From the NCBI GenBank assembly GCA_963722075.1, contig CAVRJM010000001.1, positions 1,088,001-1,152,000 on the forward strand: DNA of 64,000 nucleotides. Reading direction: 5' to 3'. The number at the start of each line of letters is the position of its first letter. Within the stretch, counting starts at the first letter, position 1. Source of the DNA: Candidatus Babeliales bacterium (GTDB lineage Bacteria; Babelota; Babeliae; Babelales; JANWKD01). The position numbers and the translations under genes are program-made. The notes beneath the pieces were generated by a model. It was not told the origin of the DNA. It was given only the letters and a program-made list of their open reading frames with translations, and made no database searches. Shown piece after piece: positions 1-64,000 of this stretch.

Positions 1-59
1 CATAACCGTTCGCCTTTACCACCAGCCAGAATAACCCCATAAATTGATGGCGTATTCAC
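1..59 (-). CDS. Mannose-1-phosphate guanylyltransferase / NTP-transferase, 5' end (partial, runs off window)
   Basis: Not in ORF track. A GTG start overlaps the upstream TGA (GTGA) and reads VNTPSIYGVILAGGKGERLW, the ILAGGxGxRLW nucleotidyltransferase motif. Confidence 0.8.
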   Translation of the reverse strand, partial: MNTPSIYGVILAGGKGERL

Positions 60-793
60 AATGGTTTTTCCATATTTTTTCGTTTATTACCTTTTATGCG
101 ATCTAGCAAGAGAACAAAAAATTGTTTTGCAACCTCAGCCATAATTTTAACTGACAGCTTTGATTTTCCTTCTTGCCGATTACGTGCCAAAATAGGAACT
201 TCAGCAATAGCAGCTCCCGATTGCTTAAAGCGATACAATGATTCCATACAAAAAGCAAAACCGCGCGATTGTACCATATTAAACACCGTTGGTCTCAAAA
301 TCGAAACCTTATACAAGCGATAGGCACCAGTACAATCATAGGGCATACCAAGGCCATATTTAATCATAGAACGCCAAAAATAAGTGAAGGGGAGTCTAAT
401 TTTATTCCATCCTTCCATTTTGCCGCCACTAATATAACGTGAACCGATAACAATATCGGCCAGCTTTTTTTGTTCGATTAATTTAGGAATATAACACGGA
501 TCATGCGTAAAATCCGCATCCATGGTAATTAAATAGTGATATGAATGTTGCAAGGCATAATTAAAACCAGCAATATGTGCGGTGCCCAGCCCCAATTTTG
601 CAGGGCGATGGAGTACATGTACCGTTGCATCTTGTGCCCGTAATTCATCAAGTAATTTACCAGTGTGGTCAGGCGAATTATCATCACAAAAGAGTATATC
701 AAGTTCAGGCGAAATATTTTTAATTTCTTTGTATAGGCGCAGAACATTGCCATATTCATTATAGGTAGGAATGAATACGAGTATTTTATCCAT
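56..793 (-). CDS. GT2 polyprenol-phosphate mannose synthase (DPM1-like)
   Basis: IPTYNE, DDNSPD, MDADFTHDP and GSRY motifs; likely start MDKIL at 793. Confidence 0.9.
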   Translation of the reverse strand: MDKILVFIPTYNEYGNVLRLYKEIKNISPELDILFCDDNSPDHTGKLLDELRAQDATVHVLHRPAKLGLGTAHIAGFNYALQHSYHYLITMDADFTHDPCYIPKLIEQKKLADIVIGSRYISGGKMEGWNKIRLPFTYFWRSMIKYGLGMPYDCTGAYRLYKVSILRPTVFNMVQSRGFAFCMESLYRFKQSGAAIAEVPILARNRQEGKSKLSVKIMAEVAKQFFVLLLDRIKGNKRKNMEKPL

Positions 794-1014
794 AAAATTC
801 ACTTTTTATACATTTATTTAACATAAAAATAGTATAACATAGCAGATTTTTTTGACTAGGATGGGTAATTTTATTCAAGAAAAGAATGCGTTTATGAGCT
901 TCACTACTACAATTCCTTCTTAGCTTGAACTCAAAACTATTCATCTTTAAAAAAAAATCAAGTTATTTCTGTTATTTGGGTGAACTTAGAAACAGTTATA
1001 AAAATAAAAAACCA

Positions 1015-1158
1015 TGTCATCCTGAGGAGCCAAGGCGACGTAAGGATCCAGGAATAAAATGAAAAATTCTTATAAATGGATCCAGCCTACGCTTATCCAC
1101 GCCTACCGGTTTGGCAAGCTACGGCGGACGCAGTCCCCACGCTTCGCATGGAATGACA
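1015..1158. repeat. Palindromic intergenic repeat pair (TGTCATCCTGAG...GGATCCAG / TGGATCC...GAATGACA) with nested GC-rich hairpin
   Basis: Inverted units bracket an AT-rich spacer; the same family recurs about 10 times in the window. Confidence 0.85.
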
Positions 1159-1176
1159 GGGACAGTTATTTTAAAT

Positions 1177-2115
1177 TTAAGAGCGCAAGAGTTTCACTAA
1201 TTGAGTAAAATCTGCAGGAGGCTCTTGGGTAAATGAATAGTGATTACCTTCGAAATCAAAAGATAATGAAAAAGCATGCAATGCTTGTCTATTTATTAAT
1301 TTTGACGAGGTACCATAGAGGGTATCGCCCATTATGGGATGACCAATGGCAGCACTATGTACCCGAATTTGATGAGTGCGCCCAGTTACCGGATGAAACG
1401 CCACTAAAGCGCTATCAGCAAAGTACTCTAACACTGTATAATGGGTAAGCGACGGGCGCCCTACGCCTAATATTGAGCGCATTTTAATACGGTATAATGG
1501 ATTACGATCAATAGATAAAGAAATAGAGCCTTCTTTTGGTGGATGGCCTTTTACAACCGCATGATACGTTTTTGTTATTAATCTGTTTTTAAATAAGGAA
1601 CTTAGTAGCTCATGGGCATAATTATTGCGAGAAACAACCAGCAACCCTGAAGTATCCTTATCTAATCTATGTACAATTCCAGGCCGATCTTCATGGCCAA
1701 CCTTCTTTATCTCCTGAAAACGCGAAACCAACCAATCCACTAAGGTTACTTCAAGATTAGATTTGCTGGGGGCATGTACTGATAAAGCCGATGGCTTATT
1801 GATAATTAAAAAATGCTCATGCTCATAAATAATCTCTACAGGAAGGTCTGAGGGTATCTGCTTTTCACCTATAACTGGCTTTTCTGGAGGAAATTGTACC
1901 GTCACCACATCATTGGTTTTAAGAGTAATGCTGGGCTTAGTAGCAATAATACCATTTATATGAACGCCATTATTATCAATGAGCTTCTTAAAGAACGTAC
2001 GTGAATAACAGCTAAATTGAGCAGACAAATAACTATCAAGCCGCTGACTTGCGGTTACCGTTAAAGAAAAATAGCTGTTAGAAGGAACAAGTCCATTTAC
2101 CAATCCATTTATCAT
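1177..2115 (-). CDS. rluD: RluA/RluD family pseudouridine synthase
   Basis: N-terminal S4 domain (RLDSYL), HRLDKDTSG, TGRTHQIRVH, GDTLYG and QALHA motifs. Confidence 0.9.
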   Translation of the reverse strand: MINGLVNGLVPSNSYFSLTVTASQRLDSYLSAQFSCYSRTFFKKLIDNNGVHINGIIATKPSITLKTNDVVTVQFPPEKPVIGEKQIPSDLPVEIIYEHEHFLIINKPSALSVHAPSKSNLEVTLVDWLVSRFQEIKKVGHEDRPGIVHRLDKDTSGLLVVSRNNYAHELLSSLFKNRLITKTYHAVVKGHPPKEGSISLSIDRNPLYRIKMRSILGVGRPSLTHYTVLEYFADSALVAFHPVTGRTHQIRVHSAAIGHPIMGDTLYGTSSKLINRQALHAFSLSFDFEGNHYSFTQEPPADFTQLVKLLRS

Positions 2116-2204
2116 CGATATCCTTTTTTTATCTTTTTTAGCATATATATGGTATTTTTAATGTAATTCAGTTTTAGTATTGCCTTTAATTTCTCTGGTA
2201 AATT

Positions 2205-2346
2205 TGTCATCCTGAGCGTTAGCGTAAGGATCCAGTGAATAAATAATGAGTCTTTATTTTATAACTGGATTCTCATCCGTCTTCGTTAAAACTTCGCCGG
2301 GACAAGCGTCCCGCCTTAGCCTTGGTGGTGGCGGATCAGAATGACA
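2205..2346. repeat. Palindromic repeat pair with nested second-class hairpin
   Basis: TGTCATCCTGAGCGTTAGCGTAAGGATCCAG ... CTGGATTCTC-[insert]-CAGAATGACA. Confidence 0.85.
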
Positions 2347-2506
2347 TCTAGGATCTCTTAGATCGAATTCATATGTATTCTTAATATTATTAGTTAACGT
2401 TTTTAAAGTCAAATGGACATTAACCCAATAAATTTGCTATAGTTTAACTATAGGGTGAAAGCATAATTGTTTACAGGTTGTTTTATGATGAGAAGGTGGC
2501 TGCATA

Positions 2507-3862
2507 ATGGAACCAAGAATTGTTTTAGAGCACATTGAGCATAATGTGCGTGATGTTATTATGCGCAAAACACCAGAATATGAAGAACTCTGGAATAGAT
2601 TTCTGCAAATCCATCCTGCCGATATTGCGCAATTCATAACTGATATTGATAAAGATGATGCTCAAGCACTCTTTATAGCGCTTCCTAATGAGTTAAAATT
2701 GGCGGTATTTGAAAACTTTTCTAATTCTATGCGCTATTTTGTTCTTTCTATATCTGAAGATCGCGATAAAGTAGCCATTTTAAATGCTACTCCTATTGAT
2801 GAATTAACCGATCTTTTTGACTCCTTATCTAACCAAGAATTAAAAGAATATCTCCTTTTTCTAAATGCCCATGACCGCCAGAGGGTACTTTCCTTATTAG
2901 AATTTGACCCTGAATCAGTAGGGGGTATTATGGATACGGATGTGCTCACCTTGCGTCAAGACTTTACGGTGGAAAAGAGCATTCATGTGTTACAGCGGCT
3001 CAAACCACGATTAGAACTTCATCAACAAATTTATGTGGTGGATCATGAAAATAAATTAGTAGGCCATATTGGCTTGGAAGATTTAGTTCTTAAAAGCCCT
3101 GCAGCACGCCTCAATTCATTTTTGCGCAAGAATGAATTAGTTGCCCATGTTACTGAAGATCAAGAAACAATTGCAAAGAAGATGATTCATTATCACTTAA
3201 TGACCGTCCCGGTAGTAGGCGAAAACAACTACTTTTTAGGCGTAATTCCGAGTGAAACGCTCGTAGCTATTATAGAACATGAGGCCAGCGAAGACGTTTA
3301 CCGCATTTCAGCGATGACGCCAATAACAAAAACCTATTTTGAAACATCATTTTTTAGAATATTTTACGAACGCAGTTATATTTTAATTATTTTATTACTC
3401 GCCCAATCACTCTCTACGATGATTATTAAATATTATGAAGCAACCCTTGAAGGGTTTTTTATGCTGTTTATCACGATGCTCACCAGTACCGGCGGCAACA
3501 CCAGCAGCCAAACATCTGCACTCGTTATTCAGGGTATGGCTTCGGGGGAAATTAATGAATCAAATACCCCACGCTTTTTAAATCGTGAAATGCGTATGGC
3601 GCTTATGATTGCAGCTATATTAGGAATTTTTTCATTTTTACGCGTTTATTTTACCTACGGCCATCTGTATGAAAGCTTTTTAGTCAGCTTATCACTTTTC
3701 ATGATCGTGCTTGTTTCGGTGGTTTTAGGAAGTTGCATTCCTATTGCCTTAAAACGTTTTAATATAGACCCTGCCTTTGCAGCAGGGCCATTTTTAGCAA
3801 CGATAATGGATATTACCGGGCTGCTCATTTATTGTTATATTTGTAGGTTGTTATTACCGTAA
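2507..3862 (+). CDS. mgtE: Magnesium transporter MgtE
   Basis: HPADIA N-domain, CBS pair, GGNTSSQ, DPAFAAGPFLATIMD. Confidence 0.95.
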   Translation: MEPRIVLEHIEHNVRDVIMRKTPEYEELWNRFLQIHPADIAQFITDIDKDDAQALFIALPNELKLAVFENFSNSMRYFVLSISEDRDKVAILNATPIDELTDLFDSLSNQELKEYLLFLNAHDRQRVLSLLEFDPESVGGIMDTDVLTLRQDFTVEKSIHVLQRLKPRLELHQQIYVVDHENKLVGHIGLEDLVLKSPAARLNSFLRKNELVAHVTEDQETIAKKMIHYHLMTVPVVGENNYFLGVIPSETLVAIIEHEASEDVYRISAMTPITKTYFETSFFRIFYERSYILIILLLAQSLSTMIIKYYEATLEGFFMLFITMLTSTGGNTSSQTSALVIQGMASGEINESNTPRFLNREMRMALMIAAILGIFSFLRVYFTYGHLYESFLVSLSLFMIVLVSVVLGSCIPIALKRFNIDPAFAAGPFLATIMDITGLLIYCYICRLLLP

Positions 3863-4684
3863 TTATTCCTTTATTGTCTTAATAAGACGTTTTGCCTCTT
3901 GCCATTCTTTATCATTTTCTTCTGATTGTTTTATAAGTTGCGCTATATGAGAGAAAATAGTGCTTTGGTTAACAAGCTGAGGAATTCTTTTATTAGCGAT
4001 ATCGATAACCTGTGACAATAAACCATTTTCTTGCGCAGCGTACAATTCATTTTGTAACGTTTTAAGTTTTTGAGTACGTTTAGGATCACGTGCATGCGCC
4101 ATACTAAAAATATCCGTACCCAAATAATGGACCATACTATATGCAAGGTCATGCTTTTTAAGATCAATTGCTTTATTTATAATCTCATCTTCAGGTTTTT
4201 CCATCCATTTATTTACAAGCTCTTCAAGAGAAAATTCACTTGCAAGACGCGTAGCCGGAGACATAGATTCCATTATTGATTCCATTATTGTTGCGGGTTT
4301 GCGTTCACCAATAACTGATGCTCGAGCAGGTTTTTCTTCTTTTTTTTCTTTTTCCAATTGTCTCAACTCGCGTTGTATTCTACGAGCTTTAGCAAACTCA
4401 TACGAATCCTTAACAAAATCGCGCTTGTCTCTAAGCTTATTTATTTGATCATTACTTATATCAGCAAATTTTCCTTCAAGTTTCCCCACTAAAATTTTTT
4501 CAATTAATCCATTTAAGTCAAGCATAATATTCAGAATAACTGATTCATTACTAATGTTCATGGCTACTGGCTCGAATTGCGTTACATAATAATATATTCG
4601 CTCCCGTATGGGCGATTCCATTGCTGCAACATTTAACGTAATAAATAGTAATAAACCAGGGATATAACGTGAGTAGTTTTTCAT
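3863..4684 (-). CDS. Secreted hypothetical protein (paralog of 4801..5289)
   Basis: Signal peptide followed by MES; C-terminal half aligns by eye with the neighbour; AGGAGG RBS. Confidence 0.75.
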   Translation of the reverse strand: MKNYSRYIPGLLLFITLNVAAMESPIRERIYYYVTQFEPVAMNISNESVILNIMLDLNGLIEKILVGKLEGKFADISNDQINKLRDKRDFVKDSYEFAKARRIQRELRQLEKEKKEEKPARASVIGERKPATIMESIMESMSPATRLASEFSLEELVNKWMEKPEDEIINKAIDLKKHDLAYSMVHYLGTDIFSMAHARDPKRTQKLKTLQNELYAAQENGLLSQVIDIANKRIPQLVNQSTIFSHIAQLIKQSEENDKEWQEAKRLIKTIKE

Positions 4685-4800
4685 AAAACCTCCTTTTTAA
4701 CCTAATTATTTTTAACTCTCTTATGATAATTATACCTTTATTAATACCCTAAATGCAATAGATTGTAGCTGAAAGGGCCTCCCATCGGGCCGCTACACCA

Positions 4801-5289
4801 TTAACTCAATATTATTTTCGATTCTTCTATAAGTTCCGCTAATCGAGAAAAAATAGTAGTTTCATTGATAGATGGTACTGAGCACTTAATAATAGTAACG
4901 ATGTCAGATAGAGACTTATTTATCGACGCCATGCGTAAATCATTTTGCAATGATTTAAGTGTTTTGGTAGTACCAAACTCTGCAACATTAAACGGCTGTT
5001 CAGCGCTCAAATAAGATCGTAACATTTCTCTAATAAGCACTTTTTTAATTTTAATGGCTTCTTTCAACGCTTGATCTGAAGGATCATGCATCGACCTGTA
5101 TATAAGATTTTCTAGAGAATATTCTTCAGCCAGCTGTTCGGATGTTTCAGTTTTTTGGACCTTTGAATGATTCCTTTGATCCTGTACAATGCTTATTTTT
5201 TTTCTTTTATCTAAACCAGAGGATTTCATTGCTAATGCATACATATTGATGAATAGTAACAATAATGTTAAGAAGGCGGCAGTATTCAT
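4801..5289 (-). CDS. Secreted hypothetical protein (paralog of 3863..4684)
   Basis: Signal peptide followed by MKS; shared LAxE(Y/F)SLE, LKxLQNxL and TIFS motifs. Confidence 0.75.
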   Translation of the reverse strand: MNTAAFLTLLLLFINMYALAMKSSGLDKRKKISIVQDQRNHSKVQKTETSEQLAEEYSLENLIYRSMHDPSDQALKEAIKIKKVLIREMLRSYLSAEQPFNVAEFGTTKTLKSLQNDLRMASINKSLSDIVTIIKCSVPSINETTIFSRLAELIEESKIILS

Positions 5290-5452
5290 AAGAACCTCAT
5301 ACTAACTACTTTGGATCCTTTTATTATTTTTAATATTATTGCAAAATTGATTCAATAATTAAAACAAAACTATCTTTTTATATATTGATTCTTCTAAAAT
5401 AAATTAACGATTATAATTACCATAATAAAGCAAACAAAAAGAGGAATTATAA

Positions 5453-5851
5453 ATGAGTATAGAGTTACATCATCTATTTAAAGCAATTAAAGAACATCGC
5501 ATAGAACAAGTGAAAGTAGCAATAAAAAATGATCAAGCTCTTGTTAACACCAAAGATGATAAACAACATACAGCCCTCACCATTGCAGCAGAATGTGGAA
5601 CTACAGGAATTATTGATGATTTACTTAAGCATGGTGCGCATATCAATTATCAACTTCCGCCACATAAATACACACCGCTCATTATTGCGGTTCGCGCAGG
5701 CCAACTTGATATAGTCAAATATCTGCTTAGTCATGGTGCCAATATTCAGCTCACGGATGATCAAGGAAAAACCGCATTATGGCATGCACAACAACAAAAA
5801 CAACAAGATATTATTACTTTTCTTCAACAAAAAGCAGAAGGCAAATCTTAA
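5453..5851 (+). CDS. Ankyrin repeat protein
   Basis: TALTIAA, TPLIIAV, GKTALW and GANI repeats. Confidence 0.9.
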   Translation: MSIELHHLFKAIKEHRIEQVKVAIKNDQALVNTKDDKQHTALTIAAECGTTGIIDDLLKHGAHINYQLPPHKYTPLIIAVRAGQLDIVKYLLSHGANIQLTDDQGKTALWHAQQQKQQDIITFLQQKAEGKS

Positions 5852-5870
5852 ATCTAAAAAGGTTTTTAGT

Positions 5871-6833
5871 ATGAATAATAAGCCAGTTCTCGATCCAATT
5901 ATACAGAAATTTGTTGATGCGCTTGCCAAACAAGGAGGCAAGCCGCTGTATACCTTATCATTTGCAGATGCGCGCAAAGTACTCGATGATGTACAATCAG
6001 GATCGGTGACAACATTGCCCGCTGATATTGAAGATCGTACCATTTTAGAAGGCACCAAAAACGCGGTTACTATTCGTATCATTCGCCCTAAGGGAAATAA
6101 AGACGTGTTGCCCGTAGTTATTTATATGCATGGTGGCGGTTGGATACTCGGTAATAAAAAAACACATGATCGATTAGTTCGCGAGATCGCCAATGGTGCA
6201 CAGGCGGCCGTCATCTTTGTAGATTATACCCCAGCACCAGAAGGACAATATCCGCTCGCTCATGAACAAGGCTACGCCGCTGCCCAATGGGCTAAAGAGC
6301 ACAGTAAAGAACTTAATATTGATAGTTCTCGTATGGCAATTGCCGGAGATAGCGTTGGCGGACTTATGGCAACAGCAATAGCAATGATGGCATACGAGCG
6401 CGGCGGACCGCGTTTTATTTTTCAACTCCTCTTTTACCCGGTAACTGATGCCCGTTTTGATACACCGTCATATATACAGTTTGCACAAGGCCCATGGCTT
6501 ACAAAATCTGCAATGGAATGGTTTTGGGATGCATATGTGCCTAATAAAGCAGACCGCACTAATCCATTGGTAGCGCCATTAAAAGCCTCATTAGATCAGC
6601 TCAAGCACCTACCACCCGCATTAGTATTTACCAATGAAGTTGATGTTCTGCGTGACGAAGGTGAAGCGTATGCACATAAACTTATGCAAGCGGGAGTACC
6701 CGTTGCTGCGTTTCGCGCCCTTGGTATGATGCATGATTGTGTAATGATTAATGCTATCACGCAAGCACCAGCAGTGCGTTCGATGATTGATCAGGCAAAT
6801 CGAACATTATTAGAAGTTTTTGCAAAAAAATAA
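5871..6833 (+). CDS. Hormone-sensitive-lipase family alpha/beta hydrolase (esterase)
   Basis: HGGGW oxyanion motif, GDSVGG nucleophile, DVLRDEG and catalytic His; likely start MNNKP at 5871. Confidence 0.92.
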   Translation: MNNKPVLDPIIQKFVDALAKQGGKPLYTLSFADARKVLDDVQSGSVTTLPADIEDRTILEGTKNAVTIRIIRPKGNKDVLPVVIYMHGGGWILGNKKTHDRLVREIANGAQAAVIFVDYTPAPEGQYPLAHEQGYAAAQWAKEHSKELNIDSSRMAIAGDSVGGLMATAIAMMAYERGGPRFIFQLLFYPVTDARFDTPSYIQFAQGPWLTKSAMEWFWDAYVPNKADRTNPLVAPLKASLDQLKHLPPALVFTNEVDVLRDEGEAYAHKLMQAGVPVAAFRALGMMHDCVMINAITQAPAVRSMIDQANRTLLEVFAKK

Positions 6834-6850
6834 CATATAAAGAGATAAAA

Positions 6851-7480
6851 ATGTTCCAGGATCGTTTCGATGCCGCAGAAAAACTCGTTCCTCTTTTAGA
6901 AAAATATAAAAACAACGCTAACGCAATTATACTTGCTATACCGCGCGGCGCCCTTGAACTTGGGTATGTGCTTGCCAAAAAATTACAGCTGCCTTTGGAT
7001 GTTATTTTTACTAAAAAAATAGGCTTTCCTGGTAATCCTGAATACGCAATTGGCGCTGCTAGCGAACGTCATGTCTTCTTAAATCCCCCTTTTAATACTA
7101 TGCCAGATCTTAAAGATTATATAACAGATGAAGTTAAAAAAATTCGAACTATCATCAAAGAACGTAACGAAACCTACCGCAAGGGCATGTCTCCTTTTGA
7201 TATTAAAGATAAAATCGTACTGGTAGTTGATGACGGCATTGCAACAGGAAATACATTGTTAGCAACAATTGCTCTTATTAAAGAGTACCATCCTAAAAAA
7301 ATTGTTGTAGCGTTACCTGTTGCTCCTGCAGAAGCATTAGAAAAAATTAAAGAACAGGTCGATGAAGTTTTTTGCGTCACTGTCCCAAGAATTTTTCATA
7401 GCGTAAGCCAATTTTACACTCATTTTGAACAAGTTGATGACCACACAGCTATAGAGCTTTTACGGAAAGCACATATATGA
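6851..7480 (+). CDS. Phosphoribosyltransferase (COG1926-like)
   Basis: MFQDRFDA, AIPRGA, VVDDGIATG and FEQVDD motifs. Confidence 0.9.
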   Translation: MFQDRFDAAEKLVPLLEKYKNNANAIILAIPRGALELGYVLAKKLQLPLDVIFTKKIGFPGNPEYAIGAASERHVFLNPPFNTMPDLKDYITDEVKKIRTIIKERNETYRKGMSPFDIKDKIVLVVDDGIATGNTLLATIALIKEYHPKKIVVALPVAPAEALEKIKEQVDEVFCVTVPRIFHSVSQFYTHFEQVDDHTAIELLRKAHI

Positions 7481-8328
7481 TTGTATTTTTTACCAGATCA
7501 GCGCAACACCTTTCTGTTAATAGCAATTTCCCTATTGGATCTTATACCGTAAAACAATTTAGTGATGGAGAGCTTTATCTGAAACTCGAGCAGCATGTTT
7601 CCAAGCAAGAAGTATGGGTAGTTACCTCAACACAACCGCCAGCGGAAAATCTGTTAGAACTATTTTTTTTACTTGATGCTCTTACAACAGCAGGCGCTCA
7701 AAAAATTAATCTCTTTTTTTCTTATTTTGCGTATGCACGCCAGGCACACCCATTACCCGGAGAAGCACGAAGCACCCATCTTATTAGTGAATTTTTACAA
7801 AAATTCCCTATCAACAACATCTCTATTATGCACGTTCATGCAGCTTTTACATTACATTCCTTTTTAAATTTTACCGATATTATTCCGATGGATTTTTTTT
7901 GCAGAGCAGGACAAACGTACGATGTAATTGCAGCACCAGATCAAGGAGCAGCAGAATTTGCTAAAAAAGTTTCCCAGCAATGCCATAAAGAATTTGTTTT
8001 CTTACAAAAAAAGAGACCAAAGCATGAAGCAGTTATTATAGAATCTGTTGTTGGCAATGTAGAAGGAAAAAAAGTGTTGTTAGTTGATGATATAATTGCA
8101 ACAGGAAGCACCATAATCGAAGCCGCGCGCTCATTACTTAATGCAGGAGCATTAGAAGTTTCTGCTGCTGCAACGCATGGTATATTTGCAAATGACGCCT
8201 ATCAAAAACTACAAAAGGGTGGTTTAAAAAAAATATATGTTACCAATTCTTTCAAACAACAGGAAAAAAATAACGTTGAGGTGTATGATATTGCTCATAT
8301 ACTTGAAAAGGTTCTCATAACACCATAA
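7477..8328 (+). CDS. prs: Ribose-phosphate pyrophosphokinase
   Basis: FSDGE, YFAYARQ, APDQGA, LVDDIIATG, ATHGIF and VTNS motifs; ATGA overlap with the upstream PRTase. Confidence 0.88.
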   Translation: MIVFFTRSAQHLSVNSNFPIGSYTVKQFSDGELYLKLEQHVSKQEVWVVTSTQPPAENLLELFFLLDALTTAGAQKINLFFSYFAYARQAHPLPGEARSTHLISEFLQKFPINNISIMHVHAAFTLHSFLNFTDIIPMDFFCRAGQTYDVIAAPDQGAAEFAKKVSQQCHKEFVFLQKKRPKHEAVIIESVVGNVEGKKVLLVDDIIATGSTIIEAARSLLNAGALEVSAAATHGIFANDAYQKLQKGGLKKIYVTNSFKQQEKNNVEVYDIAHILEKVLITP

Positions 8329-8330
8329 AT

Positions 8331-9647
8331 TTATAATCCTGATGGATATGCCTCCGGAGCTTCACCTTCAATCCACATTGAACTTTTTTCAAGGGGCTCA
8401 ACTGCTGAGGTGGTATCATAGTGGATTACTGCATCAAACTGCTGTGCTAATGATGCATAAAAATAATGGCTTTGCCTTTCAGTATGAGGTGCATATACAA
8501 CTCCAATGGCACGTTCCAGCAGTTGTGATGGTACTATATTTTTATCAGATAATAATAATAAAAATGGCGAAATGCCAACCTGATGAAAAAGATGTTCATA
8601 ACTTTTTGGCAATGCATCTCTAATAATTTTTCTCTCAACAGGCATATGCCAATCAGAAGCGGCAGAAACGGTGCCATTATAAGTGGTAAAGCCGACACTA
8701 TATGCCTTTTTATTGAACTGTTCTTTAACTAACTGTCCAATATTAAATTCACCATGCGAAGCCATTTGCGTTGCTGCTGCATTACCAATGTGTGAATTGT
8801 GAGCCCAAATAATTATCTTTGGATGTAATTTATTAGTAGTGTAATAGCGTGTAATTTCCATCACCGTCTCCATCATATGAGCATCCCGCAGGTTCCAATT
8901 ATTTACTTCTTCAAAAAAAAGAGTGCGGTAATAGGCTTCAGCATTTTTTACCACGCGCGCATTTTGTAGAAGATAAAAAGATTCGTTTTCAGTCAACTTT
9001 TTTTCTTTAATTAAGTGCCATGCTTTTTTCCCCATCTCATTTAACTCTGCCATTACTTGTTCTTGGCATGATTTTAAGGGCTTAAAAACAGAATAGCCGT
9101 AAAGAGTTGGGTCCTGTCGAAATTGCTCCAAACAGGCATAATTATGTCTGGCTTGCGCTGCAGCAGCAGTGTCTATTTTTTCAAGATGGGTAATAATAGT
9201 ATCAATCGATTTATAGAGACTATAAAGATCAAGTCCATAAAAATGTATTCGTTGTGCTTCGGGTATTTGTGCATTATAACTTTTTAACCATTCAACGAAT
9301 GAAGTTACCGGAACATTTTGCCACATCCAGGTGGGAAACTTATCAAAAGAAGCGAGCGCCTGGTTAGCAGTTTTGTATTGAGTCTCACCGAGAATATAAT
9401 TATTAATCTGATAGGCATCTGGCCAATCACCTTCGATTGCAATAATATTAAAATGTTTTTCGTGGATAAGCTTTTTTGAAATCTCAGCACGAAGCATATA
9501 AAATTCGTGAGTTCCATGCGTTGCTTCTCCAAGAAGAACTATTTGTGCATCTCCTATATCTTCTAATAATGCAGCATACGCAGCTTCATCAAACAGTCTC
9601 GCTGATCTTTTAATTTTTTCTACGCTCTCAGATTCATGTTTCATCAA
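8331..9647 (-). CDS. Erythromycin esterase family protein
   Basis: LLGEATHGTHEFY, EGDWPDA, WNLRD, WAHNSHIG and ERAIGVVY motifs. Confidence 0.92.
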   Translation of the reverse strand: MMKHESESVEKIKRSARLFDEAAYAALLEDIGDAQIVLLGEATHGTHEFYMLRAEISKKLIHEKHFNIIAIEGDWPDAYQINNYILGETQYKTANQALASFDKFPTWMWQNVPVTSFVEWLKSYNAQIPEAQRIHFYGLDLYSLYKSIDTIITHLEKIDTAAAAQARHNYACLEQFRQDPTLYGYSVFKPLKSCQEQVMAELNEMGKKAWHLIKEKKLTENESFYLLQNARVVKNAEAYYRTLFFEEVNNWNLRDAHMMETVMEITRYYTTNKLHPKIIIWAHNSHIGNAAATQMASHGEFNIGQLVKEQFNKKAYSVGFTTYNGTVSAASDWHMPVERKIIRDALPKSYEHLFHQVGISPFLLLLSDKNIVPSQLLERAIGVVYAPHTERQSHYFYASLAQQFDAVIHYDTTSAVEPLEKSSMWIEGEAPEAYPSGL

Positions 9648-9726
9648 AATCCTTAATTTTAGAATGATTTTTTTTATATAGTAAAAAAATAATTATCATC
9701 TTAAGTCAAAAATAAATGGGAGCCGT

Positions 9727-10371
9727 ATGTATTTACAAGAAATTTCAATTCCAATAGGTAACTCTTATATCAAGGGTGATTTAACACTTCTACCAGATTC
9801 AAAAGCCTTAGTTATTTTTGCTCATGGCAGTGGCAGCAGCAGATTAAGTAAACGAAATCGCTTCGTTGCCGAATTTTTAAATATAGGGAATATCTCAACA
9901 TTATTATTTGATTTATTAACGCCACAAGAAGATGCTATTGATCAGCGCACTCGACAATTTCGATTTGATATTCCTCTTTTAGCAGATCGCCTCATTACCG
10001 TAACACAATGGTTAAAATCGCACCCATCAACTGCAGCTGCGCAATTGGGTTATTTTGGGGCAAGTACTGGTGCAGCAGCTGCATTAATTGCCGCAGCTCG
10101 GCTACCACAAGAAATTTCAGCGGTTGTTTCTCGCGGCGGCAGACCCGATTTGGCCGGCAATTATTTGCCTAAAGTAAAAGCACCTACCTTATTACTGGTG
10201 GGCCAATTAGATCATGATGTTATTACATTAAACGAAGAAGCATTAGAGCAACTAACCTGTACTAAAAAAATAACTATAATCCCAAAAGCAACACATCTTT
10301 TTGAAGAGGCAGGAACCTTAGAAGAAGCTTCAAAAGTGGCACTTGAATGGTTTTTAAAATATCTAACATAA
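9727..10371 (+). CDS. Dienelactone-hydrolase-like alpha/beta hydrolase
   Basis: FAHGSGSSR, GYFGASTG, VSRGGRPDLA and HLFEE motifs. Confidence 0.9.
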   Translation: MYLQEISIPIGNSYIKGDLTLLPDSKALVIFAHGSGSSRLSKRNRFVAEFLNIGNISTLLFDLLTPQEDAIDQRTRQFRFDIPLLADRLITVTQWLKSHPSTAAAQLGYFGASTGAAAALIAAARLPQEISAVVSRGGRPDLAGNYLPKVKAPTLLLVGQLDHDVITLNEEALEQLTCTKKITIIPKATHLFEEAGTLEEASKVALEWFLKYLT

Positions 10372-10382
10372 AAAGGGGCACC

Positions 10383-11207
10383 ATGCCAGAAATACCAGAA
10401 CTTGAAGCATATAAATATGTCGTCAAAAAATGTCTTCATAAAAAAATTACTGACATACAATCTTCAAATAAAAAATTAATAAAAAATAATTTTTCTGATT
10501 TTAAAAAACAGCTTATTAATCATGCATTTAGCGATGTCAAAAGAAAAGGAAAATATTTAGAAATAAGCAGTGCAAATTACCATGTGGTTATGCATTTTGG
10601 TTTAACGGGATTTGTTATTTACTCAAAAGATAGTGAAGAAAAAATCAAATTTAGCCGTGTTACATTTATTTTTAATGACGATTCAGTACTACATTGGATT
10701 AGTATTCGGCAGTTTGGTAAAATATGGCTCGTAAAAAATGGCCAAGAACTTAAAGAGCTCAGCAAGCTAGGTGCTGATGCCTTAACAATCTCAAAAAAAG
10801 AATTTCTCAGCCTTACAACGCAATATCAAACCAAAAATATTAAAGCTTTTTTAATGGATCAATCCATTATAGCAGGTATTGGCAATGAATATTCAGATGA
10901 AATTTTATTTCAGGCAGGTATTGATCCACATCATAAAATAGCAGATCTTTCGCAACGTTCTTGCTTAGAAATCTACAATCAAATTAAAAAAGTTTTAAAA
11001 TATGCCATAACGGTTCGGCTTAAGGATATTAAAAAAATGCCTGAGCAAAACTTTTTTGCAAAATCGAATAGAAGCACGTTTAAATCTTCATATCTTCAGG
11101 CTCATAGGCATATTGATATGGTTTGCCCTCATAATAAAAATCATGTATTAAAAAAAGCAACCATAGCCGGAAGAACAACCTATTATTGCCCTAAAGATCA
11201 GAAATGA
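10383..11207 (+). CDS. Fpg/Nei family DNA glycosylase
   Basis: MPEIPE start, RKGK, HFGLTG, H2TH motif GIGNEYSDEILF, degenerate C-terminal zinc finger. Confidence 0.9.
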   Translation: MPEIPELEAYKYVVKKCLHKKITDIQSSNKKLIKNNFSDFKKQLINHAFSDVKRKGKYLEISSANYHVVMHFGLTGFVIYSKDSEEKIKFSRVTFIFNDDSVLHWISIRQFGKIWLVKNGQELKELSKLGADALTISKKEFLSLTTQYQTKNIKAFLMDQSIIAGIGNEYSDEILFQAGIDPHHKIADLSQRSCLEIYNQIKKVLKYAITVRLKDIKKMPEQNFFAKSNRSTFKSSYLQAHRHIDMVCPHNKNHVLKKATIAGRTTYYCPKDQK

Positions 11208-11313
11208 AAATAAATGATTCAGTGGACAGATTTTATTGCCAATACGTTTTATTTATCTTATATTTACTTATCTTTTTTATCATCCATAAGCTCCTGATAA
11301 GGTAAATAAACCT

Positions 11314-12063
11314 ATGAAATTTAAATATATAATTTTAGTATTTCTTACTATTTTTTCTGCTCATGCGCACTTAGTTCACATTAATTCCATTAAAGAAGTA
11401 ATTACGTATTTGGATTCAAATAAAAACGTTATGGTTGTTTTTGATATTGATAATACGCTTTTACATCCTAAAACCGATTTAGGATCAGACCAATGGTTTT
11501 GCAATGAATTACAAAACCACGTAGCACAGGGACTTGATCATACCCGCGCACTTGCTCATGTATTGCCCCTTTATTTTCATATCAATCATAATATTGAATT
11601 AGTTACTACCGAAGAAAATTTACCTGAAATTGTCTCTATTATTCAAAAAAAATGTGCCCACGTTTATTGTCTAACAACCCGTTCGCTTGATTTGGTTGAA
11701 AAAACAATAGAACAATTAGAAAAAAATAACTTACATTTTAAATCAACCATTCAAGAATTTTTTCTCCCTTTGCCACACACCTGTTTTTATAAATCAAATA
11801 TCCTTTTTTGCGGTAAAAATGATAAAGGAACCGTGTTATCAACGTTTTTAGATACCATTAATTATCAGCCTGATAGTATTATTTTTGTTGATGATAAAGA
11901 ATCGCATCTACATTGTGTATTAGAAGCTGCTCAAAAAAGAGATATTGAATATATTGGGTTACGATATGCAGGTTGTGACGAACGAGTAAAAAGTTTCAAT
12001 AGAGAATTAACTGAACAAGAGCTACAGCTTTTCTTATCCAACCATCCGTTAGCATCCTATTGA
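11314..12063 (+). CDS. Secreted HAD-like protein (DUF2608-like)
   Basis: Signal peptide; VFDIDNTLL, GSDQWF and IIFVDD motifs. Confidence 0.75.
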   Translation: MKFKYIILVFLTIFSAHAHLVHINSIKEVITYLDSNKNVMVVFDIDNTLLHPKTDLGSDQWFCNELQNHVAQGLDHTRALAHVLPLYFHINHNIELVTTEENLPEIVSIIQKKCAHVYCLTTRSLDLVEKTIEQLEKNNLHFKSTIQEFFLPLPHTCFYKSNILFCGKNDKGTVLSTFLDTINYQPDSIIFVDDKESHLHCVLEAAQKRDIEYIGLRYAGCDERVKSFNRELTEQELQLFLSNHPLASY

Positions 12064-12080
12064 TATGCACAGTTAGCACA

Positions 12081-12140
12081 TTAAATAGAGCAGTGGGCTA
12101 TAGTTATATGAAAATTCTATGGGGGAAACCTTAATATAAG
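12081..12140 (-). repeat. Diverged copy of the 3' end of the 12952..13395 gene
   Basis: TTAAATAGAGCAGTGGGCTATAGTTATATGAAA at 12081 versus TTAAATAGAACAATGGGCTATAGTTATATGAAA at 12952. Confidence 0.85.
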
Positions 12141-12185
12141 GGCTGCGGTAATCTGATATGATTATTTGTTTACGTTTCCAGCAGC

Positions 12186-12890
12186 TTAAGACTGTGGCAA
12201 CTCTAATGGATACGTATGTTGATCTTTTTTGACAATCAGTGAGCAGCCTAATGCCTCCATAATTTTTAAGAAGCTTTGTAAAGTAATATTAGTTTTAGTT
12301 CCAGAACGAATGCCCTGTACAATTGCCGATGACAAACCTGCTTCACGAGCTAACTGTCTTACTGAGATTTCATCCTCCTTCATAAGAGCTAGAAGTAATT
12401 CTGATAAAACAAGATCTCGATAACCTTCATCAAATTTTTTCTTACGTTCAGGACTCATTTTTGCAATATGACGATCATATGTCGTTTGAACATTTTTACT
12501 ATTTTTTTTGGTCATAATATATGCTCCTTTAACTCGTTCAACATAATCAAATCTATAATTCAATGCTCTACTTTTTTCTTTTTGGGGTAATTTATCTGTT
12601 TTCTTTTCAAAAGCGTTTGTTACAATTATATTTGATCCTTTAACAAAGAAGCATAAGAATCTATCGGGTGAAGGTTTAAAAGCATAGATCTGATCATCTT
12701 CGTTCCTAAATTTCTCAATATTATGAATATGGCCTGTATTTGCAATAAGTTTAAATAGATACAGTATTTTATCTTGTCTAATTTCATCTAAGTTTTCATA
12801 ATATTGATGGGATTGGCTTTTTCCTTTTGAATCATAATACCATTCTATGGTAAATTTAGGTCCAGCATATGCTATAAATTCTTTTTTCAT
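12186..12890 (-). CDS. Type II TA module: RelE/ParE (HigB/Gp49-like) toxin fused in frame to an HTH antitoxin (antitoxin part 12186..12515)
   Basis: Toxin half has IYAFKP..DRFLCFF..IIVTNAFEKKT. Antitoxin half has an Xre HTH (ISVRQLAREAGLS...NITLQSF) with its own AAAGGAG RBS before the ATG at 12515. Confidence 0.85.
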   Translation of the reverse strand: MKKEFIAYAGPKFTIEWYYDSKGKSQSHQYYENLDEIRQDKILYLFKLIANTGHIHNIEKFRNEDDQIYAFKPSPDRFLCFFVKGSNIIVTNAFEKKTDKLPQKEKSRALNYRFDYVERVKGAYIMTKKNSKNVQTTYDRHIAKMSPERKKKFDEGYRDLVLSELLLALMKEDEISVRQLAREAGLSSAIVQGIRSGTKTNITLQSFLKIMEALGCSLIVKKDQHTYPLELPQS

Positions 12891-12951
12891 TGAATTCCAT
12901 TTTGCTAATTACTTTCTAAAATCGTATCATTTAAATGCTACAAAGTCAAGA

Positions 12952-13395
12952 TTAAATAGAACAATGGGCTATAGTTATATGAAACTCTATTGGAAAGCCT
13001 TTATATACTGGTTTTTGCGATAAGCCGTAATCGGCACGCAGCTGGGCTAATGAAGGTATAGTTACCATTAATACAAAATATCCTTTTTTTCCTAGCATCA
13101 CGTAACATAAATTTTCAATTGAAAAGCCATGCGTTTTACCTAAATCTTCTGGTTTTACTACTACGTGTTCATCGGGGTAAAAAATAGTAACATGCGCTCC
13201 TGCTGATTTAGCTTCAGAAAAATAATCTGGCTTTTCTATGGAAAGATTTGTATCCAAAAAATCGTAGAGCTGATGAATATACTCATCAGTAATCTTCAAA
13301 TACGCATAAAGGTCTTTTTGCATAAGCGTACCAGTAGCATTAAGCATATGCGCTTTTTCTAGTAATGGTTCATTAGTGAGTGTAGTTATTAACAT
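12952..13395 (-). CDS. 2H-phosphoesterase-like protein
   Basis: Two HxT motifs (AHVTIF, FHITIA). Confidence 0.6.
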   Translation of the reverse strand: MLITTLTNEPLLEKAHMLNATGTLMQKDLYAYLKITDEYIHQLYDFLDTNLSIEKPDYFSEAKSAGAHVTIFYPDEHVVVKPEDLGKTHGFSIENLCYVMLGKKGYFVLMVTIPSLAQLRADYGLSQKPVYKGFPIEFHITIAHCSI

Positions 13396-13520
13396 ACGAA
13401 ATAAAGTTAGGATTATTTACCATATTCCCATTCAGATCACAAATATAGTCTTGTCAAAAGATACTTATTTCTGTCACATTTTAATTATTATATATTTTAA
13501 TCAAGAAATGGTATCGGTAA

Positions 13521-14210
13521 ATGAAAAAATTATTTTTACTATTATTTTTATGCAATGTAACAAACCAACACTCGTTATTCTGCGTTAAAAAGGACTCGCG
13601 AATGACAAATAAAAAAGAAGAATACGAAATTCCATTAACCGAAGATTTAATGCGCGAACATGGTATTTTGAATCGTGTCTTATTAATTTATGAAGAGATT
13701 ATTAAACGAATTGATGCTAATACTGATTTCTCAGTTACCACGCTTAAAAATGCGGTAACCATAATAAAATCTTTTATTGAAGATTATCACGAAAAACTCG
13801 AAGAAGATTATGTGTTTCCACTTTTTGAAAAACACAAAAAAGAAATACGACTCATCAAAACATTAAAAAATCAACACAACAAAGGCCGCGAGATTACTGC
13901 ACAGCTACAAAAAATAATCGCCAAAGAGCCTTTGGAACCAAAAAATAAAAAGCTCATAAAAAATTTGTTATATAAATTTATTAGAATGTACCGTCCTCAT
14001 GAAGCCCGTGAAGATACGGTTCTTTTTCCTCAAGTGCGTTCACTAATAAGCCAAGAAGAGTTTAAGGAACTTGGTGAGCGCTTTGAAGATCTTGAACATA
14101 AGCTATTTGGTGAAAATGGTTTTGAAACCATGGTACAAAAAGTAGCAGATATCGAAAAAGAGCTTGGAATTTACCAGTTAGAGCAATTTACCCCACAGCT
14201 AGAACAATAA
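13521..14210 (+). CDS. Hemerythrin HHE domain protein
   Basis: LMREH, HEKLEEDYVFP, QH and HEAREDTVLFP motifs. Confidence 0.85.
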   Translation: MKKLFLLLFLCNVTNQHSLFCVKKDSRMTNKKEEYEIPLTEDLMREHGILNRVLLIYEEIIKRIDANTDFSVTTLKNAVTIIKSFIEDYHEKLEEDYVFPLFEKHKKEIRLIKTLKNQHNKGREITAQLQKIIAKEPLEPKNKKLIKNLLYKFIRMYRPHEAREDTVLFPQVRSLISQEEFKELGERFEDLEHKLFGENGFETMVQKVADIEKELGIYQLEQFTPQLEQ

Positions 14211-16730
14211 CTATAGTTTATTTTTAAAGCGTACTATCTTTCCTATTTCTATCCAAAAAGTTGTACAACTAACAATGATTATTAATTCAATCCATAAAGA
14301 AATTGGCAACCATGTTGTTTTTAAATAAGAATAAAGCCAAGGGACCACCGTTATTACGATTGATAATAAAATCATCGCCAGCAACCAAAATGTCCCAAAA
14401 TAATTTGAAAAAATTCCTTGTTTAATTAAGGGAAGTTCTTCTTGCTTCAAATTTAGTGCTAACAAAATATGCCCCAAAAGCCAGGCAACAAATGCAGCAG
14501 TTTGAGCTACCGTTAAATCATAGTGTTGGTATGTTCTTAAATAGATAAATAGAATCCCTAAAGCAAGTGGTACGCTATTTTGTATAATTTTTATAATCAA
14601 CGGCCTTCCCAGAAAACTTTTTATGCGTTGAACAGGTTTTTCCATAATGCCAGGCTCAGCCGTTTCAGTTACAAATATTGTTGAAGAAGCTAAATCCATG
14701 AGCAGCTCAATTAAAATTATTTGAATAGGTGCAAAAGGAAAAGGAATTCCTAAAAAGAGTGGTATTAAGAAAATAATTAAAAGAACACATTTAGCAGATA
14801 AATAATAAGAAAGACCTTTCTTGAAATTATCCAGAGCTCTTCTACCAATTGCAATTGCATCAGGAACATGTACATAATTATCATCAGTTAAAATTAGATC
14901 TGAAACTTCTTTTGCTAAATCAGTTCCAATCTGACCCATAACAATGCCTACCTGTGCTGCTTTTAATGCTGGTGCATCATTAACGCCATCGCCAATTACC
15001 GCTACAATTTCATCTTCTTGCTGCAGCAATCTAACAAGACGTAATTTTTGTGAAGGATCCATGCGCGCAAAAATACTCGATTGTTTAAGCTTTGAAACAA
15101 ACTCTTTATCATCCATTGTATCAAATTGATCACCCGTGATTACTTCACCTGATATGCCTACTTGCGCCGCTATTGCTTGGGCAGTTGCTTTATGATCTCC
15201 CGTTACAATAAAGGTGCGTACATATGCTTTTTCTAATAGAGCAATCGCTTCTTTAACACCAGGGCGTACTGGATCGCTAATAACGGCAAGTGCCACAAAA
15301 GTAAGATCATTAAGATCATCTAATTGTTTATTATTATTTTCTAAAAAAGCGTATGCCGTTACCCTTTTACCTAACCCCGCCTGTTTTTGTGCTTCACCTT
15401 TCAAGACATTCTTTTTATCAGTAGGTAATGTTGATTGCTCAATTATTATTTCCGGACTACCGGCAACTGCATGTATAATAGTTTTATTTTTTTGATAGAG
15501 TAAATCACGCCACGGTTTATTATCTGAAAATCCAGTAAACCCTATTTGATTAAAATGCTTTTTTTTGTATTCGAGTGCTTCAAAAACTGCTTTATCAGTG
15601 GGATCACTATAATAATCAGGAAGGGCGAGCATTATTTTTCCTTGCATGCGCTCCGATAATTTTTTTATTTCACCATCGATCGTATAAAACGATTCAAGAA
15701 CCATAGTACTTTCAGTTATCGTTCCTGTTTTATCACTAACAACGGACGTCACTTGTCCAATTATTTCAACACCACGCAAACGCTTTACAATAACTTGTTT
15801 TTTGGCAAGAACGAAGGCAGCAAGCGCCAAGGCCATTGTTATTATAATGGGCGGTTGTCCTGGAATCATCAAAAAAGTAAGCGACAACCACGTAAGAATC
15901 ATTTCTTGCAGGCCTAAACCCCTCAAAAAACCAATGGCCGGAATAAGAGCACTCGCCAATAAAGCAAAGATAGCTAGTACTTTTGCAAGCTTAGTCATCG
16001 ATTCTTGTAATACTGTTTCCTCCTTGTGCGTTTCTTGTACTTGGTGGGCGATTTTTCCAAATTCACTCTTTTGGCCTACACCAATTGCAATCGCCGTTCC
16101 TTCACCATTCAACACCGTAGTTCCTGAAAAAACAGTATTAATACGTTCTGCTAATGGAGTTTGTTGATTTACCATTGCATCGGCATTTTTTTCAACAGGC
16201 AATGATTCACCCGTCAGCGAAGCCTCATTAACAATCAACCCATGCGATGAAAGCAATCGTGCATCAGCAGGAATAAATACCCCTTCAAAAAGAACTAAAA
16301 TATCACCTACCACAACATCACTTGTTTTTATTTTAGTTGGCTTACCATTTCGAATTACCATGGTGGTTGGTGCTGAAAGGTTTTTCAGCCGAGCCATTAT
16401 GTTATCTGCTCTATATTTATTTATGAATTCAATGGCGATGTACGCTGCAACTACCCCTATCATCGCGAGCGCTTCAACATATTTTCCAAACACCAAAGAA
16501 AGGAGCGCTATACTTAATAATAAAAGCATCATAGGTTCTTTGATGCCCTCAACAATTAATGCCAGTACTGTTTTTTGTTTGCTTTCAATGAACGTATTTG
16601 AGCCAAATTTTTTTCTAGATTCGGTTACTTGGGCATCAGATAATCCCTGTTGCGGAACCACCTGTAATAACGCAAGAATTTTCTCTTTTGGAACACTCCA
16701 CCATGGCATTTTAGTACTAGTATCATTCAT
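14211..16730 (-). CDS. P-type cation-transporting ATPase (P2-type)
   Basis: LTGES, DKTGT, TGD and GDGVNDAPAL motifs. Confidence 0.95.
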   Translation of the reverse strand: MNDTSTKMPWWSVPKEKILALLQVVPQQGLSDAQVTESRKKFGSNTFIESKQKTVLALIVEGIKEPMMLLLLSIALLSLVFGKYVEALAMIGVVAAYIAIEFINKYRADNIMARLKNLSAPTTMVIRNGKPTKIKTSDVVVGDILVLFEGVFIPADARLLSSHGLIVNEASLTGESLPVEKNADAMVNQQTPLAERINTVFSGTTVLNGEGTAIAIGVGQKSEFGKIAHQVQETHKEETVLQESMTKLAKVLAIFALLASALIPAIGFLRGLGLQEMILTWLSLTFLMIPGQPPIIITMALALAAFVLAKKQVIVKRLRGVEIIGQVTSVVSDKTGTITESTMVLESFYTIDGEIKKLSERMQGKIMLALPDYYSDPTDKAVFEALEYKKKHFNQIGFTGFSDNKPWRDLLYQKNKTIIHAVAGSPEIIIEQSTLPTDKKNVLKGEAQKQAGLGKRVTAYAFLENNNKQLDDLNDLTFVALAVISDPVRPGVKEAIALLEKAYVRTFIVTGDHKATAQAIAAQVGISGEVITGDQFDTMDDKEFVSKLKQSSIFARMDPSQKLRLVRLLQQEDEIVAVIGDGVNDAPALKAAQVGIVMGQIGTDLAKEVSDLILTDDNYVHVPDAIAIGRRALDNFKKGLSYYLSAKCVLLIIFLIPLFLGIPFPFAPIQIILIELLMDLASSTIFVTETAEPGIMEKPVQRIKSFLGRPLIIKIIQNSVPLALGILFIYLRTYQHYDLTVAQTAAFVAWLLGHILLALNLKQEELPLIKQGIFSNYFGTFWLLAMILLSIVITVVPWLYSYLKTTWLPISLWIELIIIVSCTTFWIEIGKIVRFKNKL

Positions 16731-16870
16731 ACACGCGCTCTTTTCTCATTAACTAAATAAATTTCTACATTCAAATAAACTTACAATTATTCGATTAATT
16801 GAATTAAGAGTTTTTTATAAAGTAAAATTAGTAATATATGAACGAAATGAAAAACAAAGGAGAAAAGAAC

Positions 16871-17551
16871 ATGAAGATACTTATGGTACTCACCTCCCAT
16901 GACCAATTGGGTAACACCGGCCGCAAGACCGGCTTCTGGCTAGAAGAATTCGCGGCCCCCTATTATGTATTCAGGGACGCTGGCGTTGAATTAACATTAG
17001 CCTCACCAAAAGGTGGGCAACCTCCCATTGATCCCAAAAGTGATCTACCAGAAAACCAAACTCCTGCCATGTTGCGGTTCAAGCAGGATAAAATAGCGCA
17101 AAAAGCACTTTCCCAAACGCTCAAGCTTGCCGATATGAAGGCAGAAGATTTTGATACCATATTTTATGTAGGCGGCCATGGCCCTATGTGGGATCTTGTG
17201 GATAATCCTGATTCCATAGCGCTGATTGAATCTTTTTACGATTCAGGCAAGCCGGTTGCTGCAGTCTGCCATTCACCAGCAGTGTTCCACCGAGTAATCT
17301 ACAAGGGCGCTCCACTGGTAAAGGGCAAGCACGTTACGGGCTTCACTAACGGTGAAGAGGAAGCAGTTCATCTTACTAAGGTGGTACCATTTCTTGTTGA
17401 AGATGAACTGAAAAGATTGGGTGCTATCTATGAAAAAGGGCCCGATTGGCAAAGCTTTGTAGTTGTTGATGGTCGACTTGTTACCGGACAAAATCCCGCA
17501 TCGTCTACCGCCGCAGCGCGTGCGCTTTTGAATCTATTTGCAAAGAAATAA
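16871..17551 (+). CDS. DJ-1/PfpI (type 1 glutamine amidotransferase-like) protein
   Basis: MKILMVLTSHD, TGFWLEE, GGHGPMWDL, AVCH and TGQNPAS motifs; AAGGAG RBS. Confidence 0.92.
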   Translation: MKILMVLTSHDQLGNTGRKTGFWLEEFAAPYYVFRDAGVELTLASPKGGQPPIDPKSDLPENQTPAMLRFKQDKIAQKALSQTLKLADMKAEDFDTIFYVGGHGPMWDLVDNPDSIALIESFYDSGKPVAAVCHSPAVFHRVIYKGAPLVKGKHVTGFTNGEEEAVHLTKVVPFLVEDELKRLGAIYEKGPDWQSFVVVDGRLVTGQNPASSTAAARALLNLFAKK

Positions 17552-17637
17552 TCCATATTTTACCCCATCAATGGAGGATAAAGCCGCTCGTTGTATATTA
17601 ATTTGAAAGTTAATGCGCTTTTAGTCAAACTGGTGGT

Positions 17638-17924
17638 TTATCTATCGTTTATTAGCTGAACAATCTCTTTATAACCTTTACGTTTGGCAATCTGCAAGGC
17701 TCTATTTCCCTGAACATTTGCAATATCAGGATTAGCACCCTTATCAAGAAGTAACTTTGCAATATCTTTATGACCCTTTTTAGTAGCTTTTATCAAACCT
17801 GAAGTAGTTGTAGGAGGTGAACCCCCGCCCAGGCAGTACTGTTAGGATCAGCACCCTCATTAATAAGCAACTCTACAATATCTTTATCGCCTTTTCCGGC
17901 CGCTTGTACTAAAGCGTAACCCAT
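17638..17924 (-). pseudogene. Frameshifted ankyrin repeat gene
   Basis: Frame 1 reads ALVQAAGKGDKDIVELLINEGADPN. Frame 2 reads GLIKATKKGHKDIAKLLLDKGANPD...ALQIAKRKGYKEIVQLI*. The shift lies near the G5 run at 17822-17826. Confidence 0.75.
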
Positions 17925-18126
17925 ACTATGTTTTCTAAATGTGGAATTGGTAGCAAGTAGTAATTTTGGAACGACGTTTCATCAAAAGATTTAAGAGCCG
18001 CTAGTATTGCCTGCCCTTGCTGGGCCTTATCAGAATTATAGGTAAAGCCTATGCCAAGTTTTTAGTAGCAATCCAGCAAACATTAATAAATTGATATTTT
18101 TTATATATTTTATGATTGAACCTTAT

Positions 18127-18822
18127 TTACTTTAAGACTTCGCCCTGTTTTCTTAGATAATCTCTAATAACATTAGCAATATTGGTATATTTTTCAGCAT
18201 CATAACCATAAAATTCAGCATAATATTCAACAAGTTCAAGCGCTGTTTGGCCTGAAATCTCTCTAAGGCTGAGATCAGTACCTGCAGCCATAAGAACTTT
18301 AACAGTTTCGACATGGCCTCCATGTGTAGCGCACATGAGCGCTGTTTTATACACACAATCTTGGGCATTAACTTCAGCGCCCGCAGCTATGAGAGCCCTA
18401 ACAGTATCAGTATGGCCTTCTTCTGCAGCTTTCATGAGCGCTGTCTCATAAGCACGACCTCTAGCATGAATATTAGCACCTGCAGCTATGAGAACCATAA
18501 CAGTATCAGTATGGCCTTTTCGTGCAGCAATCATAAGAGCATTGCCTAACAGAGTTTCAGCATTAACCTTAGCTCCTGAAGCTAGAAGAATTTTGACAAT
18601 ATCAGTATGGCCGTTCCTTGCAGCAAGAGTGAGTGCTGTATCTTTCCAATAATTCCCATCTACGGCGTTAACATTGGCACCTGCGGCTATACGAGCTTTA
18701 ACATCTTCAATATTGCCATTCTGCGCAGCCCTCATGAGGTCATCATTGAGATCCGCAAATGCGGTAGAACTGGCAAAAAGCGCAAAGATGAGCATTAGTA
18801 AAACATTTTTAAACAATTTCAT
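18127..18822 (-). CDS. Secreted ankyrin repeat protein
   Basis: Signal peptide and about 6 TALMxAAxxGH...GAxVN repeats. Confidence 0.92.
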   Translation of the reverse strand: MKLFKNVLLMLIFALFASSTAFADLNDDLMRAAQNGNIEDVKARIAAGANVNAVDGNYWKDTALTLAARNGHTDIVKILLASGAKVNAETLLGNALMIAARKGHTDTVMVLIAAGANIHARGRAYETALMKAAEEGHTDTVRALIAAGAEVNAQDCVYKTALMCATHGGHVETVKVLMAAGTDLSLREISGQTALELVEYYAEFYGYDAEKYTNIANVIRDYLRKQGEVLK

Positions 18823-19099
18823 AGTAAACCCAATAAAATAACGGATTTGAAAAATTCTACCCAATTAATTAGCAATCAAATAACTAGCTCCAAAATTCGC
18901 TAGAATAGCGGTGATCAAAGAAAACGCCGGCGAAAACAATTTGCCTTATTATTTTTGGAAAGTCAAACTGGAAATGACTAATCAGCTATCGTAAAGTGTT
19001 TTGATTCTCCATAAAATGATAGTCTTTATGGAGACCAATTACTGTTAAAAACAAATTGGGCAAAATCTAATTAGAAAAATTATTTATGGATTTAGACAA

Positions 19100-19516
19100 A
19101 TGACCAAGCCACATAAAAAAGTTACTGCAGCAATCATAACAAGAGATAATAAAATTCTTATAGCACAACGTGCAAAAAAGGATGAGCTTTACGGTAAATG
19201 GGAGTTCCCTGGTGGAAAAATGGAGCCAGGAGAAACCGAACAAGAATGCTTAAAAAGAGAGCTATTGGAAGAGTTTGGTATTGAAGTTGAAATTGGCGAA
19301 TATGTATGTTCAAGTTTTTTTGTATATAACGGTACACCAATGGAAATGTTAGCTTATTATGTTACTTTGATTTCTAATGATTTCGTTCTTTACGAGCACC
19401 AACAAATTAAATGGGTTGAAAAAAGAGATTTGCTTTTATTTGATTTTCCGGAACCTGATAAGCCTATAATTCAGAAATTATTAGAAAATAAAAATTTTAT
19501 ACTAAAATTTACATAA
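19100..19516 (+). CDS. NUDIX hydrolase, MutT/NudG-like
   Basis: WEFPGGK..GET..CLKRELLEE Nudix box. Confidence 0.92.
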   Translation: MTKPHKKVTAAIITRDNKILIAQRAKKDELYGKWEFPGGKMEPGETEQECLKRELLEEFGIEVEIGEYVCSSFFVYNGTPMEMLAYYVTLISNDFVLYEHQQIKWVEKRDLLLFDFPEPDKPIIQKLLENKNFILKFT

Positions 19517-19632
19517 TCGTTTTTTGGCAAGGGCTCCTGATTGTGACGGCTAGCTCTCTTGTTTTAAGATAGCAACTCTTTATTCTTTAACTCAATTTGT
19601 AATATATTAATTAGTAGGTAAGGAGGTTCATA

Positions 19633-20151
19633 ATGAATATATTATATAAGAGTATGGTGTTTATTTTGTTAATTGCTGCATCTATTTTTTCAATTAATGC
19701 AGGTGGCGGTCAAATTCCAGAATATGCTTATATTTACAATCTTACGGTCCAATCTGTTAAGCCTAATTCAGCTGCCACTTTTGATTCTCACGGCCAAATA
19801 ACTCCAGGTATCAAGCATACTATCGGCTCTTCTGATATTATTTTTGATGAGGAAGGAACATATTTAATTATGTTCTATGTTATGTGCGATAGTACTAATT
19901 CTTTTGGGCTTTTTTTAAATGGGATACCTGTTAATGGTGGAATTTATGGTGGTGACAAAGGTCTTAGATTGAGTAATACAGGACAAGTTATAATTAATGT
20001 AAAAGCAGGTTCAGTATTGACCATGAGAAGCTATAACCCTGATATTAAAGCGGAAAACCGACGATTAGTTAGGCTTATAGTTGGATCTGGTAAAGATGGT
20101 AATAAAGAAGGAGTTGTAAGTGCTTCGATTGTTATTTTAAAAGTAGATTGA
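19633..20151 (+). CDS. Secreted BclA C-terminal/BxpB-like beta-sandwich protein
   Basis: Signal peptide; YIYNL..F...PGI.H..GS...G.Y.I.F.V...F.LFLNG.PV.G.IYG pattern recalled from collagen-like protein C-domains. Confidence 0.55.
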   Translation: MNILYKSMVFILLIAASIFSINAGGGQIPEYAYIYNLTVQSVKPNSAATFDSHGQITPGIKHTIGSSDIIFDEEGTYLIMFYVMCDSTNSFGLFLNGIPVNGGIYGGDKGLRLSNTGQVIINVKAGSVLTMRSYNPDIKAENRRLVRLIVGSGKDGNKEGVVSASIVILKVD

Positions 20152-20452
20152 GAATCATTATAATCATTCTATTGTTCAAGGAAGTTTTTCTACATATTCT
20201 ACCCCTAACAAACATTATATTTGCCATATATTCCATTTAGGAGCAAATACACTAAATATAGTGATTTAAAAAAATGTAACCTTGTCAAAAAATATTATCT
20301 ATAATGGTTTTTTACAATTAACTTGAAATAAATTTTTGAACACTTAAGGTAAAAAGCTACTAACCAAAAGCATTGCGTACAATGCTCTATTTGTTATATA
20401 GTTAAAATAAGCATCAATGCTACGAATCTATTCAAAAATAGGAGGTTGAGTA

Positions 20453-20848
20453 ATGGTTAATTTTAAAAAGAATCTATTAAGCTTATTATTTACATTGGCA
20501 CTTACTATTATTGCAGAAATGAGTGCAACGGTGATCATTTTTACATCACTTCATGATTTTCATAGAAATTCTGGCCCGATTATTTATCATAAAGAACCTG
20601 TGCAAGCGCCTGAACCAGTAGCTCAACCTGCATTCGGAGGTGGCACTTTCGTAGGTACTAGAGGAAAATCATCATTACATCTCTACTTTTCCTTCGCTCA
20701 AGATGGCGCACTTCTTATTCTAAAAACGTTGTATCCTGAATCATTTGAAGATGAAAATAAGATGGCAATTGAAACAGAAGATAAATTAATAATTGATGGA
20801 TTAGAATATCCGCCTGCGCCTTATTTCAGCAGAAAAATTTGGGAATGA
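20453..20848 (+). CDS. Hypothetical secreted protein
   Basis: AGGAGG RBS and hydrophobic N-terminus. Confidence 0.55.
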   Translation: MVNFKKNLLSLLFTLALTIIAEMSATVIIFTSLHDFHRNSGPIIYHKEPVQAPEPVAQPAFGGGTFVGTRGKSSLHLYFSFAQDGALLILKTLYPESFEDENKMAIETEDKLIIDGLEYPPAPYFSRKIWE

Positions 20849-21240
20849 TAAATTTTAACACTATTCAAACTGATGTTTTATTGAATCACAATCTACCGTA
20901 GCTTCTTTTTTTAAGCTCGTTTTAATACTTTCTACTAATTCTTTATTTGCAAGATCATGTAACCGTAATTCTTGTTCTGGAATTTCATTAATTAATTTTT
21001 TTGATTTTTTTATATGCAGCTGATTGGATTTTTTTGAATGAATCAATGCCAGGATCGTTTTGGGTAACAGGAGCATGCGTACCTATCAGCCGATGGTTAT
21101 TAATGATAGTTGTATTGAAGAAAAATATAACTATATAAAAACAACACAAAATAAAACACACAATGAATAAAAAGATTAAAACAAAATGCTTACCTGACTA
21201 CAGCCTGCAAGCCAAAGCCAGGTAGCACATATTGTCAATT

Positions 21241-21732
21241 TTAGTTTATCGAACCGCAGCTAAAACTCGGAACTGAAAACTGATGCAAAACACAATCATC
21301 TTCATCAAGACTTGAAAAAGAAATTTTCAAAGACTGATCATGATTATTCAGGACTTTAATGCTCTGAGCTTCAAGCTCATCAACAACAAGCTCAATAGGA
21401 GAAACTTGTTCTAACTTCACCGTTTCTGTTGTATCACTTAATGGTACGGTAACAGATTCCATTACATTGGAGTTAGGTATCAATTTTATTGATTCCTGCA
21501 AAACAACATCTTGTTTTATATCTGGCTTAACTATTACACTACTGCCAAAAAAGCGTTTAAAATAATGATATGGACCGGTTAAGATGATAGCCACAATAGA
21601 AACAAAAGAATAACGATTTTCAGAAATTGATTCTTTTATTTCTATTTCTACAGCATTTACTTGATTTACCACCGCAGTAAACATGCATATGGCCAATAAA
21701 AAAGTAGATATATATGTTCGTATAATTGTCAT
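21241..21732 (-). CDS. Hypothetical secreted/membrane protein
   Basis: GGAGG RBS and signal peptide. Confidence 0.6.
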   Translation of the reverse strand: MTIIRTYISTFLLAICMFTAVVNQVNAVEIEIKESISENRYSFVSIVAIILTGPYHYFKRFFGSSVIVKPDIKQDVVLQESIKLIPNSNVMESVTVPLSDTTETVKLEQVSPIELVVDELEAQSIKVLNNHDQSLKISFSSLDEDDCVLHQFSVPSFSCGSIN

Positions 21733-21755
21733 ATGATTCCTCCATTATGAGCTCA

Positions 21756-21803
21756 ATAAATTGATTGACCATTAGGAAACAACTTAGTGGTCAATCAATT
21801 TAT
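21756..21803. terminator. Long hairpin, probable intrinsic terminator
   Basis: ATAAATTGATTGACCA ... TGGTCAATCAATTTAT forms a perfect 16-bp stem just downstream of the minus-strand gene ending at 21822. Confidence 0.6.
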
Positions 21804-21821
21804 CTTTAATTCAGAAGAAGA

Positions 21822-22214
21822 TTAACCTAGTTTAGCGCCATACTGCATTAAGCAAGCCGCAGCATTAACTAAATTAAATGATAAAGCCCACGCAAGAGGA
21901 GTTTTACCTTCTCTCAATTTATTAACATTTGCACCAGCAGCAATAGCTTGCGATATTTCTTCAGCAGAGTTTTTGAAAATGCCCACAAACAAACTATCTT
22001 GTAACGCATCAAGTGTTTTAATTTGTATTATAATACCTGCCTTAGCAAGAGCTGGAATATCCAAACCTAAAGAAAGATCGGTAGCAGTTACACCAAGCTT
22101 CATCTTTTCTTTAGAATTATTAAGCACATCAATTGTTCGCAACGAATCATTTGCTTGTGATGCTACGAATGAAAAACTAAGCATGCTGATAAAAAAAATA
22201 CGGCTATTGAACAT
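21822..22214 (-). CDS. Short secreted ankyrin protein (paralog of the N-terminus of 22319..23191)
   Basis: IDVLNN, GANVNK and GKTPL motifs. Confidence 0.75.
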   Translation of the reverse strand: MFNSRIFFISMLSFSFVASQANDSLRTIDVLNNSKEKMKLGVTATDLSLGLDIPALAKAGIIIQIKTLDALQDSLFVGIFKNSAEEISQAIAAGANVNKLREGKTPLAWALSFNLVNAAACLMQYGAKLG

Positions 22215-22318
22215 AAAATGTTCCCTCACATTAAAGATTAAAAAAACAACCACTTATAAAAATAAGAATACCCAAATAGAAGATACCAATCAGAGATGTG
22301 CGCTTTACGCGATAAAAA

Positions 22319-23191
22319 CTATAGGCTTGCTCCATGTTCAAGCAATAACTCCATTATTTCTTGTCTTATATTATTAGAACTTTTTCTTTCTATTACATAT
22401 GAAAGTAATGTACAAGCGGGAGACATTCTAGTAGGCTTTATTTTTTTATTTATATCCGCTCCAGCTTCTATTAAAATTTTAACAATTTTTTTAGTCGGAT
22501 AATTCACTGCCATCGACAATGGAGTATAAAGTTGATTTAATCTAGTATCTTCATGATTTGGATTTGCACCACGAAACATTAGAAATCTAACAGCTTCCTC
22601 TCCCTCAGATGGTCTATGATAAGAGAAAATAATAGCTGCCTGCCAAAGCTCATTAATATTATACCCGCGGCCTACTAACTCTTTAATTAATTCAAGGGCA
22701 CAATTCGGATCCTTTGAACAAGATTGACAAATAACACCTTCAACTTTTTGTATATCAAAATTAACTTGCCCTTGTTTTACAAGTAACAATAGTAACTTTA
22801 TATCCTGCATTTTTATTACTTGTTGCACACAGGTATCGTCAGCCATTGCCCCTAATCGAATTAACTCAGCAGCAGCATTATAACGATTGAGCAAAATCGA
22901 CCATAAAAGTGATGATTTGTTATCTTTTCCTTTATTAACATCAGCACCAGCCTGTACAACACTTCTAATTTCAACCGCTGAATCATTTAATATTGCCTTA
23001 TGAAGCGCACCCTGTAAGTCGTTAAGCTTTTTGATCAGTATATTTGCAGAGCTATATTTTGGAATGGCAACATCAAGTTGTAAAGACCGGTTCGTATTGT
23101 TCAAGACATCAATCACTTGGTCTGCACCAGCAGTAATTACATTGCATGACATAACCAGAACAATCATTGCAAGAATAGATTTTATAGACAT
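22319..23191 (-). CDS. Secreted ankyrin repeat protein
   Basis: Signal peptide; GADVNK, GANPN, TPLSMAV, GADIN and LLLEHGA repeats. Confidence 0.85.
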   Translation of the reverse strand: MSIKSILAMIVLVMSCNVITAGADQVIDVLNNTNRSLQLDVAIPKYSSANILIKKLNDLQGALHKAILNDSAVEIRSVVQAGADVNKGKDNKSSLLWSILLNRYNAAAELIRLGAMADDTCVQQVIKMQDIKLLLLLVKQGQVNFDIQKVEGVICQSCSKDPNCALELIKELVGRGYNINELWQAAIIFSYHRPSEGEEAVRFLMFRGANPNHEDTRLNQLYTPLSMAVNYPTKKIVKILIEAGADINKKIKPTRMSPACTLLSYVIERKSSNNIRQEIMELLLEHGASL

Positions 23192-23453
23192 GAGTCCCCC
23201 ATAAACATTAAACAAACATCCATTAATAATCAGATTACACAATTTGAAACCAGTGTCAAAAAAAGAATGTGCTTATTTAAAGCAACTATTGATAACTTAA
23301 TTACAATGTGAAAAGCAATAAGAAGTTTTATTGCAAACAGACTTTTTTTGATGGAGCTGTTGAGGTGATTCTTAAAAATGAGTTTTATACCGTGTTTTTT
23401 ACTGGAAGGGTAGAAAGTACGAAAACGCTCAGCATGAAGCCATAATTAGTAAA

Positions 23454-23762
23454 GAGCTTTACGGTAAATGGGAGTTCCCTGGTGGAAAAATGGAGCCAGG
23501 AGAAACCGAACAAGACTGTTTAAAAAGAGAGCTATTGGAAGAGTTTGGTATTGAAGTTGAAATTGGCGAATATGTATGTTCAAGTTTTTTTGTATATAAC
23601 GGTACACCAATGGAAATGTTGGCTTATTATGTCACTTCGATTTCTAATGATTTCATTCTTTACGAGCACCAACAAATTAAATGGGTTGAAAAAAGAGATT
23701 TGCTTTTATTTGATTTTCCAGAACCGGATATGCCTATAATTAAAAAGTTATTAGATAATTAA
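23454..23762 (+). pseudogene. 5'-truncated near-identical duplicate of NUDIX gene 19100..19516
   Basis: Nucleotide match begins abruptly at GAGCTTTACGGTAAATGGGAG; about the first 28 codons are missing. Confidence 0.85.
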
Positions 23763-23890
23763 AATTTTATACTAACGTTAAAGCGAATTTTACCATCAAA
23801 ACTCACTAATTTCAGTCCGTGACAAAATGTCACAACCTCAATTCCTTCAGCAATCAATCGCTATTTGAGTTTTCTCAAGAAAAGGGTATC

Positions 23891-23934
23891 AAGATTCTCA
23901 TGGTACTAACATCCTACGACCAACTAGGCAACAC
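23891..23934 (+). pseudogene. Relic of the 5' end of a DJ-1/PfpI gene
   Basis: KILMVLTSYDQLGNT matches KILMVLTSHDQLGNT at 16874; the start codon reads ATC. Confidence 0.7.
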
Positions 23935-23937
23935 TTT

Positions 23938-24501
23938 TTATAACCAAAAACTACCAAAATATTTTGCAAATAATTCTATACCTTCTTGCAGCTTTTGGCG
24001 ATGCTCTTCAAACTTTTTACTAAAAATTTCAAGGCTAGGCCGCATAAGCTCTGAGTATCGATTCCATTCCAAAGATTCTAATGCAGCAGGTCCTTTGATA
24101 TTTTTAAATCTCTCTTTATCTTCTTGTTTTAATTTTTTTAACTCTTTTTTATGTACCCTGCCAAGCTTACTGCATTCTTTATAGTACTCTTTTTCTGATG
24201 GCCCATCCCAACCACGATTCTTAGCTATCCATTCAAAAGAATAGACCATTTTATCCAAACACTGTAGCCATTCATCAAACCTATCGAGATTATCTGGACC
24301 TTCTGGTTTTGTTGGATCCGGGGCAAAATCCATAGGATATCCTTGATATCCTTTATGTTTATCATATCTTTTACGATATTTTTTTAAAAAAGGATAAATG
24401 ACACGAGCTAAGGTAACATCACCGTTCCATAAATCATCGTACGTTACGGATACCTTTACTTTATCTTTAGTTTTATCTTTATAAGTGATTGATACTTTCA
24501 T
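23938..24501 (-). CDS. Phage-like hypothetical protein
   Basis: DLWNGDVTLARVIYPFL..GYP..W..LDKMVYSFE..QEGIELFAKYFGSFW resembles a phage hypothetical family (recalled, unverified). Confidence 0.55.
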   Translation of the reverse strand: MKVSITYKDKTKDKVKVSVTYDDLWNGDVTLARVIYPFLKKYRKRYDKHKGYQGYPMDFAPDPTKPEGPDNLDRFDEWLQCLDKMVYSFEWIAKNRGWDGPSEKEYYKECSKLGRVHKKELKKLKQEDKERFKNIKGPAALESLEWNRYSELMRPSLEIFSKKFEEHRQKLQEGIELFAKYFGSFWL

Positions 24502-24671
24502 GCTATTTCCAACGAAAACATTTACCAAAATAATATAAACATAATGCAATAATTGAACTTGAAGTAGTATTTCTTGAGAGACTCGAACTCCCATAGCCAA
24601 TACAGGCATTTTACCCAATTTTCTTCCGAAGAAAAAAATTACATCTTATGATGTGTTAAATCAAAGAAATA

Positions 24672-24932
24672 CTACAAATTATTGTCAATTGATGAAAAAT
24701 ATCGACGCAAAAATATCCTGCCTGCATTTGATTTTAAGTATCATTCAAATTTTAAAGCTTTAGCTTCTTGATCAAATCCCAGAAATCCTATCAAAACCCA
24801 TGGTTTAAAATCTTTCGTGTACACTGATTTCCCCGCGTTATGGTCTAATAATCTTTGCTTCAAATTAGAAGTAAAACCTATGTAAGTTTTATCGGGAAAA
24901 GATCGGGATTTAAGATAATAAACGTAAAACAT
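24672..24932 (-). pseudogene. Small GIY-YIG nuclease with in-frame TGA
   Basis: MFYVYYL..TYIGFT..RL..HN..T..KPW...FE*YLKSNAGRIFL; homology continues past the TGA at 24741-24743. Confidence 0.85.
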
Positions 24933-25000
24933 ATTTTATATTTAATTGTTGGCCTGTAAAAAGCTGACTTGTCAGAGACATTAAAGAGTAAAGTTTTGAC

Positions 25001-25035
25001 TGGCCTGCCAGGCATTTTTCTTCAGGAAAAATGAC
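25001..25035 (-). repeat. tRNA 3'-trailer hairpin element
   Basis: CCA|GTCATTTTTCCTGAAGAAAAATGCCTGGCAGGCCA. Confidence 0.7.
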
Positions 25036-25113
25036 TGGCGTCCCTAAGGGGATTCGAACCCCTGTTTTCGCCGTGAAAGGGCGGTGTCCTGGACCAGGCT
25101 AGACGATAGGGAC
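25036..25113 (-). tRNA. tRNA-Glu(TTC)
   Basis: GTCCCTATCGTCTAG...CTTTCAC...GGTTCGAATCC...GGGACGCCA; CCA is encoded. Confidence 0.95.
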
Positions 25114-25142
25114 GTAGATTATATCAAAAATCCTTAAAAGAT

Positions 25143-25194
25143 TGGCGGAGCCAGGCGTAGTTTGCCGAGCCGGAAGGCCCGGATAAACGAAGAC
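25143..25194 (-). repeat. tRNA 3'-trailer hairpin element
   Basis: CCA|GTCTTCGTTT...AAACTACGCCTGGCTCCGCCA. Confidence 0.75.
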
Positions 25195-25270
25195 TGGTGA
25201 GCCGCGATGGATTCGAACCATCGACCCACAGCTTAAAAGGCTGTTGCTCTACCAACTGAGCTAGCGGCTC
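25195..25270 (-). tRNA. tRNA-Lys(TTT)
   Basis: GAGCCGCTAGCTCAGTTGGTAGAGC...CTTTTAA...GGTTCGAATCC...CGGCTCACCA. Confidence 0.95.
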
Positions 25271-25315
25271 GCTTATCATTAATGCAAATAAGAATAATTC
25301 TTAATGATGCTCTTA

Positions 25316-25344
25316 ATGTTAATGATTTGCCTTATTTTTGTCAA
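25316..25344 (-). promoter_or_regulatory. Sigma70 promoter of the tRNA-Lys/Glu operon
   Basis: TTGACA-17 bp-TAACAT on the minus strand. Confidence 0.6.
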
Positions 25345-25488
25345 GAAAATAAAGTCACAAACAGCATTTTTCCTATTAAATAGTATTATTTTATCTGATC
25401 TCATTAATAATACCTTACTATAATAGCCAAGGAACCATTACGTGAAAAAAATTAATTATGGTTAGCGGTATAAAAAAATGAAATTACC

Positions 25489-26736
25489 ATGAAAATAGAA
25501 TCTATAAAAGATCCCCGAATCATTCATGCACGTAAACTATCTTCTGCAGCAGGCCGTTCAGAAACCAAAGAATTTTTATTGCAGGGTAAGGAACAAATAG
25601 AATGGGCTTTGAGAGCAAATGTGCCTATTACCATGGTTTTTATTCATGATAAAATCGATGACAATCAGTTACAACAAAAATTTGAATATAAAAAAATTCC
25701 TTATTTTTTCGTTTCTGAAGTAATATTGAAAAAAATAACTGACACAAACTATTTGGTTCCGCTCGTAGGAGTAGCTAAAAACCCTATCGTATCTACTCAT
25801 AATGAAGATTTTGTTATTGTACTTGATAACCTTGTTGATCATGGAAATATAGGGACGATTATCCGTTCTGGACTTGCTTTTGGCATTCATTCTTTTATAA
25901 GCACAAGTATAACTGCTGATTTTTTTTATAAAAAAATTATCGATGCATCACGTGGCAATATTTTTACTTCATCTATAAAAAAATTCGTTTCTGAACAAGA
26001 AACTATCAACTATTTAAAAAGCAACGGATATCAAATAGTTGCAACAAGTCCTCATGGAAATCAAATTCAATCTCTCCTACAACTTCATCAAAAACCAGTC
26101 GCGCTCATTGTGGGTAATGAAACAGAAGGATGCTCATCATTATTTCTTGAACAAGCTGATTTCGTTACTCAAATTCCTATGAGCTCTGAAGTTGAATCCT
26201 TAAATGTAGCCATCGCTGCTGGCATTAGTATCTATGAACTTAAAATAAAATCGGTAATAGCAATGCTTATTCAAAAAATTTATAAAAATATAGGACGACA
26301 AATTGGCGTTACAGGACAATTAATTCGAACAGCATTTGATAAAGAGTTACAAGCCGTAACTGATTTTTCTGCTCTACAAGTTATCCTTTTAATGATACTA
26401 AAATGCGATCAAGTTATGACGCTCGAACAAGTCTCAAGGGATGTAGGCGAGTTTGGAGCAGAACTTATAGCCTTTTTGCAGCCATTACAAAAAAAAGGAT
26501 ATATCAGCAATGCAGTGTCACAAGAAAAACCTGCAATAATATTAACGGATGCGGGACAAGAATATTTATCAAAACTGTGGCCGATTGTTGATAAAATTGA
26601 ACAAAAAATTTTAAATAATTTTTCTGAAAACGAAAGGATTCAATTTTTTGAATATATCTCCAGAATCCAAAATAATTGTCAGCAAATTATTAAAGATCAT
26701 TCATCAAATTCGATTGTTAAAGATATAAAAAAATAG
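25489..26736 (+). CDS. TrmH/SpoU RNA methyltransferase fused to a C-terminal MarR-like domain
   Basis: GNIGTIIRS, VGNETEG and ESLNVAIAAG motifs; the C-terminus has the MarR pattern (Q..LL..L, MT..Q.S, GYI, LTDAG, NNFSENE). Confidence 0.85.
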   Translation: MKIESIKDPRIIHARKLSSAAGRSETKEFLLQGKEQIEWALRANVPITMVFIHDKIDDNQLQQKFEYKKIPYFFVSEVILKKITDTNYLVPLVGVAKNPIVSTHNEDFVIVLDNLVDHGNIGTIIRSGLAFGIHSFISTSITADFFYKKIIDASRGNIFTSSIKKFVSEQETINYLKSNGYQIVATSPHGNQIQSLLQLHQKPVALIVGNETEGCSSLFLEQADFVTQIPMSSEVESLNVAIAAGISIYELKIKSVIAMLIQKIYKNIGRQIGVTGQLIRTAFDKELQAVTDFSALQVILLMILKCDQVMTLEQVSRDVGEFGAELIAFLQPLQKKGYISNAVSQEKPAIILTDAGQEYLSKLWPIVDKIEQKILNNFSENERIQFFEYISRIQNNCQQIIKDHSSNSIVKDIKK

Positions 26737-26829
26737 GGTGTTTTTATGAATCTAACTCTATATGCTTATACATCAAGAATAAAATTAATTATTATTACAC
26801 AATAGTTGTTATCAAATAAGGAGAGATAT

Positions 26830-27174
26830 ATGTTAGCTTTATTTTTACCCTTCACCATAAGTTTATTATTTACTTTCAACCTATTTAGCATGCAAAAAGA
26901 AACTTTTCTGGAGAAAATTAATGAATACAATACCACTTTAATTAATATGGATTTAACCGTTATTCCAACACTAGAATCTAAGATACAAGCAGTAGCAAAT
27001 CTAACAAAGTTAGAAAATATTAATAAGCAATTAAAAGCTATGCTCCCACAACGCCGATTGAATAATGAAGAAACTCATCAAATGAGCGAATTAATAACCA
27101 CACTGGCTTCACATAACAAAACAATACGTGACAATATTGAAGCATGTACCTTCAACTCGTCACAAAACAATTGA
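26830..27174 (+). CDS. Hypothetical secreted protein
   Basis: AAGGAG RBS; signal peptide followed by MQK. Confidence 0.6.
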   Translation: MLALFLPFTISLLFTFNLFSMQKETFLEKINEYNTTLINMDLTVIPTLESKIQAVANLTKLENINKQLKAMLPQRRLNNEETHQMSELITTLASHNKTIRDNIEACTFNSSQNN

Positions 27175-27189
27175 ACAGAATTTCTAAAA

Positions 27190-28344
27190 CTACAGCACTA
27201 TCGGCGTTTTTTTAGTTCTCATTTTGGCAAGCAATGATTTATCAATCCCTAAATGGGCATGCACCAATTCAGGCGGGGTAAGTGCCAACCATTGGGCTAA
27301 CGAAACATCAGCAAAGCGATCACTTCTAAATATCTCTAAAAAGCGGAGCGTCTCGTTGCCGATATTTTCAATATAATGGCCCATGGCAAAAGGAACTACG
27401 CCAACATCACCCGCTTGATAATTAAAGGTTCGTGCCATACCAACCGCTGCAAATACCGTCATACGCGCCTTACCGGTAATATAAAATTGCCATTCATCAG
27501 CATTAGGATGCCAATGCAATTCACGTAATCCCCCCGGTTCTATTTCAACCAATGCCGCTGCTATTGTTTTGGAGGCAGGAAATATGGTGGAATCAACAAT
27601 GCGCACCTGACCACCCGGCATACGAATTGGTTCTTGAGCACTTAAGCGATAACTAAATTTTTCGGGAACCGGTCCATTTCCTTTGATATAATCTGCCGTA
27701 AGCGGACCAGGAACTTTTGATTGAAAAATGTAGAGTTCTTTTTTTGGTAATGTGTTTAATACTGAAATAGGAAAATTAAAGTTTTTAGCTATTACTTCTT
27801 TGGGCGTATGCAATAACCAGTCAGATAATAAAAATGTTTCTTCTTCAGAAAAGCTACCGTCATCAAATACTAATAAAAATTCACACCCATCTGGATTAAG
27901 GCCTTGTATAGAATGCGGTATTCCTTTGGGAAAAAACCATAAGTCACCTTCTTGCATATCATCTTGAAAGGTACATCCATTTTGATCAACGGCAGTAATA
28001 CGCGCAAATCCTTTGAGCATGTATGCCCATTCAGCTGCTTTATGCCAATGCAATTCTCGGATTGCACCAGCTTTTAAGCGCATATTGACGCCAGCAATAG
28101 TGGGGGAGCTTGGTAAATCTACCACGGTTACTTCGCGTGACCAGCCGCCTTCTTCTAAGCGCATATGGCTATCAGAAAATGACCATTTAAGATTTGGTAT
28201 TTTACCGCGATCAGTGCGCGGTGGCACTAAAATATCAGGATTTTCTAATTCTCTAGATGGATTGGTGGGGCCAAGAATTGAGGCACCGTATACGCCATCG
28301 ATGGGTTCTAATTGATTACCTTTTTTACCATTTTTCTCATTCAT
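27190..28344 (-). CDS. oxdC: Oxalate decarboxylase family bicupin
   Basis: Two RELHWH...EW cupin motifs, [17 protein letters not shown] and GHYIEN. Confidence 0.88.
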
Positions 28345-28436
28345 ACTACCGCCTCTTCAATACTATTACTATGCGGCGTTAAGTATAAAATAATGAAAAT
28401 GAGCTAAACAATGATTTAAGGAACTAATTTAATTAA

Positions 28437-28465
28437 TGGATCCCCACGCGCAGCTCGGGATGACA
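28437..28465. repeat. Palindromic repeat unit
   Basis: TGGATCCCCACGCGCAGCTCGGGATGACA, a near-identical inverted copy of 57796..57823. Confidence 0.85.
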
Positions 28466-28514
28466 TTTCTGCAGTTATCATTATCGCATGAAGAATGACA
28501 GGTTTTGCCAAAGT

Positions 28515-29333
28515 TTAATTTTGAAATGATGCTTCACCAGTAATTGTATCATTCTTCTTCGATTTACGTCGTTCTTTATTCAAAAGCACCCGATTATAAA
28601 TAGCATCATCTTCAATGCGCTCTAAATTCATAAGCACTTTAAAGGTCTCCCAACTGGTGCGAACAATGGGCGGTGGATTATGCCGGTGCTGCCAAACGTA
28701 TAATCGTGTTTTAGGATCAGCAGGGCTACCACTGCCAAAATCTCCATATTTTCTTTTGTATTTTCTATACTGCGCATCGGAAGCAACCTTGGCAAGTATA
28801 GAAGCGGCGCCTACTATCGTATGATTTTCGTCAGCGTAATGTTCAGGAATTAAATTAAGCGCTTTTATTTTCTTTTTATTAAAGACAAAGCCTTTTTGTG
28901 CCAAGAGTTCTTTATGTGATGCATCAGTCAGCACAATTAAGCGTTCTCTAAATCGCTTTTCCGATACTTCCCAATTATCAATATAGATGTTATTAAACGT
29001 ATGCTTACGTTGTAATTTTTTAATAAGTTGTAAAACGGTTAACATTTCCCAATCATTTAACCCCAATGATTTATCATCAATCATTTGTGGTGTTAACTCA
29101 ATAAGGGCAAATCCATGCGCCGTTTCTTTAATTATTTTTGCAAGTTTCTCTCGCTTTTTTGCTGCAATCAACTTGCTATCTTTGACACCTATTTTTTTCC
29201 ATTCTTCTATAGTTGATTGATTGGCAACTACACCTGCAATAAAGATACTCCCAATACAGGGGCACTTAGTGGTATCATCAATACCAAGTATATTTTCGGT
29301 ATTTAAGGGAATTTCGTTAATTAAATCGGACAT
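28515..29333 (-). CDS. rnhB: Ribonuclease HII-like protein (divergent, archaeal-type C-terminus)
   Basis: GID, GVKDSK, IYID, AASILAKV and GSGSPADPKT motifs. Confidence 0.75.
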   Translation of the reverse strand: MSDLINEIPLNTENILGIDDTTKCPCIGSIFIAGVVANQSTIEEWKKIGVKDSKLIAAKKREKLAKIIKETAHGFALIELTPQMIDDKSLGLNDWEMLTVLQLIKKLQRKHTFNNIYIDNWEVSEKRFRERLIVLTDASHKELLAQKGFVFNKKKIKALNLIPEHYADENHTIVGAASILAKVASDAQYRKYKRKYGDFGSGSPADPKTRLYVWQHRHNPPPIVRTSWETFKVLMNLERIEDDAIYNRVLLNKERRKSKKNDTITGEASFQN

Positions 29334-29402
29334 GTAACCTCCAAAAAGTATATATAGTTAAGATATAAGTATCTCAACTATTGTCAAATGGTAATACCTT
29401 CG

Positions 29403-29846
29403 TTACCAGTGTTTTGTTATATACCCATCAACTGAAAAGGGGCCACCGCCAATAAGGAGAAATGCACCATACACAATTAACAATGAGAGGGGAAAGGAAT
29501 AGATATTATACGGATCACCATGATTAATATGCCACATAAATGCCACCCACATCATAAATACTAATGCAGCACTGGCAATGCGCGTACCAAAACCAGCCAC
29601 TAACATAATACCGCCAAAAAATTCAGTAATAGCCGCTAAAAAGCCCCACATAACGGGTAGAAAATGAATGCCGATGGGAGCTACATACATTCCTAATTCC
29701 CGCCACATTGGTATACCGCCCATTATTTTAGGGATGCCATGGCCAATGGTTAATATACCAATACCAATGCGAATAAGGGTAATAGCGTAATACGTCCAGG
29801 TTAATGAGGCAGGCGCTAATAGATATTGCAATAGAAAATTCATCAA
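29403..29846 (-). CDS. DoxX family membrane protein
   Basis: LIRIGIG..HGIPK, EFFGG..GFGTR and GGGPFSVD motifs. Confidence 0.85.
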   Translation of the reverse strand: MMNFLLQYLLAPASLTWTYYAITLIRIGIGILTIGHGIPKIMGGIPMWRELGMYVAPIGIHFLPVMWGFLAAITEFFGGIMLVAGFGTRIASAALVFMMWVAFMWHINHGDPYNIYSFPLSLLIVYGAFLLIGGGPFSVDGYITKHW

Positions 29847-29938
29847 TTTCTCCTAAAATTACTATTTTCTTTTTATCAAGATTTTATGCCCGTGTATTGT
29901 ATATATACCATGGTAGGTATACCTATTTTCAAGAAATC

Positions 29939-31240
29939 TTAATAGGAAAGTAAATGTCGATTACGCAAGGCCAAAATAACAATACCAAGAAGGTTAGGTA
30001 GCGCAACTAAGGGAAGTGCTAAATCCATAATAGCCCAAACAAGCGGAACTTCTATCATTGAACTAATAAAAATTACCAGTGCTACAAAAGCGTAATAACC
30101 TCGTATCCAACGATAATTAGTTAGGGTAGCAAAACTTTGACCACCATTAAAGCTATTGCCCAGCGCTGTAGTAGCAATAAACAACGTGACGCTCATTAAA
30201 AAAAAGATTGGCCCTACGGTTGGTAAATTTTTTTCAAAAACCTGCAATACCAACGTATTACAAAAAGTTCCTTGGTGCCAAATATTGGAACTCAGTACTA
30301 ATAATCCTGATAAAAAGCATAAAAACATATCCGCACTTTGCGAGTACATAGCTAAAATCCCCTGATCAATGGGCCGCTTAACATCTGAAATAGCATGCGC
30401 GATTGAAGCGGTCCCCATTCCTGATTCAGTAATAAATACTGCTTTAAAAACGCCTTCCTTAAGCGAAGAATATACCGTAGCTCCTAAAAATCCGCCAATA
30501 GGCGCAACTGGATAAAAAATAGAATGAAACATGCTGGTAAGTGCATAATAAACTGAACCAGGCATTGACGCTAATATCCAAATACTGCATAGAACATACG
30601 TTACAAACATTAAGGGAACTAACTTACTAGCAACATTGCCTACGCGTTGCGCACCACCCAGTAAAATTAAAAAAATAAACAACGCCAGTAGAAATCCGGT
30701 AACATATTCTGGAACACCGCGTTGAGCACCAATTTCTGCCAGTGCTTTTGATTGAATGCCTGACCAACCAGCAAATAGAAAAATAGTAGCAAATCCATAC
30801 CAACGCGCAAAATAAGGGTGCACTGCCTTTAAATATTCTGCCGGCCCACCAATTATTCTTCCATCAGATAATGTACGCCGATATACGAGTGCAAAAGTAA
30901 CTTCCACTAATTTAGTAGCTGCGCCAAAAAACGCATATAATAGTAACCAAAAAAGGGCGCCTGGCCCACCTACCACAATCGCTAATGAAGGGCCAACAAT
31001 AGTCCCTATACCAATAGAGCTTGCCATAGAAGTAAATAATGCATGGAAGGCATCAATTGTTTTTAAAGAGCCATGCTCTCGTTTAAATCCCGCAGTAATA
31101 AATGATAGAAAATGCCTGAATGCAAAAAATTGGGGTACTTTTAAAAATAGTGTTAAGAAGAATGCCACGGTAAAAAATAAGAAGGCAAAAGGGATGCCGA
31201 TCAACAAATTTATAGTATTAAGAAGAGTAATTAGATCCAT
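29939..31240 (-). CDS. Alanine/glycine:cation symporter (AGCS family)
   Basis: GGPGALFW, GGPAEY, ESGMGT and ALPNL motifs; multi-TM. Confidence 0.9.
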   Translation of the reverse strand: MDLITLLNTINLLIGIPFAFLFFTVAFFLTLFLKVPQFFAFRHFLSFITAGFKREHGSLKTIDAFHALFTSMASSIGIGTIVGPSLAIVVGGPGALFWLLLYAFFGAATKLVEVTFALVYRRTLSDGRIIGGPAEYLKAVHPYFARWYGFATIFLFAGWSGIQSKALAEIGAQRGVPEYVTGFLLALFIFLILLGGAQRVGNVASKLVPLMFVTYVLCSIWILASMPGSVYYALTSMFHSIFYPVAPIGGFLGATVYSSLKEGVFKAVFITESGMGTASIAHAISDVKRPIDQGILAMYSQSADMFLCFLSGLLVLSSNIWHQGTFCNTLVLQVFEKNLPTVGPIFFLMSVTLFIATTALGNSFNGGQSFATLTNYRWIRGYYAFVALVIFISSMIEVPLVWAIMDLALPLVALPNLLGIVILALRNRHLLSY

Positions 31241-31342
31241 ATGGTTCCAACAATTAATGACTAACGACAATTTAATAAAATATTGAAATTAATTAGAGCA
31301 GTTGAATATCAACATCGGTAATGAATAGTGATAACAACAAAA

Positions 31343-31418
31343 CGTCGTTGCGAGCTCGTCGAAGCAATCCAGAAAAAATATTTTAACCTGGATCACCACG
31401 GCCTAAAGGCCTCGTGAC
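31343..31418. repeat. Palindromic repeat pair whose second unit is interrupted by IS481 (continues at 32585..32593)
   Basis: CGTCGTTGCGAGCTCGTCGAAGCAATCCAG...CTGGATCACCACGGCCTAAAGGCCTCGTGAC|IS|GTGACGACG. Confidence 0.85.
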
Positions 31419-32584
31419 TGTATGTGTTCATAATTTCGAAGAATAATTTACACCCAAGAAACTACAGTTGTCCATTAATTACTATCTTTTTTCTTAAAAG
31501 GGGCTGCAGGAGTCGCAGTAAGCATTGAGGAAGGAATTTTGCCATCCAAACCCTGATGAGGGCGATGCTCATTATAAAAAAAGTTATAACCGAGTACAGC
31601 ATCCTTTAACTCATCGAGAGTATTGTAAACAGCACCTTCAATAACCTCATCATGAAAAGTCCTCCAGAAGCGCTCAATCTTACCATTGGTCTGAGGCCGA
31701 TAAGGCCTTGTTTTAATGTGTTTGATGGCGAAGTGAAGCAATAATCGCTCAAAGGGATGGTTCTTAAGATTCTTTTCAGAAGAACAAAATTCAGAGCCAT
31801 TATCAGTTAAGACTTCATCAAAAGTAATGCTATAGCGCTGATGCATATGTAAAATAACATCCATCATAGCAAAGGCAGCATCAATAGCTTTGATGGACTC
31901 CATTACCTCAACCCAGACTACCCGAGAGTAATCATCAATAACACCAAGAACAAAATAACGAGTATTAGGTTCTGATACGATAATTCCCTTAGGCAAATAA
32001 TGGCAATCAATATGACCTAATGAACCAGCATGAGTTCTCACAATTTTTCTTTTTTCCTCTCGTGCTAAAGCAGACAATCGAGAAACACCATACGTCCGCA
32101 ATGTACGATAAACTGTGCTTGCTGATATTCGTTTGGCATTAGGATGTTTCTTTTGTAACGTCTGAGCAATAATATATCTATTATATCCTAATTTTCTATA
32201 ATCCAAAATCTCATTTGTAATCTTATCATCTGCCAGAGGCAATTCTTGGTATTTTGGTTTAGGGCCAGGTCTCATAGGCAGTAAAGCATTTGGATTTCTA
32301 TTTGAATTTATAAAACGCCCATAAAATTTATAGAAATTTTGATAACCGATGTCGTTAGCTTTAAAAAATTCACGAACTTTTTTATATTTTGGATGATTCT
32401 TAGCTTTGACTAATTCGTATTCTTCAACGAATTTAAGCAGATATTTAATTGAATTCTTATGTAAAGTATTATACGATATATTTGCACTCATAGTAATTCC
32501 TATTGTTAAATATTGTTGTTGTTATTTTTAACTTTAGTTTACTATGGGTGTCTTTTTTATTCACCAGAATTTTGAACTTTTACA
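31419..32584 (-). mobile_element. IS481-family insertion sequence
   Basis: TGT...ACA ends, imperfect TIR (TGTATGTGTTCATAATT / TGTAAAAGTTCAAAATT, 13/17) and a 5-bp TSD GTGAC. Confidence 0.9.
31475..32491 (-). CDS. IS481-family DDE transposase (rve integrase core)
   Basis: HID, IDDYSR, TDNGSEF, PQTNGKIERFWRT and YNEHRPHQGL motifs. Confidence 0.93.
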   Translation of the reverse strand: MSANISYNTLHKNSIKYLLKFVEEYELVKAKNHPKYKKVREFFKANDIGYQNFYKFYGRFINSNRNPNALLPMRPGPKPKYQELPLADDKITNEILDYRKLGYNRYIIAQTLQKKHPNAKRISASTVYRTLRTYGVSRLSALAREEKRKIVRTHAGSLGHIDCHYLPKGIIVSEPNTRYFVLGVIDDYSRVVWVEVMESIKAIDAAFAMMDVILHMHQRYSITFDEVLTDNGSEFCSSEKNLKNHPFERLLLHFAIKHIKTRPYRPQTNGKIERFWRTFHDEVIEGAVYNTLDELKDAVLGYNFFYNEHRPHQGLDGKIPSSMLTATPAAPFKKKDSN

Positions 32585-32708
32585 GTGACGACGAGAATGC
32601 AAAAGGATTTCATTGTGACTGCGAAATGACCCATCGGCATGACGCGCTGGCAAATAATTTTTCCCTACTTTGCATTAATCAGCATATTAATTTCAATATT
32701 TGACCACC

Positions 32709-33305
32709 TTATACTCTTTTTGAAAGAAATGAAAGCGCCTTACGCAATAGTTGATCAAAGGAAGCAGATACTGGTAATGATTCCTTAAGATACGATAATG
32801 TATTATTTATCTCTGTCCGTGAATAATTGAGCGATGTTAATGTCTCAGAAACCGTATGCCAATGGGTATATTCATCAGCAATTTCATCGATACCGCCGCT
32901 TTCAATCAATTTTGCCACCTTATGGCGTAATTGCATAATGATTTGCTCAGCTTTTTTTGCTCCAATACCACTAACAGCACTCAATGCTTTTTCATCATTA
33001 GCATGCACTGCCTTTAAAAAAGAACCGGGTGACATGGCCGATAAAAGCGCAAGCGCAATTTTAGGGCCAATACCGGAACAGCTAATAACTAGAAGAAAAA
33101 CGGTTTTTTCCAATGCCGTTTGAAATCCATATAATAACGGCCCATTTTCTTGATGCCATTGTAAATGAACGTAAAAAGAATATTGTTGCCCTTTTGTAAG
33201 AGCTATATTCTGCGCTACATAGAGTTGATAGCCAACCCCATTTACCTCACAGGTAACTGCTTGGTCTTTGTACTCAATTACGGTGCCTCGTAAAAAATTA
33301 ATCAT
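32709..33305 (-). CDS. ruvA: Holliday junction branch migration protein RuvA
   Basis: VNGVGY, LYGF, SGIGPK and GIGAKKAEQI motifs. Confidence 0.95.
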   Translation of the reverse strand: MINFLRGTVIEYKDQAVTCEVNGVGYQLYVAQNIALTKGQQYSFYVHLQWHQENGPLLYGFQTALEKTVFLLVISCSGIGPKIALALLSAMSPGSFLKAVHANDEKALSAVSGIGAKKAEQIIMQLRHKVAKLIESGGIDEIADEYTHWHTVSETLTSLNYSRTEINNTLSYLKESLPVSASFDQLLRKALSFLSKRV

Positions 33306-33389
33306 AAAAAGCCTCAAAATATGATAATTTCATTAAACCATTGAACTAAAAATTTCATTTTGTAATAATAATATAAAAAGGATCTTTCT

Positions 33390-33764
33390 ATGATCAATAA
33401 AAAAATCGCTATTTATGTACTTTTACTTTTTATTACCCCTTTATATGCATCCCTTCGCTTGCGCCGCAATATGTATACCTTAAATATTACCTATAATGTT
33501 TTTGGGCTCAACCCTAAGCAATATATCTGCGCTTATGATGATATTGCAAAACAAGTAGTATGCGAACCAAAAGATATTACTGATCCTTATGCCAATGACA
33601 TTCAGGTATTTCGCAATGTATATGTACGTAAATTAACCTCAGATCCCGTTGGTATTGGCTACATCGGTTATTTCCAAAACCCCAATCTTAATGCCGGTCC
33701 TCCACATGAGTATACCAGTACCCGTACTATTTTCCCGTTTGAAGTATATGCTTCAAAGTATTAA
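33390..33764 (+). CDS. Hypothetical secreted protein
   Basis: AAGGA RBS and signal peptide. Confidence 0.6.
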   Translation: MINKKIAIYVLLLFITPLYASLRLRRNMYTLNITYNVFGLNPKQYICAYDDIAKQVVCEPKDITDPYANDIQVFRNVYVRKLTSDPVGIGYIGYFQNPNLNAGPPHEYTSTRTIFPFEVYASKY

Positions 33765-33769
33765 TTGTA

Positions 33770-33797
33770 TTGACAACTATACTATTTTTGTTAGAGT
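33770..33797 (+). promoter_or_regulatory. Sigma70 promoter of tRNA-Gly
   Basis: TTGACA-16 bp-TAGAGT. Confidence 0.55.
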
Positions 33798-33814
33798 TTT
33801 AATAACTTTCATTC

Positions 33815-33889
33815 GCGGGAATAGCTCAGTGGTAGAGCGTTGCCTTGCCAAGGCAAAGGTCGCGGGTTCGACCCCCGTTTCCCGCTCCA
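33815..33889 (+). tRNA. tRNA-Gly(GCC)
   Basis: GCGGGAATAGCTCAGTGGTAGAGC...TTGCCAA...GGTTCGACCC...TTCCCGCTCCA. Confidence 0.95.
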
Positions 33890-34036
33890 GTCTTCGCTCC
33901 TACGGAGCTTCGCCTGGCGCCGCCATTTTTTTAAATGAAGATAATATTATTAGCACAGTGAAAAGCGAAGACTGTCCGGCATAGCTTGTAGTAACGAAGC
34001 AATTGATAAGGGTCAAAGCAGAAAGCGCCGACGGAC
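33890..34036 (+). repeat. tRNA 3'-trailer hairpin element plus structured leader of the GIY-YIG gene
   Basis: CCA|GTCTTCGCTCCTACGGAGCTTCGCCTGGCGCCGCCA; 33888-33898 is perfectly complementary to 33964-33974. Confidence 0.75.
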
Positions 34037-34054
34037 TATAAATATATCTACCTT

Positions 34055-34297
34055 ATATATTATGTTTACATTATCAAATCGGTTAATTTTCCTGGAAAAA
34101 TATATATTGGCTATACCCTCAATATAAAAACGCGATTACAGACGCATAATGATGGTGGATCAACTTTCACTAAGGATTATAAACCATGGGAAGTAATCTT
34201 TTATGGCACTTTTCAGAATAAATTGAAAGCATTAAACTTTGAAAAATACTTGAAATCCCATTCAGGTAGAGCATTTTTAATAAAACGATTATTATAG
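34055..34297 (+). CDS. Small GIY-YIG nuclease (80 aa) with ATA at the start position; missed by ORF track
   Basis: Hand translation gives IYYVYIIKSVNFPGKIYIGYTLNIKTRLQTHNDGGSTFTKDYKPWEVIFYGTFQNKLKALNFEKYLKSHSGRAFLIKRLL*. Confidence 0.8.
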   Translation: MYYVYIIKSVNFPGKIYIGYTLNIKTRLQTHNDGGSTFTKDYKPWEVIFYGTFQNKLKALNFEKYLKSHSGRAFLIKRLL

Positions 34298-34431
34298 GCA
34301 GCCATTTTCTCTTAAATGAGGAATATCGTGACGCGATAACCCAATTATGGTACATTCTAAAGTAGTAACGGTAGCTATTTTTCATAGTTAGCAACCTTTT
34401 AATCTGAATGAATCCAATGGTAAAGGATTAT

Positions 34432-35004
34432 ATGAAATCAATAATTCAAGAAGCATCTTCCGTACTTAAAGCTATTGAAAAGGGATGGGAAAGTGCTGGT
34501 AAACCTAAAGAGTTTTCAATTAAAATCTTTGAAGAACCAAAAAAGAATTTTATTGGCATGACCGTACAATCAGCCAAAGTTGGTATCTTTTTTAATGAAA
34601 AAATAACTAAAGAAGAACCAGAAAAAGGCGCTCCAAAAAAAAGTGAGCCAATTCAAAGAACAGCAAAAAGAGAGCTGTATAAACCTGAAAAGATTGAAAA
34701 GAAAGAATCTATTACACCTAAAGCAGAACCCAAAGCAGCAACACCCAAGGTTATTTGGACACCGGAAATGATTAACCAAACGACACAATGGATTGCAGAT
34801 GTCTTAGCCCATATGAATCTTTCTGAACGTAATTTTACCATACAGACCCATAACTATCAGTTAATGATTAACTTTGACAATCCACTAATTACCGATCGTG
34901 AAAAAGAACAACAATTGTTACGCAGCCTTTCCTTTCTGTTAATTCAAACATTACGACACAAATTAAACCGTCCATTGCGCGGGTTTAAAGTTATTATGAA
35001 CTAA
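34432..35004 (+). CDS. Jag/KhpB N-terminal domain protein
   Basis: MKSIIQEA..V..AIEKG...IKIFEEPKK.FIG Jag_N pattern; lies directly upstream of mnmE. Confidence 0.7.
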   Translation: MKSIIQEASSVLKAIEKGWESAGKPKEFSIKIFEEPKKNFIGMTVQSAKVGIFFNEKITKEEPEKGAPKKSEPIQRTAKRELYKPEKIEKKESITPKAEPKAATPKVIWTPEMINQTTQWIADVLAHMNLSERNFTIQTHNYQLMINFDNPLITDREKEQQLLRSLSFLLIQTLRHKLNRPLRGFKVIMN

Positions 35005-36386
35005 TGGCTCTTATTACGAACGATGATCAAACTATTATAGCGCTTGCAACTGCCCGCGGCAGCGGTGCTATTGCATTATTACGTATGTCAGGCGCACATT
35101 GCATTACCATTGGCGCACAAATGGCACATTTAGCAAGCAAAAAAAGCATAGATCAAGTACCGTCTCATACCGTTCACTTAGGCACTATTATTGATACAAT
35201 AGGAGCCCCTATTGATCAAGTAATGATTATTGTTATGCAGGGGCCACACACTTTTACCGGGCAAGATATCATTGAAATTACCTGCCACAATAATCCCTTT
35301 TTAATAGAAGCAATTATACAACGAGCAATCGAATGCGGAGCCCGTTTAGCCCAAGAGGGAGAATTCACTAAGCGCGCTTTTCTCAATAAAAAATTGGATC
35401 TTGTTCAAGCAGAATCGATTAATGAACTCATTCATGCCTCAACGCAATTAGCATTAAAGCAATCGCTGGCTCAAGTAACGGGTAGTTTTTCTGCCTGGTT
35501 ACAAAAGATTGAAAAAGATCTTATCACGTGCAGCGCCTTGGCAGATGCTAGTTTTGAATTCATTGATGAAGAAATGGAATTTGGCACACAAATAAAAACA
35601 ACGATTACTACAGTTCTTTCTCAAATCAATCAATTAAAAACTACCTTTAATTACCAAAACCATATACGTCAAGGTATCCGTATTGCTCTTATTGGATCAG
35701 TCAATGCGGGTAAATCCTCATTATTTAATACCTTGTTGCAAAAAGAGCGCTCAATTGTTACCAATATTGCCGGCACTACCCGTGATGTCATTGAAGCAGG
35801 GGTATATAAAAAAAGTTGTTATTGGACACTGATTGATACGGCCGGTTTACGGCAAACCGCAGATTCGATTGAACAAGAAGGTATTAATCGATCCTATCAA
35901 GAAGCGCATATTGCTGATTGCGTTTTATTAATCATTGATGGATCACGCTCTTTATTTCCCGCTGAAAAAGCTATTTATGAAGATCTTCTGCAAAAGTATA
36001 GCCATAAAATTATCGTTATTAAAACCAAAGCAGATTTAGAACAAAATTCTACTGATTTTGCTTCATGTAATAATGCCATTACCGTTTCAATATTTGATAG
36101 AAACTCAGTTAAAACCCTTGAAGAAATTATTGAACAAAAAATTGATCACGATTTTTTCAATAAAATAGAATCGCCATTCTTACTTAATCAACGGCAGTTT
36201 AACTTAGTAAAAGCATTAGAGAAAGATTTGATCACAACCTTACAACTGTTTCAAGATCCTGTCCCGTATGAATTAGTATCTTATCACCTTAAAGAAGCGC
36301 TTACCTCGCTCACACAACTAACGGGAAAAACCGTTAGCGAGCAAGCAATGGATGCCATTTTTAGAGAATTTTGCATCGGCAAATAA
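35004..36386 (+). CDS. mnmE: tRNA modification GTPase MnmE
   Basis: IIALAT, GEFTKRAFLN, NAGKSS, GTTRD, DTAG and FCIGK motifs. Confidence 0.96.
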   Translation: MALITNDDQTIIALATARGSGAIALLRMSGAHCITIGAQMAHLASKKSIDQVPSHTVHLGTIIDTIGAPIDQVMIIVMQGPHTFTGQDIIEITCHNNPFLIEAIIQRAIECGARLAQEGEFTKRAFLNKKLDLVQAESINELIHASTQLALKQSLAQVTGSFSAWLQKIEKDLITCSALADASFEFIDEEMEFGTQIKTTITTVLSQINQLKTTFNYQNHIRQGIRIALIGSVNAGKSSLFNTLLQKERSIVTNIAGTTRDVIEAGVYKKSCYWTLIDTAGLRQTADSIEQEGINRSYQEAHIADCVLLIIDGSRSLFPAEKAIYEDLLQKYSHKIIVIKTKADLEQNSTDFASCNNAITVSIFDRNSVKTLEEIIEQKIDHDFFNKIESPFLLNQRQFNLVKALEKDLITTLQLFQDPVPYELVSYHLKEALTSLTQLTGKTVSEQAMDAIFREFCIGK

Positions 36387-36388
36387 AA

Positions 36389-37753
36389 TTATTTTATATA
36401 TGTATGTTCTTTTAAGAGAAACATAATATCCGGATTTTTACGTTTTCGTGCATAATCGAGTGGCGTTTTATAATCTCTATTTTGAATAGATAGATTTGGC
36501 GCATGCCTTAATAGTATTTTTAACAAAGCAGGGTTATTTTTTTTTATAAAAATATGTGCAAACGTTTCCCGCGAATTACTTTCTTGGGTATTAATAATAT
36601 CAATAAAATCATTAAATCCTTTTTTAATGATATTTGATAATTGTTGTTTTAATGCTTCTAACTCTTTTGGATCTAAATTTCCCATTTTAACTTTATCTAT
36701 AAACGGCGCAACTTCATTATACCAAAACTGTTTATCAAGCGCCTTATTAAATGCGCCCTGTTTTTGATAACGCTTAAATGATACTGCAGGATCTTCTAGT
36801 AAGAAATCCCATGCAGCCCCTGATAAAACGGGTAAAAATAATTTTATTACTTTTTCAGTACCTATATCAATAATAGGAGTATAATTAAGATTTTTTATTA
36901 AAAAATCGGCAATTTCATCGCTGTGTTGACCACCAGCATAGATAATTATATGTCGCTGCGCCGAAAGAATTAATTTAAAAATAACTTCAAAATTAAATAC
37001 TTCTTTTTTTATATATTCATTAAAGTTCTTTTTAAATGAATCAAATTTTTTATTTTCTTTAAGAATTTCTAATAAATCAGCAATTGAAATAGCATCTGAA
37101 ATCGTTTCAATTTCTTCTTGAACTTGAAGTATCCCTATCCTTTGAGCTTGCCATTCATTAATGATTTTTTGGAAAGCATCCTGCTGATGGGTAGAAATAA
37201 GATTCATATACCTATCCTCAAAATATAATATATTCTCCAAATAAAATTTCAGCTTTCCCACCGTTAATAGGCCAACCTCTGCAGGATATATTGCGCTAGT
37301 TAAAAACTTCATAGCAGGAATTATATTACGAAAGGTATCAGCTGCTTCAAAAACAATCATTTGATTGCTATCGATATTAAATTTTTTAGAAAGCTGATTA
37401 CCCGCATACGATATAAATAAATTTTTAATATACAAATTAATGGGATCAAATTCCCATAATAATTTTATGGGTTCTTTTGTTTTTTCATTAAGCTTATTAA
37501 AGGCGGCCATAAGCACGCGTTCTGAACTAGTAAAATTTTTTATTTCCTCTTTACTTAGGTATTTTTTAACACTTTTTCTAACACCTTTCACTGGTTGATA
37601 AAGCGCGGCATGACTATCAGAAATAATATCGACAACTTTTGCAATGTTATTGTTATCTAATAATAATAAGCGACGAAATCGATCAGGATAACCATCAAGA
37701 AAGTAAAAAAATAAACAGGTACAAAATAGTAAAGATCTTAACCATCTATGCAT
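36389..37753 (-). CDS. Secreted hypothetical protein with C-terminal ankyrin repeat
   Basis: Signal peptide; C-terminal ETFAH...LLRHAPNLSIQN..KTPLDYA. Confidence 0.7.
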   Translation of the reverse strand: MHRWLRSLLFCTCLFFYFLDGYPDRFRRLLLLDNNNIAKVVDIISDSHAALYQPVKGVRKSVKKYLSKEEIKNFTSSERVLMAAFNKLNEKTKEPIKLLWEFDPINLYIKNLFISYAGNQLSKKFNIDSNQMIVFEAADTFRNIIPAMKFLTSAIYPAEVGLLTVGKLKFYLENILYFEDRYMNLISTHQQDAFQKIINEWQAQRIGILQVQEEIETISDAISIADLLEILKENKKFDSFKKNFNEYIKKEVFNFEVIFKLILSAQRHIIIYAGGQHSDEIADFLIKNLNYTPIIDIGTEKVIKLFLPVLSGAAWDFLLEDPAVSFKRYQKQGAFNKALDKQFWYNEVAPFIDKVKMGNLDPKELEALKQQLSNIIKKGFNDFIDIINTQESNSRETFAHIFIKKNNPALLKILLRHAPNLSIQNRDYKTPLDYARKRKNPDIMFLLKEHTYIK

Positions 37754-37860
37754 AAAGACTCACTTAGGAATAATAACTATATATAATAATTATAAATAAA
37801 ATATATTCAAATAGTCAATGATGAATAATCGTGAGCAACCCCAATAGGGGTAAAATAAAA

Positions 37861-37895
37861 AAGGCTTTCTGAACCAACTTGTATCAGAAAGCCTT
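37861..37895 (-). terminator. Intrinsic terminator after the OmpA gene
   Basis: AAGGCTTTCTGA...TCAGAAAGCCTT stem followed by a T-run on the minus strand. Confidence 0.7.
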
Positions 37896-37918
37896 CTTAA
37901 AGTAACAAAATCGAATTT

Positions 37919-38560
37919 TTAAACTGCTAATGCATAAATTTCTACACGCCGATTAGGGGCTTGGCCATCTTTAGTTTCATCAAAAGCAACGGGTTCCTCA
38001 TTGCCCACACCAAAGATTTTTATGCGGTTTTTAGGAATATGTGCTTCTTCTTCCAGGTAACGCGCAATCTTATTTGCCCTATTCATTGATAACGCTAAGT
38101 TATAAGCACGGGTACCATGCCATTTACAAGAATGGCCTTTGCAGCAAATCACTCGACCACTTTCATAGAACTCTTTAGCCTTTTGAACGGTTTGCTTTAA
38201 TGCTCCTTTTTGATTTGATAAAGGCTCTTGGCTATCATAGGGAAAATAGACTGTTTGCATCTCATCTTTTGTATCTAATTGTTCCAGGGTAAAATCTTGC
38301 ACTGCCATATTTTGCGCTAAGGCTATATCAGTATCAAATGCTCTATCATAGGGGCTTTCTAGGTTATCTTCTTCAAGGACAAATGCTTCAACATCCTCAT
38401 CAAATATAGAAATAGCGTCACGATTATTAAATGCTAAAGGCATGATTGCCTGTTCTTGTTCAGGTCTTTTCAGCATGCTTTTTTGGTCTTTTTTACAAGC
38501 AGGCAATAAACCAACCGCAAGGATCATAGTAAGAGGAAGGGACAATTTATGACGAATCAT
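37919..38560 (-). CDS. OmpA/Pal-like lipoprotein
   Basis: Lipobox LPAC; VYFPYD, YNLALS..RA and NRRVEI motifs. Confidence 0.85.
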   Translation of the reverse strand: MIRHKLSLPLTMILAVGLLPACKKDQKSMLKRPEQEQAIMPLAFNNRDAISIFDEDVEAFVLEEDNLESPYDRAFDTDIALAQNMAVQDFTLEQLDTKDEMQTVYFPYDSQEPLSNQKGALKQTVQKAKEFYESGRVICCKGHSCKWHGTRAYNLALSMNRANKIARYLEEEAHIPKNRIKIFGVGNEEPVAFDETKDGQAPNRRVEIYALAV

Positions 38561-38769
38561 ATAGTACATCTCCATAAATAAGTTATTTCTTATAAACAAA
38601 AAAGAACTTTAACATAAATTTTTTCTTTTTTCTATCTAAAAAATAGCTTTTATATAAAATTCTACTTTTTAAGCCTGAGATAGGGTATACTAGAAGTATA
38701 TAAAAGTTATAAACCATAAATACTTTATTCTTATTTTATCTGTTATTTATGGTACAAATTGGAATTACT

Positions 38770-40296
38770 ATGAAAAAGATTTTAATCAGTGCTAATCCCT
38801 GGCAAACCAAAGTGGCTGTCACCCGAGATGGTCAGTTACAAAATATCTATTTTGCCTCCCATGCCAAACAAACCTTAGAACGTTCATTTTTTAAGGGTAA
38901 AATTATTAAAGTATTACCAGGCATTCAGACCGCTTTTGTTGATATTGGCCAAGAAAAAGCAGGATTCTTGCATATTTCTGAAATCGACCGCGAGCTTGCT
39001 ATGCGCCGCGTTAGCAACCTTGAAATGGATGATGTTCCGGCTGAATCGGACGAAGAAGTTGCTTTAGCTCCCGTAAAGTACCAGCAGCCCTTAGATATTA
39101 GTAAAATATTAAAAGAGGGTGAACCAATTTTAGTACAGGTCAGCAAGGAGCCTGTTTATGAAAAAGGCGCAAAGCTTACCACGTGCTTCACCTTACCCGG
39201 TAGATTTATTGTTTTAATGCCTAATATTCCTCGCATTGCCATTTCAAAAAAAATTGAAGATCGCGATGAACGCATACGCCTTAAAGAGATACTCAGTAAA
39301 AATTTACCTGAAGGAATGGGTGCTATTATTCGAACCACCTCAGAGCATCGCACTGAACAAGAAATTGTTCAGGATATCGAGTTTTTAGCGAGTACCTGGA
39401 ATCATATTGTTAAGCGTTATCAAGAAGCACAACCACAAGAGAAAATTTACGAAGATCTGCCACTTTCCTTACAAATAGTTCGCGATCATTTAGATAACGA
39501 TGTGGAAGCAGTCATTAGCGATAATCAGCAAAACCAACAAGAAATTTATAAATTTGTTAAAAAAATTGCTCCCGAATATAGCTATAAAATTCAGTATTAT
39601 AGCGGTCAGCAGGATATTTTTGAAAAATACGAAATCGAACCACAATTACAGCAAGCACTTTCAGAAAAGGTACATCTCAAATCGGGCGGCTCTATTATTA
39701 TAGAAACCACCCAAGCTATGACGGTAATTGACGTTAATACCGGTCGCTATATTGGTAAAACTGATTTAGAAGAAACGATTTTAAAAACAAATCTTGAGGC
39801 AGCTGAAGAAGTTACGCGCCAATTACGTTTACGTAATATAGGTGGCCTTATTGTTATTGATTTTATCGATATGGCTTCTCCTGCTAACCGTCAAAAACTA
39901 TTCAAATTCTTTGAACGCATGCTCAAAGAACGCGATAAGTTTCAATCAGTAGTGCTTAAAATTACTGAATTTGGACTCGTGCAAATGACCCGTAAACGGT
40001 CGGGAAAAACATTACTGCAAGAATTGACGCACGCATGCCCTACGTGCAAAGGACTTGGGTATATTAAAACTATTCAGACTATTTGCTATACGATTTTGCC
40101 TAAAATTAAGCAGGAATTATATCATTATAAAAATAAGCATATCATCATTAAATGCGCTATGCCCGTATTTGATTACATGGTACATACTGAATACAATTCT
40201 ATCTTACAATTTGAGCGCGATTTTAAATCTCATATTACCTTAGAAGGTAAAGAGGATATGCCGCTTAATGAGTACGTGATTGAAGAAAAGAAGTGA
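38770..40296 (+). CDS. rng: Ribonuclease G (Rne/Rng family)
   Basis: S1 domain AFVDIG, IDVNTG, RLRNIGGLIVIDFIDM and CPTCKG motifs. Confidence 0.93.
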   Translation: MKKILISANPWQTKVAVTRDGQLQNIYFASHAKQTLERSFFKGKIIKVLPGIQTAFVDIGQEKAGFLHISEIDRELAMRRVSNLEMDDVPAESDEEVALAPVKYQQPLDISKILKEGEPILVQVSKEPVYEKGAKLTTCFTLPGRFIVLMPNIPRIAISKKIEDRDERIRLKEILSKNLPEGMGAIIRTTSEHRTEQEIVQDIEFLASTWNHIVKRYQEAQPQEKIYEDLPLSLQIVRDHLDNDVEAVISDNQQNQQEIYKFVKKIAPEYSYKIQYYSGQQDIFEKYEIEPQLQQALSEKVHLKSGGSIIIETTQAMTVIDVNTGRYIGKTDLEETILKTNLEAAEEVTRQLRLRNIGGLIVIDFIDMASPANRQKLFKFFERMLKERDKFQSVVLKITEFGLVQMTRKRSGKTLLQELTHACPTCKGLGYIKTIQTICYTILPKIKQELYHYKNKHIIIKCAMPVFDYMVHTEYNSILQFERDFKSHITLEGKEDMPLNEYVIEEKK

Positions 40297-40681
40297 TAGT
40301 TTTTCCAACTTTACCAACAACAATAATAACACCTGCTAATCCTGCTGATAATACTACCCCCGCACCTACTGAAAATGTTAGAATACGCGCAAAATCGACA
40401 GCAGATCCTATTGGAGTGCGTTGTGTTCTTGTATAAGAAGCATGAGAATTTATTGGTGGAAAGTGATCAGAGTAATTTGATAATTTAAAAGTAGTTATTG
40501 TGCGAAATTTTTCAATTATTTTGTTGGATAAAACAATACCAAAAATAGTTTCTGCAGGTCTAGTAGTCTCTTTTTCGCCTATTATTATCTCTTGCCTTTT
40601 CCATTTTGTTTTTTTGACAGCAAAAGAAGAGAAAGGTAAGAACAAGCCAAATAAAATGAGCGCTAAGCAAATCTTTTTCAT
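40265..40681 (-). CDS. Secreted protein with C-terminal TM helix (tandem family member)
   Basis: Signal peptide, shared ATGGAG leader and C-terminal hydrophobic helix. Confidence 0.65.
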   Translation of the reverse strand: MKKICLALILFGLFLPFSSFAVKKTKWKRQEIIIGEKETTRPAETIFGIVLSNKIIEKFRTITTFKLSNYSDHFPPINSHASYTRTQRTPIGSAVDFARILTFSVGAGVVLSAGLAGVIIVVGKVGKTITSFLQSRTH

Positions 40682-40700
40682 AAAAAACTCCATTTAATAA

Positions 40701-40839
40701 CTGGATCCTCACGTCGCTCACGCTCCTCAGGATGACAAATAACTCAAAATGTTATTCCGATCCAGCCCTCGCTCAAAGAGCTTCGACGGACAAGGCGCTT
40801 ACCTCGTCGAAGTTTTAATGTAGACGGGTGGGAATCCAG
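40701..40839. repeat. Palindromic repeat units with nested second-class hairpins
   Basis: CTGGATCCTCACGTCGCTCACGCTCCTCAGGATGACA (almost identical to 55335) followed by GTTATTCC-[insert]-GGAATCCAG. Confidence 0.85.
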
Positions 40840-40840
40840 A

Positions 40841-41323
40841 TTATTTACTTTGACTAAACCAATCACCTAAAGCGCCATATTGATACTGCCAGTAACCATA
40901 TCCCCCAAATGCGCCAATCAATGCTGCAACTGTCGTTGCACACAATCCTTTAAAGAGCGGCGAAAAGGTCGTATACCTATACCCAGCTGCGGCCAAATCG
41001 ATTTGCCAAGCAGTGGCAGTCGGATTAGTAGCAGTAGGATTTTGAACCAGTCCAAACTGAGAATTATTGATACTACAATTTCTAGCCATCAACATTCCAA
41101 GCACCCTTACACTGTAATTAACTTTTACAGAATAGTTTTCTTGCTGATTAACAAAGATACTTCCAGAATTTGGTACCTCCTTTGCAAAAATCTGTGGGTA
41201 AGCCCATTTACGAGCCTCACGATATTGTTTTGGCCCTTGCACATAATTTCGAATTGCTTCCATCGTATAATTTGATGAAATAAAACTCATAGATAATATT
41301 AATGCAAATACGATTCTTTTCAT
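40841..41323 (-). CDS. Secreted protein with C-terminal TM helix (tandem family member)
   Basis: Signal peptide followed by MEA; C-terminal TM. Confidence 0.65.
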   Translation of the reverse strand: MKRIVFALILSMSFISSNYTMEAIRNYVQGPKQYREARKWAYPQIFAKEVPNSGSIFVNQQENYSVKVNYSVRVLGMLMARNCSINNSQFGLVQNPTATNPTATAWQIDLAAAGYRYTTFSPLFKGLCATTVAALIGAFGGYGYWQYQYGALGDWFSQSK

Positions 41324-41335
41324 TTTAATCTCCAT

Positions 41336-41821
41336 TTAATAACCACCAAAATGACCATAATCCCATTGAGTACCAGGAGTTGATTCAACAACGGTAGGCT
41401 TAGAATAAATTTTACGTGCCAAGTTTTCTGCCATTTTTAAGGCAGAAGAAACAATTGATGAATTTCTTGCTGCGTACAATCCCAATCCAGTAGCTACTGC
41501 TCCAAAAAGCACTTTAGCCCGTAAAGTCCAATGCGGCAAACCAATTTTGATATTACTATACGTGGGATCAACTTTCTCGGCGCCAAGGTAACAACCGATC
41601 ATTTTTTCTTTTAATACCACCGGTTTCGTTTTCAATACAAACCCTAAAAATGTGCTTTCTGGCACATCACCTTCATAGGTTTTAATTTTATCAATGAGAT
41701 TTTCTTTCGTTGTACACGTACCGTATTTTTTAACATATGCTTTTTGGTAATCTGTAAGCATGCCATAGGAAAAACTGATAACCGAACTTAAGACAAGAAA
41801 TAAAAAAATATACTTGTTCAT
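41336..41821 (-). CDS. Secreted protein with TM helix, ends HFGGY (tandem family member)
   Basis: N-terminus KYIFLFLVLSS and C-terminus HFGGY are shared with 41833..42489. Confidence 0.7.
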   Translation of the reverse strand: MNKYIFLFLVLSSVISFSYGMLTDYQKAYVKKYGTCTTKENLIDKIKTYEGDVPESTFLGFVLKTKPVVLKEKMIGCYLGAEKVDPTYSNIKIGLPHWTLRAKVLFGAVATGLGLYAARNSSIVSSALKMAENLARKIYSKPTVVESTPGTQWDYGHFGGY

Positions 41822-41832
41822 AAAAACTCCAT

Positions 41833-42489
41833 TTAATAACCACCAAAGTGAAAGTAATCCGAATTGCTAGACACTGACGATGTGACCGTTTTAGTTAAAG
41901 GCGCTGACGACTTTGAAAATAACCCCTTTAATCCGTTTACTAATTTTTCTCCAACTGAACTTTTATAAAGGCATCCTAGCCCTAATGCGCATGCAGCTCC
42001 CAGTAATAATTTTGTTTTTAAACACCAATGACTCAAGTAAATATGTTCAACCAAATAGTGCTTATCTTGTATCCATCGGTTATTTTCTTTAGTAAATCGT
42101 TCGCTAAATGATATTGGCTTTACAGACCATACTAAACCAAAAAAACGTGTGCAGGGAGTATCATATTTATAGGTACGAATCTGTGATCCATCTTTTTCAT
42201 TCTCTATTGAGCAAACACCATGCTGTCTTATAAATTCTTTTACTTCAGGAGAAAATGTTCTAAAACTATCTAGATTCATACGGAGGTTATTAATACTCAT
42301 TCCATTTAATAATCGAGATGAATCATTTTGCCAACCATTTGAATTATTGTTGCTTAAAAAACAATTATTGAAGGTAACGTCAACCGTTTGATCATCGAAT
42401 TGTATATTAGCTTTGCCATCCAATTGCATACTAAATGAATAAGAAATGGGAGAACTTAAGACAAGAAATAAAAAAATATACTTTTTCAT
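41833..42489 (-). CDS. Secreted protein with TM helix, ends HFGGY (tandem family member)
   Basis: Shares HG/YG.C, I.TY..D.P...F.G.V...KP and HW.L..K.L.GA motifs with 41336..41821. Confidence 0.7.
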   Translation of the reverse strand: MKKYIFLFLVLSSPISYSFSMQLDGKANIQFDDQTVDVTFNNCFLSNNNSNGWQNDSSRLLNGMSINNLRMNLDSFRTFSPEVKEFIRQHGVCSIENEKDGSQIRTYKYDTPCTRFFGLVWSVKPISFSERFTKENNRWIQDKHYLVEHIYLSHWCLKTKLLLGAACALGLGCLYKSSVGEKLVNGLKGLFSKSSAPLTKTVTSSVSSNSDYFHFGGY

Positions 42490-42632
42490 AAAAAACTCCA
42501 TTTTAAAAAAGAATTACTTCTATAAAAAAGTATATTAAATAATAACAAAATGTCAATTACAAATGCTTATGTAGCGCTTATTAATTGACAAGTAGAAAAC
42601 TTTACAAAGAAATTAAATAAGCTAATTAAAGC

Positions 42633-42839
42633 TTATTTTTTCTTCTTTCTAAGCATCGGTAAACCGGTACGTTTATTCTCAGTTACTTCATACCCAGCAG
42701 GCAATTCATTAATAGCATCCTTAGTCGCTTCGCCCCCAAAATAATAAATGCGTTGCTTACGGCCGCCCGCTAATTTTACTTCTTTAGAGTGCAAATAGTA
42801 GGTTTTTCCACTTTTTTTAGATTTTACGCTATATGGCAT
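42633..42839 (-). CDS. Small basic conserved hypothetical protein
   Basis: MPY..KSKKSGKTYYLH...IYYF...LPAGYEV.EN.RTGLP; AAGGA RBS. Confidence 0.7.
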   Translation of the reverse strand: MPYSVKSKKSGKTYYLHSKEVKLAGGRKQRIYYFGGEATKDAINELPAGYEVTENKRTGLPMLRKKKK

Positions 42840-43003
42840 GATTAATCCTTTATTAGCATACATTTAACACTATCATTATTTAACCTTAATAGATAAATTT
42901 AAGAAAATCTAGAATTTGCTATTTTTTTCACATTGAGGCCCTCGTTTGTGGTTATTAAATAATTCAATTTGATAATTTTTGCGAAAGTTGTATACTGATA
43001 TAT

Positions 43004-44263
43004 ATGGAAAAAAAAACCCCTCTTTTACCTTTATTACCGGGCGTATATCTCTTTAAAAAAGATAACGAAATTTTGTACGTGGGTAAGGCAAAATGCCTTA
43101 AAAAACGGGTGCAGTCTTATTTTCAAAAACAGCATACCGATTGGAAAATAGATTCGCTTATAAAAGAATATACACACATCGATCACATAATTACCCATAG
43201 CGAAATGGAAGCACTACTGTTAGAAGCCCAATTAATTCGCGATAATAAACCTTCTTATAATGTGCTTCTTAAAAGCGGTCAGCCATTTTTATATATTTTA
43301 TTTACTAATACTGATCCGCGACAAATTGTTTTAGTGCGTAATAAAAAGAAGAAGGGAATTTATTTTGGACCTTTCTTGCGCAAATTACAAGCACGCAGCG
43401 CGTATGCCTATATAATGAAAACATTTAAATTGACCATGTGTACCGCTAAAATAGAAAACGGCTGCTTGAATTATCATTTAGGTATATGTGCAGGAAACTG
43501 TATGTCCACTTTTGATCTTGAAGGATACCGCTTACGCATTGAACTGGCATTAGATTTGTTACAAGGGCATTATAAAGAATCATTAAAAAAGTTAACCGCA
43601 CAAATAAAAACGTATACCCAACAACTAGAATTTGAAAAAGCACGCACCATTCATTATTATGTGCAAAATCTTGAATCGATTTTTGAAACGTTAAAAACAA
43701 AATTTTCTGAAAAAAAATATGAGCGAGAAATCTTCTTAACAACAGCGCCTATTGATAAAAAATTAATACAAGATCCGCACATGGCACGTAAAATTCAAGA
43801 AGTGCTTCAGCTTCAAAAAGCACCCATTACCATAGATTGTTTTGATATTTCCCATTTTCAAAGTAGTTATATGGTTGGTTCTTCAATTCGTTTTAAAAAT
43901 GGTATCCCCGATAAAAATAATTTTAGGCGCTTTAAAATCAAAACATTAACGCAACAAAACGATTATGCAGCGCTGCAAGAAATTGTAACGCGACGATATA
44001 AAAATCCTGCAGATATTCCAGACCTTATTCTCATTGATGGCGGTAAAGGGCAACTGAATGCTATTACTGCATTATTTCCTGATTGCCAAGTAGTGAGCTT
44101 AGCAAAGCGAGATGAGCTTATTTTTGGGCCTCATTTGAGTGAACCAATACCTATTACTACTGCTCAAGAAGCAGGAAGGCTCTTAATTGCCTTACGCGAT
44201 TATGCACATCATTTTGCAATAACCTATCACAAGTTACTGCGCAATAAGCATGCTATTGAGTAA
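43004..44263 (+). CDS. uvrC: Excinuclease ABC subunit C (no C-terminal HhH domain)
   Basis: PGVY..YVGKAK GIY-YIG domain, CFDISH, PDLILIDGGKGQL and LRDYAHHFA motifs. Confidence 0.92.
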   Translation: MEKKTPLLPLLPGVYLFKKDNEILYVGKAKCLKKRVQSYFQKQHTDWKIDSLIKEYTHIDHIITHSEMEALLLEAQLIRDNKPSYNVLLKSGQPFLYILFTNTDPRQIVLVRNKKKKGIYFGPFLRKLQARSAYAYIMKTFKLTMCTAKIENGCLNYHLGICAGNCMSTFDLEGYRLRIELALDLLQGHYKESLKKLTAQIKTYTQQLEFEKARTIHYYVQNLESIFETLKTKFSEKKYEREIFLTTAPIDKKLIQDPHMARKIQEVLQLQKAPITIDCFDISHFQSSYMVGSSIRFKNGIPDKNNFRRFKIKTLTQQNDYAALQEIVTRRYKNPADIPDLILIDGGKGQLNAITALFPDCQVVSLAKRDELIFGPHLSEPIPITTAQEAGRLLIALRDYAHHFAITYHKLLRNKHAIE

Positions 44264-44270
44264 AAATATT

Positions 44271-45233
44271 TTAATCTTTTTTCTCATATTGCTTTGTTCT
44301 TGATTCGGCTGCACGGCAAAATGGACATACTACTGTTGCTCGAGCTGATCCTGCTTTTAAGCTTTCCCAACAGGTTTTACAAATACATTTTTTACAACCA
44401 GTAGTAATAAATTGCTCGCCTTTTTCTATTTCTTCAAAGCAAATAGGGCATTCTAATTCTTCAGTTTCTTCCTCTTCTCCTTCAGTTTTCTGTTGGGGCT
44501 GCTGCGGTAACTGCTGAGGCTGCACTTGTGGTTGTGGGTACGGAATTTGTCGGGGTGGCACTTGTTGGTGTCGATGCTTAGCTTCTATATCAATCAACTG
44601 TTGTATTAAATCATAAATTTCTTCCATTCGATGCTCATAATATCTTATTTGAGCGTTGTTATCCCATTCATAGTGAATCGGAGTTAAATAAGTTACCATT
44701 TCATCTTCAGGAAGAGGCTCTCGCGCATCTATTTTGAATAAAAGTACTACTTTATCACGATTCAATTTATTAATAATATTTTTAATTCGAGGATCAAAGT
44801 CAATTGGAAAATGCCCATTCCTCTCTAATTGATCAACTAATTTATAAATCTCCTTTATCTCAGTAGGTAAGTTAATTTTTGCTTGTGATGCGGGAGACAA
44901 ATTAAATAAACCTTCTATGTCTCTTAAGGCATACTTAACATCCCAGGACTCCATTTCAATATTATGTTGCAAATAGGATCTTAATATATCCTTAACATTT
45001 TTTAACAAGGTGATTGCTTGTTGCTCAACCTGAGTCAGTTTTACAGGAATTTGTGGTGGCATATATGATAATGTGGGTGGCCCTAAAGGTGATACCGGTG
45101 GCTTGCCCGATAGTGCATCTTCCAGCTCAGTAAGCCGATTTTTTAAATCATTAAGATCATTTACTAACTGAGCGTTACTATTTAACATCATAACTAAAAA
45201 AAATAATATTACAGAAAAATGGCCTTTTTTCAT
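44271..45233 (-). CDS. Secreted RING-finger protein (putative E3 ligase effector)
   Basis: Signal peptide, PQ-rich linker and C-terminal CPIC...CKKCICKTC...CPFCR. Confidence 0.8.
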   Translation of the reverse strand: MKKGHFSVILFFLVMMLNSNAQLVNDLNDLKNRLTELEDALSGKPPVSPLGPPTLSYMPPQIPVKLTQVEQQAITLLKNVKDILRSYLQHNIEMESWDVKYALRDIEGLFNLSPASQAKINLPTEIKEIYKLVDQLERNGHFPIDFDPRIKNIINKLNRDKVVLLFKIDAREPLPEDEMVTYLTPIHYEWDNNAQIRYYEHRMEEIYDLIQQLIDIEAKHRHQQVPPRQIPYPQPQVQPQQLPQQPQQKTEGEEEETEELECPICFEEIEKGEQFITTGCKKCICKTCWESLKAGSARATVVCPFCRAAESRTKQYEKKD

Positions 45234-45249
45234 TTTTATCCTTTATTTT

Positions 45250-46396
45250 CAGGACTTACGCATTGGTCGAAAGTTCTGATTGGGACTTGAAATAAATAAA
45301 AAAGGGTGCTTCAATTTTGTGAATTAAACAACAAAAGCAAAAAAGAAGGACACCCGAAATGAGAATAACAAATACAAATGAAGAATCAAGCACACCAAAA
45401 TATGTAATGGGTTTATTAAAAACAACGGCACGAAAAGTTTGCACAAATATTTCTGAAACACTGGGAATAATGCATGATGTGCTCAATAGGGAAGTTGAAA
45501 AAGCAGCCCAGAATGCAGCAGAAATAACAAGCTCATTACAAAATGTTGCTCTAGAAAGTCTTAGCAATTGCGAAAGATATTTGATAATCGATGATACTCC
45601 CGTAAATAAGCAATATGCTAACGATATTGAAGGATTAGAAATTGTTTATGATAGTAGTGAGAAAAGATCAGCTTTGGGATTACGGTCTGTAATTGGCATG
45701 ATCACTGATACCAGAGTAAGAATACCGATTGATGCGGAGATTATGATAAGCAAAGTATTTGGAGAAACCAATTACAAGACAAAAAGTGAAATTGCTTACA
45801 TTATTATAGAGCGTGTTCTAGGATCAATTCGGTTTAATTGGTTAATTGCAGATGCCCATTATGCGACTGAATACCTTCTGCCAAAGCTTTTTAACAGGTC
45901 AATAAAATTTCTGATGAAAATTCCCAGAAATCGCGTTGTTACTATTAACAATAAAACAGGACAATTGCAAAAAATTTTACGTTTGAAAAAAAATAACAGA
46001 TTTGCTTGTGGATACGGCACTATTTTTGGTCTTTCCTGTTATTTCTATGTGTTAAAAATTGATAAGGAAAAAATTATGTATCTTATCAGTAGCCATCAGC
46101 TCGGCAAAGAGAAGCTAATTTCTACATATAAGATTCGTTGGCAAATTGAATGCTTCAATAGAACTGCCAAACAACTTCTTGGATTCAGCGAATGCCAAAT
46201 GCGTTCTTTTAACATGCAGCGTGCGCATTTACTTTTCGTGTTATGGGCTTATGCTTTAGCCGACATAAGGCGGGTAAAAGATAATTTCGACAATACTGAA
46301 CAAGCTGTCAGATCCTTTCGGGTCGCAAAACCCCCTACACCATCTAGTTTATTTTATGCTTTTGAAGAGAACTCTTATGCTCTTGCGTAAGTCCTG
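45250..46396 (+). mobile_element. IS701/IS4-superfamily insertion sequence
   Basis: Perfect 13-bp TIR CAGGACTTACGCA / TGCGTAAGTCCTG and a 7-bp direct repeat TTATTTT on both sides. Confidence 0.9.
45359..46390 (+). CDS. DDE transposase (IS701-like)
   Basis: LIIDDT, IADAHY and YKIRWQIECFNRTAKQLLG motifs. Confidence 0.88.
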   Translation: MRITNTNEESSTPKYVMGLLKTTARKVCTNISETLGIMHDVLNREVEKAAQNAAEITSSLQNVALESLSNCERYLIIDDTPVNKQYANDIEGLEIVYDSSEKRSALGLRSVIGMITDTRVRIPIDAEIMISKVFGETNYKTKSEIAYIIIERVLGSIRFNWLIADAHYATEYLLPKLFNRSIKFLMKIPRNRVVTINNKTGQLQKILRLKKNNRFACGYGTIFGLSCYFYVLKIDKEKIMYLISSHQLGKEKLISTYKIRWQIECFNRTAKQLLGFSECQMRSFNMQRAHLLFVLWAYALADIRRVKDNFDNTEQAVRSFRVAKPPTPSSLFYAFEENSYALA

Positions 46397-46490
46397 TTAT
46401 TTTTTATATTTCTTTTTTTGATAATGAAAAAAAATATTGATACATTGCAACTATTTTTTTAATACTAATAAAAATCTATAAGGATAAATT

Positions 46491-47516
46491 ATGGTATTTC
46501 ATATTATATATTGTTGTTTTTTTGCTTTTCTTCCCCTTCTATGCCAACCGCCCAAACTTCTCAATTGTGGTGCCACCTGTTATTTAAATGCAGCCACTCA
46601 AGCACTCTTGGCTATTAATCCGCTTAAAAATTTTTTACAATTAAATCCAAATGTTTATGCCCGAGGGTCGTTTGAAAATTCATTTCAACAATTAATAACT
46701 GCTGCGCCGCCGCTTGGCTTACCAAATCGTCAATTAATGAATACCTATGCAAAACAAGGCGCGAATATTATTGCCGGGTTATCACAAGGCAATCCCCTTG
46801 GTCAACAAGATGCATCGGAATTTTTAGGAGAGGTACTTGACCGGTTACGTACCAAGGGAAGAGAAGATAAAGAAAAAACGATTCGTCAATTTCTGAGTAA
46901 CATAATGGGTATACTTATTTATTCACAAATTGAATGCCCTCTTTCAGAATCACAATCTTATATTGCATCAAAACATACTAGCACTACGTATTATCTTTCA
47001 TTGCCAGTAAAAACAGCTTATGAGTTGCGTTCACTTGAAGAATGTTTATATGAATACTTCCAACCAGAACAGATTGAATTTAATGACCAAGAATGCAGGA
47101 AAACCAGCCAATTAGAGCACATTTCTTCTATTTTTATGGTGAGCTTAAGTAGGTATATTTTTGACATTGAAACACTAGAGGCTAAAAAATTAAGTCATTC
47201 TATACACGTTCCACTTACTTTCGATGTGCAACCATATTTAATACAAAAGCAAAATCATAATTTATATAAACTCATCGCATGCGTTGTGCATCATGGAACA
47301 GCAGCAGGAGGTCATTATGTTGCCTGTGTAAAATATGATAACCAGTGGTATCTTTGCGATGATACAACCATAACTAAGATCACTAAAAAAAAAGTAAAAC
47401 AATATGCCTCAATGGGATATATTTATATTTATGAACAAGAATCGTATACTACTATTAAAAAACAACTTGCTCATTTGAAACGAAGATTGAAAAGATTGTT
47501 AAGTCAGCTTCGCTGA
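46491..47516 (+). CDS. Secreted ubiquitin-specific protease (peptidase C19/USP)
   Basis: Cys box LLNCGATCYLNA, QQDASEFL, His box HHGTAAGGHYVA and WYLCDD. Confidence 0.9.
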   Translation: MVFHIIYCCFFAFLPLLCQPPKLLNCGATCYLNAATQALLAINPLKNFLQLNPNVYARGSFENSFQQLITAAPPLGLPNRQLMNTYAKQGANIIAGLSQGNPLGQQDASEFLGEVLDRLRTKGREDKEKTIRQFLSNIMGILIYSQIECPLSESQSYIASKHTSTTYYLSLPVKTAYELRSLEECLYEYFQPEQIEFNDQECRKTSQLEHISSIFMVSLSRYIFDIETLEAKKLSHSIHVPLTFDVQPYLIQKQNHNLYKLIACVVHHGTAAGGHYVACVKYDNQWYLCDDTTITKITKKKVKQYASMGYIYIYEQESYTTIKKQLAHLKRRLKRLLSQLR

Positions 47517-47550
47517 GCTTTTGAATGTAAAAATGAAATAATTTATTTGC

Positions 47551-47759
47551 TGGATCCTCACGGTGCTACGCACCTCAGGATGACATTCGTTAACCTGTCA
47601 CTCTGAGGCCGTTATACCGTAGGAATCCAATTATAGAATTAATTCATTATTGTCATCACGAGCTTGCGTGGTGATCCATTAATAAAATTCATTACCTCTA
47701 TTTGTAGCCTGGATTGCTTCGTAAGCCATGTCCGCCGAAGCCCCTGGATCGCAACGACA
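47551..47759. repeat. Cluster of four palindromic repeat units
   Basis: TGGATCCTCACG..CTCAGGATGACA; TGTCACTCTGAG..GGAATCCA; TGTCATCACGAG..GTGATCCA; CTGGATTGCTTCG..CGCAACGACA. Confidence 0.85.
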
Positions 47760-47853
47760 AACAATTGTAAATTTAATTTCTTTAAACACAGTATTTCTTG
47801 TATAGAGAACAAAGATTTAAAATTAAATAAAGATATAAACAAAGTGACTTCTT

Positions 47854-50421
47854 ATGAATATTGAACAATTTACCACCTCAAGCCAAGAGCTCATTAATAA
47901 AGCAGCATTTATCGTAAAGCAGTATAATAATCCGGCATTAACGCCGCTTCATTTATTAGCTGCAGCGCTCGAATCTGAATTTTGTCGCTCTTTTTTTGAA
48001 GTATTACATGTTTCATTAACAACACTTACTTCATTAGTACAAACTGAACTTAACAAATTACCCCAAGTACAAGGTGCGCAATTAGCAATTGATTATACCA
48101 CCGAACGTTTTTTAGATGAGGTACAAAAAGAAGCAACTAAATTGGGCGATTCCTACATAAGCTTGGAACACTTTTTGCTGGTATGGGCTACCACTACATA
48201 CCTTCCTCAATCAATTCGAGATTTTTTTAAGCAGTCCCATTTCACCTATACAGCGATCATGAATCATATGAAAACAATGCGCAAGGGAAAAAACGTGAAA
48301 GAAAAAAACGCTGAAAAACAATATCAAATTTTAGAAAAATATTGCCAAAATGTTACCGATCAAGCGCGCCAAGGAGTACTTGATCCGGTTATTGGACGGC
48401 ATGAAGAAATACGCCGTGTTATACAAATTCTTTCACGCCGCACCAAAAATAATCCGGTTTTAGTAGGAGAGCCGGGCGTTGGTAAAACCGCAATCGTAGA
48501 AGGAATTGCACAACGTATTATTAATAACGATGTTCCTGAAAGTTTGCGTAACAAACAAATATTTTCTTTAGATTTAGGATTACTAATCGCTGGCACTAAA
48601 TATCAAGGGGAATTTGAAGAGCGCATTAAAGGAATTTTAAAAGAAATTGAAGAGCGTCCTGATGATGTTATTTTGTTTATTGATGAATTGCATATGATTA
48701 TCGGCGCGGGCGCTTCTGGTGGTGGCGGCATGGATGCTTCTAATTTAATGAAACCAGCACTTGCACGCGGACAACTTCATTGCATTGGGGCAACTACGCT
48801 CAAAGAATATAAAAAATATATAGAAAAAGATGCGGCATTAGAGCGGCGTTTTCAAAAAGTACTCGTAGAAGAACCAACGGTAGAAGATGCCATTTCAATT
48901 CTGCGTGGTCTTAAAGAACGGTATGAATTGCATCACGGTATTCGCATTAAAGATCAAGCGTTGGTTGACGCTGTTTTATTGGCTGATAAAAATATTGCTG
49001 ACCGTTTTTTGCCCGATAAAGCAATTGATTTAGTTGATGAAGCCGCAGCAATGGTAAAAATGTCAATTGATTCGCAACCATTTGAAATTGATCAATTAGA
49101 GCGCAAAATCAGACAATTAGAAATTGAAAAAGTAGCATTACAAAAAGAAAAAGAAGACAGCGCTGCACAAGAGCGACTTAAGCAATTAGATCACGAATTA
49201 CAAGAATTAAAAGAAAAAAATAAAACGTTACTCAATCAATGGAAAGCAGAAAAAGAGCCGCTTGAAAAAATTAATAAAATAAAAGAAAAAATAGAACTTG
49301 CCAATGTTGAATTTCAGCAAGCAGAGCGTGATGGTAACTATGCACGTGCTTCAGAAATAAAATATGGCACCTTAGTAAAATTGGAGCATGAACTTGCTCA
49401 ATTACAAGAAAAATTAAAATCACTTTCTACGCACATGATTAAACAACAAGTTGATGAACATGATATTGCCAAAGTAATATCTCGTTGGACCGGGATCCCG
49501 GCAGAAAAATTACAAACTAATGAAGCACATAAAATTTTAACCATGGCTGATATTCTTAAAAAACGAGTAATTGGGCAAGATGAAGCGATTGAAAAAATTA
49601 CGCATGCAATTCAATTGCATCGCACCGGTTTAGTTGATCCTAATAAACCAATTGGCTCGTTTCTTTTCTTAGGACCTACGGGTGTAGGTAAAACAGAAGT
49701 TGCTAAAACGCTCGCTGATTTTCTTTTTAATGATCCTAAACGCATTATCCGTATTGATATGTCAGAATACATGGAAAAACATGCCGTAGCACGCCTTATT
49801 GGTGCACCACCGGGTTATGTTGGTTATGAAGAAGGCGGCCAACTAACTGAGCAAGTACGCCAACATCCATATAGCGTGGTGTTATTTGATGAAATAGAAA
49901 AAGCGCATCCAGATGTTTTTAATATTTTTTTACAAATTCTTGATGAAGGCCATTTAACTGATAGCCAAGGGCGTACCGTTTCATTTAAAAATTGTATCAT
50001 TATTATGACTTCTAATATCGGCTCTGATATTATTTTACAAGCGGAATCCATTACTGAAAAAGTTAAACAACAAGTTGAGCAACTCTTGCATCAACGTTTT
50101 AAACCGGAATTTTTAAACCGAATTGATGCACTAGTATTTTTCCATCAACTTACGCCGGAAGATGTACAACATATTGCTCAATTACAAATTCATGAATTAA
50201 AAGAACGCCTTACCGAACGTCATATCAATGCAACCATTGATGAAGCGGTGATTAAAAAAGTAGCACAAGAAGGTTATGTAAAAGAATTTGGTGCCCGCCC
50301 GCTCAAAAGAACCATTCAGCGGCTTATTACCGTGCCAATTTCACAATACTTACTGAAACATCCTGATACAAAAACAATACGTGTAGCACTTGAAAAAGAT
50401 GAAATTGTTATTAAAGGATAA
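47854..50421 (+). CDS. clpB: Chaperone ClpB
   Basis: Two AAA+ modules ([16 protein letters not shown]), a long M-domain coiled coil and GARPLKR. Confidence 0.96.
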
Positions 50422-50465
50422 GAAAATACGTTACACCGCTTTTCGTGATGACGAAATCAGAAAAC

Positions 50466-50495
50466 TGTCGTTGCGAGTTTACGAAGCAATCCAGG
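50466..50495. repeat. Palindromic repeat unit
   Basis: TGTCGTTGCGAGTTTACGAAGCAATCCAGG, an inverted near-copy of 56863..56892. Confidence 0.85.
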
Positions 50496-50594
50496 TTAAA
50501 AATGCAAATGTCGATTTCTACTAGACAAAATACTTAAGCATACGTTATTATTGGGCACAAGAATATTAACACACAAATAGTTGAAGGAAATAAC

Positions 50595-51530
50595 ATGACA
50601 ATATTCAAAAAAAATATTTTTTTTACCTTAACATTATCTCTGTTAGCTCAATCATGTATTGAAGCAAAATATTGGAATTGGGATCAAGATCCTGCTGATC
50701 CAGAAGCAGTAAAGCGTATATTTGAACAAACTATGGAGAGCGAATTACAACCACATAGTCAATCTGAAAAAGTGAAAAACACCATTCAAAACGCTAAATC
50801 AAATAAAGCAAACAATTTTAAGCAACTCGTTGCATGGAAATATTTATCAAAATATGAAGCAAAATCTGAAGCAGAGCAAGGTGGTCGCGACGAATCTATT
50901 AATTTAGCATTAAACATTATGTATGCTGAAATCGGAGATCAGTTAGATAATGCTATCAAAAAGCAAGACAAAGCTGCAACTGATGAAGATCTAAAGAGAA
51001 TTTATCATAAAATAAAAGATGTTATTAAACAAAAAATGCGCTCTGCTTACCGTCCTGCAACGGTGTTACAAGATTTCACTAAACCAGATTCTTACAATAC
51101 TACCAAAATAGAACAGTTGGTTAATCAAGAAGTTGCTAAACTCCCTAGTAATTTTAAAGAAAAACATTTTAGTGAAAATGATATCGTAGAGGTTTATCCA
51201 CAAAATAAAGTTGATCAAATGCGTTTACGCGTTCAACAAGGTAAAGTATGGCGAGAAGATGATTGTGCTGTTTGTGGCGAAGAATTTAGTACGCTTGGCA
51301 AACGAGTAAATTTAGAATGTGGGCACGCAATAATGTGCATGAAATGCGCTGTTGCCTCCATGCATATCTATAAAAAATATAACTGTCCAGTTTGCAGAGC
51401 CGCTATTGATCCAAATGATTTCTCACTCCGTTATCTCAAAAGTAATATGAAAGAATATGATTACAAAATATTTGAAAAGCTAGATCAGAATACCATGAAA
51501 CAAATCATGGATCTTTTTAAACGCGTTTAA
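50595..51530 (+). CDS. Secreted RING-HC (C3HC4) protein, putative E3 ligase effector
   Basis: Signal peptide; CAVC...CGHAIMCMKC...CPVCR. Confidence 0.85.
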   Translation: MTIFKKNIFFTLTLSLLAQSCIEAKYWNWDQDPADPEAVKRIFEQTMESELQPHSQSEKVKNTIQNAKSNKANNFKQLVAWKYLSKYEAKSEAEQGGRDESINLALNIMYAEIGDQLDNAIKKQDKAATDEDLKRIYHKIKDVIKQKMRSAYRPATVLQDFTKPDSYNTTKIEQLVNQEVAKLPSNFKEKHFSENDIVEVYPQNKVDQMRLRVQQGKVWREDDCAVCGEEFSTLGKRVNLECGHAIMCMKCAVASMHIYKKYNCPVCRAAIDPNDFSLRYLKSNMKEYDYKIFEKLDQNTMKQIMDLFKRV

Positions 51531-51534
51531 TTAT

Positions 51535-51560
51535 GAAGGGCCCTTTCACAGGGCCCTTTC
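51535..51560 (+). terminator. Intrinsic terminator
   Basis: AAGGGCCCT-TTCAC-AGGGCCCTT stem followed by a T-rich tract. Confidence 0.7.
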
Positions 51561-51605
51561 TTTATATTTTCTTATTTTTCTCTTTGGTAAAAAACAGAGT
51601 ATACG

Positions 51606-53327
51606 ATGCATCTTTATTTAATTATTTTTTTAGCACTTTCTTTTTCAACTATTTCTCTGCCCATGGAGCATGATTCTGATGTTCTCATGCAGGATAAATT
51701 GCCACCACCTAACGCGAAATCCTGTGTGCAAGATTTAGACATCTTATATACAAAAAATAGTTCAGTAGCATGGAAAGGGTTATGGATTCTTAATAATCTT
51801 CTTAAGAAAAAATCATCGAATGATCTATTAACTTATTATAGAGATATGCTCAGAGCCACCCTAGGTGCAACAAATAAACCCTTATTCATTGATTATTTTA
51901 TCCCTCGTTTAAACGACCTCATTAGAACAGCTCCCCTATTATCCGATGAATCAGCACTCATGGATTCATTAGAAAGTATTATTTCATTACTCAATGAACA
52001 ATATCCAACTGAGGCATTAAAACATACCGCTCGATTAATAAAAAAACGAAAACTAAATGATCGCAAAGGAAAGCAACGAATCAGATATGATGCGCCCGAA
52101 CAATCACATTCTAATGGCACTGAAAAAAATACCATCGATATCGATGCTTTAGAAAAATCGCATAATGGATCAGTGCTCAATTTTACTAAAAAATTTGAAG
52201 ATTTTATTACATCAAAAATGGGAAATTCTCGTGACCAGCTTATTGGCAATTTAGCCGATTTTATTGGTACCCATTACCAATCGCACCCCTGGGTTTCTGC
52301 TTATTGCTATTTAAAAATGCATCTGACACCTTCCAACAGTCAAGATACACTTTTCTTTGCGCTCATGGAAAGCATTAATAGTACGTGTCTACCGCATTTA
52401 TGCCAAAATAAACAAATACAAGAATTTATTGATTCTTTCACCCAAGATGCACAACCATTAGAAATTGAAGAAGCAACACCTGCTTATTTATATGATCCAC
52501 TTAGCATTACAACGGATCTCGGGGATCAACCATGCTTATGTATTGCCCAAAAAAATCTACTAATTATCGCAGATAAGGATTTAACTATCTATGATGTTGC
52601 AAAAAAAGCGTCGGTTGCTGCTCATCCCCTGACTACTGGTATTATTGCTCTTTGTCATACGCCGGTTACTGCATATCTTCCACCAACGATCATGACTGAC
52701 TTATTACCGTATGGTGATAAACTATATCTATTATCATCAAATAATAACACTATTAAATCAGCTTTACTTTCTCCCGGTCATGATTATTTGCTTACTCTCG
52801 ATTCAGACAATACTCTTTACGCTCTTAATATTGAAGAAGAATATAATCGTAGACAATCCAATGCTAAAGAAGAAGGGCATCAGCGGATTGCAACCCAGAG
52901 TTCTTTAGATTCTGTATTATTTTTAAATAATCACAAATGTTTAGTGGGCAATTACCCTATGGCCTTGATTTGTAATTTAAAAAAAAGAAAAACTAAATCA
53001 ACAAATTATACTAATTTAAGTTATGCTACCTTATTAAATAAAATGCTCCTTACGGTGCAAGATCATACCACCCTGCATCTTTGGGACCGCAGCCAACAAA
53101 AGCGAATGATACTGGCTGATGAAAGAAAAATAAGAGGGTTAGTAAGTTTTTCGGATTTTGCAGTAGTTGCCGGTCTTGAAAATATGCTCATTTATCATAA
53201 GGATCACGGACTTATTGAAAATATAGCAGTTAAGGAATCCATTACCGCGCTGCAAAAAACCGAAAACAAATTATTTGTACATTGTTCCGATAATAAATTA
53301 TTAGTATATTCAGCACGAGAAAATTAA
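51606..53327 (+). CDS. Secreted protein with C-terminal WD40-like beta-propeller
   Basis: Signal peptide followed by MEH; LTIYD, LHLWD and ITAL repeats. Confidence 0.6.
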   Translation: MHLYLIIFLALSFSTISLPMEHDSDVLMQDKLPPPNAKSCVQDLDILYTKNSSVAWKGLWILNNLLKKKSSNDLLTYYRDMLRATLGATNKPLFIDYFIPRLNDLIRTAPLLSDESALMDSLESIISLLNEQYPTEALKHTARLIKKRKLNDRKGKQRIRYDAPEQSHSNGTEKNTIDIDALEKSHNGSVLNFTKKFEDFITSKMGNSRDQLIGNLADFIGTHYQSHPWVSAYCYLKMHLTPSNSQDTLFFALMESINSTCLPHLCQNKQIQEFIDSFTQDAQPLEIEEATPAYLYDPLSITTDLGDQPCLCIAQKNLLIIADKDLTIYDVAKKASVAAHPLTTGIIALCHTPVTAYLPPTIMTDLLPYGDKLYLLSSNNNTIKSALLSPGHDYLLTLDSDNTLYALNIEEEYNRRQSNAKEEGHQRIATQSSLDSVLFLNNHKCLVGNYPMALICNLKKRKTKSTNYTNLSYATLLNKMLLTVQDHTTLHLWDRSQQKRMILADERKIRGLVSFSDFAVVAGLENMLIYHKDHGLIENIAVKESITALQKTENKLFVHCSDNKLLVYSAREN

Positions 53328-53330
53328 TTT

Positions 53331-54563
53331 ATGGTTTTTATATTTTTATTATTTTATTTATTATCTCTTACTCCACTGCAATCCATGGAGGCACCCGAAG
53401 ATGATTCCGTTACTTGTTTAATAGGCATATACAACTTCCACAAAGAGGCAGACATCGAAGCAGAAGGGATCGCTCTTGTAGAAAGCGCACTACAAGAATG
53501 GCTCATTACAAATCAGCCGGCAAAACGAGATTCCATTATTGATAATTTTATAAAATTATTAGAAGGGGCTTGCAAGTACAAAATACCTCCTTTAATAACT
53601 CTTACCTGCGTATATCTTACTAAATATTATAAAAACAATTTTGATACACCTGAAACTGCACCAGAAAAAACTGCAACACAAATACAAGAAACTGCACTGC
53701 GTTTATATAATGAATTGCTCAAACTAAATCCACAAGCAAAACACACAGAATTATTTAAATTGACGCAAATTAAGTCGAGTAATCAGAGTAATATTGTTAC
53801 ACAAGCTTTTATAGCAGAAGCTACTGCCACTCAACCTTATCTGCCACCACGAACTTCGCAACCAACTATAACAACCAAGCCTAAACCCGTTTTTAAAGAC
53901 GATAAACAGAATAGCATTGAACTACGCAGCAGTAATGAAACAACCTTTTACGCAATAGTAGATAAATCACCGATACCCCGTACTGATAACCCTACTAACT
54001 CTTTTATTGCTTCCGATCATTATCTTGTTACTTGCAATAAAAACGATATAAAAGTAGATAATCAAGCGCAAGGGCGTCGTTTTACTCTCCAAGGCCATAC
54101 AGCTCCAATTTTATCAGTACATTTTATTACCACCCATAAATTAATAAGCCGCTCACGCGATGGTTGTATCTTTTTGTGGAATTTAAATAAACAAACTTAC
54201 AAAGTATTATCAAATAATAAAGATGACAAACTACGAGCGCTTGCAATTGCGCAAGGTACTATGTTTAGTCTTCACGATAACCGTATAATCAAATTTTGGG
54301 ATAGAAGTAAAAAAAGCGCATTGCCAGTACATTCCGAGGTGTTGCCAATTATTTCGGATATTGCTCTTTTTAAAAATTGTTTAGTAGCTGCAGTAGCAAC
54401 CTATTTAAAAATATGGCCTAAACATGATAGTTTTTATGAAACTCGCGATATAAACTTAAAGAATTCTTGCCCAATTACTAAATTGAGCGCTTCTGATAAC
54501 CTTTTGATGGCTTTCAATGAACAGGGTAAAGTGCATATTGTAAGTGCCGTAAAAAAAGAGTAA
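53331..54563 (+). CDS. Secreted WD40-repeat protein
   Basis: Signal peptide followed by MEA; LQGHTAPILSV...SRSRDGCIFLWN and IIKFWD. Confidence 0.75.
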   Translation: MVFIFLLFYLLSLTPLQSMEAPEDDSVTCLIGIYNFHKEADIEAEGIALVESALQEWLITNQPAKRDSIIDNFIKLLEGACKYKIPPLITLTCVYLTKYYKNNFDTPETAPEKTATQIQETALRLYNELLKLNPQAKHTELFKLTQIKSSNQSNIVTQAFIAEATATQPYLPPRTSQPTITTKPKPVFKDDKQNSIELRSSNETTFYAIVDKSPIPRTDNPTNSFIASDHYLVTCNKNDIKVDNQAQGRRFTLQGHTAPILSVHFITTHKLISRSRDGCIFLWNLNKQTYKVLSNNKDDKLRALAIAQGTMFSLHDNRIIKFWDRSKKSALPVHSEVLPIISDIALFKNCLVAAVATYLKIWPKHDSFYETRDINLKNSCPITKLSASDNLLMAFNEQGKVHIVSAVKKE

Positions 54564-54569
54564 TAACTA

Positions 54570-55307
54570 ATGAGCCATTACACATTTGTTTTAAATTGGA
54601 AAATGTATTTTTCTTTCGATCAGGCAAAGCAATGGCTTGAAGATAATAAAAACGCGCTCGAAGAATTGGCGCATGATCAATCTTTCATTTTGTGCCCTTC
54701 GCATGAATCATTATGGCTTACCACTGCAGCGCTAGAAGGTGCGGCCATAGAAATAGGAGCACAACAGTGCTCGGCGCATGAACTCGGTGCTTATACAGGT
54801 CAAGTATCAGCTGCTTCATTGCATGATATGGCAATTAACTATTGCCTTGTTGGCCATAGCGAAGCGCGCATGGCATTTCATGAAACTAATGAGCAGTTGT
54901 ATAAAAAACTAGAATTGCTTACCAAGTTTGGAATAATTCCCATTTTTTGTATCGGAGAAACGCTTAAGGAGCATGAACAAAAAAAAACGTACGAGGTGCT
55001 CCATCAACAAGTAGAACCATTACTACGAGCTACTTCATTACATAACACTCCTTATTTTATTGCCTATGAACCTGTTTGGGCTATCGGTACTGGCAATGTT
55101 GCTTCTGCTTATTATATTCAGGAAGTATTAGCCTGGATAAAGGATATATTCACAAATGCTACCGCACCAATCACGCTATTTTATGGGGGTACCGTTAATG
55201 CTGACACGATTGAATCTTTAAAAGCAATTCCACTTATTGATGGCTTTTTAATTGGAAAAGCAAGTACAAATTTTCAAGAATTAAAAAAAATTGTATCATT
55301 GATGTAA
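54570..55307 (+). CDS. tpiA: Triosephosphate isomerase
   Basis: NWKM, GAYTG, GHSE, AYEPVWAIGTG and YGG motifs. Confidence 0.95.
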   Translation: MSHYTFVLNWKMYFSFDQAKQWLEDNKNALEELAHDQSFILCPSHESLWLTTAALEGAAIEIGAQQCSAHELGAYTGQVSAASLHDMAINYCLVGHSEARMAFHETNEQLYKKLELLTKFGIIPIFCIGETLKEHEQKKTYEVLHQQVEPLLRATSLHNTPYFIAYEPVWAIGTGNVASAYYIQEVLAWIKDIFTNATAPITLFYGGTVNADTIESLKAIPLIDGFLIGKASTNFQELKKIVSLM

Positions 55308-55334
55308 ATAGGAATTTGATATTCTGAAATTTGA

Positions 55335-55417
55335 TGGATCCTCACGTCGCTTACGCTCCTCAGGATGACGGGCAGCATTTATGTCATTCTGAGGCCTTTA
55401 GACCGTAAGAATCCAGG
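55335..55417. repeat. Tail-to-tail palindromic repeat pair
   Basis: TGGATCCTCACGTCGCTTACGCTCCTCAGGATGACG...TGTCATTCTGAGGCCTTTAGACCGTAAGAATCCAGG. Confidence 0.85.
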
Positions 55418-55453
55418 TATACATATAAATAATCTTAATTATTGGAGAAAAAT

Positions 55454-55780
55454 ATGATCTATGGCTTATTATTAACACTCTATTTGATAGTATGCTTATT
55501 CCTTATCCTATTGGTTCTGATTCAAAAGGGTAAAAGCTCTATGGGAATTGGTAACTTAGGTGGTGGCGTTCAAATGCTTTTTGGCGGGTCAGGTGGCCAA
55601 GATTTATTCCAAAAAACCACGTGGGCATTAGGAGCTATCTTTATGGCTGGTTCATTATTTTTATCTATTCTTAAAACACATCAATATAATCAATCACGCT
55701 ATATTACAGAACGCCCAGCCATCACCATGCCTAAAGAAGCTCCGGTAAAACCTGAAGCTCCTGCACCAACGCCACAATAA
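55454..55780 (+). CDS. secG: Preprotein translocase subunit SecG
   Basis: LVLIQKGK..G..GG...LFG..G...K.T pattern; tpiA-secG synteny. Confidence 0.92.
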   Translation: MIYGLLLTLYLIVCLFLILLVLIQKGKSSMGIGNLGGGVQMLFGGSGGQDLFQKTTWALGAIFMAGSLFLSILKTHQYNQSRYITERPAITMPKEAPVKPEAPAPTPQ

Positions 55781-55784
55781 AACT

Positions 55785-56558
55785 ATGGTTATATCTCTGA
55801 TCAATTCTATTGGTAGTTATGTTATATCAATGTGTAATATGATGGGGCTATTTGCACTTTTTTTATTGAACGTCATAAAGACCGCATTCACTACTAAACT
55901 TAAAATGAAAAAGGTGCTAGCGCAACTTGATGAAATTGGCTTTAACTCGCTGGTGATCGTTGTTTTAACGGGCACCTTCACCGGTGCGGTATTAGCATTG
56001 CAAACGTATATCGGGGTGCGCCGGTATGGTGGTGAAGAATTTATCGGGCCCATTGTTGCACTAAGTATGGCACGAGAATTGGGGCCGGTGATTACCGGCT
56101 TAATGGTAACGGGCCGCTCGGGATCTGCAATTGCAGCAGAAATAGGAACCATGCGCATCACTGAACAAATTGATGCGTTACAAACCTTACGCATTAATCC
56201 TTTACAATATTTAGTAGTGCCACGCCTTTTGGCAGGCGCTTTTATTTTACCGTTTCTTACGATGTTTTCGGTAATTTGCGGCATTATCGGCGGCTATTTT
56301 ATTGCTACCAGCGTTTTGGGCCTTAATGGAAACCAATATATTAACGGCATCAAGAAGTATTTAGAATATTCTGATGTTACCAATGGTCTTATTAAATCAA
56401 GTGTTTTTGGATTTATTTTAACCTGGGTAGGCGCCTTTAAAGGGTACCTTGCTGATGGTGGTGCGCGCGGTGTTGGTTTGGCTACCACGCAAAGTGTGGT
56501 CATGGGATCTATATTGCTACTGCTCGCTAATTATTTCTTAACCTCAGCACTGTTTTAA
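55785..56558 (+). CDS. mlaE: MlaE family ABC permease
   Basis: RELGPV, GRSGSAIAAEIGTMRITEQIDAL and GGARGVG motifs. Confidence 0.92.
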   Translation: MVISLINSIGSYVISMCNMMGLFALFLLNVIKTAFTTKLKMKKVLAQLDEIGFNSLVIVVLTGTFTGAVLALQTYIGVRRYGGEEFIGPIVALSMARELGPVITGLMVTGRSGSAIAAEIGTMRITEQIDALQTLRINPLQYLVVPRLLAGAFILPFLTMFSVICGIIGGYFIATSVLGLNGNQYINGIKKYLEYSDVTNGLIKSSVFGFILTWVGAFKGYLADGGARGVGLATTQSVVMGSILLLLANYFLTSALF

Positions 56559-56656
56559 AAGTACAGAGTAGGAATTTTTCATGACCTAATACGCTGTATA
56601 CATGGCCACGAATTATACATTTTATATTCAAAGCCTAAAAAAGATGTATTAAAAGT

Positions 56657-56892
56657 CGTCGTTGCGAGCTTGCGAAGCAATCCAGGCTAAAAACGAGCCG
56701 GTATATAGCAGCAAAAAGTAATATTATAACATTATGATTTTTTACTATTCCAGAAAACAAATAAAAGAGAAAATAATATAATTATTCATCAAATTAATAA
56801 ATTAATACTAAGATAATTGTAAGTAACAAACATAACAAAACATAAAGAAATTTATAACTGAACCTGGATTGCTTCGTAAACTCGCAACGACG
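56657..56892. repeat. REPIN/MITE-like element: 30-bp inverted units around an AT-rich core
   Basis: CGTCGTTGCGAGCTTGCGAAGCAATCCAGG ... CCTGGATTGCTTCGTAAACTCGCAACGACG. Confidence 0.85.
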
Positions 56893-56958
56893 TATTGCAG
56901 ATTCAAGGCAATTGGTCAGGAGTAAGATCTTCTTGCATGCAAAAGCAAAGATGTAGAA

Positions 56959-57714
56959 ATGATTAAAATTATTAATTTACGTAAAAAATTTGATCATCGC
57001 TGGATTACCGATGGGGTCGATTTAGAAATTCCTGAAGGTAAGATGACGGTTGTTATCGGAAGGTCTGGTGAAGGTAAATCGGTATTACTCAAACAAATTA
57101 TTGGCCTTATTACTCCCACTTCAGGTGAAATTATTGTTGATGGCATAGATATTGTACCAATTGCGCAAAAAAACCCTGATGAAATTTTTAAACAATTTGG
57201 TTATGTATTTCAATTTGCAGCACTACTTGATTCTTTAAATGTGTTTGAAAATGTTGGTATCAGCTTACTAGAACAAGGAATGCCGCCGCAACAAGTGTTA
57301 CCAATCGTTAAAGAACGCTTAAAAATGGTTAATTTAAAAGAAGAGATTCTCAATCGAATGCCATCAGAAATATCAGGTGGTATGAGAAAGCGGGTAGGGC
57401 TTGCGCGCACGCTTATTAGTAAGCCAAAAATTATTCTCTATGATGAACCAACCACCGGTCTGGATCCAATTACCTCACGCGTTATTCATGAACTTATGTT
57501 TGATATGCAAAAGCAGCTTAATATCACGTCTATTGTTATTTCGCATGACGTTGAAATTTTTAAATACGCCGATTATGTTGCCTTATTGCATGAAGGCAAG
57601 ATTCGCTTTCATGGGGACGCCAAAACCATTTGGGAATCAGATAACCCCTATATTTATCAATTCATTCGCGGCCTCACTGAAGGGCCTATTCAAACAGAAG
57701 CTAAACAGGCATAA
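56959..57714 (+). CDS. mlaF: MlaF family ABC ATP-binding protein
   Basis: GRSGEGKS, ISGGMRKRV, LYDEPTTGLDP and SHD motifs. Confidence 0.9.
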   Translation: MIKIINLRKKFDHRWITDGVDLEIPEGKMTVVIGRSGEGKSVLLKQIIGLITPTSGEIIVDGIDIVPIAQKNPDEIFKQFGYVFQFAALLDSLNVFENVGISLLEQGMPPQQVLPIVKERLKMVNLKEEILNRMPSEISGGMRKRVGLARTLISKPKIILYDEPTTGLDPITSRVIHELMFDMQKQLNITSIVISHDVEIFKYADYVALLHEGKIRFHGDAKTIWESDNPYIYQFIRGLTEGPIQTEAKQA

Positions 57715-57722
57715 GCCAACCA

Positions 57723-57823
57723 TGTCATCCCGATCCGCCGCCGCGCAGCTTTGGAGATACAAGGCCTATCCCATCGAAGTTATTTATTCCGCTTTTGTCA
57801 TCCCGAGCTCGCGTGGGGATCCA
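57723..57823. repeat. Palindromic repeat units
   Basis: TGTCATCCCGA... and TGTCATCCCGAGCTCGCGTGGGGATCCA. Confidence 0.8.
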
Positions 57824-58030
57824 TTAATTAATCCCTAGCAATCCTCCCTTAATCATTGTTTCTATTTGAATTTTTTTATAGAAAAAAGCAACTTTAATAG
57901 TAAAAACAGCTTACGGCAAGCCTTTCTTATTGACACAAATCATATTATTGTTATAATTGTAATTTGAATGGATATTTTTAGATAAATAATTACAAACAAG
58001 TAATTTTCGCGGACAATTCAAGGGATTATA

Positions 58031-59026
58031 ATGGGGACTTTTGCTAAACCATCTTTATTGTTTATTTTACTCCTTTCTGCTGCATTACCAAGCTTTGGCA
58101 TGAATAAAACTAAATCTTTTTTTAAAAAAGGATTAGGAATAGCGGCAACAGTAGGAACAGGAGCATTAGTAGTCACCAATTATGGCCTTTCATTTGCACT
58201 TCCTGGCTCATTAGTTTACTCAAAGATCAAAGGTTCTATTAAGGAAAAGAAAGAATTACCCGAACCACCTGAATCAGTAAAACAATTTATTCAGGCAAAT
58301 TTAGCAATACAAGGAGTCCATAATAGTGATCAAATACAAATAAAACATGAACCAGTAGCAACACAAGCTAAAGCTGCATTGCATAGCCCATCGGTTTTTA
58401 ACAATACTGTTTTTGTTCCTTGTTATCCTAAATATTCACGATCTGAACAAAAAATACTACCACGCTCCATATTACAAGATACATTAGAAAAAAATGATGA
58501 GGATTATTATGAGCACGATAGAAAAATGCAACTAGCTGAACAATCTTTCATATATCGCCATGAAGCAAATCATATTAAATATCACGATACAAAAAAAATT
58601 TTAGGTGTATCTATATTTATTCCATGCGCTATCAAGGGAATATCATTTTTATTAAAAAAATCGTATAGACCAAAACAATTGCTTAAAAATCTCTTAGCAA
58701 TACCTGGCGGCATACTCACAACATATACTAATATTATTTTTTCCACCGCTTATAGAAGAATGACTGAACAACGAGCTGATGATGATATTGTTGCAGATGA
58801 TCCTAAAATACTTAAGGCTGGAATAAAATTCTTTAAACAAATGCAACGATATGAGCCCCATGAAAGAATCCCCGCTTCTTTTTCTGATCATTTATTGAAA
58901 ATAGCTACTAACATACGTACCCATCCTCGTCTTCAGCACCGCATTAATCGTTTAAAAGAGCGTAAGAAGGCACTTGAGGGATTAAAGCATAAAAAAATAA
59001 AAAAAACAAAATGGAATAATTATTAG
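58031..59026 (+). CDS. Secreted M48-like zinc metallopeptidase
   Basis: HEANH zinc motif, downstream EQRADD and THP; signal peptide followed by MNK. Confidence 0.7.
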   Translation: MGTFAKPSLLFILLLSAALPSFGMNKTKSFFKKGLGIAATVGTGALVVTNYGLSFALPGSLVYSKIKGSIKEKKELPEPPESVKQFIQANLAIQGVHNSDQIQIKHEPVATQAKAALHSPSVFNNTVFVPCYPKYSRSEQKILPRSILQDTLEKNDEDYYEHDRKMQLAEQSFIYRHEANHIKYHDTKKILGVSIFIPCAIKGISFLLKKSYRPKQLLKNLLAIPGGILTTYTNIIFSTAYRRMTEQRADDDIVADDPKILKAGIKFFKQMQRYEPHERIPASFSDHLLKIATNIRTHPRLQHRINRLKERKKALEGLKHKKIKKTKWNNY

Positions 59027-59048
59027 GAGCTTTTTAGAGGACAATCAT

Positions 59049-59291
59049 ATGTATAAATATTTATATCTCCTGCTTTTTCTATCGTTACCCTGCATCGCCA
59101 TGGATCGCAGCGTATCGCATAAACGGAATTCAAATGCTTCATTTTATTTAGGAAAAAATGTAACAACATTCTCTCTAGAACGACTTCAGCTCCAAAGAGA
59201 GATTGAAGATGCAAAACTAAAGCAAGAAGAAGTGCGCGAGCAAATGAAACAACCCGAAAGTTATTTTAGTAGGTTTTTTGGCAATAATTAA
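59049..59291 (+). CDS. Small secreted hypothetical protein
   Basis: GAGG RBS; signal peptide followed by MDR; coiled coil. Confidence 0.6.
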   Translation: MYKYLYLLLFLSLPCIAMDRSVSHKRNSNASFYLGKNVTTFSLERLQLQREIEDAKLKQEEVREQMKQPESYFSRFFGNN

Positions 59292-59713
59292 AATAGTTTA
59301 TTTTTTATACGCCTAAATAAGCCATGCACTTCATAATCATTAATGGCGGTATTAAAAAATGCTTTAGCTCCTAAAATATTGATTCCATATCCTAAACTTC
59401 CCAAACTTACCGCTCCCCAAAAAGCGCCAACAGCAAGAGTTAATTTATCTAACTTTTTTTCGTTAAAAATTGATAAAGCTCCTAACCCAGTGATTACCCC
59501 AAATCCCGTCATCAAATAGCCGGTTGGTCGCTGGCTAGCAATCTTGGTGCCTGCCAGATTTTTTCGCTGTTCCTGCCGCTGCTGTAAGTTTTTTTGTTTG
59601 GCTTTTACTATTTGTTGCTGCAAATGACGTATTTCTTCTTGTTTCTCTGCCTCCGTCTGCATAGAATGAGCAAAAGCCGGCATTAAGAGAAGTAAAAGAA
59701 TATAATGAATCAT
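59288..59713 (-). CDS. Secreted hypothetical protein with 2 TM helices
   Basis: AAGGA RBS; signal peptide followed by MQT; coiled coil and TM pair. Confidence 0.65.
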   Translation of the reverse strand: MIHYILLLLLMPAFAHSMQTEAEKQEEIRHLQQQIVKAKQKNLQQRQEQRKNLAGTKIASQRPTGYLMTGFGVITGLGALSIFNEKKLDKLTLAVGAFWGAVSLGSLGYGINILGAKAFFNTAINDYEVHGLFRRIKNKLF

Positions 59714-59924
59714 ATTATTTTTTCCTTTAATTTATATCCCTCATATATTTATAAACTACCATAAAATCGGTCTTTTGGGAAAAGCCATGATTTAATAGCA
59801 GAGCAGAATAATATTTCTAATATAAATTATTATTGTTTTAATAAATTCACCTGAGATCAATTTGACACTAATGCAAATTTTTGAAATAGTAAATATATAT
59901 AATTCAAAAAACAGATAGGGACCT

Positions 59925-60965
59925 ATGTTATTTCAATTAATCTATATACTACTTTTTACCATAACTATTTTTAAACCAATTTACACACAAGAACCATCAG
60001 CTGCTGCTGCTGCTGAAAAAAATAGCTATCCGGCTACATATTATAACTATGAATATAATGAAAAAAATTTAGAGGGAATGTTCAATATACCTGGATGCCA
60101 AGGCGGCCCAGATTGCCAATGCAGCAGCGCAGTACTTTATAAAAACTGCACCAATTCATTTATATGCGAGTCGGTAATTAATGAAAATGGTAACGGTATT
60201 GCCTGTTCAGTATCTGTATCTGAAGAAAACCCTTACTTTGAACAATTAATTTCAATTGCAGCCAATAACAGTAATAAATGCATAGAAAAATTTGAAGAAA
60301 CCATAAGGGAAGCGGAGCAAGCTTTACATGAACAACAGGATGGCCAAGACTCTCAAGAACTAAAAGAAGCATATACAATATTGAAAAATGCCACAAATGA
60401 ATATAGAAAATACAGCTCACCAGAACAAATTAAAGACAGCCTTTATCGACATACAGATGGGAAAAAGTATATTACTAATATATTTTTAAACCCACGCAGA
60501 CCACTTATTTTTTATTCAAAAGAATTTTTAGAAAAACGATTTAAAAATATTTCATCTGAATATTTAAAAAATTTTCTTGAAAATGAAGCAATGATTCCGA
60601 TGGGAATTTTAGTAACGCATTTGGCAAAGCAACAAACTGAACGCCTTTTAGCATTTGTTGTTCTTTGCAAGTTTGTAATACAACCAGATAAAGAACATCT
60701 CGTTGATTCAAGCTTTATTTATCATGACAAATTCGGCCCTTTTATGGTTGCCGCCCTTGCATTAGACGTAGATTGCCCTGATAGGTATATATTCAAAAAA
60801 ACTTCAGAGTCTGATGAATATCAATTTTTAGAACTACATGAATCAATAACGCCTCCACATTATATTGATGGCTTTACCATATCTAAAGGATATCAAAAAC
60901 TTAAAAAAGAGAAGCCTGATATTTTTGAAAAAGGTTTTATTACAATCTCAGAGTCATCAAATTAG
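59925..60965 (+). CDS. Secreted hypothetical protein, Cys-rich N-terminal half
   Basis: Signal peptide and a long ORF in AT-rich DNA. Confidence 0.65.
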   Translation: MLFQLIYILLFTITIFKPIYTQEPSAAAAAEKNSYPATYYNYEYNEKNLEGMFNIPGCQGGPDCQCSSAVLYKNCTNSFICESVINENGNGIACSVSVSEENPYFEQLISIAANNSNKCIEKFEETIREAEQALHEQQDGQDSQELKEAYTILKNATNEYRKYSSPEQIKDSLYRHTDGKKYITNIFLNPRRPLIFYSKEFLEKRFKNISSEYLKNFLENEAMIPMGILVTHLAKQQTERLLAFVVLCKFVIQPDKEHLVDSSFIYHDKFGPFMVAALALDVDCPDRYIFKKTSESDEYQFLELHESITPPHYIDGFTISKGYQKLKKEKPDIFEKGFITISESSN

Positions 60966-61060
60966 TTATTTATAGCATTTTTCTCAATTTCTTGATTTTT
61001 AGAAGATCTTTATCGGTAGACTACCAATAAAGATCTTTTTTACTTTAATGAAGAATCTCT

Positions 61061-62455
61061 ATGAAAAAAAACCTAATTATTTTATTAACTATTATTCCGT
61101 TATCACTATCTGCACAACCACCAGCTTTAAGAAATTTTGGCAATAGCTGCTATGTTAATGCCTTAATACAAGCCCTCTATGCTACTAAACCCCTCAACAA
61201 TCTCTTATTAAGCACAGAAGTACCGCTAGAATTTATTTCTATTCCTGCTCGCACTTATAAAGATTTAGTGATCAATTTTATTAACGGCAATCAATCAGCT
61301 ATCGATGCAGCTTTATTTGATTTTTATAACAGCATAAAAGGAGTTTATGCAACGGGAACTGGAGCTGGGCCTTCACAACCTCCGCCAGGTATCGTTATCC
61401 CAAAGCAGGAACAACCAGCAGGCAGACGGCAGCCAGTAGGCAGAGGTCGTCGTCCAACGCCTAAATCAGCGCTTGAAAAAGCAATTGAAGAAAGTAGAAA
61501 AGAAATGTTCGAGTTTACTAAGCAACATGCGCAATTAATTACTACCATTGCACGCGCAAAAAACCCTACTTTTGATAAGTTATCTGCCAAAGAAAAGCAA
61601 GATATCCAATATTCAATTAGCGACGTTTTGAATACCTTTAATCAAGAGCGACAGCAAGATGCACACGAATTTCTTATGTATATTTTAAAAGAGCTACAAA
61701 AAATTGCACCCACTCAAGCAGAAGAACTTTTTTTCTATTTGCTCTCTAATAATGAACAAGATGCTATTCTTAATATACCCACCTATACACCGGCAAAAGT
61801 TGTTATTGATTATGCAATGGTATCAGGGCAATACCAATTGTTAAGTGAAATCTCATACTTCGATTCACTTTATGAAGGGTTAAAGAAGGCATTACGAGGA
61901 TATAAAATAGCAATCACACCTTCAATTTTCATCTGTGCATTAAATAGAACCGTTTCAGGTCGTAATATTGATACAACAGCAATTAGTTCCTTAAAAATTA
62001 GACATCCGGTGAGAATTCCATTCATTTTAAATCTGAGTCCTTATACCACAGGTGATGAGCCAACAGCTTTTGATTTATATGCTATTGCTGTTCATCGAGG
62101 CCTATCAGCAAATGCTGGTCATTATGTCACCTATGTCAAGCACAACAATCAATGGTATTTATGCAATGACATGCAAATAAAACCAGTAACGGCTCAAGCA
62201 GTACGTAATGAAATAGAAACTGATGGCTACATTCTTTTTTACCAACGGATAGAGGAATATTTTGAAGAAGAAGAGCCTGTAATTATTGAAGAAGAGTTGC
62301 CCCTTGAAGAGCCTGAAGAAATTCTTATTGAAGAACCCGTGGAAGTTCCGCCTGCTCAAAAAGAGGAAGAAGTATCGTCATTAGAACAAGCGCTGCGTTG
62401 GCTACAAATTAAATTGCAAACATTGCTAAAGGCACTCACTCATTTGTCATCCTAA
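61061..62455 (+). CDS. Secreted ubiquitin-specific protease (peptidase C19/USP)
   Basis: LRNFGNSCYVNA, QQDAHEFL, HRG..NAGHYVTY and WYLCND motifs; acidic tail. Confidence 0.9.
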   Translation: MKKNLIILLTIIPLSLSAQPPALRNFGNSCYVNALIQALYATKPLNNLLLSTEVPLEFISIPARTYKDLVINFINGNQSAIDAALFDFYNSIKGVYATGTGAGPSQPPPGIVIPKQEQPAGRRQPVGRGRRPTPKSALEKAIEESRKEMFEFTKQHAQLITTIARAKNPTFDKLSAKEKQDIQYSISDVLNTFNQERQQDAHEFLMYILKELQKIAPTQAEELFFYLLSNNEQDAILNIPTYTPAKVVIDYAMVSGQYQLLSEISYFDSLYEGLKKALRGYKIAITPSIFICALNRTVSGRNIDTTAISSLKIRHPVRIPFILNLSPYTTGDEPTAFDLYAIAVHRGLSANAGHYVTYVKHNNQWYLCNDMQIKPVTAQAVRNEIETDGYILFYQRIEEYFEEEEPVIIEEELPLEEPEEILIEEPVEVPPAQKEEEVSSLEQALRWLQIKLQTLLKALTHLSS

Positions 62456-62624
62456 GACCTTTGTGCCATGAGGATCCATTTATAAATTAAAATTTGATTT
62501 TATTAATGAAATCCCATTCGAAACAACTACTATAAAGACCAATTTCTTGTCAAACCAATCACATCTGTTAGACTATTTTTGCAACTTTGTTTTGTAATTA
62601 AATTTAATTGTATAAGGATTTTAT

Positions 62625-63608
62625 ATGGAAACATCTATTTCCAGCGTTGCCATTGCAGAACAAATCAAGCAAGAAACAAAATTAAATGCTATCGCTTCAG
62701 AAGTTTCTAAGGTTATTGTTGGTCAAGAAGACATAATTACCTTTATTCTTATTAGTATTTTATGTAACGGCCATGTTCTTTTGGAAGGTGTTCCTGGCGT
62801 TGCTAAAACAACCATGATTAAAGCGGTCACCAAAGCGCTTGGCCTTTCATTCAAACGAATACAGTTTACCCCTGATTTATTACCAGCAGATCTTATTGGT
62901 ACTCTTATTTTTAACCAAAAAACACAAGATTTTGAAACTAAAAAAGGGCCTATTTTTGCCAATCTTATTTTAGCTGATGAAATAAATCGTGCGCCTGCAA
63001 AAGTACAGGCGGCATTACTGGAGGCCATGCAAGAACAACAAGTAACCATTGGATCTACTACCTATAATCTTGATAAACCATTTTTAGTATTTGCAACACA
63101 AAATCCGCTTGAGCAAGAAGGAACCTACCGCTTACCAGAAGCACAAATAGATCGGTTTATGTTTAAGTTGATTGTAAAATATCCAACTATGGCACAAGAA
63201 AAAGAAATTATTAAGCGCACCACCGAACCTTCTATTACCCAACAGGTTACGCTCGAAGATATTTATGCTCATCAAGAGCTTGTGAAACAAATATATATTG
63301 ATGAAAAGATCTATTCATATATTATTAATCTGGTTTTTGCTACACGATATCCGGAACAATTTAATCTCGCTCATATAAAGCCCTTAATAAAATATGGGGC
63401 TTCCCCACGCGCTACCCTAGCGCTCACCCACGCAGCACAAGCACATGCGTTCCTTAAAAAAAGATATTTTGTTACGCCTGATGATATTAAAGCAATTGCG
63501 GGACCAATTTTAGGACATAGAATAGTTCTTACGTACGAAGCCGATGCTCAAGAAATTACCTCTCATGATATTATTCGGACCATCCTTAATACCATTGGCG
63601 CACCCTAG
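62625..63608 (+). CDS. MoxR family AAA+ ATPase
   Basis: EGVPGVAKT, RIQFTPDLLP, DEINRAP, ATQNPLEQEGTY and GASPR motifs. Confidence 0.93.
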   Translation: METSISSVAIAEQIKQETKLNAIASEVSKVIVGQEDIITFILISILCNGHVLLEGVPGVAKTTMIKAVTKALGLSFKRIQFTPDLLPADLIGTLIFNQKTQDFETKKGPIFANLILADEINRAPAKVQAALLEAMQEQQVTIGSTTYNLDKPFLVFATQNPLEQEGTYRLPEAQIDRFMFKLIVKYPTMAQEKEIIKRTTEPSITQQVTLEDIYAHQELVKQIYIDEKIYSYIINLVFATRYPEQFNLAHIKPLIKYGASPRATLALTHAAQAHAFLKKRYFVTPDDIKAIAGPILGHRIVLTYEADAQEITSHDIIRTILNTIGAP

Positions 63609-63733
63609 GTTTTGTATGACGGCATTAGTGATTACGCGGTTTGTCTTTGCTGCAGGGGCTTTAAATTGCTACTTGACAAAATCAAGACAACAAGGGTATT
63701 GTGTGAAAATAAAATTTAAAAAAGGAACCTTTA

Positions 63734-64000
63734 ATGAAACATCCGCTTTGGCTCGTTAATGATTTTCTTTTTATTTTATTTTTAATGATAATTTGTTTTA
63801 TGTTTATTTCTCGTCAAAAAGTCCCAACCAGTGTCAGCTTAATCCCTCGCGGAGAAATTAAGCTTCCTAAAAAAGCGGTCTCCAAGATTGACCTCAGTAA
63901 AATTTATACTAATGATCTTTTTGAAACATACCAGGCACCTGAACCTAAAGTTGAAGAAATTCCAAAAATTACCATGCCTGAACCGCCTACCCCTAAACCG
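63734..64000 (+). CDS. Partial membrane-anchored Pro-rich protein (runs off window)
   Basis: AAGGA RBS; open frame MKHPLWLVNDFLFILFLMIICFMF...PEPPTPKP to the window end. Confidence 0.65.
   Translation, partial: MKHPLWLVNDFLFILFLMIICFMFISRQKVPTSVSLIPRGEIKLPKKAVSKIDLSKIYTNDLFETYQAPEPKVEEIPKITMPEPPTPKP

Follow-up and report, generated by a model that had tools for sequence, protein, structure and literature searches.

A methionine followed by an acidic or amide residue behind the signal peptides of effector-like proteins in a Babeliales bacterium: a candidate host-like N-terminus

The window, i.e. the whole stretch of 64,000 nucleotides that was analysed, belongs to the genome (35% GC, labelled G000) of a member of the Babeliales (TM6/Dependentiae) that is likely a protist parasite. 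It contains 11 genes in which a signal peptide is followed by a methionine at the +1 position; cut sites, in the window as well as genome-wide, are heuristic predictions of our own detector. Six of these genes lie on the minus strand. The 273-aa orphan at 3863..4684 (VAA|MES, Met codon 4621-4619) and the 162-aa orphan at 4801..5289 (ALA|MKS, 5229-5227) are paralogues, as are the 161-aa orphan at 41336..41821 (SYG|MLT, 41761-41759) and the 218-aa orphan at 41833..42489 (SFS|MQL, 42429-42427), while the 160-aa orphan at 40841..41323 (NYT|MEA, 41263-41261) and the 141-aa orphan at 59288..59713 (AHS|MQT, 59662-59660) complete this group. The plus strand encodes a 114-aa orphan at 26830..27174 (LFS|MQK, Met codon 26890-26892), a 573-aa protein without Pfam match at 51606..53327 (SLP|MEH, 51663-51665), a 410-aa protein with a weak WD40 match at 53331..54563 (LQS|MEA, 53385-53387), a 331-aa protein without Pfam match at 58031..59026 (SFG|MNK, 58100-58102), which has a paralogue elsewhere, and an 80-aa orphan at 59049..59291 (CIA|MDR, 59100-59102). 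The genome-wide detector missed the gene at 26830 and found 10 Met-type proteins among the 25 signal proteins that it detected in the window. A homologue search with a WD40 effector returned named matches mostly to cyanobacterial WD40 proteins and was uninformative.

Four further genes carry Gln in place of Met. In the RING-finger protein at 44271..45233 (minus strand; SNA|QLV), this Gln is residue 1 of a leucine-heptad tag (45111-45170). Two USP-type deubiquitinases (Pfam UCH) on the plus strand, at 46491..47516 (LLC|QPP) and 61061..62455 (LSA|QPP), are paralogues, hence a single event; the latter has a C-terminal heptad tag at 62378-62437 and the former a weak one at 47451-47510, whose score of 14.3 is below the cut-off. 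With this copy included, three of the four Gln-motif proteins bear the heptad tag instead; the exception is the 346-aa orphan at 59925..60965 (plus strand; IYT|QEP), which has neither Met nor heptad tag and an uncertain cut site. All 11 Met motifs and four Gln motifs of the original prediction are present, although the coordinates quoted with them are the first ATGs of the genes and not the cut sites. Its count of nine E/D/N/Q residues at +2 is also correct; its description of the Met carriers as unrelated orphans does not hold for all of them, given the two paralogue pairs, the paralogue of 58031 and the weak WD40 match of 53331. The proposed pyroglutamate class was dropped: Gln occupies +1 in only 21 of 509 blind calls, the QPP pair is one paralogous event, and the glutaminyl cyclase families searched gave no match over the cut-off (PF05096 in 0/61 genomes, PF04389 absent from G000).

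The window ends within the start of a GspC-like gene (63734..64000, plus strand), which opens the type II secretion locus L120, with two secretins following just beyond the window. The export inventory comprises these two secretins, the GspC-like protein, a GspE-type ATPase and five pseudopilin-type genes, and FHIPEP (PF00771), VirB4 (PF03135) and TolC (PF02321) gave no match. The type II system with two secretins is the only export machine found among the families just named. In Babela, type II is described as the sole secretion system and signal-bearing ankyrin proteins are expected in the amoeba cytoplasm (PMC4378268, in the text accessible to us); the system is also reported as core (PMC4776705, likewise in part).

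Genome-wide, the detector assigns a signal peptide to 567 of 1406 proteins; an earlier, looser version that yielded 615 proteins with many false signals is superseded. These N-termini have the features of Sec/signal peptidase I substrates, with a short n-region, a hydrophobic core and a polar c-region counted from the first ATG, as judged by the heuristic detector and a Shine-Dalgarno test. In 218 of the 567 proteins, the signal peptide ends in a small residue with Met directly behind it, compared with 6 of 91 proteins in control loci. The pattern is also visible when site prediction is bypassed. Between positions 15 and 27 of signal proteins, Met follows Ala, Ser or Gly in 215 of 1740 cases (12.4%), compared with 141/7770 at positions 41-120 and 124/5631 (2.2%) after other residues. 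Of 580 proteins, 126 have Met immediately upstream of the first charged residue past the hydrophobic core (1/91 controls), while each of the five positions preceding this site has Met in 21-27 of the 580. The Met pattern is real, genome-wide and far above chance.

The predicted signal peptidase I site lies directly before this Met. A profile that does not score +1 and +2 places the cut there in 165 of 218 proteins under cross-validation, compared with 43% at decoy anchors. Position -3 holds L, S, I, A, T, V or C in 193/218 Met-type proteins, Leu being unusually frequent. Leu or Ile, which are atypical at -3 by textbook signal-peptidase rules, account for 97/218, and a naive -3/-1 predictor chooses Met in only 82 of 371 proteins, often cutting 2-4 residues earlier. 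These two observations, together with the presence of two signal peptidase I genes in G000, favour the idea that a special peptidase prefers Met at this place, or that Met belongs to a recognition site with the cut a few residues off, so that no mature Met start would be required. Such an explanation appears improbable, since an enzyme preference would affect envelope proteins as well. The two peptidases resemble close paralogues when judged by eye, and the relative G001 has a single signal peptidase, yet 15 of its 49 signal proteins are Met-type; a dedicated second peptidase is therefore unnecessary. Unsupervised motif learning that was blind to the scored positions also recovered, by itself, a small residue-Met-Glu motif in a shifted register; the +1 counts of two blind learning runs that drifted out of register (6/351 and 10/351) are unusable.

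The inner Met might alternatively be the real start codon, with the apparent signal peptide being in-frame AT-rich upstream DNA. The low GC content and the finding that an in-frame extension would give 8 of 220 cytoplasmic genes a false signal-like peptide are compatible with this artefact. However, among 116 proteins a Shine-Dalgarno site lies before the first ATG in 84%, compared with 3% for the inner ATG (11% at random inner Met codons), a contrast in which the 84%, but not the 3%, is partly built in, because the start caller itself uses this signal. The first ATG also outscores the inner one in 11/11 window genes. The artefact is largely refuted by this contrast and is hardly credible. The Met could also be a relic of gene birth, in which signal-peptide cassettes were joined 5' of existing starts and the residue has no function today. 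The clustering of Met-type genes on the chromosome (70 adjacent pairs, 34 expected) and the many young orphans among them would suit such an origin, which is nevertheless quite unlikely: real cytoplasmic starts have E/D/N/Q at +2 in 100/468 and a small residue in 157/468 cases, compared with 161/218 and 15/218 for Met-type proteins. The rarity of a Shine-Dalgarno site before the inner ATG and the lack of Met in enzymes with signal-like N-termini (0/39) speak against a relic as well. A DNA cassette or Kozak-like context was rejected, as codon bias at -1 or +2 is not notable.

The Met is distributed unevenly among protein classes. It occurs in 29 of 41 eukaryote-like and 135 of 299 orphan proteins, but in just one of the 72 proteins classed as envelope or enzyme, which bears out the predicted enrichment over housekeeping exported proteins. 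The Fisher p value for eukaryote-like against envelope/enzyme proteins is 3e-16, a figure inflated by paralogues. The Met rule was refined only after the result of a first, stricter rule (21/41 vs 3/72) was known. The CaaX motif is a prenylation signal, and Met-type signal proteins account for five of the six CaaX-like C-termini that the genome encodes (one of them under the length cut-off), which fits with host prenylation. After collapsing the 218 Met-type proteins into 155 BLAST clusters, +2 is E/D/N/Q in 113/155 (32% expected from positions +3 to +8), while small +2 residues are avoided (11/155, against 32% expected). The proposed match to the NatB consensus, Met-Asp/Glu/Asn/Gln (PMC11735805, text seen in part), thus agrees with the +2 bias, also with one protein per family, but is conditional on the predicted cut. 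According to the same partial source, small +2 residues lead to Met removal, and NatB is a ribosome-tethered, co-translational enzyme.

These data are best read as a host-like, N-degron-safe new N-terminus, Met-[EQND], on effectors delivered by type II secretion, an interpretation we hold in even balance between right and wrong. Export via Sec removes the initiator Met, and the residue exposed after the cut would often be one degraded by the eukaryotic cell. Signal peptidase I would remove an ordinary signal peptide by cutting before a Met that is usually succeeded by Glu, Gln, Asn or Asp, and the effectors would leave by the type II system and reach the host cytosol. There, the new Met start would probably escape the host Arg/N-degron pathway and be kept against methionine aminopeptidase. 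Acetylation by NatB is possible but would have to be post-translational; co-translational acetylation is in doubt because host ribosomes do not synthesise bacterial proteins. Sequence directly backs the motif and its confinement to eukaryote-like and orphan proteins, the preference at +2, the finding that the inner Met has no ribosome-binding site, and the set of export genes. In G000, a +1 residue that is basic or bulky hydrophobic is rarer in effector-like proteins (5/38) than in the comparison set (26/59). Several observations count against a host-like N-terminus: the Met is missing from 12 of 41 eukaryote-like proteins, from all three window ankyrin proteins with a signal (18127, 22319 and 36389) and from the window RING and USP proteins, and only 18 of the 30 signal-bearing ankyrin proteins genome-wide have it. 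The avoidance of small +2 residues is not explained by stability alone, because Ala or Ser ends would serve too.

The heptad tag, a predicted leucine helix of three heptads, is carried by 29 exported proteins (24 clusters; 21 N-terminal, 8 near the C-terminus), most of which lack the +1 Met. D/E/N/Q are destabilising as first residues, and their presence in 9 of the 21 N-terminal-heptad proteins is a further point against the host-like reading. Searches of PDB and Pfam returned generic coiled coils only, and the Atlas no match; the tag may resemble ESCRT-III MIM1 or nuclear export helices. A sample of about 1000 genes from ten relatives did not contain it, and a later profile search was positive in 7 of 40 other relatives. 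Met-[EQND] and the heptad might be two address labels by which the type II machine, or a translocon further downstream, would choose its cargo, the labels being recognised either by the bacterium or at the membrane of the vacuole. This sorting function is a tentative possibility. It would account for the near-clean split from envelope proteins and for a +2 preference tighter than stability needs. The second tag, with 20 of 21 unselected regex matches in signal proteins, and the two secretins are also consistent with it, as are the positions of the 20 relatives' matches examined (13 after a signal peptide, 6 at most 11 residues from the stop, 1 internal). Mature N-termini of Plasmodium exported proteins offer a precedent (PMC10653839, in part). 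Conversely, many orphans carry neither tag, both tags co-occur in about 5 of those 20 matches, against two exclusive routes, and Met use varies widely in relatives (15/49 to 1/36) though type II is reported as core (PMC4776705). Sequence cannot separate sorting from a host-like N-terminus. A full address code, in which Met-[EQND] and the movable leucine tag mark hundreds of effectors for passage through the vacuole to the host, perhaps via two different secretins, is doubtful.

Among the relatives, the Met-type share is highest in G001, followed by 13/56, and declines to 1/32 and 1/36 at the low end. The +1 residue of ankyrin proteins is mostly Ala or Ser for G040, one of Ala, Thr and Met for G041, and Met for both G048 and G049, while those of G019 show no bias (0/7 Met). 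Relatives may thus employ other host-like +1 residues, but the evidence from G040 and G041 is weak: Ala and Ser are common at +1 in any bacterium (15/58 control calls), the ankyrin proteins concerned are paralogues, and membrane anchors are among the comparison sets. A +1 residue of the basic or bulky hydrophobic kind occurs in 3/23 effector-like proteins vs 31/84 in the comparison set (G040) and in 9/64 vs 20/56 (G041). A DNA-pattern survey of 61 Babeliales genomes gave 2184 matches with Met and 625 with a Val control; only high Met/Val values count, since ATG by itself outnumbers GTG about 1.8- to 3.9-fold in the ten genomes checked. Such values occur in G000 (118 vs 18) and family f2 (360 vs 68); at least 60 matches were obtained in 11 of the 61 genomes, and families f7 and f12 show no excess. 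Outside the order, the ankyrin-rich alphaproteobacterium G061 has 3 Met-type proteins among 46, and a stricter pattern, which is insensitive in GC-rich DNA, gives at most 8 matches per genome in 301 genomes of its class compared with 49 in G000.

With a two-residue marker, proteins directed at the host could be told apart from hundreds of other orphans, in a phylum almost without experimental biology. It would also exemplify a constraint on any Sec-exported effector, which loses its initiator Met and presents a new N-terminus to the host degradation and acetylation machinery. To our knowledge, the cargo signal of type II systems is regarded as conformational and undefined; if the tags sort cargo, substrate choice would be testable by single-residue changes. 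Neither tag was found described in the literature searched, as far as the texts were accessible. Babela massiliensis and Chromulinavorax destructans belong to the same order and share type II as sole export route, and the signal-peptide share of about 40% here (567/1406) is close to the 44% reported; neither a rule for the +1 residue nor a terminal tag is described in the accessible parts of these sources, and the words 'methionine' and 'motif' are absent from the main text of PMC6561590 (PMC4378268, PMC6561590, PMC4776705).

The Q-rule of Bacteroidetes, by which Gln is preferred right after the signal peptidase I site in all compartments (PMC5837995, in part), is likewise a lineage-specific preference at +1. 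Here, however, the residue is Met, most substrates lack Gln, no glutaminyl cyclase was found, and the preference is limited to effector-like and orphan proteins; the main text of PMC5837995 mentions neither methionine nor TM6. NatB substrates and the Arg/N-degron pathway (PMC11735805) offer a likeness in the Met-Asp/Glu/Asn/Gln start and the avoidance of a basic or bulky hydrophobic residue at the first position, but the Met described here would be exposed by bacterial proteolysis and not by initiation on host ribosomes. Host-directed proteins also gain a new N-terminus by processing in Plasmodium PEXEL export (PMC10653839, in part). Unlike in that system, the route here would be bacterial Sec with signal peptidase I instead of plasmepsin V in the ER, +1 is fixed as Met, and no protein (0/218) has Arg at -3. 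The PEXEL consensus consists of RxL before the cut, then xE/Q/D, and its end is resembled by the +2 Glu, Gln or Asp in 134/218 proteins. If the address code were true, PEXEL sorting would have a bacterial parallel, and type II secretion would have a linear signal that can be read from the sequence.

The source organism of the window belongs to the Babeliales (TM6/Dependentiae): its ClpB shares 68% identity with a Candidatus Babeliales record and no more than 56% with the 79 further loci retrieved, and full-strength ClpB matches occur in 46 of 61 genomes of this order. The source genome of the window (1.47 Mb, 35% GC) yields 1406 genes with our own gene caller, 567 of which combine a signal-like N-terminus with some Shine-Dalgarno score, a heuristic set that also takes in AtpE, RNase Y and other membrane anchors. 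In 218 of these 567 proteins, the predicted signal peptide ends in A/S/G/P/T/C directly followed by Met, hereafter the Met tag. Under this rule, the abundance-normalised score is 23.8 for Met vs. 0.9–3.3 for ten other residues tested. A rule-free test (Met 215/1740 vs. 141/7770) agrees with the rule-based count, and a second one finds Met in 126/580 vs. 1/91 control proteins (79 loci from diverse bacteria). All motifs of the original prediction are present in the window, the positions given there being gene starts and not Met codons, and its 11 supposedly unrelated Met-type proteins belong to nine families within the window.

Among 116 proteins, 84% have a Shine-Dalgarno site before the first ATG and 3% before the inner one, compared with 11% for random inner Met codons; false upstream signal-like peptides occur in 8 of 220 cytoplasmic genes. 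Judged from these sequence features, translation does not start at the inner Met. A cleavage profile in which +1 and +2 go unscored lands on Met in 159–165 of 218 held-out proteins vs. 43% for decoy anchors; since its training sites were Met-anchored, what this result establishes is a coherent motif of the cleavage type rather than the cut.

A Pfam scan covered 412 of the 567 signal-bearing proteins, and categories were assigned before Met status was seen. The first Met rule detects the tag in 21/41 eukaryote-like proteins, 3/33 envelope proteins, 0/39 enzymes and 126/299 orphans. A second rule, set after this result was obtained, allows one charged c-region residue and requires a polar stretch after Met; it gives 29/41, 1/33, 0/39 and 135/299, respectively, so that the proposed enrichment of Met in orphan over housekeeping exported proteins is borne out. 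Most ankyrin, WD40, C2H2, DnaJ and AAA proteins carry the tag, which is missing from BamA, Skp, the S41 protease, both secretins and the wall hydrolases. The 12 of 41 eukaryote-like proteins without it are real exceptions, and the tag is also missing from the ankyrin, RING and USP proteins encoded in the window. Signal-like or anchor N-termini are also seen on normally cytoplasmic enzyme families, namely four GNATs, glutamine synthetase, NDK, thioredoxin reductases and FkbM methyltransferases (L086:13437-18842, L092:1562-2131, L111:2741-4123, L089:2992-3501, L095:5058-7732 and L102:13110-15320), none with a Met tag. An apparent Trp or Gly-Trp start after the signal (L099:15361, L099:16276, L099:18405, L095:18115, L096:3395) possibly marks a third small class of exported proteins.

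Relatives were sampled at 120–140 kb each. The share of Met-type among signal proteins is 15/49 in G001, 13/56 in G005, 7/44 in G018, 7/45 in G019, 4/34 in G048, 3/29 in G017, 5/49 in G040, 1/32 in G008, 1/36 in G041 and, from a sample of only 20 kb, 0/6 in G046; the low-scoring relatives are no different from controls (6/91). Ankyrin proteins of G048 and G049 have Met at +1; in G041 this residue is mostly Ala, Thr or Met, and in G040 mostly Ala or Ser. In a DNA-pattern survey of 61 Babeliales genomes, 11 (families f1, f2 and f3) have a clear excess; most of the rest give ambiguous counts, because ATG outnumbers GTG, which served as the control. A stricter pattern was applied to 301 genomes of the class to which an alphaproteobacterial locus belongs, and all stay well short of the source genome (at most 8 vs. 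49 pattern matches). Given these uneven counts across relatives, the Met tag is strong in part of the order, not universal.

The predicted Gln-starting, pyroglutamate-forming class finds no support: Gln is an ordinary +1 residue (21/509 calls), and searches for a cyclase were negative. Both proteins with a QPP motif are USPs and paralogues of each other, with 56% identity across residues 18–49. Three of the four Gln-motif proteins share a 20-residue helix with Leu at 2, 6, 9, 13, 16 and 20 and Lys at 10 and 12. This heptad tag occurs in the window at 45111-45170, 62378-62437 and 47451-47510, with the tag of the USP gene 46491 scoring under our own cut-off, and elsewhere in L092, L096 and L099 and in loci L246-L265 of relatives. 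An unselected regular expression matched 21 proteins, 20 of them signal-bearing; refinement, seeded from signal proteins only, gave at least 29 proteins in 24 clusters, with 21 tags directly behind the signal and 8 close to the C-terminus. The carriers are mostly unrelated exported proteins (RING, USP, MavL-like, NADAR, NUDIX and orphans). The profile has matches in 7 of 40 relatives, and placement is the same in other Babeliales families: of the 24 matches, 20 were inspected, and 13 of these stand behind a signal peptide, 6 end ≤11 residues from the stop and 1 is internal. As a guess, the helix could serve as a binding handle, recognised either by a chaperone of the secretion pathway or by a coiled-coil partner in the host.

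By eye, two genes of the window recur in part 4–7 kb downstream: a NUDIX-like gene as a near-identical, incomplete copy (19100-19516 and 23490-23762) and a DJ-1/PfpI-like gene as a short piece (16838-17551 and 23819-24184). A single ORF at 12186-12890, by eye apparently joining a RelE-like part to an HTH part, is possibly a fused toxin–antitoxin pair. Two ORFs look like transposases, also by eye (31475-32491 and 45359-46390), and three tRNAs lie at 25039-25113, 25198-25270 and 33815-33886.

A type II locus begins at window position 63734 and runs on beyond the right edge of the window (L120:31-8562), encoding a GspC-like protein, a secretin (932 aa), a PilM-like protein, a 189-aa protein and another secretin of 799 aa. 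Other parts of the genome hold five pseudopilin-type genes and one for a GspE-type ATPase; FHIPEP, VirB4 and TolC had no match. Two gspD copies are reported for every TM6 genome studied in the consulted part of PMC4776705, and outer-membrane vesicles for a relative in that of PMC6561590. Signal peptidase I is encoded by two genes that closely resemble each other (L244:1396-2259 and L245:1444-2319); some relatives have two, most one. Cultured relatives are known to infect amoebae and flagellates (PMC4378268, PMC6561590, as far as consulted). Five of the six CaaX-like C-termini in the genome are on Met-type signal proteins (contig C1: 814105, 824316, 980472 and 1328018; C3: 20045), which points to the eukaryotic cytosol as a probable destination and suggests host prenylation. 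Two signal-bearing RING-finger proteins (window 50595-51530 and 44271-45233) lie near two signal-bearing USP deubiquitinases, together a putative ubiquitin-manipulating cluster.

Residue +2 of the 218 Met-type proteins is E in 90, Q in 27, N in 27, D in 17, K in 15 and A in none. With one protein per BLAST cluster, E/D/N/Q account for 113/155 and small residues for 11/155; with the polarity filter dropped, for 154/215 and 14/215. This +2 pattern, as predicted, agrees with the NatB specificity described in the consulted part of the review PMC11735805. Met-hydrophobic N-termini, which are UBR targets when unacetylated according to the same text, are few (20/218), and the +2 pattern appears to steer clear of both Met removal and Met-hydrophobic ends.

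We give about an even chance to the reading that a eukaryote-style start is rebuilt by selection on host-bound proteins: Sec export would take off the initiator Met, and selection would restore such a start on proteins destined for the host. Acetylation is the weakest step of this reading, because NatB is described as co-translational in the portion of PMC11735805 consulted. That the Met acts as a sorting signal is the main rival, compatible with a rebuilt start and held only tentatively. A fused-start relic, a peptidase preference or shifted cut, and an artefact are quite improbable even taken jointly; the second residues of the genome's cytoplasmic starts are quite different from the +2 residues, which counts against a relic.

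The searched portions of the literature, with few subscription papers among them and including parts of three TM6 papers, do not describe the Met tag; Additional file 9 of PMC4378268, cited in the consulted part of that paper, lists signal-bearing proteins and could bear on novelty. Within the same portions, the two nearest known kinds are the Q-rule and PEXEL mature ends.

Follow-up and report, generated by a model that had tools for sequence, protein, structure and literature searches.

Why should tRNA genes carry, directly after their encoded CCA, a hairpin that leads within a short distance into a gene for a small GIY-YIG nuclease? Two loci raise this question in the window, the 64,000-nucleotide stretch of a Candidatus Babeliales genome that we analysed (the genome is G000 below; relatives carry other G numbers). 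Hairpin and gene form a cassette of ~400 bp that is accompanied by many gene-less copies and that is likely to spread selfishly, through nicking of single-stranded DNA and host-repair copying into tRNA ends. The features concerned are these:

33770..33797, + strand: sigma-70-like candidate promoter of tRNA-Gly, TTGACA-16-TAGAGT (consensus match only)
33815..33889, + strand: tRNA-Gly(GCC), host target, with its encoded CCA at 33887-33889
33890..33925, + strand: hairpin H at tRNA-Gly, GTC-TTC-GC...GC-TTC-GCC-TGG, and a tail with a second CCA at its end
33965..33974, + strand: a' box of the tRNA-Gly cassette, GCGAAGAC-TG, fully complementary to CA and the 8 nt that open H
33978..34036, + strand: H', an inverted copy of H, with purine loops on the top strand that are degenerate here
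34055..34297, + strand: GIY-YIG gene of 80 codons, catalytic Tyr/Tyr/Arg/His/Glu retained, ATA replacing the ATG start
34298..34319, + strand: remnant repeat of the H tail, GCAGCCA...TTAAATGA, directly after the stop of the tRNA-Gly cassette
25316..25344, - strand: sigma-70-like candidate promoter of the Lys-Glu tRNA pair (consensus match only)
25195..25270, - strand: tRNA-Lys(TTT), host target
25143..25194, - strand: gene-less hairpin H at tRNA-Lys, with a long nested inner stem
25036..25113, - strand: tRNA-Glu(TTC), host target
24997..25035, - strand: short ATTT-type hairpin H at tRNA-Glu, with tail and second CCA-GTC
24672..24932, - strand: GIY-YIG paralog at tRNA-Glu, with an in-frame TGA at codon 64 (24741-24743)
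1085..1125, + strand: hairpin-core copy away from tRNAs, starting after GGATCCA and adjoining a CGTC-type repeat

A folded element anchored at the CCA

The initial annotation had placed a structured RNA or DNA behind all three tRNA genes, and the trailers at Glu (25001-25035, -), Lys (25143-25194, -) and Gly (33890-33925, +) are borne out. Each begins with the very base that follows the encoded CCA, and the linker between GCCTGGC and GCCA, put at 1-3 nt, measures 2-3 nt. The tRNA-Lys trailer is identical to that of tRNA-Val(TAC) at 45 of 45 nt. A full cassette runs from the tRNA-CCA through hairpin H, a spacer and the inverted copy H' to the GIY-YIG gene; its left junction is exact at the CCA, and its right edge is ragged, near the stop codon. 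At tRNA-Gly this edge is probably the remnant repeat at 34298..34319, judging by its sequence and by similar remnants at other loci.

The TGG of H can pair with the CCA of the tRNA. The first three bases of H covary with its 3' arm in 55 of 64 cases (maximum in 2000 shuffles, 30) and with a' in 59 of 64 (maximum 35). On the top strand, the loops of H read T-N-C (58/62 and 48/62) and those of H' read G-N-A (24/44 and 25/44, with T-N-C in none) in an automatic and noisy parse that covered 44 of the 68 H' loci. In four of the 24 G000 trailers, the stretch bounded by CCAG and CTGG is inverted in place. Because the conserved G-N-A loops thus fall on one strand in H and on the other in H', they point to DNA; of the earlier claim, the structure stands, and loop strands and in-place inversions favour DNA over RNA. 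An Rfam search returned tRNA and tmRNA matches only, none for the trailers. Mismatches in the stems were too few to compare G.T with A.C, and an IHF site in the spacer, sought by analogy with BIME-1, showed no enrichment (3/24 in G000 at one mismatch; shuffles mean 1.2, maximum 6).

An action at the RNA level is unlikely: the trailer would be a pre-tRNA 3' switch, with one fold masking the CCA and a second pairing a with a', and the nuclease would trim it to release or regulate the tRNA. Such a switch would account for the exact start at CCA and its pairing with TGG, for two alternative folds with covarying bases on the tRNA strand, and for the same hairpin behind tmRNA and behind a conserved 70-nt CCA-ending element (without a match in Rfam; 6S RNA, looked for in G000, was not found). 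Against it, trailers are dispensable, since 10 of the 12 nuclease-negative relatives with full tRNA sets show only 0-2 matches, and the trailer subtype at one tRNA varies among close relatives. Moreover, what is conserved in H is the complement of G-N-A loops, H occurs inverted in place, and both the nearest folds of the nuclease and SsnA act on DNA.

The nuclease and its tie to tRNA ends

Both genes are indeed GIY-YIG genes (PF01541, E 3e-15 and 3e-10) and are oriented like their tRNAs, from whose CCA they are separated by 103 nt (Glu) and 165 nt (Gly). The tRNA-type nuclease has 79-80 residues and a single small GIY-YIG domain, with PF01541 spanning nearly its whole length; Y5, Y17, R27, H31 and E63 are invariant across 54 sequences. 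Its predicted structure (pLDDT 95.7) has HIGLE and Slx1 as nearest solved folds (E 2.4e-4 and 6.9e-4). In a tree, 37 tRNA-type and 17 Ssn-type rows separate at 100/100, the latter being genes that we take to be Ssn-type from the CGTC hairpins beside them and from characteristic motifs. The cassette, which would work like Ssn/SRM or REP/RAYT, has a nuclease of a separate Slx1-like clade. The family of this nuclease, annotated as 'putative endonuclease', gave 929 matches for one query; of 41 related genomes, 29 contain it at E 1e-8, a count that takes in weak cross-hits.

By their sequence, both window genes look damaged, the Glu gene by its TGA and the Gly gene by an ATA (34055) where homologs have ATG; the latter is likely weak or decaying. 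One public contig, which may derive from the source sample, is identical over 33945-34095, ATA included; among public sequencing-run contigs the best share was 0.29. The intact nuclease copy of the genome lies at tRNA-Gln (G000 C1:371244-371483); it is likely to serve both genes of the window in trans, these being probably in decay. Within the fetched loci, the scope of this comparison, nearly all homologous ORFs stop at 78-92 codons.

The predicted enrichment of GIY-YIG paralogs at tRNA ends holds across many phyla: 63 of 80 homologous GTDB loci have a tRNA or tmRNA on the same strand at most 400 nt upstream, compared with 1, 4 and 1 of 80 for the other three placements, and 17 have no tRNA within 400 nt. 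The same placement was found at 20 of 26 loci from relatives and at none of 20 Ssn-type controls from the same 41 genomes. Seventeen RNA kinds are targeted, tmRNA 13 times, with no isotype preference beyond a skew to Ala, tmRNA and Arg. The CCA is encoded in 85 of 86 loci. A duplicated tRNA 3' end follows the gene in five of these 86 (control mean 0.28), which hints at a second, integration-like route.

The hairpin itself follows 28 of the 37 tRNA/tmRNA genes of G000, 24 by the strict pattern and four (Phe, Gly-TCC, Thr-TGT, Ser-TGA) by eye. The strict count, 24/37 versus 407 of 36,711 other CCA sites (1.1%), agrees with the enrichment anticipated for the motif. Among relatives, trailer matches have a median of 9 in 24 nuclease-positive and 1 in 12 nuclease-negative genomes (p 5e-5, kin not being independent); the latter still have tRNA ends (32-53 matches) and are also smaller (0.8-1.2 Mb), so that streamlining is a confounder of this co-occurrence. 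In G014, which has 14 trailers, the nuclease was not found.

Most core hairpins of G000, 88 of 105, lie away from tRNAs, and 75 of those 88 adjoin CGTC-type repeats (random expectation 15%), of which the genome holds 84 along with three Ssn-type genes. This would fit a REP-like hairpin family spread by Ssn-type nucleases or template switching, with the tRNA-type gene merely collecting in tRNA hot spots, as would the resemblance of the ATTT trailer to the NTS head GTCATT. We nevertheless regard such hitchhiking as very unlikely: Ssn-type genes were detected in only 10 of 41 genomes, G010, G023, G026 and G040 have 18-19 trailers without one, none of the 84 CGTC-type repeats is near a tRNA end, and hairpin and tRNA-type nuclease are linked in 24 of 24 cases (below). 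Mobilisation of the nested repeats by the cassette, as first suggested, is plausible.

Gain, exchange and a proposed route of spread

That a minimal element of hairpin and nuclease targets tRNA 3' ends and moves, as the initial annotation had it, is upheld by position, empty sites and type replacement. The tRNA-Gly-jag site is empty in four of five relatives (G001-G004) and holds a gene-less H in the fifth, G014. At an identical non-tRNA junction, G003 and G004 carry different cassette types. In Bradyrhizobium, all 30 tRNA-Ala alleles start the element at the CCA, 25 with the gene and none empty; X=CGC occurs with nuclease type W (14/14) and X=GCC with type K (10/10), and on the tree of the flanks 9 changes of type are required, against a mean of 8 after shuffling, with 5 imposed by starred branches. 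Hairpin and nuclease types that are fully linked yet scattered over the host tree argue that cassettes are swapped, although old polymorphism with ordinary recombination could also produce this scatter. The repeat is co-inherited with its gene, and between species one such pair takes the place of another, which makes a tiny selfish element likely.

At tRNA-Glu, the octamer GCCAGTCA does occur at both ends, but its reading as a target duplication fails. The second GCCA-GTC is found behind tRNAs whose discriminator is A as well as behind those with G, and across genomes the bases after the second CCA follow the first three of the element itself in 12 of 26 cases (shuffles mean 3.0, maximum 8). 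Since the second CCA-XXX tracks the element and not the target, the octamer repeat belongs to the element itself. A MITE or IS with terminal inverted repeats was likewise set aside, there being no target-site duplication. Nor is tRNA-Glu an empty site in relatives: serine-recombinase islands (G003, G004) and a 9.7-kb insert (G001) intervene, with the cassettes displaced to their far ends.

For the spread of the cassette we propose the following route. When tRNA transcription or replication unwinds the DNA, H would fold on one single strand and H' on the other, both stabilised by sheared G.A pairs. The nuclease would be expressed by read-through from the tRNA promoter; use of this promoter is plausible given the fixed orientation, the promoter-like upstream sites and the lack of a terminator between. 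It would then nick single-stranded DNA at the hairpin foot, and the nicked end, itself carrying TGG/CCA, could join another stem-NCCA end via the shared CCA without target duplication. One-ended copy synthesis would extend this end, and through host repair the cassette would enter, or overwrite, the ends of other tRNA genes. We infer the nicking and copying steps. As GIY-YIG chemistry is hydrolytic, the joining needs host repair; as the tRNA gene stays intact, the cost to the host is small. A more far-reaching version is possible, with somewhat less than even confidence: an 80-residue nuclease reads the shape of single-stranded DNA (a stem with a 3' NCCA tail) rather than its sequence, the TGG of the element guides it by pairing with the target CCA, and ~400 bp are pasted or converted at tRNA, tmRNA or tRNA-like ends of any kind, with no integrase or transposase involved and with rival hairpin-nuclease pairs displacing each other at the same site across many phyla. 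This would be the smallest autonomous site-specific mobile element known to us.

The cassette might instead be a domesticated, SsnA-like gatekeeper: by cutting incoming single-stranded DNA that bears the hairpin, its nuclease would keep integrative elements or foreign alleles away from tRNA ends, where integration usually takes place. Among the fetched loci most homologous ORFs are intact, silent sites make up most of the differences between the Glu copy and a G004 copy, and SsnA of Neisseria lowers transformation by repeat-bearing DNA (PMC11893778). We think this highly improbable, because the islands and insert at tRNA-Glu in G003, G004 and G001 pushed the cassettes to their far ends, and because patchy presence, frequent decay and type swapping fit selfish turnover. 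Plain intrinsic terminators of tRNA genes, suggested by a G+C-rich stem after a stable RNA gene and an A+T-rich stretch ~10 nt later, can practically be dismissed, since four T within 8 nt of the stem occur in 0/24 trailers, a terminator scanner called none, and trailers lie inside tRNA operons (Lys before Glu).

Significance and relation to known systems

The finding assigns a role to a 'putative endonuclease' family that is very common, and explains the repeat at three quarters of this genome's tRNA ends. If the proposed route is true, an element would be able to spread at safe-harbour tRNA sites without integrase or transposase, Ssn would be joined by a second family of hairpin-specific single-strand nucleases, and the multiplication of REP-like repeats could be tested directly. 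With the paired types (W/CGC, K/GCC), specificity can readily be examined, and they might serve as compact tools. In the literature searched (open articles, main texts), we found no published description of the element, and pattern scans of viral and metagenome contigs found no structure like that behind the Glu gene.

Closest are the Ssn nucleases (SsnA, cd10448; NTS/SRM). According to Chenal et al. 2025 (PMC11893778), SsnA cuts single-stranded DNA beside its own hairpin repeat, a small single-domain GIY-YIG gene lies beside that repeat, gene-less copies are many and a selfish origin is proposed; the word 'tRNA' is absent from the main text. The cassette nuclease differs in its clade (100/100; 33% identity over 55 aa) and its 79-80 residues, and the cassette in its G-N-A loop core anchored at tRNA/tmRNA CCA and in having both hairpins upstream of the gene, whereas Ssn repeats, as described there, flank it. 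The published SRM pattern, which is too strict, matched 0/107 tRNA-type loci and only 2/20 Ssn-type controls; by eye, most controls have an upstream CGTC/TGTC hairpin and tRNA-type loci have H/H' instead.

REP/REPIN with RAYT and the CGTC-tagged repeats share inverted hairpin doublets, genome-specific subfamilies and non-autonomous copies, according to the accessible text of Di Nocera et al. 2013 (PMC3733652), in which GIY-YIG is unmentioned. The CGTC repeats also end in CCA tails. In contrast to REP/RAYT, the cassette targets stable-RNA gene ends, and its protein is GIY-YIG by Pfam and fold, not an HUH/Y1 tyrosine transposase.

Slx1 and At-HIGLE share the catalytic Tyr-Tyr-Arg-Glu set besides being the nearest solved folds, and are described as structure-selective enzymes that cut branched DNA (PMC9071465). 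The cassette nuclease is instead a bare catalytic domain, patchy, multi-copy and tied to a repeat, and not a housekeeping repair gene. SegB of phage T4 is likewise free-standing, a GIY-YIG gene that sits among tRNA genes and spreads its locus with allele replacement (Edgell et al. 2010, PMC2988022). Homing of this type biases inheritance by cutting alleles without the gene; for the cassette, it is the replacement of alleles that is observed. The cassette, in contrast, has dedicated hairpins, accepts any tRNA isotype and is chromosomal: a viral collection yielded only three relatives, and viral loci L175-L177 have no tRNA. Seg enzymes have a separate DNA-binding domain besides the catalytic one, for which the 78-92 codons at nearly all fetched loci leave no room in the cassette nuclease. 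Finally, tRNA-targeting integrative elements insert at tRNA/tmRNA 3' ends without disrupting the gene. The cassette does the same, but in ~400 bp, without an integrase and with 3'-end duplication at only the five loci mentioned above.

Cassettes at tRNA 3' ends

Three tRNA genes were located by a tRNA search of the window:
25036-25113, minus strand, tRNA-Glu
25195-25270, minus strand, tRNA-Lys
33815-33889, plus strand, tRNA-Gly

As the initial annotation had described, one type of trailer follows all three alike, its first base directly after CCA (fold z of trailer plus tRNA end: Glu -3.5, Lys -2.4, Gly -2.0). Under a strict pattern, the source genome (1.47 Mb, 35% G+C, 36 tRNAs and one tmRNA) carries the trailer after 24 of 37 tRNA/tmRNA genes versus 407 of 36,711 other CCA sites; after four further tRNA/tmRNA genes it lies outside this pattern and is clear by eye. 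The GIY-YIG genes proposed downstream of both tRNA loci are likewise present, 103 nt after tRNA-Glu, with a TGA at codon 64, and 165 nt after tRNA-Gly, with ATA where ATG is expected. An intact copy is found 193 nt downstream of tRNA-Gln, and a broken one, preceded by a related hairpin, on contig C4.

The codon-64 TGA (24741-24743, minus strand) recurs in a copy from the related genome G004 (locus L180, 16034-16270, reversed). Silent differences between these two copies affect 19 codons, 5 of them after the stop; replacement differences affect 7, none of them after the stop. The C4 copy has CGA at this position. The common TGA may reflect either a parallel CGA-to-TGA change or read-through. 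In the 54-homolog alignment used as search seed, Y5, Y17, G19, R27, H31 and E63 are invariant, in agreement with the catalytic set reported for HIGLE (PMC9071465) and SsnA (PMC11893778). The structure model (pLDDT 95.7) has HIGLE and Slx1 as nearest folds, both branched-DNA nucleases (PMC9071465).

Read by eye, the loci begin with tRNA-CCA, hairpin H (the trailer; X-TNC-GC-loop-GC-TNC-X'-TGG, X being its first three bases and X' their complement) and C-N(1-3)-G-CCA-X. A spacer, the box a' complementary to the start of H (GC-GNA-X'-TG), the inverted copy H', a short spacer and the gene follow; the right edge is variable, often with a remnant of H. Among 64 parsable of 86 loci with a tRNA within 600 nt (best 80 of 599 GTDB loci plus relatives), X covaries with the H arm in 55 (shuffle maximum 30) and with a' in 59 (shuffle maximum 35); for non-GCC types only, the counts are 23/28 and 24/28. 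The bases after the second CCA match X in 12/26 loci (shuffles: mean 3.0, maximum 8), and in the source genome the second GCCA-GTC is also present behind tRNAs with an A discriminator. Because these bases follow the element's own X, the octamer at both ends, first likened to a target duplication, is not one but an internal repeat permitting a second fold.

Of the 80 top-ranking loci among at least 599 confirmed in GTDB, a sample biased by its seed pattern to the nearest subfamily and including Pseudomonadota, Verrucomicrobiota, Acidobacteriota, Lentisphaerota and others, 63 have a same-strand tRNA/tmRNA within 400 nt upstream (opposite-strand upstream 1, same-strand downstream 4, opposite-strand downstream 1). 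The same holds for 20 of 26 loci among relatives (30 loci from 41 genomes, minus our own locus and three weak matches). Several loci without a nearby tRNA still show an (N)CCA junction behind a tRNA 3' fragment. In contrast, none of 20 control genes from the same genomes, the Ssn-type small GIY-YIG genes, has a same-strand tRNA upstream within this distance; most have a CGTC/TGTC hairpin upstream. The two nuclease types form separate branches (support 100/100) in a tree with every third tRNA-type locus taken and three stop-containing Ssn-type rows dropped. The source genome has these Ssn-type genes:
C1:1398408-1398695, L003
C1:140112-140399, L152
C1:1361610-1361855, L159

Two of the three are flanked by inverted CGTC hairpins. 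None of this genome's 84 CGTC-type repeats lies near a tRNA end.

Mobility and replacement

The interval between tRNA-Gly and jag holds the whole cassette in the source genome, is empty in G001, G002, G003 and G004, and contains a gene-less H of different type in G014. Relatives with a good nuclease match (24 genomes) have a median of 9 trailer matches, those without (12 genomes) a median of 1 (p = 5e-5, with kin not independent and nuclease-negative genomes smaller). Four weak-match genomes (4, 7, 0 and 5 trailer matches) were excluded; G014, with 14 trailers and counted as nuclease-negative, is a counter-example. Trailers are homogenised inside each genome, and the same tRNA carries different trailers across relatives. 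Three different cassette types, in G003 and G004, share an identical starting junction at the tRNA-Glu island's far end.

At a Bradyrhizobium tRNA-Ala site (flank present in 45/61 genomes, 30 fetched), the element starts at CCA in 30/30 alleles; 25 have a gene, five are 31-66-nt remnants, and no empty site was found among the 30. X=CGC is paired with nuclease type W (14/14) and X=GCC with type K (10/10); one allele is a broken chimera. Mapped on a host tree built from 1.2 kb of adjacent DNA, the types require 9 changes, at least 5 of them forced, against a shuffled mean of 8; sister pairs of W and K reach 99% support. This linkage and scatter of types argue that hairpin and gene travel as a unit and overwrite one another.

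The tRNA-Glu inserts of G001, G003 and G004 (L178-L180) span ~4-16 kb and all have gene pairs that are RelE/HTH-like by appearance; those of G003 and G004 start with a serine-recombinase gene (Pfam check for G003). In G003, G004 and contig C4, a conserved stretch of 90 nt that closes with a tRNA-Glu-like NCCA remnant marks the far end. A 186-aa protein without Pfam match (window 23941-24498, minus strand) is encoded downstream of the nuclease gene at tRNA-Glu in the source genome, G001 and G004. The window also contains:
31475-32491, minus strand, integrase-core (rve) transposase gene, IS481-like by appearance
25489-26736, plus strand, SpoU/TrmH RNA methyltransferase, Pfam over residues 9-249 only

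The methyltransferase gene is divergent from the tRNA-Lys promoter and has a long C-terminal extension, MarR-like in look.

Working form and wider hairpin family

On the tRNA strand, the internal-loop triplets of H are T-N-C (58/62 and 48/62), and those of H' are G-N-A (24 and 25 of 44 parsed; T-N-C 0). The terminal loops mirror each other, CAAG/TAAA versus CTTG/TTCA. Sheared G.A pairs give a fixed G and A flanking a free middle base. The stability of d(GNA) is reported in PMC13037366 and PMC3201870. Because the G-N-A pattern of H is present only on the template strand, the loop sequences point to single-stranded DNA on both strands as the likely working form. Pyrimidine loops are found in RNA too, however, so the strand pattern is an argument for DNA, not proof. 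Among the 24 trailers of the source genome, four are inverted between CCAG and CTGG and two have the loop alone inverted, suggesting that an extruded hairpin underwent events at the DNA level.

Of 105 copies of the hairpin core in this genome, 17 lie no more than 450 nt from a tRNA end (3-9 in shuffles). The same TGG/CCA foot closes 37 of the 88 non-tRNA cores; CCA is therefore also part of the element's own terminus, consistent with joining through a common CCA. The main rival for these copies attributes them to the Ssn system: 75/88 occur next to or within CGTC-type repeats (15% at random), leaving room for cross-talk.

Directly behind the Glu nuclease gene is a 110-nt multi-stem structure (window 24564-24675, minus strand; z -5.0), with further copies on C4 (~5728-5835) and in G004 (L166) and compensatory changes among the three. 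The geometry of its 3' side is tRNA-like (A-CTA, an acceptor strand of 7 nt, and TTCGAGT in the T-arm); it receives no ARAGORN or Rfam call, is present in 2/41 genomes and was not found by scans of viral and metagenome contigs. A conserved 70-nt non-tRNA element ending CACCA, without Rfam match, has two paralogs in the source genome (C1:881756-881826 and 871863-871931, L162) and occurs in G001 and G003 (L090, L095), always with a trailer or full cassette behind; it is possibly a small RNA of a new kind with a CCA end.

Proposed mechanism and known systems

On the best reading, which we consider quite probable, the cassette is selfish, spreads by nicking and copying, and specialises in stem-NCCA ends. 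The enzyme might cut its own hairpin, as SsnA does at its hairpin repeat (PMC11893778), a variant favoured by the gene-less copies. Alternatively, it might cut a naive or rival allele (homing), which is favoured by the replacement of alleles. No description of the cassette was found in the openly accessible literature searched, main articles only. The cassette resembles both Ssn/SRM and REP/RAYT in its mode of working, but differs from the former in clade and from the latter in chemistry, and so belongs to neither.

Follow-up and report, generated by a model that had tools for sequence, protein, structure and literature searches.

The locus described here raises the question of which ubiquitin system USP and RING proteins encoded by a bacterium would act upon, and by which route they would reach it. 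The window, i.e. the whole 64,000-nt stretch that was analysed, covers positions 1,088,001-1,152,000 (forward strand) of contig CAVRJM010000001.1 in assembly GCA_963722075.1 of a Candidatus Babeliales bacterium (JANWKD01). The Babeliales lineage comprises protist parasites, and the core features of its phylum include a type II secretion system (T2SS; PMC4776705). The genome measures 1.47 Mb (99.2% complete, 1.97% contamination) and the contig that contains the window 1.42 Mb. Two USP and two RING genes lie inside 18.2 kb, for which a chance of ~8e-6 is calculated post hoc under the assumption of independent placement. As their domains are of eukaryote type, eukaryotic or viral contamination has to be considered as their source. 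The genes are, however, free of introns, sit on a 1.42-Mb bacterial contig and show synteny with uvrC, clpB, moxR and gspC in relatives, while USP1 clusters with its family orthologues in the tree (support 99/95), which leaves contamination a negligible probability; the synteny in relatives rules it out. A bacterial source, as originally proposed, is also borne out by the contig taxonomy (Ca. Babeliales) and by the ClpB of the window, which shares 75-77% identity with loci whose titles name Ca. Babeliales.

USP1 (341 aa; 46491..47516, plus strand) consists of a compact, complete USP domain with a C-terminal tag, and USP2 (464 aa; 61061..62455, plus strand) combines a USP domain carrying a large insertion and shortened Fingers with an acidic linker and a C-terminal tag. 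They are the only two UCH matches in the 1.47-Mb genome (Pfam E = 2e-37 for USP1 and 2e-35 for USP2; 129.5 and 122.8 bits versus a cut-off of 23.9). The catalytic set is N25 (oxyanion Asn), C30, H275 and D291 in USP1 and N25 (oxyanion Asn), C30, H354 and D370 in USP2. Both also present a QQD-A-x-E box, with the conserved Glu at E110 and E203, respectively, and an aromatic gatekeeper following the catalytic His (Y276 and Y355); these two features are named in the available parts of PMC10643670 and PMC10719079, and their positions were mapped here by alignment. Among 25 aligned USPs of the phylum, catalytic and ubiquitin-tail-binding positions are almost invariant across families. The predicted model of USP1 (pLDDT 89) matches USP-ubiquitin complexes in Foldseek at E ~1e-24 and TM ~0.7, and that of USP2 (pLDDT 77) reaches Z ~30 to USP14/USP46. 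The Cys and His boxes are thus intact as first described, and both proteins are, on their predicted models, intact USP folds with complete catalytic residues. The modelled Fingers are full in USP1 (strands 141-166 and 193-211), and those of USP2 contain two deletions, also found in the orthologue of relative G194, with short strands at pLDDT ~70; they may bind ubiquitin more weakly. The shortened Fingers of USP2 may represent a second natural case of changed ubiquitin recognition. Neither TssM nor CYLD is among the best 50 fold matches listed for USP2 (Foldseek, VIA). Family relatives have an orthologue of USP1 flanked by uvrC and clpB. In none of the trees, built by three methods, do USP1 and USP2 form a sister pair, and chlamydial USPs branch apart from both in a comparison that did not include the Simkania sequences themselves. 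Since the three methods fail to settle the deep nodes and the eukaryote sample is thin and mostly USP12/46, no donor is claimed.

The two RING proteins differ in their zinc ligands. RING2 (311 aa; 50595..51530, plus strand) has a signal-peptide-like start, no tag and, between aa 224 and 267, a RING whose ligands C224, C227, C242, H244, C248, C251, C264 and C267 are canonically spaced. RING1 (320 aa; 44271..45233, minus strand) is composed of a signal-peptide-like start, an N-terminal tag, an orphan helical region and a C-terminal RING with eight Cys ligands (262, 265, 280, 283, 285, 288, 303 and 306), in which Lys282 occupies the expected His position and ligands 4 and 5 are one residue apart. 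Both score over the zf-RING_2 cut-off of Pfam (RING1 with 29 bits versus 27.3) and account for all zf-RING_2 matches in the 1.47-Mb genome. In RING E3s the residue after the last RING Cys is the linchpin Arg, which corresponds to R307 in RING1 and R268 in RING2. The original prediction of two RINGs with a linchpin Arg therefore holds for the Arg in both and fully for RING2, but RING1 lacks the His ligand and has atypical spacing; by their ligand patterns, RING2 is a canonical C3HC4 RING and RING1 an atypical one. Orthologues of RING2 sit after clpB in four relatives, and all eight ligands are kept in 9 of 9 loci in which the pattern was found, its own included, with the Arg in 8. The homologue search for RING1 returned only RING1 itself, and its aa 1-255 gave no usable Atlas match. 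Next to RING1 lies a 1148-bp IS element (45250..46397, plus strand; DDE_Tnp_1 transposase at 45359-46390) with inverted ends and a flanking 7-bp direct repeat, inserted 16 bp upstream of the RING1 start. Seven full, near-identical copies occur in the genome, and the insertion between RING1 and USP1 is recent. The divergent arrangement reported for this pair is correct as to the opposite strands, with starts ~110 bp apart if the IS is removed, yet the pair is now split by the element.

The altered ligands of RING1, its neighbouring IS and the Finger deletions of USP2 could also be read as signs that these proteins are not delivered ubiquitin enzymes, being instead partially degenerate (RING1, USP2), directed at another modifier or ester, or released by vesicles or lysis. 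Outer-membrane vesicles were seen in Chromulinavorax (PMC6561590, available part), and SnUSP2 and SnUSP3 of Simkania react with ISG15 probes as well (PMC10643670, available part). Against this stand the catalytic and ubiquitin-contact positions kept across families and the G194 orthologue of USP2, which has the same Finger deletions and yet retains its catalytic boxes, so that this explanation appears improbable.

Two further genes follow RING2: WD40a (573 aa; 51606..53327, plus strand) and WD40b (410 aa; 53331..54563, plus strand), both without tag. The placement of two WD40-like genes directly after the second RING gene is confirmed, and WD40b is the clearer case, with predicted repeats in its C-terminal half and many WD40-clan matches (WD40 2e-5, WD40_WDHD1 2e-8), all under the curated cut-offs. 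The assignment is less clear for WD40a, whose Pfam matches are weak (best 0.014); its Atlas matches (0.87-0.88) are mostly WD40, the pairwise E to WD40b is 0.001, and a C-terminal beta-propeller is probable from its sequence. All six genes could form a dedicated local toolkit, with WD40a and WD40b acting as substrate adaptors of RING2 or as USP activators, modelled on WDR48/WDR20 acting for USP12/46. The location of the genome's two USP and two RING genes within 18 kb and the tight spacing of RING2, WD40a, WD40b and tpiA would agree with this, as would the best eukaryotic matches of the USP profile, USP12/46, which are seen with WDR48/WDR20 in the listed PDB complexes. However, neither USP joins USP12/46 in the trees, housekeeping genes break up the cluster, and WD40 genes also occur elsewhere in the genome. 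The order uvrC-USP1-clpB-RING2 is retained in relatives G176 and G198, where WD40 genes beside USP1 and RING2 are absent; G001 keeps uvrC-clpB-RING2 and G194 keeps USP2-moxR-gspC. As the relatives inspected hold partial sets and none holds all six genes, the six-gene unit of the original prediction is not borne out, and a dedicated toolkit has only a slim chance of being correct.

Regarding export, signal peptides were called in ORFs of 100 aa or more with our own hydrophobicity heuristic and not with SignalP. It was positive for 6/6 candidate proteins and negative for 4/4 cytoplasmic neighbours, in agreement with the Sec-type signal peptides stated for all six. This carries little distinction, however, since such starts are the baseline of the genome, where 557/1282 ORFs also pass (28/61 in the window). 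In USP1, WD40a and WD40b the hydrophobic stretch is not preceded by a basic residue, and no lipobox pattern is present in the six proteins. A T2SS locus begins 1.3 kb past USP2 with the 5' end of gspC (Pfam T2SSC; 63734..64000, plus strand) and runs beyond the window with a secretin, a PilM/GspL-like, a GspM-like and a second secretin gene. The T2SS genes of the genome comprise gspC, D, L-like, M-like, a second D, E, F, G and pseudopilins, although some of these parts may serve a type IV pilus instead. The locus adjoins USP2 here and in G194. By eye, GspC bears a conserved C-terminal helical extension. The type III/IV/VI markers SctV/FlhA, VirB4 and VipB gave 0 matches in 21/21 genomes, with positive controls.

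What had not been described at this locus, besides the neighbouring T2SS genes, is a terminal leucine-heptad tag that is common to RING1, USP1, USP2 and about 30 other likely exported proteins. This 21-residue tag sits at one mature end, N- or C-terminal, in 34 proteins encoded by the genome; RING2 is the only one of the four ubiquitin-type proteins that lacks it. In RING1 it spans aa 22-42 (45108..45170, minus strand), directly after the predicted signal peptide; in USP1 it forms the last residues, aa 321-341 (47451..47513, plus strand; predicted helix 321-340); in USP2 it covers aa 440-460 (62378..62440, plus strand) inside a predicted helix of residues 431-463 with pLDDT ~90. A first matrix, derived exclusively from 13 USP C-termini belonging to other genomes, matched 13/557 signal-peptide proteins right behind the signal peptide and 8/557 at the C-terminus, compared with 0/670 and 0/670 of the other proteins, 9/5060 internal blocks and shuffle means of 0.14 and 0.18. 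The tag is thus enriched at both free ends of proteins with a signal peptide. A refined matrix gave 24 N-terminal, 10 C-terminal and 2 near-C-terminal matches and 1 false match in ClpB, as generic coiled coils such as the ClpB middle domain also score. Leu fills positions a/d in 24-31 of the 32 tags, e/g carry Glu and Lys, and 2% of residues are aromatic; the all-leucine face is narrow and the net charge near zero. The DNA identity between tags is low (mean 45%, maximum 65%) and Leu codons are close to genome usage, which indicates that the peptide is selected and not recently copied; a recently spread DNA cassette is ruled out by the same identities. Close paralogues without tag exist, and none of the T2SS proteins scored for it. 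Six of 37 scanned cargoes have domains of the NUDIX, NADAR, Macro, MavL-like, EEP or DnaJ type, and ankyrin, LRR, MavL-like and UCH cargoes occur in relatives; because 27/37 tagged proteins have no Pfam match, the term 'erasers' fits only a minority. Beyond this genome, the tag is present in at least three further Babeliales families (in G041, 5/7 are internal). It is absent from 25/25 other RING proteins of the phylum that were sampled, 26/38 Babeliales USP sequences and all 44 non-Babeliales bacterial USPs (0/44), and no copy was picked up in the 200-kb samples taken from G194, G079 and G005. The C-terminus of USP2 in G194 is a diverged leucine helix. A tag HMM, insensitive with its 21 columns, matched 32/201 genomes at E <= 0.05 and gave single weak matches in 2/20 non-Babeliales controls; 29 non-self loci included 13 signal-peptide proteins (by the heuristic) and at least 4 ClpB.

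The function of the tag may be approached through its resemblances. A sequence search of the PDB places designed all-leucine coiled coils and three-helix bundles at the top, all of them weak matches (E >= 0.006), and no Pfam family matches more than one of 32 tags (best E 0.04), with 21-aa queries having low power. The designed peptides 1g6u, 1cos and 7qdk share Leu at a/d, Glu/Lys at e/g and three heptads; they are synthetic, and this likeness is a weak pattern match and not homology. Docking of the carriers through coiled-coil pairing of the tag is about an even bet. Alternatively, the tag could bind a host protein or membrane, e.g. as an ESCRT-III MIM1 mimic or an amphipathic helix. Its core reads Leu-x2-Lys/Arg-Leu-x2-Leu, and position 12 is Lys or Arg in 22/32 tags; we take this pattern to resemble the MIM1 motif, and the cargoes are eukaryote-like. 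MIM1 is a helix that binds the MIT groove (PMC4475061, available part). However, the 48 PDB matches with E of 10 or below include no ESCRT-III chain, two thirds of the tags are N-terminal, and the narrow leucine face, few aromatics and near-zero charge fit a membrane helix less well than a coiled coil. Host binding is thus rather unlikely. As to a receptor for the tag in the bacteria themselves, a MIT domain scored over the cut-off in 0/201 genomes. Similarly unlikely to host binding is an export signal for one substrate class, read by GspC, a secretin N-domain or the pseudopilus tip. Such a signal would explain why the tag is almost confined to free ends of signal-peptide proteins, and would fit the adjoining T2SS locus here and in G194, the two secretins and the helical extension of GspC. 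Yet only about 6% of signal-peptide proteins (34/~560) carry the tag, RING2, the WD40 proteins and close paralogues do without it, and it occurs at either end and internally. Moreover, the T2SS is a phylum core feature (PMC4776705), but several lineages yielded no tag match.

Taken together, it is hypothesized that the USPs and RINGs are ubiquitin effectors exported through Sec and the T2SS, three of them with a coiled-coil docking tag, a reading to which we assign a probability of roughly 0.58. Its first part, exported effectors acting on host ubiquitin, is likely from the sequence features. USPs and RINGs would leave the bacterium via Sec and then via the T2SS encoded next door, into the protist host. 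There, ubiquitin marks on the bacterial surface or its compartment would be removed by the USPs, a role that has been proposed for TssM, itself secreted by a T2SS, and the RINGs would bring host E2~Ub to selected substrates. Pairing of the tag, either with further tags or with a scaffold of helical structure, would gather a subset of effectors, ADP-ribose erasers included, at a common site where the host lays its defence marks. This likely target, the ubiquitin system of the host, agrees with the original prediction. The absence of ubiquitin and E2 noted for the window extends to the genome, where ubiquitin, E2, U-box, F-box-like and OTU searches gave no match, but the controls of these searches were blank as well, so that this absence is weak. 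Against docked, T2SS-exported effectors speak the lack of the tag on RING2, both WD40 proteins and the untagged phylum RINGs and USPs counted above, as well as RING1 with its atypical ligands, lack of homologues and IS just upstream. In addition, the T2SS spans bacterial membranes only (PMC10719079, available part), so a vacuole membrane would bar host access, and SnUSP3 is a precedent of an intact bacterial USP that is nearly inactive on chains (PMC10643670, available part). A bolder extension, which we consider tentative, is that the tag constitutes a portable sorting code for Sec/T2SS effectors, placed on either end of unrelated enzymes, so that proteins that write or erase ubiquitin, erasers of ADP-ribose and chaperone modules would form a surface-localised counter-defence layer; in an alternative form, the T2SS itself would read the tag as a linear substrate signal. 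If this were true, the phylum would be a large untapped reservoir of bacterial USP/RING enzymes. The tag offers a handle that predicts ~30 more candidate effectors per genome, mostly orphans.

USP domains are found in 63/201 genomes of the phylum and RING domains in 120/201. The statement that such enzymes are rare in bacteria consequently applies to characterised enzymes, not to this phylum: according to the available part of a 2026 review, the identified bacterial USPs are TssM and three Simkania enzymes only, and the zinc-binding RING is SneRING (PMC13720258). The phylum-wide presence of both domain types, apparently without type III/IV/VI systems, suggests that protists use ubiquitin-based defence and that effectors take a Sec/T2SS route. 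A literature search with poor coverage of subscription journals turned up no publication dealing with the USPs or RINGs of Dependentiae or with the tag. Already known are USP and RING annotations in TM6 genomes since 2016 and working bacterial USPs and RINGs in Simkania and Burkholderia. Supplementary Table S5 of the TM6 study (PMC4776705) contains automatic 'Ubiquitin C-terminal hydrolase' and 'Ring finger domain' labels, the former in 3 rows for Babela massiliensis and 4 for UASB124; these are labels only, 'ubiquitin' appears nowhere in the main text, and residues, distribution, export route and tag are not given. Babela massiliensis, for which three ubiquitin hydrolases are annotated, grows in Acanthamoeba and so opens the question of export to testing. 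Predicted USPs of the endosymbionts Amoebophilus asiaticus and Cardinium are expressed early in infection (PMC8831229) and form a separate branch (loci L053, L062, L064, L065 and L072) from those of Babeliales. The closest parallels come from Simkania negevensis, an intracellular, amoeba-associated bacterium with canonical USPs (SnUSP1-3; PMC10643670) and a RING with atypical zinc ligands (SneRING; PMC12591485), whose activities were shown in vitro. In contrast to the Babeliales proteins, with Sec-type starts, a T2SS, a terminal tag and no type III/IV/VI marker, Simkania has T3SS/T4SS and large USPs with hydrophobic regions. Burkholderia TssM shares the proposed route, being a T2SS-secreted USP-fold effector thought to clean the bacterial surface; in the available part of its description (PMC10719079) it lacks the whole Fingers, carries an Ig-like domain and has no tag described, whereas USP1 has full Fingers and USP2 short ones.

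All six open reading frames of the original prediction were recovered by ORF calling, and the Cys and His boxes reported for its two deubiquitinases are intact: USP1 (46491-47516, +) and USP2 (61061-62455, +) pass Pfam UCH and keep Asn25, Cys30, QQD-A-x-E, His-Tyr and Asp. The predicted fold of USP1 (pLDDT 89) is a full USP with Fingers, whose model matches USP-ubiquitin complexes with a structural E of about 1e-24. USP2 (pLDDT 77) reaches a Z of about 30 to USP14 and USP46 and bears two Fingers deletions, common to its orthologue in the sampled genome G194. In a tree of 44 of 130 domains (an earlier first tree held 113, with 17 redundant eukaryotic rows removed), USP1 is placed among family orthologues (support 99/95) and USP2 in a clade of its own, the tree resolving no deep nodes. 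Giant USP-domain ORFs occur in G039 (C17, L025; 3751 aa, at least five USP domains) and G088 (C2; 3283 aa). RING2 (50595-51530, +) is a canonical C3HC4 RING, and RING1 (44271-45233, -) has eight Cys, with Lys282 at the usual His position; the predicted linchpin Arg directly follows the last Cys in both. A sequence search for RING1 homologues returned RING1 alone. The WD40 assignment fared better for WD40b (53331-54563, +; many matches, all below cut-off) than for WD40a (51606-53327, +), where support was weak. Away from this cluster, four tandem signal-peptide proteins with Skp1/POZ and WD40 (C1:973370-982700, L301-L304) are probable cullin-ligase adaptors or Skp1 mimics.

The genome contains no more than two UCH and two zf-RING_2 matches, all within 18.2 kb, a clustering with a post hoc chance of about 8e-6. 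The idea of one six-gene toolkit was not borne out, relatives retaining pieces only: uvrC-USP1-clpB-RING2 in G176 and G198, uvrC-clpB-RING2 in G001, clpB-RING2 in G002 and USP2-moxR-gspC in G194. The divergent RING1/USP1 pair exists as ORFs, but a 1148-bp IS (45250-46397), one of seven full copies, lies between them, 16 bp from the RING1 start. Because relatives keep pieces, RING1 is without homologue and USP1 and USP2 fall in separate clades, the cluster consists of old single genes accreted, and is not an operon. Neither ubiquitin nor E2 gave a match in this genome, nor did U-box, F-box-like or OTU, in searches whose controls stayed negative as well. In G194 (L111 region), clpB is assembled in four pieces, flanked by two signal-peptide ORFs resembling the RING2 N-terminus without the RING. 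The window also contains mlaE-like and mlaF-like genes after secG (55785-57714; named by sequence inspection; order identical in G194), with no mlaD seen anywhere in the window, a signal-peptide M48-like peptidase with HExxH (58031-59026; paralogue at C1:940036), and four consecutive small genes for orphan signal-peptide proteins (40265-42501, -), two of which have similar HFGGY ends.

Most sequences of the USP alignment end in a leucine helix, the first sign of a 21-residue leucine-heptad tag. The first matrix used 13 USP C-termini, all from other genomes, and omitted 12 of 25 rows (two from the window, two by hand, eight gapped). Of the genome's 557 signal-peptide proteins it matched 13 directly behind the signal peptide and 8 at the C-terminal end; the figures for comparison were 0/670 other proteins, 9/5060 internal blocks and shuffle means <0.2. 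Enrichment over non-secreted proteins gave Fisher P 3e-5 (N-terminal) and 2e-3 (C-terminal). A refined, partly circular matrix yielded 24 N-terminal, 10 C-terminal and two near-C-terminal tags, plus one false match in ClpB; RING1 (aa 22-42), USP1 (aa 321-341) and USP2 (aa 440-460) are among the tagged proteins. The pattern places Leu at 2, 6, 9, 13, 16 and 20, Glu at 3 and 5 and Lys at 10 and 12. No Pfam family matched it, and its best PDB sequence matches, which are weak, are designed coiled coils. Low DNA identity between tags and the existence of untagged paralogues mark the tag as a portable peptide under selection. The paralogues of a tagged array (C1:1075639-1082832, L105) are almost identical at their 5' ends and shuffled in their 3' halves, which suggests terminal reassortment; in G041, five tandem orphan proteins carry internal copies (L184:3982-13292).

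Among 37 candidates scanned in this genome, six have clear domains (NUDIX, NADAR, Macro, MavL-like, EEP, DnaJ), four weak or generic matches and 27 none. For relatives, the domain scan covered 25 of 36 tagged ORFs (seven known USPs, one near-duplicate and three probable generic coils omitted), giving six ankyrin, one LRR, one MavL-like, one UCH, two generic and 14 without match. In samples of 200-400 kb, tags were seen in G176, G001, G041 and G137 and not found in G194, G079 and G005. Two Bacteroidota controls had none among 32 and 22 signal-peptide proteins, and one match on another protein. By a partly circular count, 12/38 Babeliales, 0/44 other bacterial and 0/12 viral USPs are tagged. The tag is less probably an export signal alone, since it is missing from the majority of exported proteins and occurs at either terminus. 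A host-binding motif is likewise a less likely reading; the tag may resemble MIM1. The MIM1 consensus was not found in excerpts of two papers (PMC4475061, PMC11218997). Most likely, the enzymes would be exported by the bacterium and edit host ubiquitin close to it, the tag being a putative module for coiled-coil docking, by which a subset of the effectors would be brought together.

All six proteins pass our own signal-peptide heuristic, as predicted, but so do 557 of 1282 genome ORFs, making the feature not distinctive; this share matches the 44% of Chromulinavorax (PMC6561590). The heuristic is positive for 27/38 Babeliales USPs. From 63734, gspC is followed by two secretins, PilM/GspL-like and GspM-like genes; gspE, gspF, gspG and pseudopilins are located elsewhere in the genome, and the phylum core includes T2SS genes with two gspD copies (PMC4776705). 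None of the 21 genomes searched gave a match to SctV/FlhA, VirB4 or VipB, the controls being positive. We infer Sec/T2SS export of these proteins; TssM provides a precedent for a T2SS-secreted USP, although T2SS does not itself cross a host membrane (PMC10719079). A MoxR AAA ATPase (62625-63608) lies between USP2 and gspC, in identical order in G194. By eye, the gspC product (L276:1734-2846) continues beyond a probable PDZ region into a C-terminal helical extension, which G194 conserves and which is a candidate tag partner.

The assembly (1.47 Mb, 4 contigs, 99.2% complete, 1.97% contamination), of which the window is C1:1088001-1152000, is filed as Babeliales (Dependentiae), small-genome parasites of protists (PMC4776705, PMC6561590), an assignment with which two Candidatus Babeliales bacterium loci (L034, L042) agree in gene order and identity (uvrC 62-64%, ClpB 75-77%). 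UCH occurs in 63/201 genomes and zf-RING_2 in 120/201, kin genomes not being independent, and in 0/14 controls; all 200 genomes drawn belong to one order. Such genes already carry automatic labels in the supplementary table of the TM6 paper, the main text of which is silent on ubiquitin (PMC4776705). In excerpts of a 2026 review, the bacterial USPs named are TssM and SnUSP1-3 and no others, and Dependentiae does not occur (PMC13720258). The enzymes themselves are new additions to known kinds, including Simkania USPs and RING, TssM and predicted Amoebophilus proteases (PMC10643670, PMC12591485, PMC10719079, PMC8831229); the novelty lies in the phylum-wide spread, the presumed Sec/T2SS-only route and the tag.

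Follow-up and report, generated by a model that had tools for sequence, protein, structure and literature searches.

A portable leucine-heptad tag on predicted exported proteins of Babeliales and its possible role in docking

Predicted exported proteins of Babeliales carry a portable leucine heptad, usually in a single copy, hereafter the tag. We see about an even chance that this heptad forms a strand of a coiled coil and docks, once exported, on a single partner common to the tagged proteins, most probably a protein of the bacterial envelope.

The starting point was the window, a 64,000-nucleotide stretch of a Candidatus Babeliales genome (G000), in which the initial annotation described a 15-residue leucine helix shared by one RING E3-like and two USP (UCH, PF00443) proteins. 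The three 15-mers translate exactly as claimed, and Pfam-type domain matches agree with the identity of the carriers (Table 1). The tag proper spans 19 residues, with an extra Leu or Ile four residues upstream of the 15-mer. In RING1 it follows the signal peptide and precedes a Pro-rich linker, an unknown helical region, a Q/P/E-rich linker, and the C-terminal RING finger; it has six a/d leucines and a net charge of −2 across the 15-residue core. In USP2 an acidic E/P-rich linker leads into the C-terminal tag, and the USP1 model continues beyond its final USP strand with a helix (residues 321–340) that is predicted less confidently than the domain. A Gln at position +1, also pointed out initially, is indeed shared by the three proteins but is no part of the motif; Gln precedes the first Leu in only 2 of 23 N-terminal tags of G000, and the alignment gives both USPs a common family start, Q-P-P. 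Signal peptides and cleavage sites were assigned by a hydrophobicity heuristic plus inspection.

Table 1. Features of the window (coordinates in the 64,000-nucleotide stretch).
Feature	Position	Strand	Description
RING1	44271..45233	-	320 aa, predicted exported; ORF call
RING1 RING finger	44313..44453	-	PF13639, E 1.3e-6; zf-RING_2 at residues 261-307
RING1 tag	45111..45167	-	N-terminal type, Leu23-Leu41, 19 aa; leave-one-out score 26.1
RING1 15-mer	45111-45155	-	
RING1 predicted Sec signal peptide	45171..45233	-	Residues 1-21; sequence and hydrophobicity heuristic, putative cleavage site
IS element between RING1 and USP1	45250..46396	+	13-bp perfect terminal inverted repeats
DDE transposase inside IS element	45359-46390	+	PF01609
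USP1	46491..47516	+	341 aa, predicted exported USP-type deubiquitinase; PF00443 at residues 23-314
USP1 tag	47454..47510	+	C-terminal type, Ile322-Leu340; score 16.2, barely over the threshold of 15.5
USP1 15-mer	47466-47510	+	
ClpB coiled-coil look-alike	49381..49437	+	Residues 510-528, internal; score 19.2
RING2	50595..51530	+	Second predicted exported RING protein, without tag; internal control
USP2	61061..62455	+	464 aa, predicted exported USP-type deubiquitinase; PF00443 at residues 23-394
USP2 tag	62381..62437	+	C-terminal type, Leu441-Leu459; score 22.7; net charge +3
USP2 15-mer	62393-62437	+	
gspC start	63734..64000	+	First gene of a gspC-D-L-M-D type II secretion cluster, runs past the window; context

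Among the 1,412 ORFs that our own caller predicts in G000, the strict motif gave 8 matches against 0 in 100 shuffles, the relaxed motif 15 against a shuffle mean of 0.15, and the bare Leu pattern 35 against a mean of 7.2. With the three seed proteins excluded, 5/5 strict, 12/12 relaxed, and 24/29 bare matches were terminal, where terminal windows make up 24% of all (p = 8e-4, 4e-8, and 6e-11), and 5/5, 12/12, and 25/29 lay in signal-peptide-like proteins. The proteome scan that the initial annotation had proposed thus revealed terminal enrichment in signal-peptide-like proteins, and the shuffles and the position test bore out neither the background frequency nor the random placement that it had named as the contrary outcome. 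A leave-one-out profile (threshold 15.5) recovered 32 proteins, 27 of them signal-peptide-like by the heuristic, with the match behind a predicted Sec signal peptide in 23, at the C-terminus in 8, and internal in 1. Our counts rest on this version, the profile without leave-one-out being overfitted (43 matches). Leaving out ClpB, and also C1:525636 for its uncertain start and the hydrophobic segment at its C-terminus, gives 30 tagged proteins in 26 homology clusters, and some of the tagged genes are tandem paralogues. ClpB is cytoplasmic and its match was counted as a false positive; the ClpB coiled coils of relatives score too, and coiled coils of SMC-like and MerR-like proteins likewise exceed the threshold. 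The DnaJ protein C1:1064190 shows the bare Leu pattern at its C-terminus with a score of 10.6, under the threshold. A crude look for any further 12-mer common to C-termini in G000 gave none. Alignment A2 omits three rows from G000, internal matches, and terminal matches in non-exported proteins such as the MerR-like ones.

The USP1 model shows a USP2/Ubp8-like USP fold (pLDDT 86), and Cys30, His275, and Asp291 (USP1 numbering) are invariant in 16/16 aligned USPs. By this modeled fold and the Cys/His/Asp triad, USP1 and USP2 qualify as USP (C19) proteins and are predicted deubiquitinases. The linker before the tag ranges from ~6 to ~90 residues in USPs, and at the uvrC-USP-clpB locus the orthologues in G003 and G004 are tagged too. 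As a query against five genomes, RING1 matched in only one, through the tag region alone, and RING1 itself was not found in G003 or G004; none of 26 RING ORFs examined in relatives carries the tag. The IS element between RING1 and USP1 lies outside the tag system.

Tagged cargo includes RING, USP, Nudix, NADAR, Macro, MavL-like, and phosphatase proteins as well as unknowns, and 28 of 35 scanned G000 proteins belong to no clear enzyme or chaperone family. The position of the tag shifts within families. One unknown family carries it N-terminally in G114, C-terminally in G004, G020, and G048, and internally in G119, and lacks it in G000 (twice) and G022; Macro proteins have it C-terminally in G000, N-terminally in G020, and internally in G138, with one G000 copy lacking it; and a metallophosphoesterase-related family has it N-terminally in G119 and C-terminally in G033 and lacks it in G000. 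Held-out matches in tag-rich genomes (n = 32) comprised 19 N-terminal, 5 C-terminal, and 8 internal tags, the internal ones mostly after Pro-rich linkers; linkers contain 13.5% Pro versus a background of 4%. A second tag occurs in 2 of 84 tagged proteins and a transmembrane segment in 2 of 84, and in sets chosen by cargo the strict Leu pattern was kept at 8/14 USP loci and in 3/4 NADAR proteins. Ankyrin proteins are among the tagged cargo of some lineages; in G000, 0 of 40 ankyrin ORFs are tagged. Untagged versions of the same cargo types occur in other lineages and within the same genome, so export cannot in general depend on the tag. The initial proposal of a portable terminal helix on unrelated effectors, acting as a secretion, chaperone, or docking tag, is supported as regards portability, terminal placement, and a sorting or docking role, while its strict secretion-signal part is weakened by the untagged ankyrin ORFs and by a type II system present regardless of the tag (below).

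Tag length is fixed by lineage at 19, 25, or 33 residues, symmetric around a central LKxKL, with the length classes resting on about three clades of non-independent lineages. The median a/d run is 6 in G000 (n = 30), G004 (n = 9), and G037 (n = 9), 8 in G048 (n = 9), 8–9 in G119 (n = 11), and 10 in G033 (n = 16), and USP homologues match the length of their own genome (6 in G000, G003, and G004; 10 in G033). K-x-K fills the central gap of full-register tags in 12/12 cases in G048, 13/13 in G033, and 12/21 in G000, is rare at other positions, and is absent from the centre in G004 and G037 (0/8 each). Across 83 sites four core positions are 96–100% Leu, a figure that is partly circular because the seeds were Leu patterns. 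Net charge runs from 0 to +4 in G048 and +1 to +8 in G033 and is acidic in G004 and G037. Of the parallel g-e′ pairs of G033 (n = 64), 22 are like-charged and 0 opposite, and its antiparallel pairs (n = 96) give 38 like-charged versus 2 opposite; G000 places E at g and K at e, with 12 opposite versus 1 like-charged basic parallel pair (n = 54). The choice of Leu codon agrees between matched positions no better than after shuffling in G000 (p 0.42), G004 (0.53), G048 (0.61), and G033 (0.98); in G037, whose set contains tandem paralogues, p is 0.044. Such randomised synonymous codons indicate that tag copies are not the product of recent copy-paste, and the tag is under selection at the protein level.

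By profile, a multi-copy tag is present in 22 of 214 Babelota genomes, one being a false repeat (leaving about 21), with background elsewhere; the profile search under-counts, as G001 scores 0 although it has tagged USP and NADAR proteins. The tag-rich genera belong to f1, f11, f17, and f21 and, within f12, are g30, g36, g76, g78, g85, and g86. Two tag-poor genome samples yielded no terminal matches among 118 and 144 signal-peptide-like ORFs. The idea that tag-poor families bear diverged tags was considered and set aside: one USP of family f7 and two of family f20, both tag-poor, end in non-Leu helices, but in G016 (about half) and G022 (about a third), each sampled over 400 kb, terminal heptads are not enriched even when the letters are relaxed. 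Signal peptide plus tag, searched against 1.84 billion representatives, returned 33 matches; the 9 inspected were 4 new unnamed tagged proteins, 3 query or own-genome proteins, and 2 repeat coiled coils, and the remaining 24 were judged on length and number of stretches only. That search named no carrier outside Babeliales and is too insensitive to exclude one.

The search for a partner, through type II components, barrels, other exported proteins, acidic heptads, and gene neighbours, found none, which weighs against docking. G000 encodes GspC, two GspD, E, F, G, further pseudopilins, L, and M, and a two-secretin type II system is present in 37/37 genomes, tagged or not. A 755-aa AlgE-like barrel (41/41 genomes) and an exported coiled-coil family (30/30) are universal as well, so none of the three tracks the tag. 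A 300-aa barrel occurs in 19/41 genomes and was not found in 7/7 genomes of family f12; among the barrels, which also include proteins of 605 and 282 aa, the cross-genome profiles cover the 755-aa and 300-aa ones. Type II components showed no covariation with the tag in charge or stalk length (GspC tail, GspL/M stalks, net charge), neighbours of tagged genes no recurring gene family, and an acidic mirror pattern only background levels in five long-tag genomes; acidic heptads in G000 gave no candidate partner. The mirror-pattern search did bring up a universal exported helical protein, C1:623548 in G000, with a hairpin ~21 residues longer in f12, f7, and f20. It is a weak lead, since the lengthening is one clade event, tag-poor genomes have it too, and the 25-mer and 33-mer lineages are not told apart by it. 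The tag is not an obligatory signal for type II secretion.

Docking on a shared partner would begin with Sec cleavage of the signal peptide; the mature protein would then bear the tag at its freshly exposed N-terminus, at its C-terminus, or within a Pro-rich linker. The tag would then form a helix with a pure Leu stripe on heptad positions a and d and complete a helical bundle with the partner, whose groove would set the length and read the centre (K-x-K in most lineages). Since spacing and centre are palindromic, the helix could lie in the groove either way round, and its use at both protein ends would be accounted for. Docking would thereby sort some of the host-directed enzymes to a common fate; they include deubiquitinases, an E3, ADP-ribose-processing enzymes, and phosphatases, joined in some lineages by ankyrin proteins. 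Candidates for that fate are loading into the infectious particle, attachment to the surface of the parasite or to the vacuole, and an assisted export step. The like-charge pattern of G033 tags suggests heterotypic over self pairing. We advance more tentatively, as possible but doubtful, that part of the Babeliales has evolved an effector-sorting code of its own, in which a reversible palindromic leucine coiled-coil tag, its length a lineage-specific ruler for a dedicated envelope receptor, directs a chosen set of enzymes that edit ubiquitin and ADP-ribose to or through the outer membrane, beside a second exported class with Met-Glu/Gln/Asn at the cleaved N-terminus.

The tags might instead pair mutually, building mixed oligomers or a dense store through their Leu coiled coil with no separate reader. 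All-Leu cores favour trimers, uniform length within a genome is equally expected, and the parallel g-e′ pairs of G000 are mostly neutral or complementary, so that its g/e charges, a counterpoint to heterotypic docking, fit parallel self-pairing as well. Microcompartment encapsulation peptides, which aggregate their cargo, offer a precedent; they are described as 18–20-residue terminal amphipathic helices that self-associate as coiled coils (PMC7221423). Dark-staining periplasmic material reported in Chromulinavorax particles (PMC6561590) might be such a store. Yet Lys faces Lys in both orientations in G033, where opposite charges are nearly nil, G048 tags range from neutral to basic, and one tag per protein would give small oligomers rather than a network; we regard mutual pairing as rather unlikely. 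The more restricted idea of a specific E3-DUB heterodimer between an acidic RING1 and a basic USP1 helix draws on opposite charges, adjacent genes, and matched heptads. Although the charges were correctly read (−2 and +5), they are the extremes of a G000 range with median +1; the genes are divergent with the IS element between them, the same helix sits on 28 other proteins, and USPs are tagged where RING1 was not found, which makes the pair highly improbable. Still harder to credit is that the motif reflects coincidental coiled-coil patterning or is left over, without function, from the copying of signal-peptide cassettes. The look-alikes above threshold and the tandem paralogues would fit it, but the shuffle and position tests refute it for G000, synonymous codons are randomised under invariant Leu, and tag-poor samples lack terminal matches.

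A partner on the host side, bound after delivery, is quite unlikely in our judgement; it could be CRM1, with the tag as a leucine-rich NES holding enzymes in the cytoplasm, or another helical groove. NESs are portable and function in flexible regions, the cargo must act in the host cytosol, and a host partner differing by host lineage, a counterpoint to a bacterial partner, would produce similar lineage drift. The Leu spacing equals class 3 and class 4 NES patterns (PMC5358978), and the predicted exports of Babela include RING and USP proteins (PMC4378268). Against this, the CRM1-bound class 3 helices described have three turns and must end or turn at Lys568, and class 3 matches are described as frequently false positives (PMC5358978). 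Tags have between 5 and 9 turns, with a symmetric gain in length from lineage to lineage, and their near-pure Leu differs from the L/I/V/F/M anchors of NESs. The ESCRT-III MIM1 motif, whose consensus we take to be (D/E)xxLxxRLxxL(K/R), was tried and rejected: 0/83 sites match it, and LxxRLxxL alone occurs in 13/83. Very unlikely, finally, is membrane binding, with the tag as a lysine-flanked amphipathic helix that keeps the enzymes on an anionic membrane, be it that of the parasite surface, of vesicles, of the vacuole, or of the mitochondrion. The mean hydrophobic moment (0.45) and hydrophobicity (0.32), the lysines bordering the Leu stripe on either side, and the strongly basic G033 tags would suit it; aromatics make up only 1.2% of tag positions, G004 and G037 tags are net acidic, and the Leu-only stripe keeps 7/2 periodicity across 33 residues. 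Membrane helices have a broad, degenerate hydrophobic face with aromatics and, when long, 11/3 periodicity, whereas the stripe of a strict 4-3 heptad, followed for 33 residues, winds around a straight helix, which suits a coiled coil and not a flat bilayer.

Babeliales are a group of protist parasites, and the tagged proteins are likely host-manipulating; the only secretion system reported for Dependentiae in PMC4378268 is type II. As a linear mark, the tag names candidate effectors that have no known domain and supplies a bait peptide for finding its reader. A symmetric, genome-wide change in length across dozens of unrelated genes with randomised codons would document, in an uncommon way, how the tag co-evolved with a single partner. 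Were the sorting code real, the tag would give a Sec-dependent outer-membrane step a signal that is both linear and portable; that step might be at the type II machine, for which no such signal is defined. A short tag working at either end or in a linker could also serve as a research tool.

In the T9SS C-terminal domain and in cohesin-dockerin systems, one module on many unrelated exported proteins is read by one machine or scaffold. Those modules are folded domains of fixed polarity with known readers, whereas the tag is a single helix at either end. Tagged cargo matches type II substrates in its Sec signal peptide and the complete T2SS of the genome, and what marks a protein as a type II substrate is, by published account, poorly defined (PMC6617341). 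Unlike such a signal, the tag is linear and portable; only some of the order has it, and there on a minority of the exported proteins, while the machine is present in every genome examined. Class 3 and 4 NESs (mDia2, CDC7, X11L2) have identical hydrophobic anchor spacing and are portable (PMC5358978); the tag has the Phi-XX-Phi-XXX-Phi-XX-Phi(-XXX-Phi) spacing by construction of the motif. In place of a three-turn helix the tag has uninterrupted heptads of 19–33 residues, probably one continuous helix judging from sequence, that are longer than the CRM1 groove accommodates, grow by whole heptads, and use Leu only. There is also a likeness in form to BMC encapsulation peptides (PduP P18, PduD D18, PduL L20), 18–20-residue coiled-coil address labels at either terminus of unrelated enzymes (PMC7221423), as the tag too is an amphipathic helix of this type at the terminus of unrelated enzymes. 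Self-association of this kind is allowed by the charge pattern in G000 and disfavoured in G033. BMC cargo is cytoplasmic and shell-bound, whereas tag cargo is signal-peptide-like and host-directed, and the tag differs in being near-pure Leu at a and d, palindromic, and lineage-fixed at up to 33 residues.

The 15-residue leucine helix that the initial annotation had placed on one exported RING protein (RING1) and two exported USP-type deubiquitinases (USP1 and USP2) matches the translation exactly in all three carriers. Gln at the predicted +1 position, also noted there, is present in the three proteins but belongs to the start of the USP family and is not a component of the tag. The model of USP1 shows a USP fold at a mean pLDDT of 86, matching Ubp8 and USP2 best (E about 1e-23), and its terminal helix (residues 321–340, pLDDT 61–79) stands apart from the domain; all 16 of the 16 USPs aligned share the catalytic triad unchanged.

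The window covers C1:1,088,001-1,152,000 of this genome (G000; 1.47 Mb, 35% GC). Across its 1,412 ORFs genome-wide, the strict motif occurs 8 times versus 0 in 100 shuffles, a relaxed form 15 times versus 0.15, and the bare Leu pattern 35 times versus 7.2. With the three seeds excluded, its location was terminal in 5/5, 12/12, and 24/29 proteins, respectively, where 24% is expected; background frequency and random positions, the outcome that would have spoken against a tag, were thus not observed. A position-blind leave-one-out profile passed 32 proteins: in 23 the helix directly follows the signal peptide, in 8 it lies close to the C-terminus, and the last one is ClpB; removal of ClpB and one doubtful ORF left 30 tagged proteins in 26 homology clusters, with the 19-residue consensus L-E-x-E-L-x-x-L-K-x-K-L-x-x-L-x-N-x-L. 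Signal peptides were called by a hydrophobicity heuristic, which flagged 606 of the 1,412 ORFs, some membrane proteins among them. Three additional tag copies absent from the ORF list are probably gene relics: one near L097:4960-5030 (C1:1079960), where a truncated second copy of the C1:1081462 gene lies, and two in short open frames of 23 and 83 aa (C1:343435 and C1:824173). A tag-like Leu helix also ends a MerR-like regulator without a signal peptide (C1:689783-690154), as in MerR-like regulators of tag-poor families (L126 of G021, L218 of G168); it is either a false positive or, possibly, a source of the motif.

Leu occupies the four core positions in 96–100% of 83 sites, and Leu codons at matched positions were not more alike than shuffled ones in 4 of 5 genomes, indicating that the likeness reflects protein-level selection and not recent duplication. 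We regard the tag as almost certainly real, portable, and under selection. Its length is fixed by lineage: the median number of a/d heptad positions is six for G000, G004, and G037 (19 aa), eight for G048 (25 aa), and ten for G033 (33 aa); matching values are 8–9 in G119 and 9–14 in G123 and G134–G138, and the tags of USP homologues follow the length of their own genome. In every class the Leu spacing is a palindrome (4-3-4-3-4; 3-4-3-4-3-4-3; 4-3-4-3-4-3-4-3-4). The central gap holds K-x-K in 12/12 tags of G048, 13/13 of G033, and 12/21 of G000, and in 0/8 of both G004 and G037.

Thirty-five tagged or near-threshold proteins of G000 were scanned for known domains. Those with a clear family belonged to Nudix, NADAR, Macro, MavL-like ADP-ribosylhydrolase, endonuclease/exonuclease/phosphatase, and DnaJ (the last in a protein below the profile threshold); one protein matched the BrxC helical domain, and the remaining ones had weak or no matches. 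Relatives add ankyrin proteins, a dual-specificity phosphatase, a metallophosphoesterase, a PPDK-N domain protein, and more USPs. Judged by family names, the cargo seem to be enzymes that target ubiquitin, ADP-ribose, and phosphate marks of the host. Among homologous cargo the tag lies at the N-terminus, at the C-terminus, or in an internal linker, or is absent; bordering linkers are Pro-rich (13.5% Pro versus 4%), and 2 of 84 tagged proteins carry a second copy. A C-terminal tag is kept at 8 of 14 loci picked by USP homology, and three of four NADAR proteins are tagged. Cargo types are not tagged in general, since none of the 40 ankyrin ORFs of G000, none of 26 RING ORFs of relatives, and not RING2, the second exported RING protein in the window, carry it. 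In five tandem exported genes of another genome (L162; G048 C1:1020000-1037000), a 25-residue tag lies internally between domains, so a free terminus is not needed.

A profile built from the 83 sites found at least one match in 57 of 214 Babelota genomes and three or more in 22, belonging to families f1 (3), f10 (1), f11 (5), f17 (2), and f12 (11). The match in one f12 genome, G060, proved to be a repetitive coiled coil and is false. In f3 (32), f19 (68), f13 (14), and f6 (14), no genome exceeded two matches, and among 42 control genomes sampled through ClpB loci (41 outside Babelota by title) two had one or two weak matches. The 32 held-out matches from tag-rich genomes were N-terminal in 19 cases, C-terminal in 5, and internal in 8. 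In G000 and ten f12 genomes, a DNA pattern of the K-x-K form matched 11–59 times and its reversed control 1–11 times; elsewhere the pattern was near control (top, G142, 12 versus 5). In 400-kb samples of two tag-poor genomes, terminal Leu heptads were found in none of 118 (G016) and 144 (G022) signal-peptide-like ORFs, where G000 is enriched 39-fold and 28-fold. Presence is patchy even inside f12. A midpoint-rooted tree of three type II secretion (T2SS) proteins from 21 genomes places the tag-rich lineages in two deep clades (f1+f11+f17 and f12) plus f21, indicating that the tag is old and often lost, or has moved sideways. One tagged protein from a genome of the same order has the source name Candidatus Babeliales. 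ClpB of G000 shares 68% identity with a record titled Candidatus Babeliales and no more than 56% with any of the other 79 loci listed. USPs of tag-poor families (L012 of G010, L007 of G040, L009 of G023) end in amphipathic helices with Tyr/Phe/Val replacing Leu, possibly diverged tags.

What the tag binds can be weighed from these data. Chance is the least credible explanation given the shuffled controls, and a specific RING1-USP1 dimer, which the initial annotation found compatible with their opposite charges, fares scarcely better. RING1 (−2) and USP1 (+5) are the extremes among 30 tags with a median of +1; G003 and G004 retain the uvrC-USP-clpB order and the tag on the USP, and there the RING1 sequence as query found no RING1; and in G000 both RING1 and an insertion sequence (IS) sit between uvrC and USP1. 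A dedicated pair is therefore unlikely, while any two tags might pair non-specifically. Membrane binding by the helix is improbable. A strict heptad across 33 residues is coiled-coil geometry, and the best single mechanism, to which we give an even chance, is a coiled-coil strand that one common bacterial partner recognizes. Assembly of tags with one another ranks second at long odds: computed charges in G000 are compatible with parallel self-pairing too, but in G033 self-pairing would give 22 like versus 0 opposite charges of 64 in one orientation and 38 versus 2 of 96 in the other, and Lys against Lys in either orientation favors a different, more acidic partner. Recognition by a host receptor such as CRM1 is slightly less plausible than self-assembly and ranks above membrane binding.

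Candidates for such a partner were sought among type II components and barrels. The type II system of G000 is complete, each of 37/37 genomes, tagged or untagged, has two or three secretins, and T2SS components did not covary with tag charge or length; the C-terminal helical tail of GspC has two clade-specific forms. An AlgE-like barrel of 755 aa is present in 41/41 genomes, its gene lying as a rule between nfo and aspS and in many cases close to the T2SS cluster; f12 and certain other families have additional paralogues. A 300-aa barrel occurs in 19/41 genomes and was not found in f12. A search for an acidic mirror pattern gave background levels but brought up a universal exported helical protein as a candidate partner; its hairpin has gained about 21 residues in f12, f7, and f20 relative to other families, which makes it a weak lead.

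Coordinates of export-related and neighboring features
Feature	Location	Strand	Remark
Met+1 example	window 53331-54563	+	
Met+1 example	window 58031-59026	+	
Met+1 example	window 59288-59713	-	
Met+1 example	window 40841-41335	-	
IS element with DDE transposase	window 45250-46396		13-bp perfect terminal inverted repeats; between RING1 and USP1
MoxR ATPase	window 62625-63608		upstream of gspC cluster; same in G001 and G048
gspC-gspD-gspL-gspM-gspD cluster	window 63734-64000, continuing in L374		two different secretins; starts at window end
AlgE-like outer-membrane barrel, 755 aa	L369:489-2753 = G000 C1:1172486-1174753	-	universal
Exported helical protein	L377:251-1780 = G000 C1:623548-625080	-	universal, 30/30 genomes; no known family; conserved G-N-W motif

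A second export feature (Met+1), in which Met comes after a small residue and mostly before Glu/Gln/Asn near the predicted cleavage site, occurs in 176 of 551 other signal-peptide-like ORFs of G000 and in 21 of 40 ankyrin ORFs; for tagged proteins the count is 2 of 30, and for non-exported ORFs 43 of 791 (Fisher p = 0.001). From sequence, about 200 exported proteins appear to start with Met-Glu/Gln/Asn/Asp after cleavage. This start and the tag are almost mutually exclusive, and the two groups may be two sorting classes. The feature is present in the tag-poor G022 (34/144) and counted as absent in G016 (2/118), and is therefore independent of the tag. N-termini of the Met-Glu/Gln/Asn type are NatB substrates in eukaryotes, and phytoplasmas offer a parallel to eukaryote-like N-termini; the Met+1 start could mimic a eukaryotic N-terminus. 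Three adjacent ankyrin proteins (C1:1214603, C1:1216694, and C1:1217325) end in acidic-Trp motifs, which we take to resemble Atg8-interacting motifs; such ends are not enriched in exported proteins (8/528 versus 16/650). Four tandem small exported proteins at window 40265-42501 have C-terminal hydrophobic segments; three were scanned and matched no Pfam family, and two share an F-G-G-Y tail.

Passages of three Dependentiae papers describe Babeliales (Dependentiae, TM6) as diderm protist parasites that have Sec and, with two gspD copies, a type II system (PMC4776705), report signal peptides on 44% of Chromulinavorax proteins (PMC6561590), and list for Babela one RING protein, three secreted C19 deubiquitinases, and type II as the sole secretion system detected (PMC4378268). 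The same passages hold no description of the motif, for which the additional files of the Babela paper, covering expanded families and signal peptides, may be relevant, and a full-text search returned none in its listings and abstract starts. No Pfam family covers the tag, nor does any NCBIfam family in the five tagged proteins scanned. In its mode of action the tag resembles an encapsulation peptide or a dockerin, but it fails membership of each family tested.
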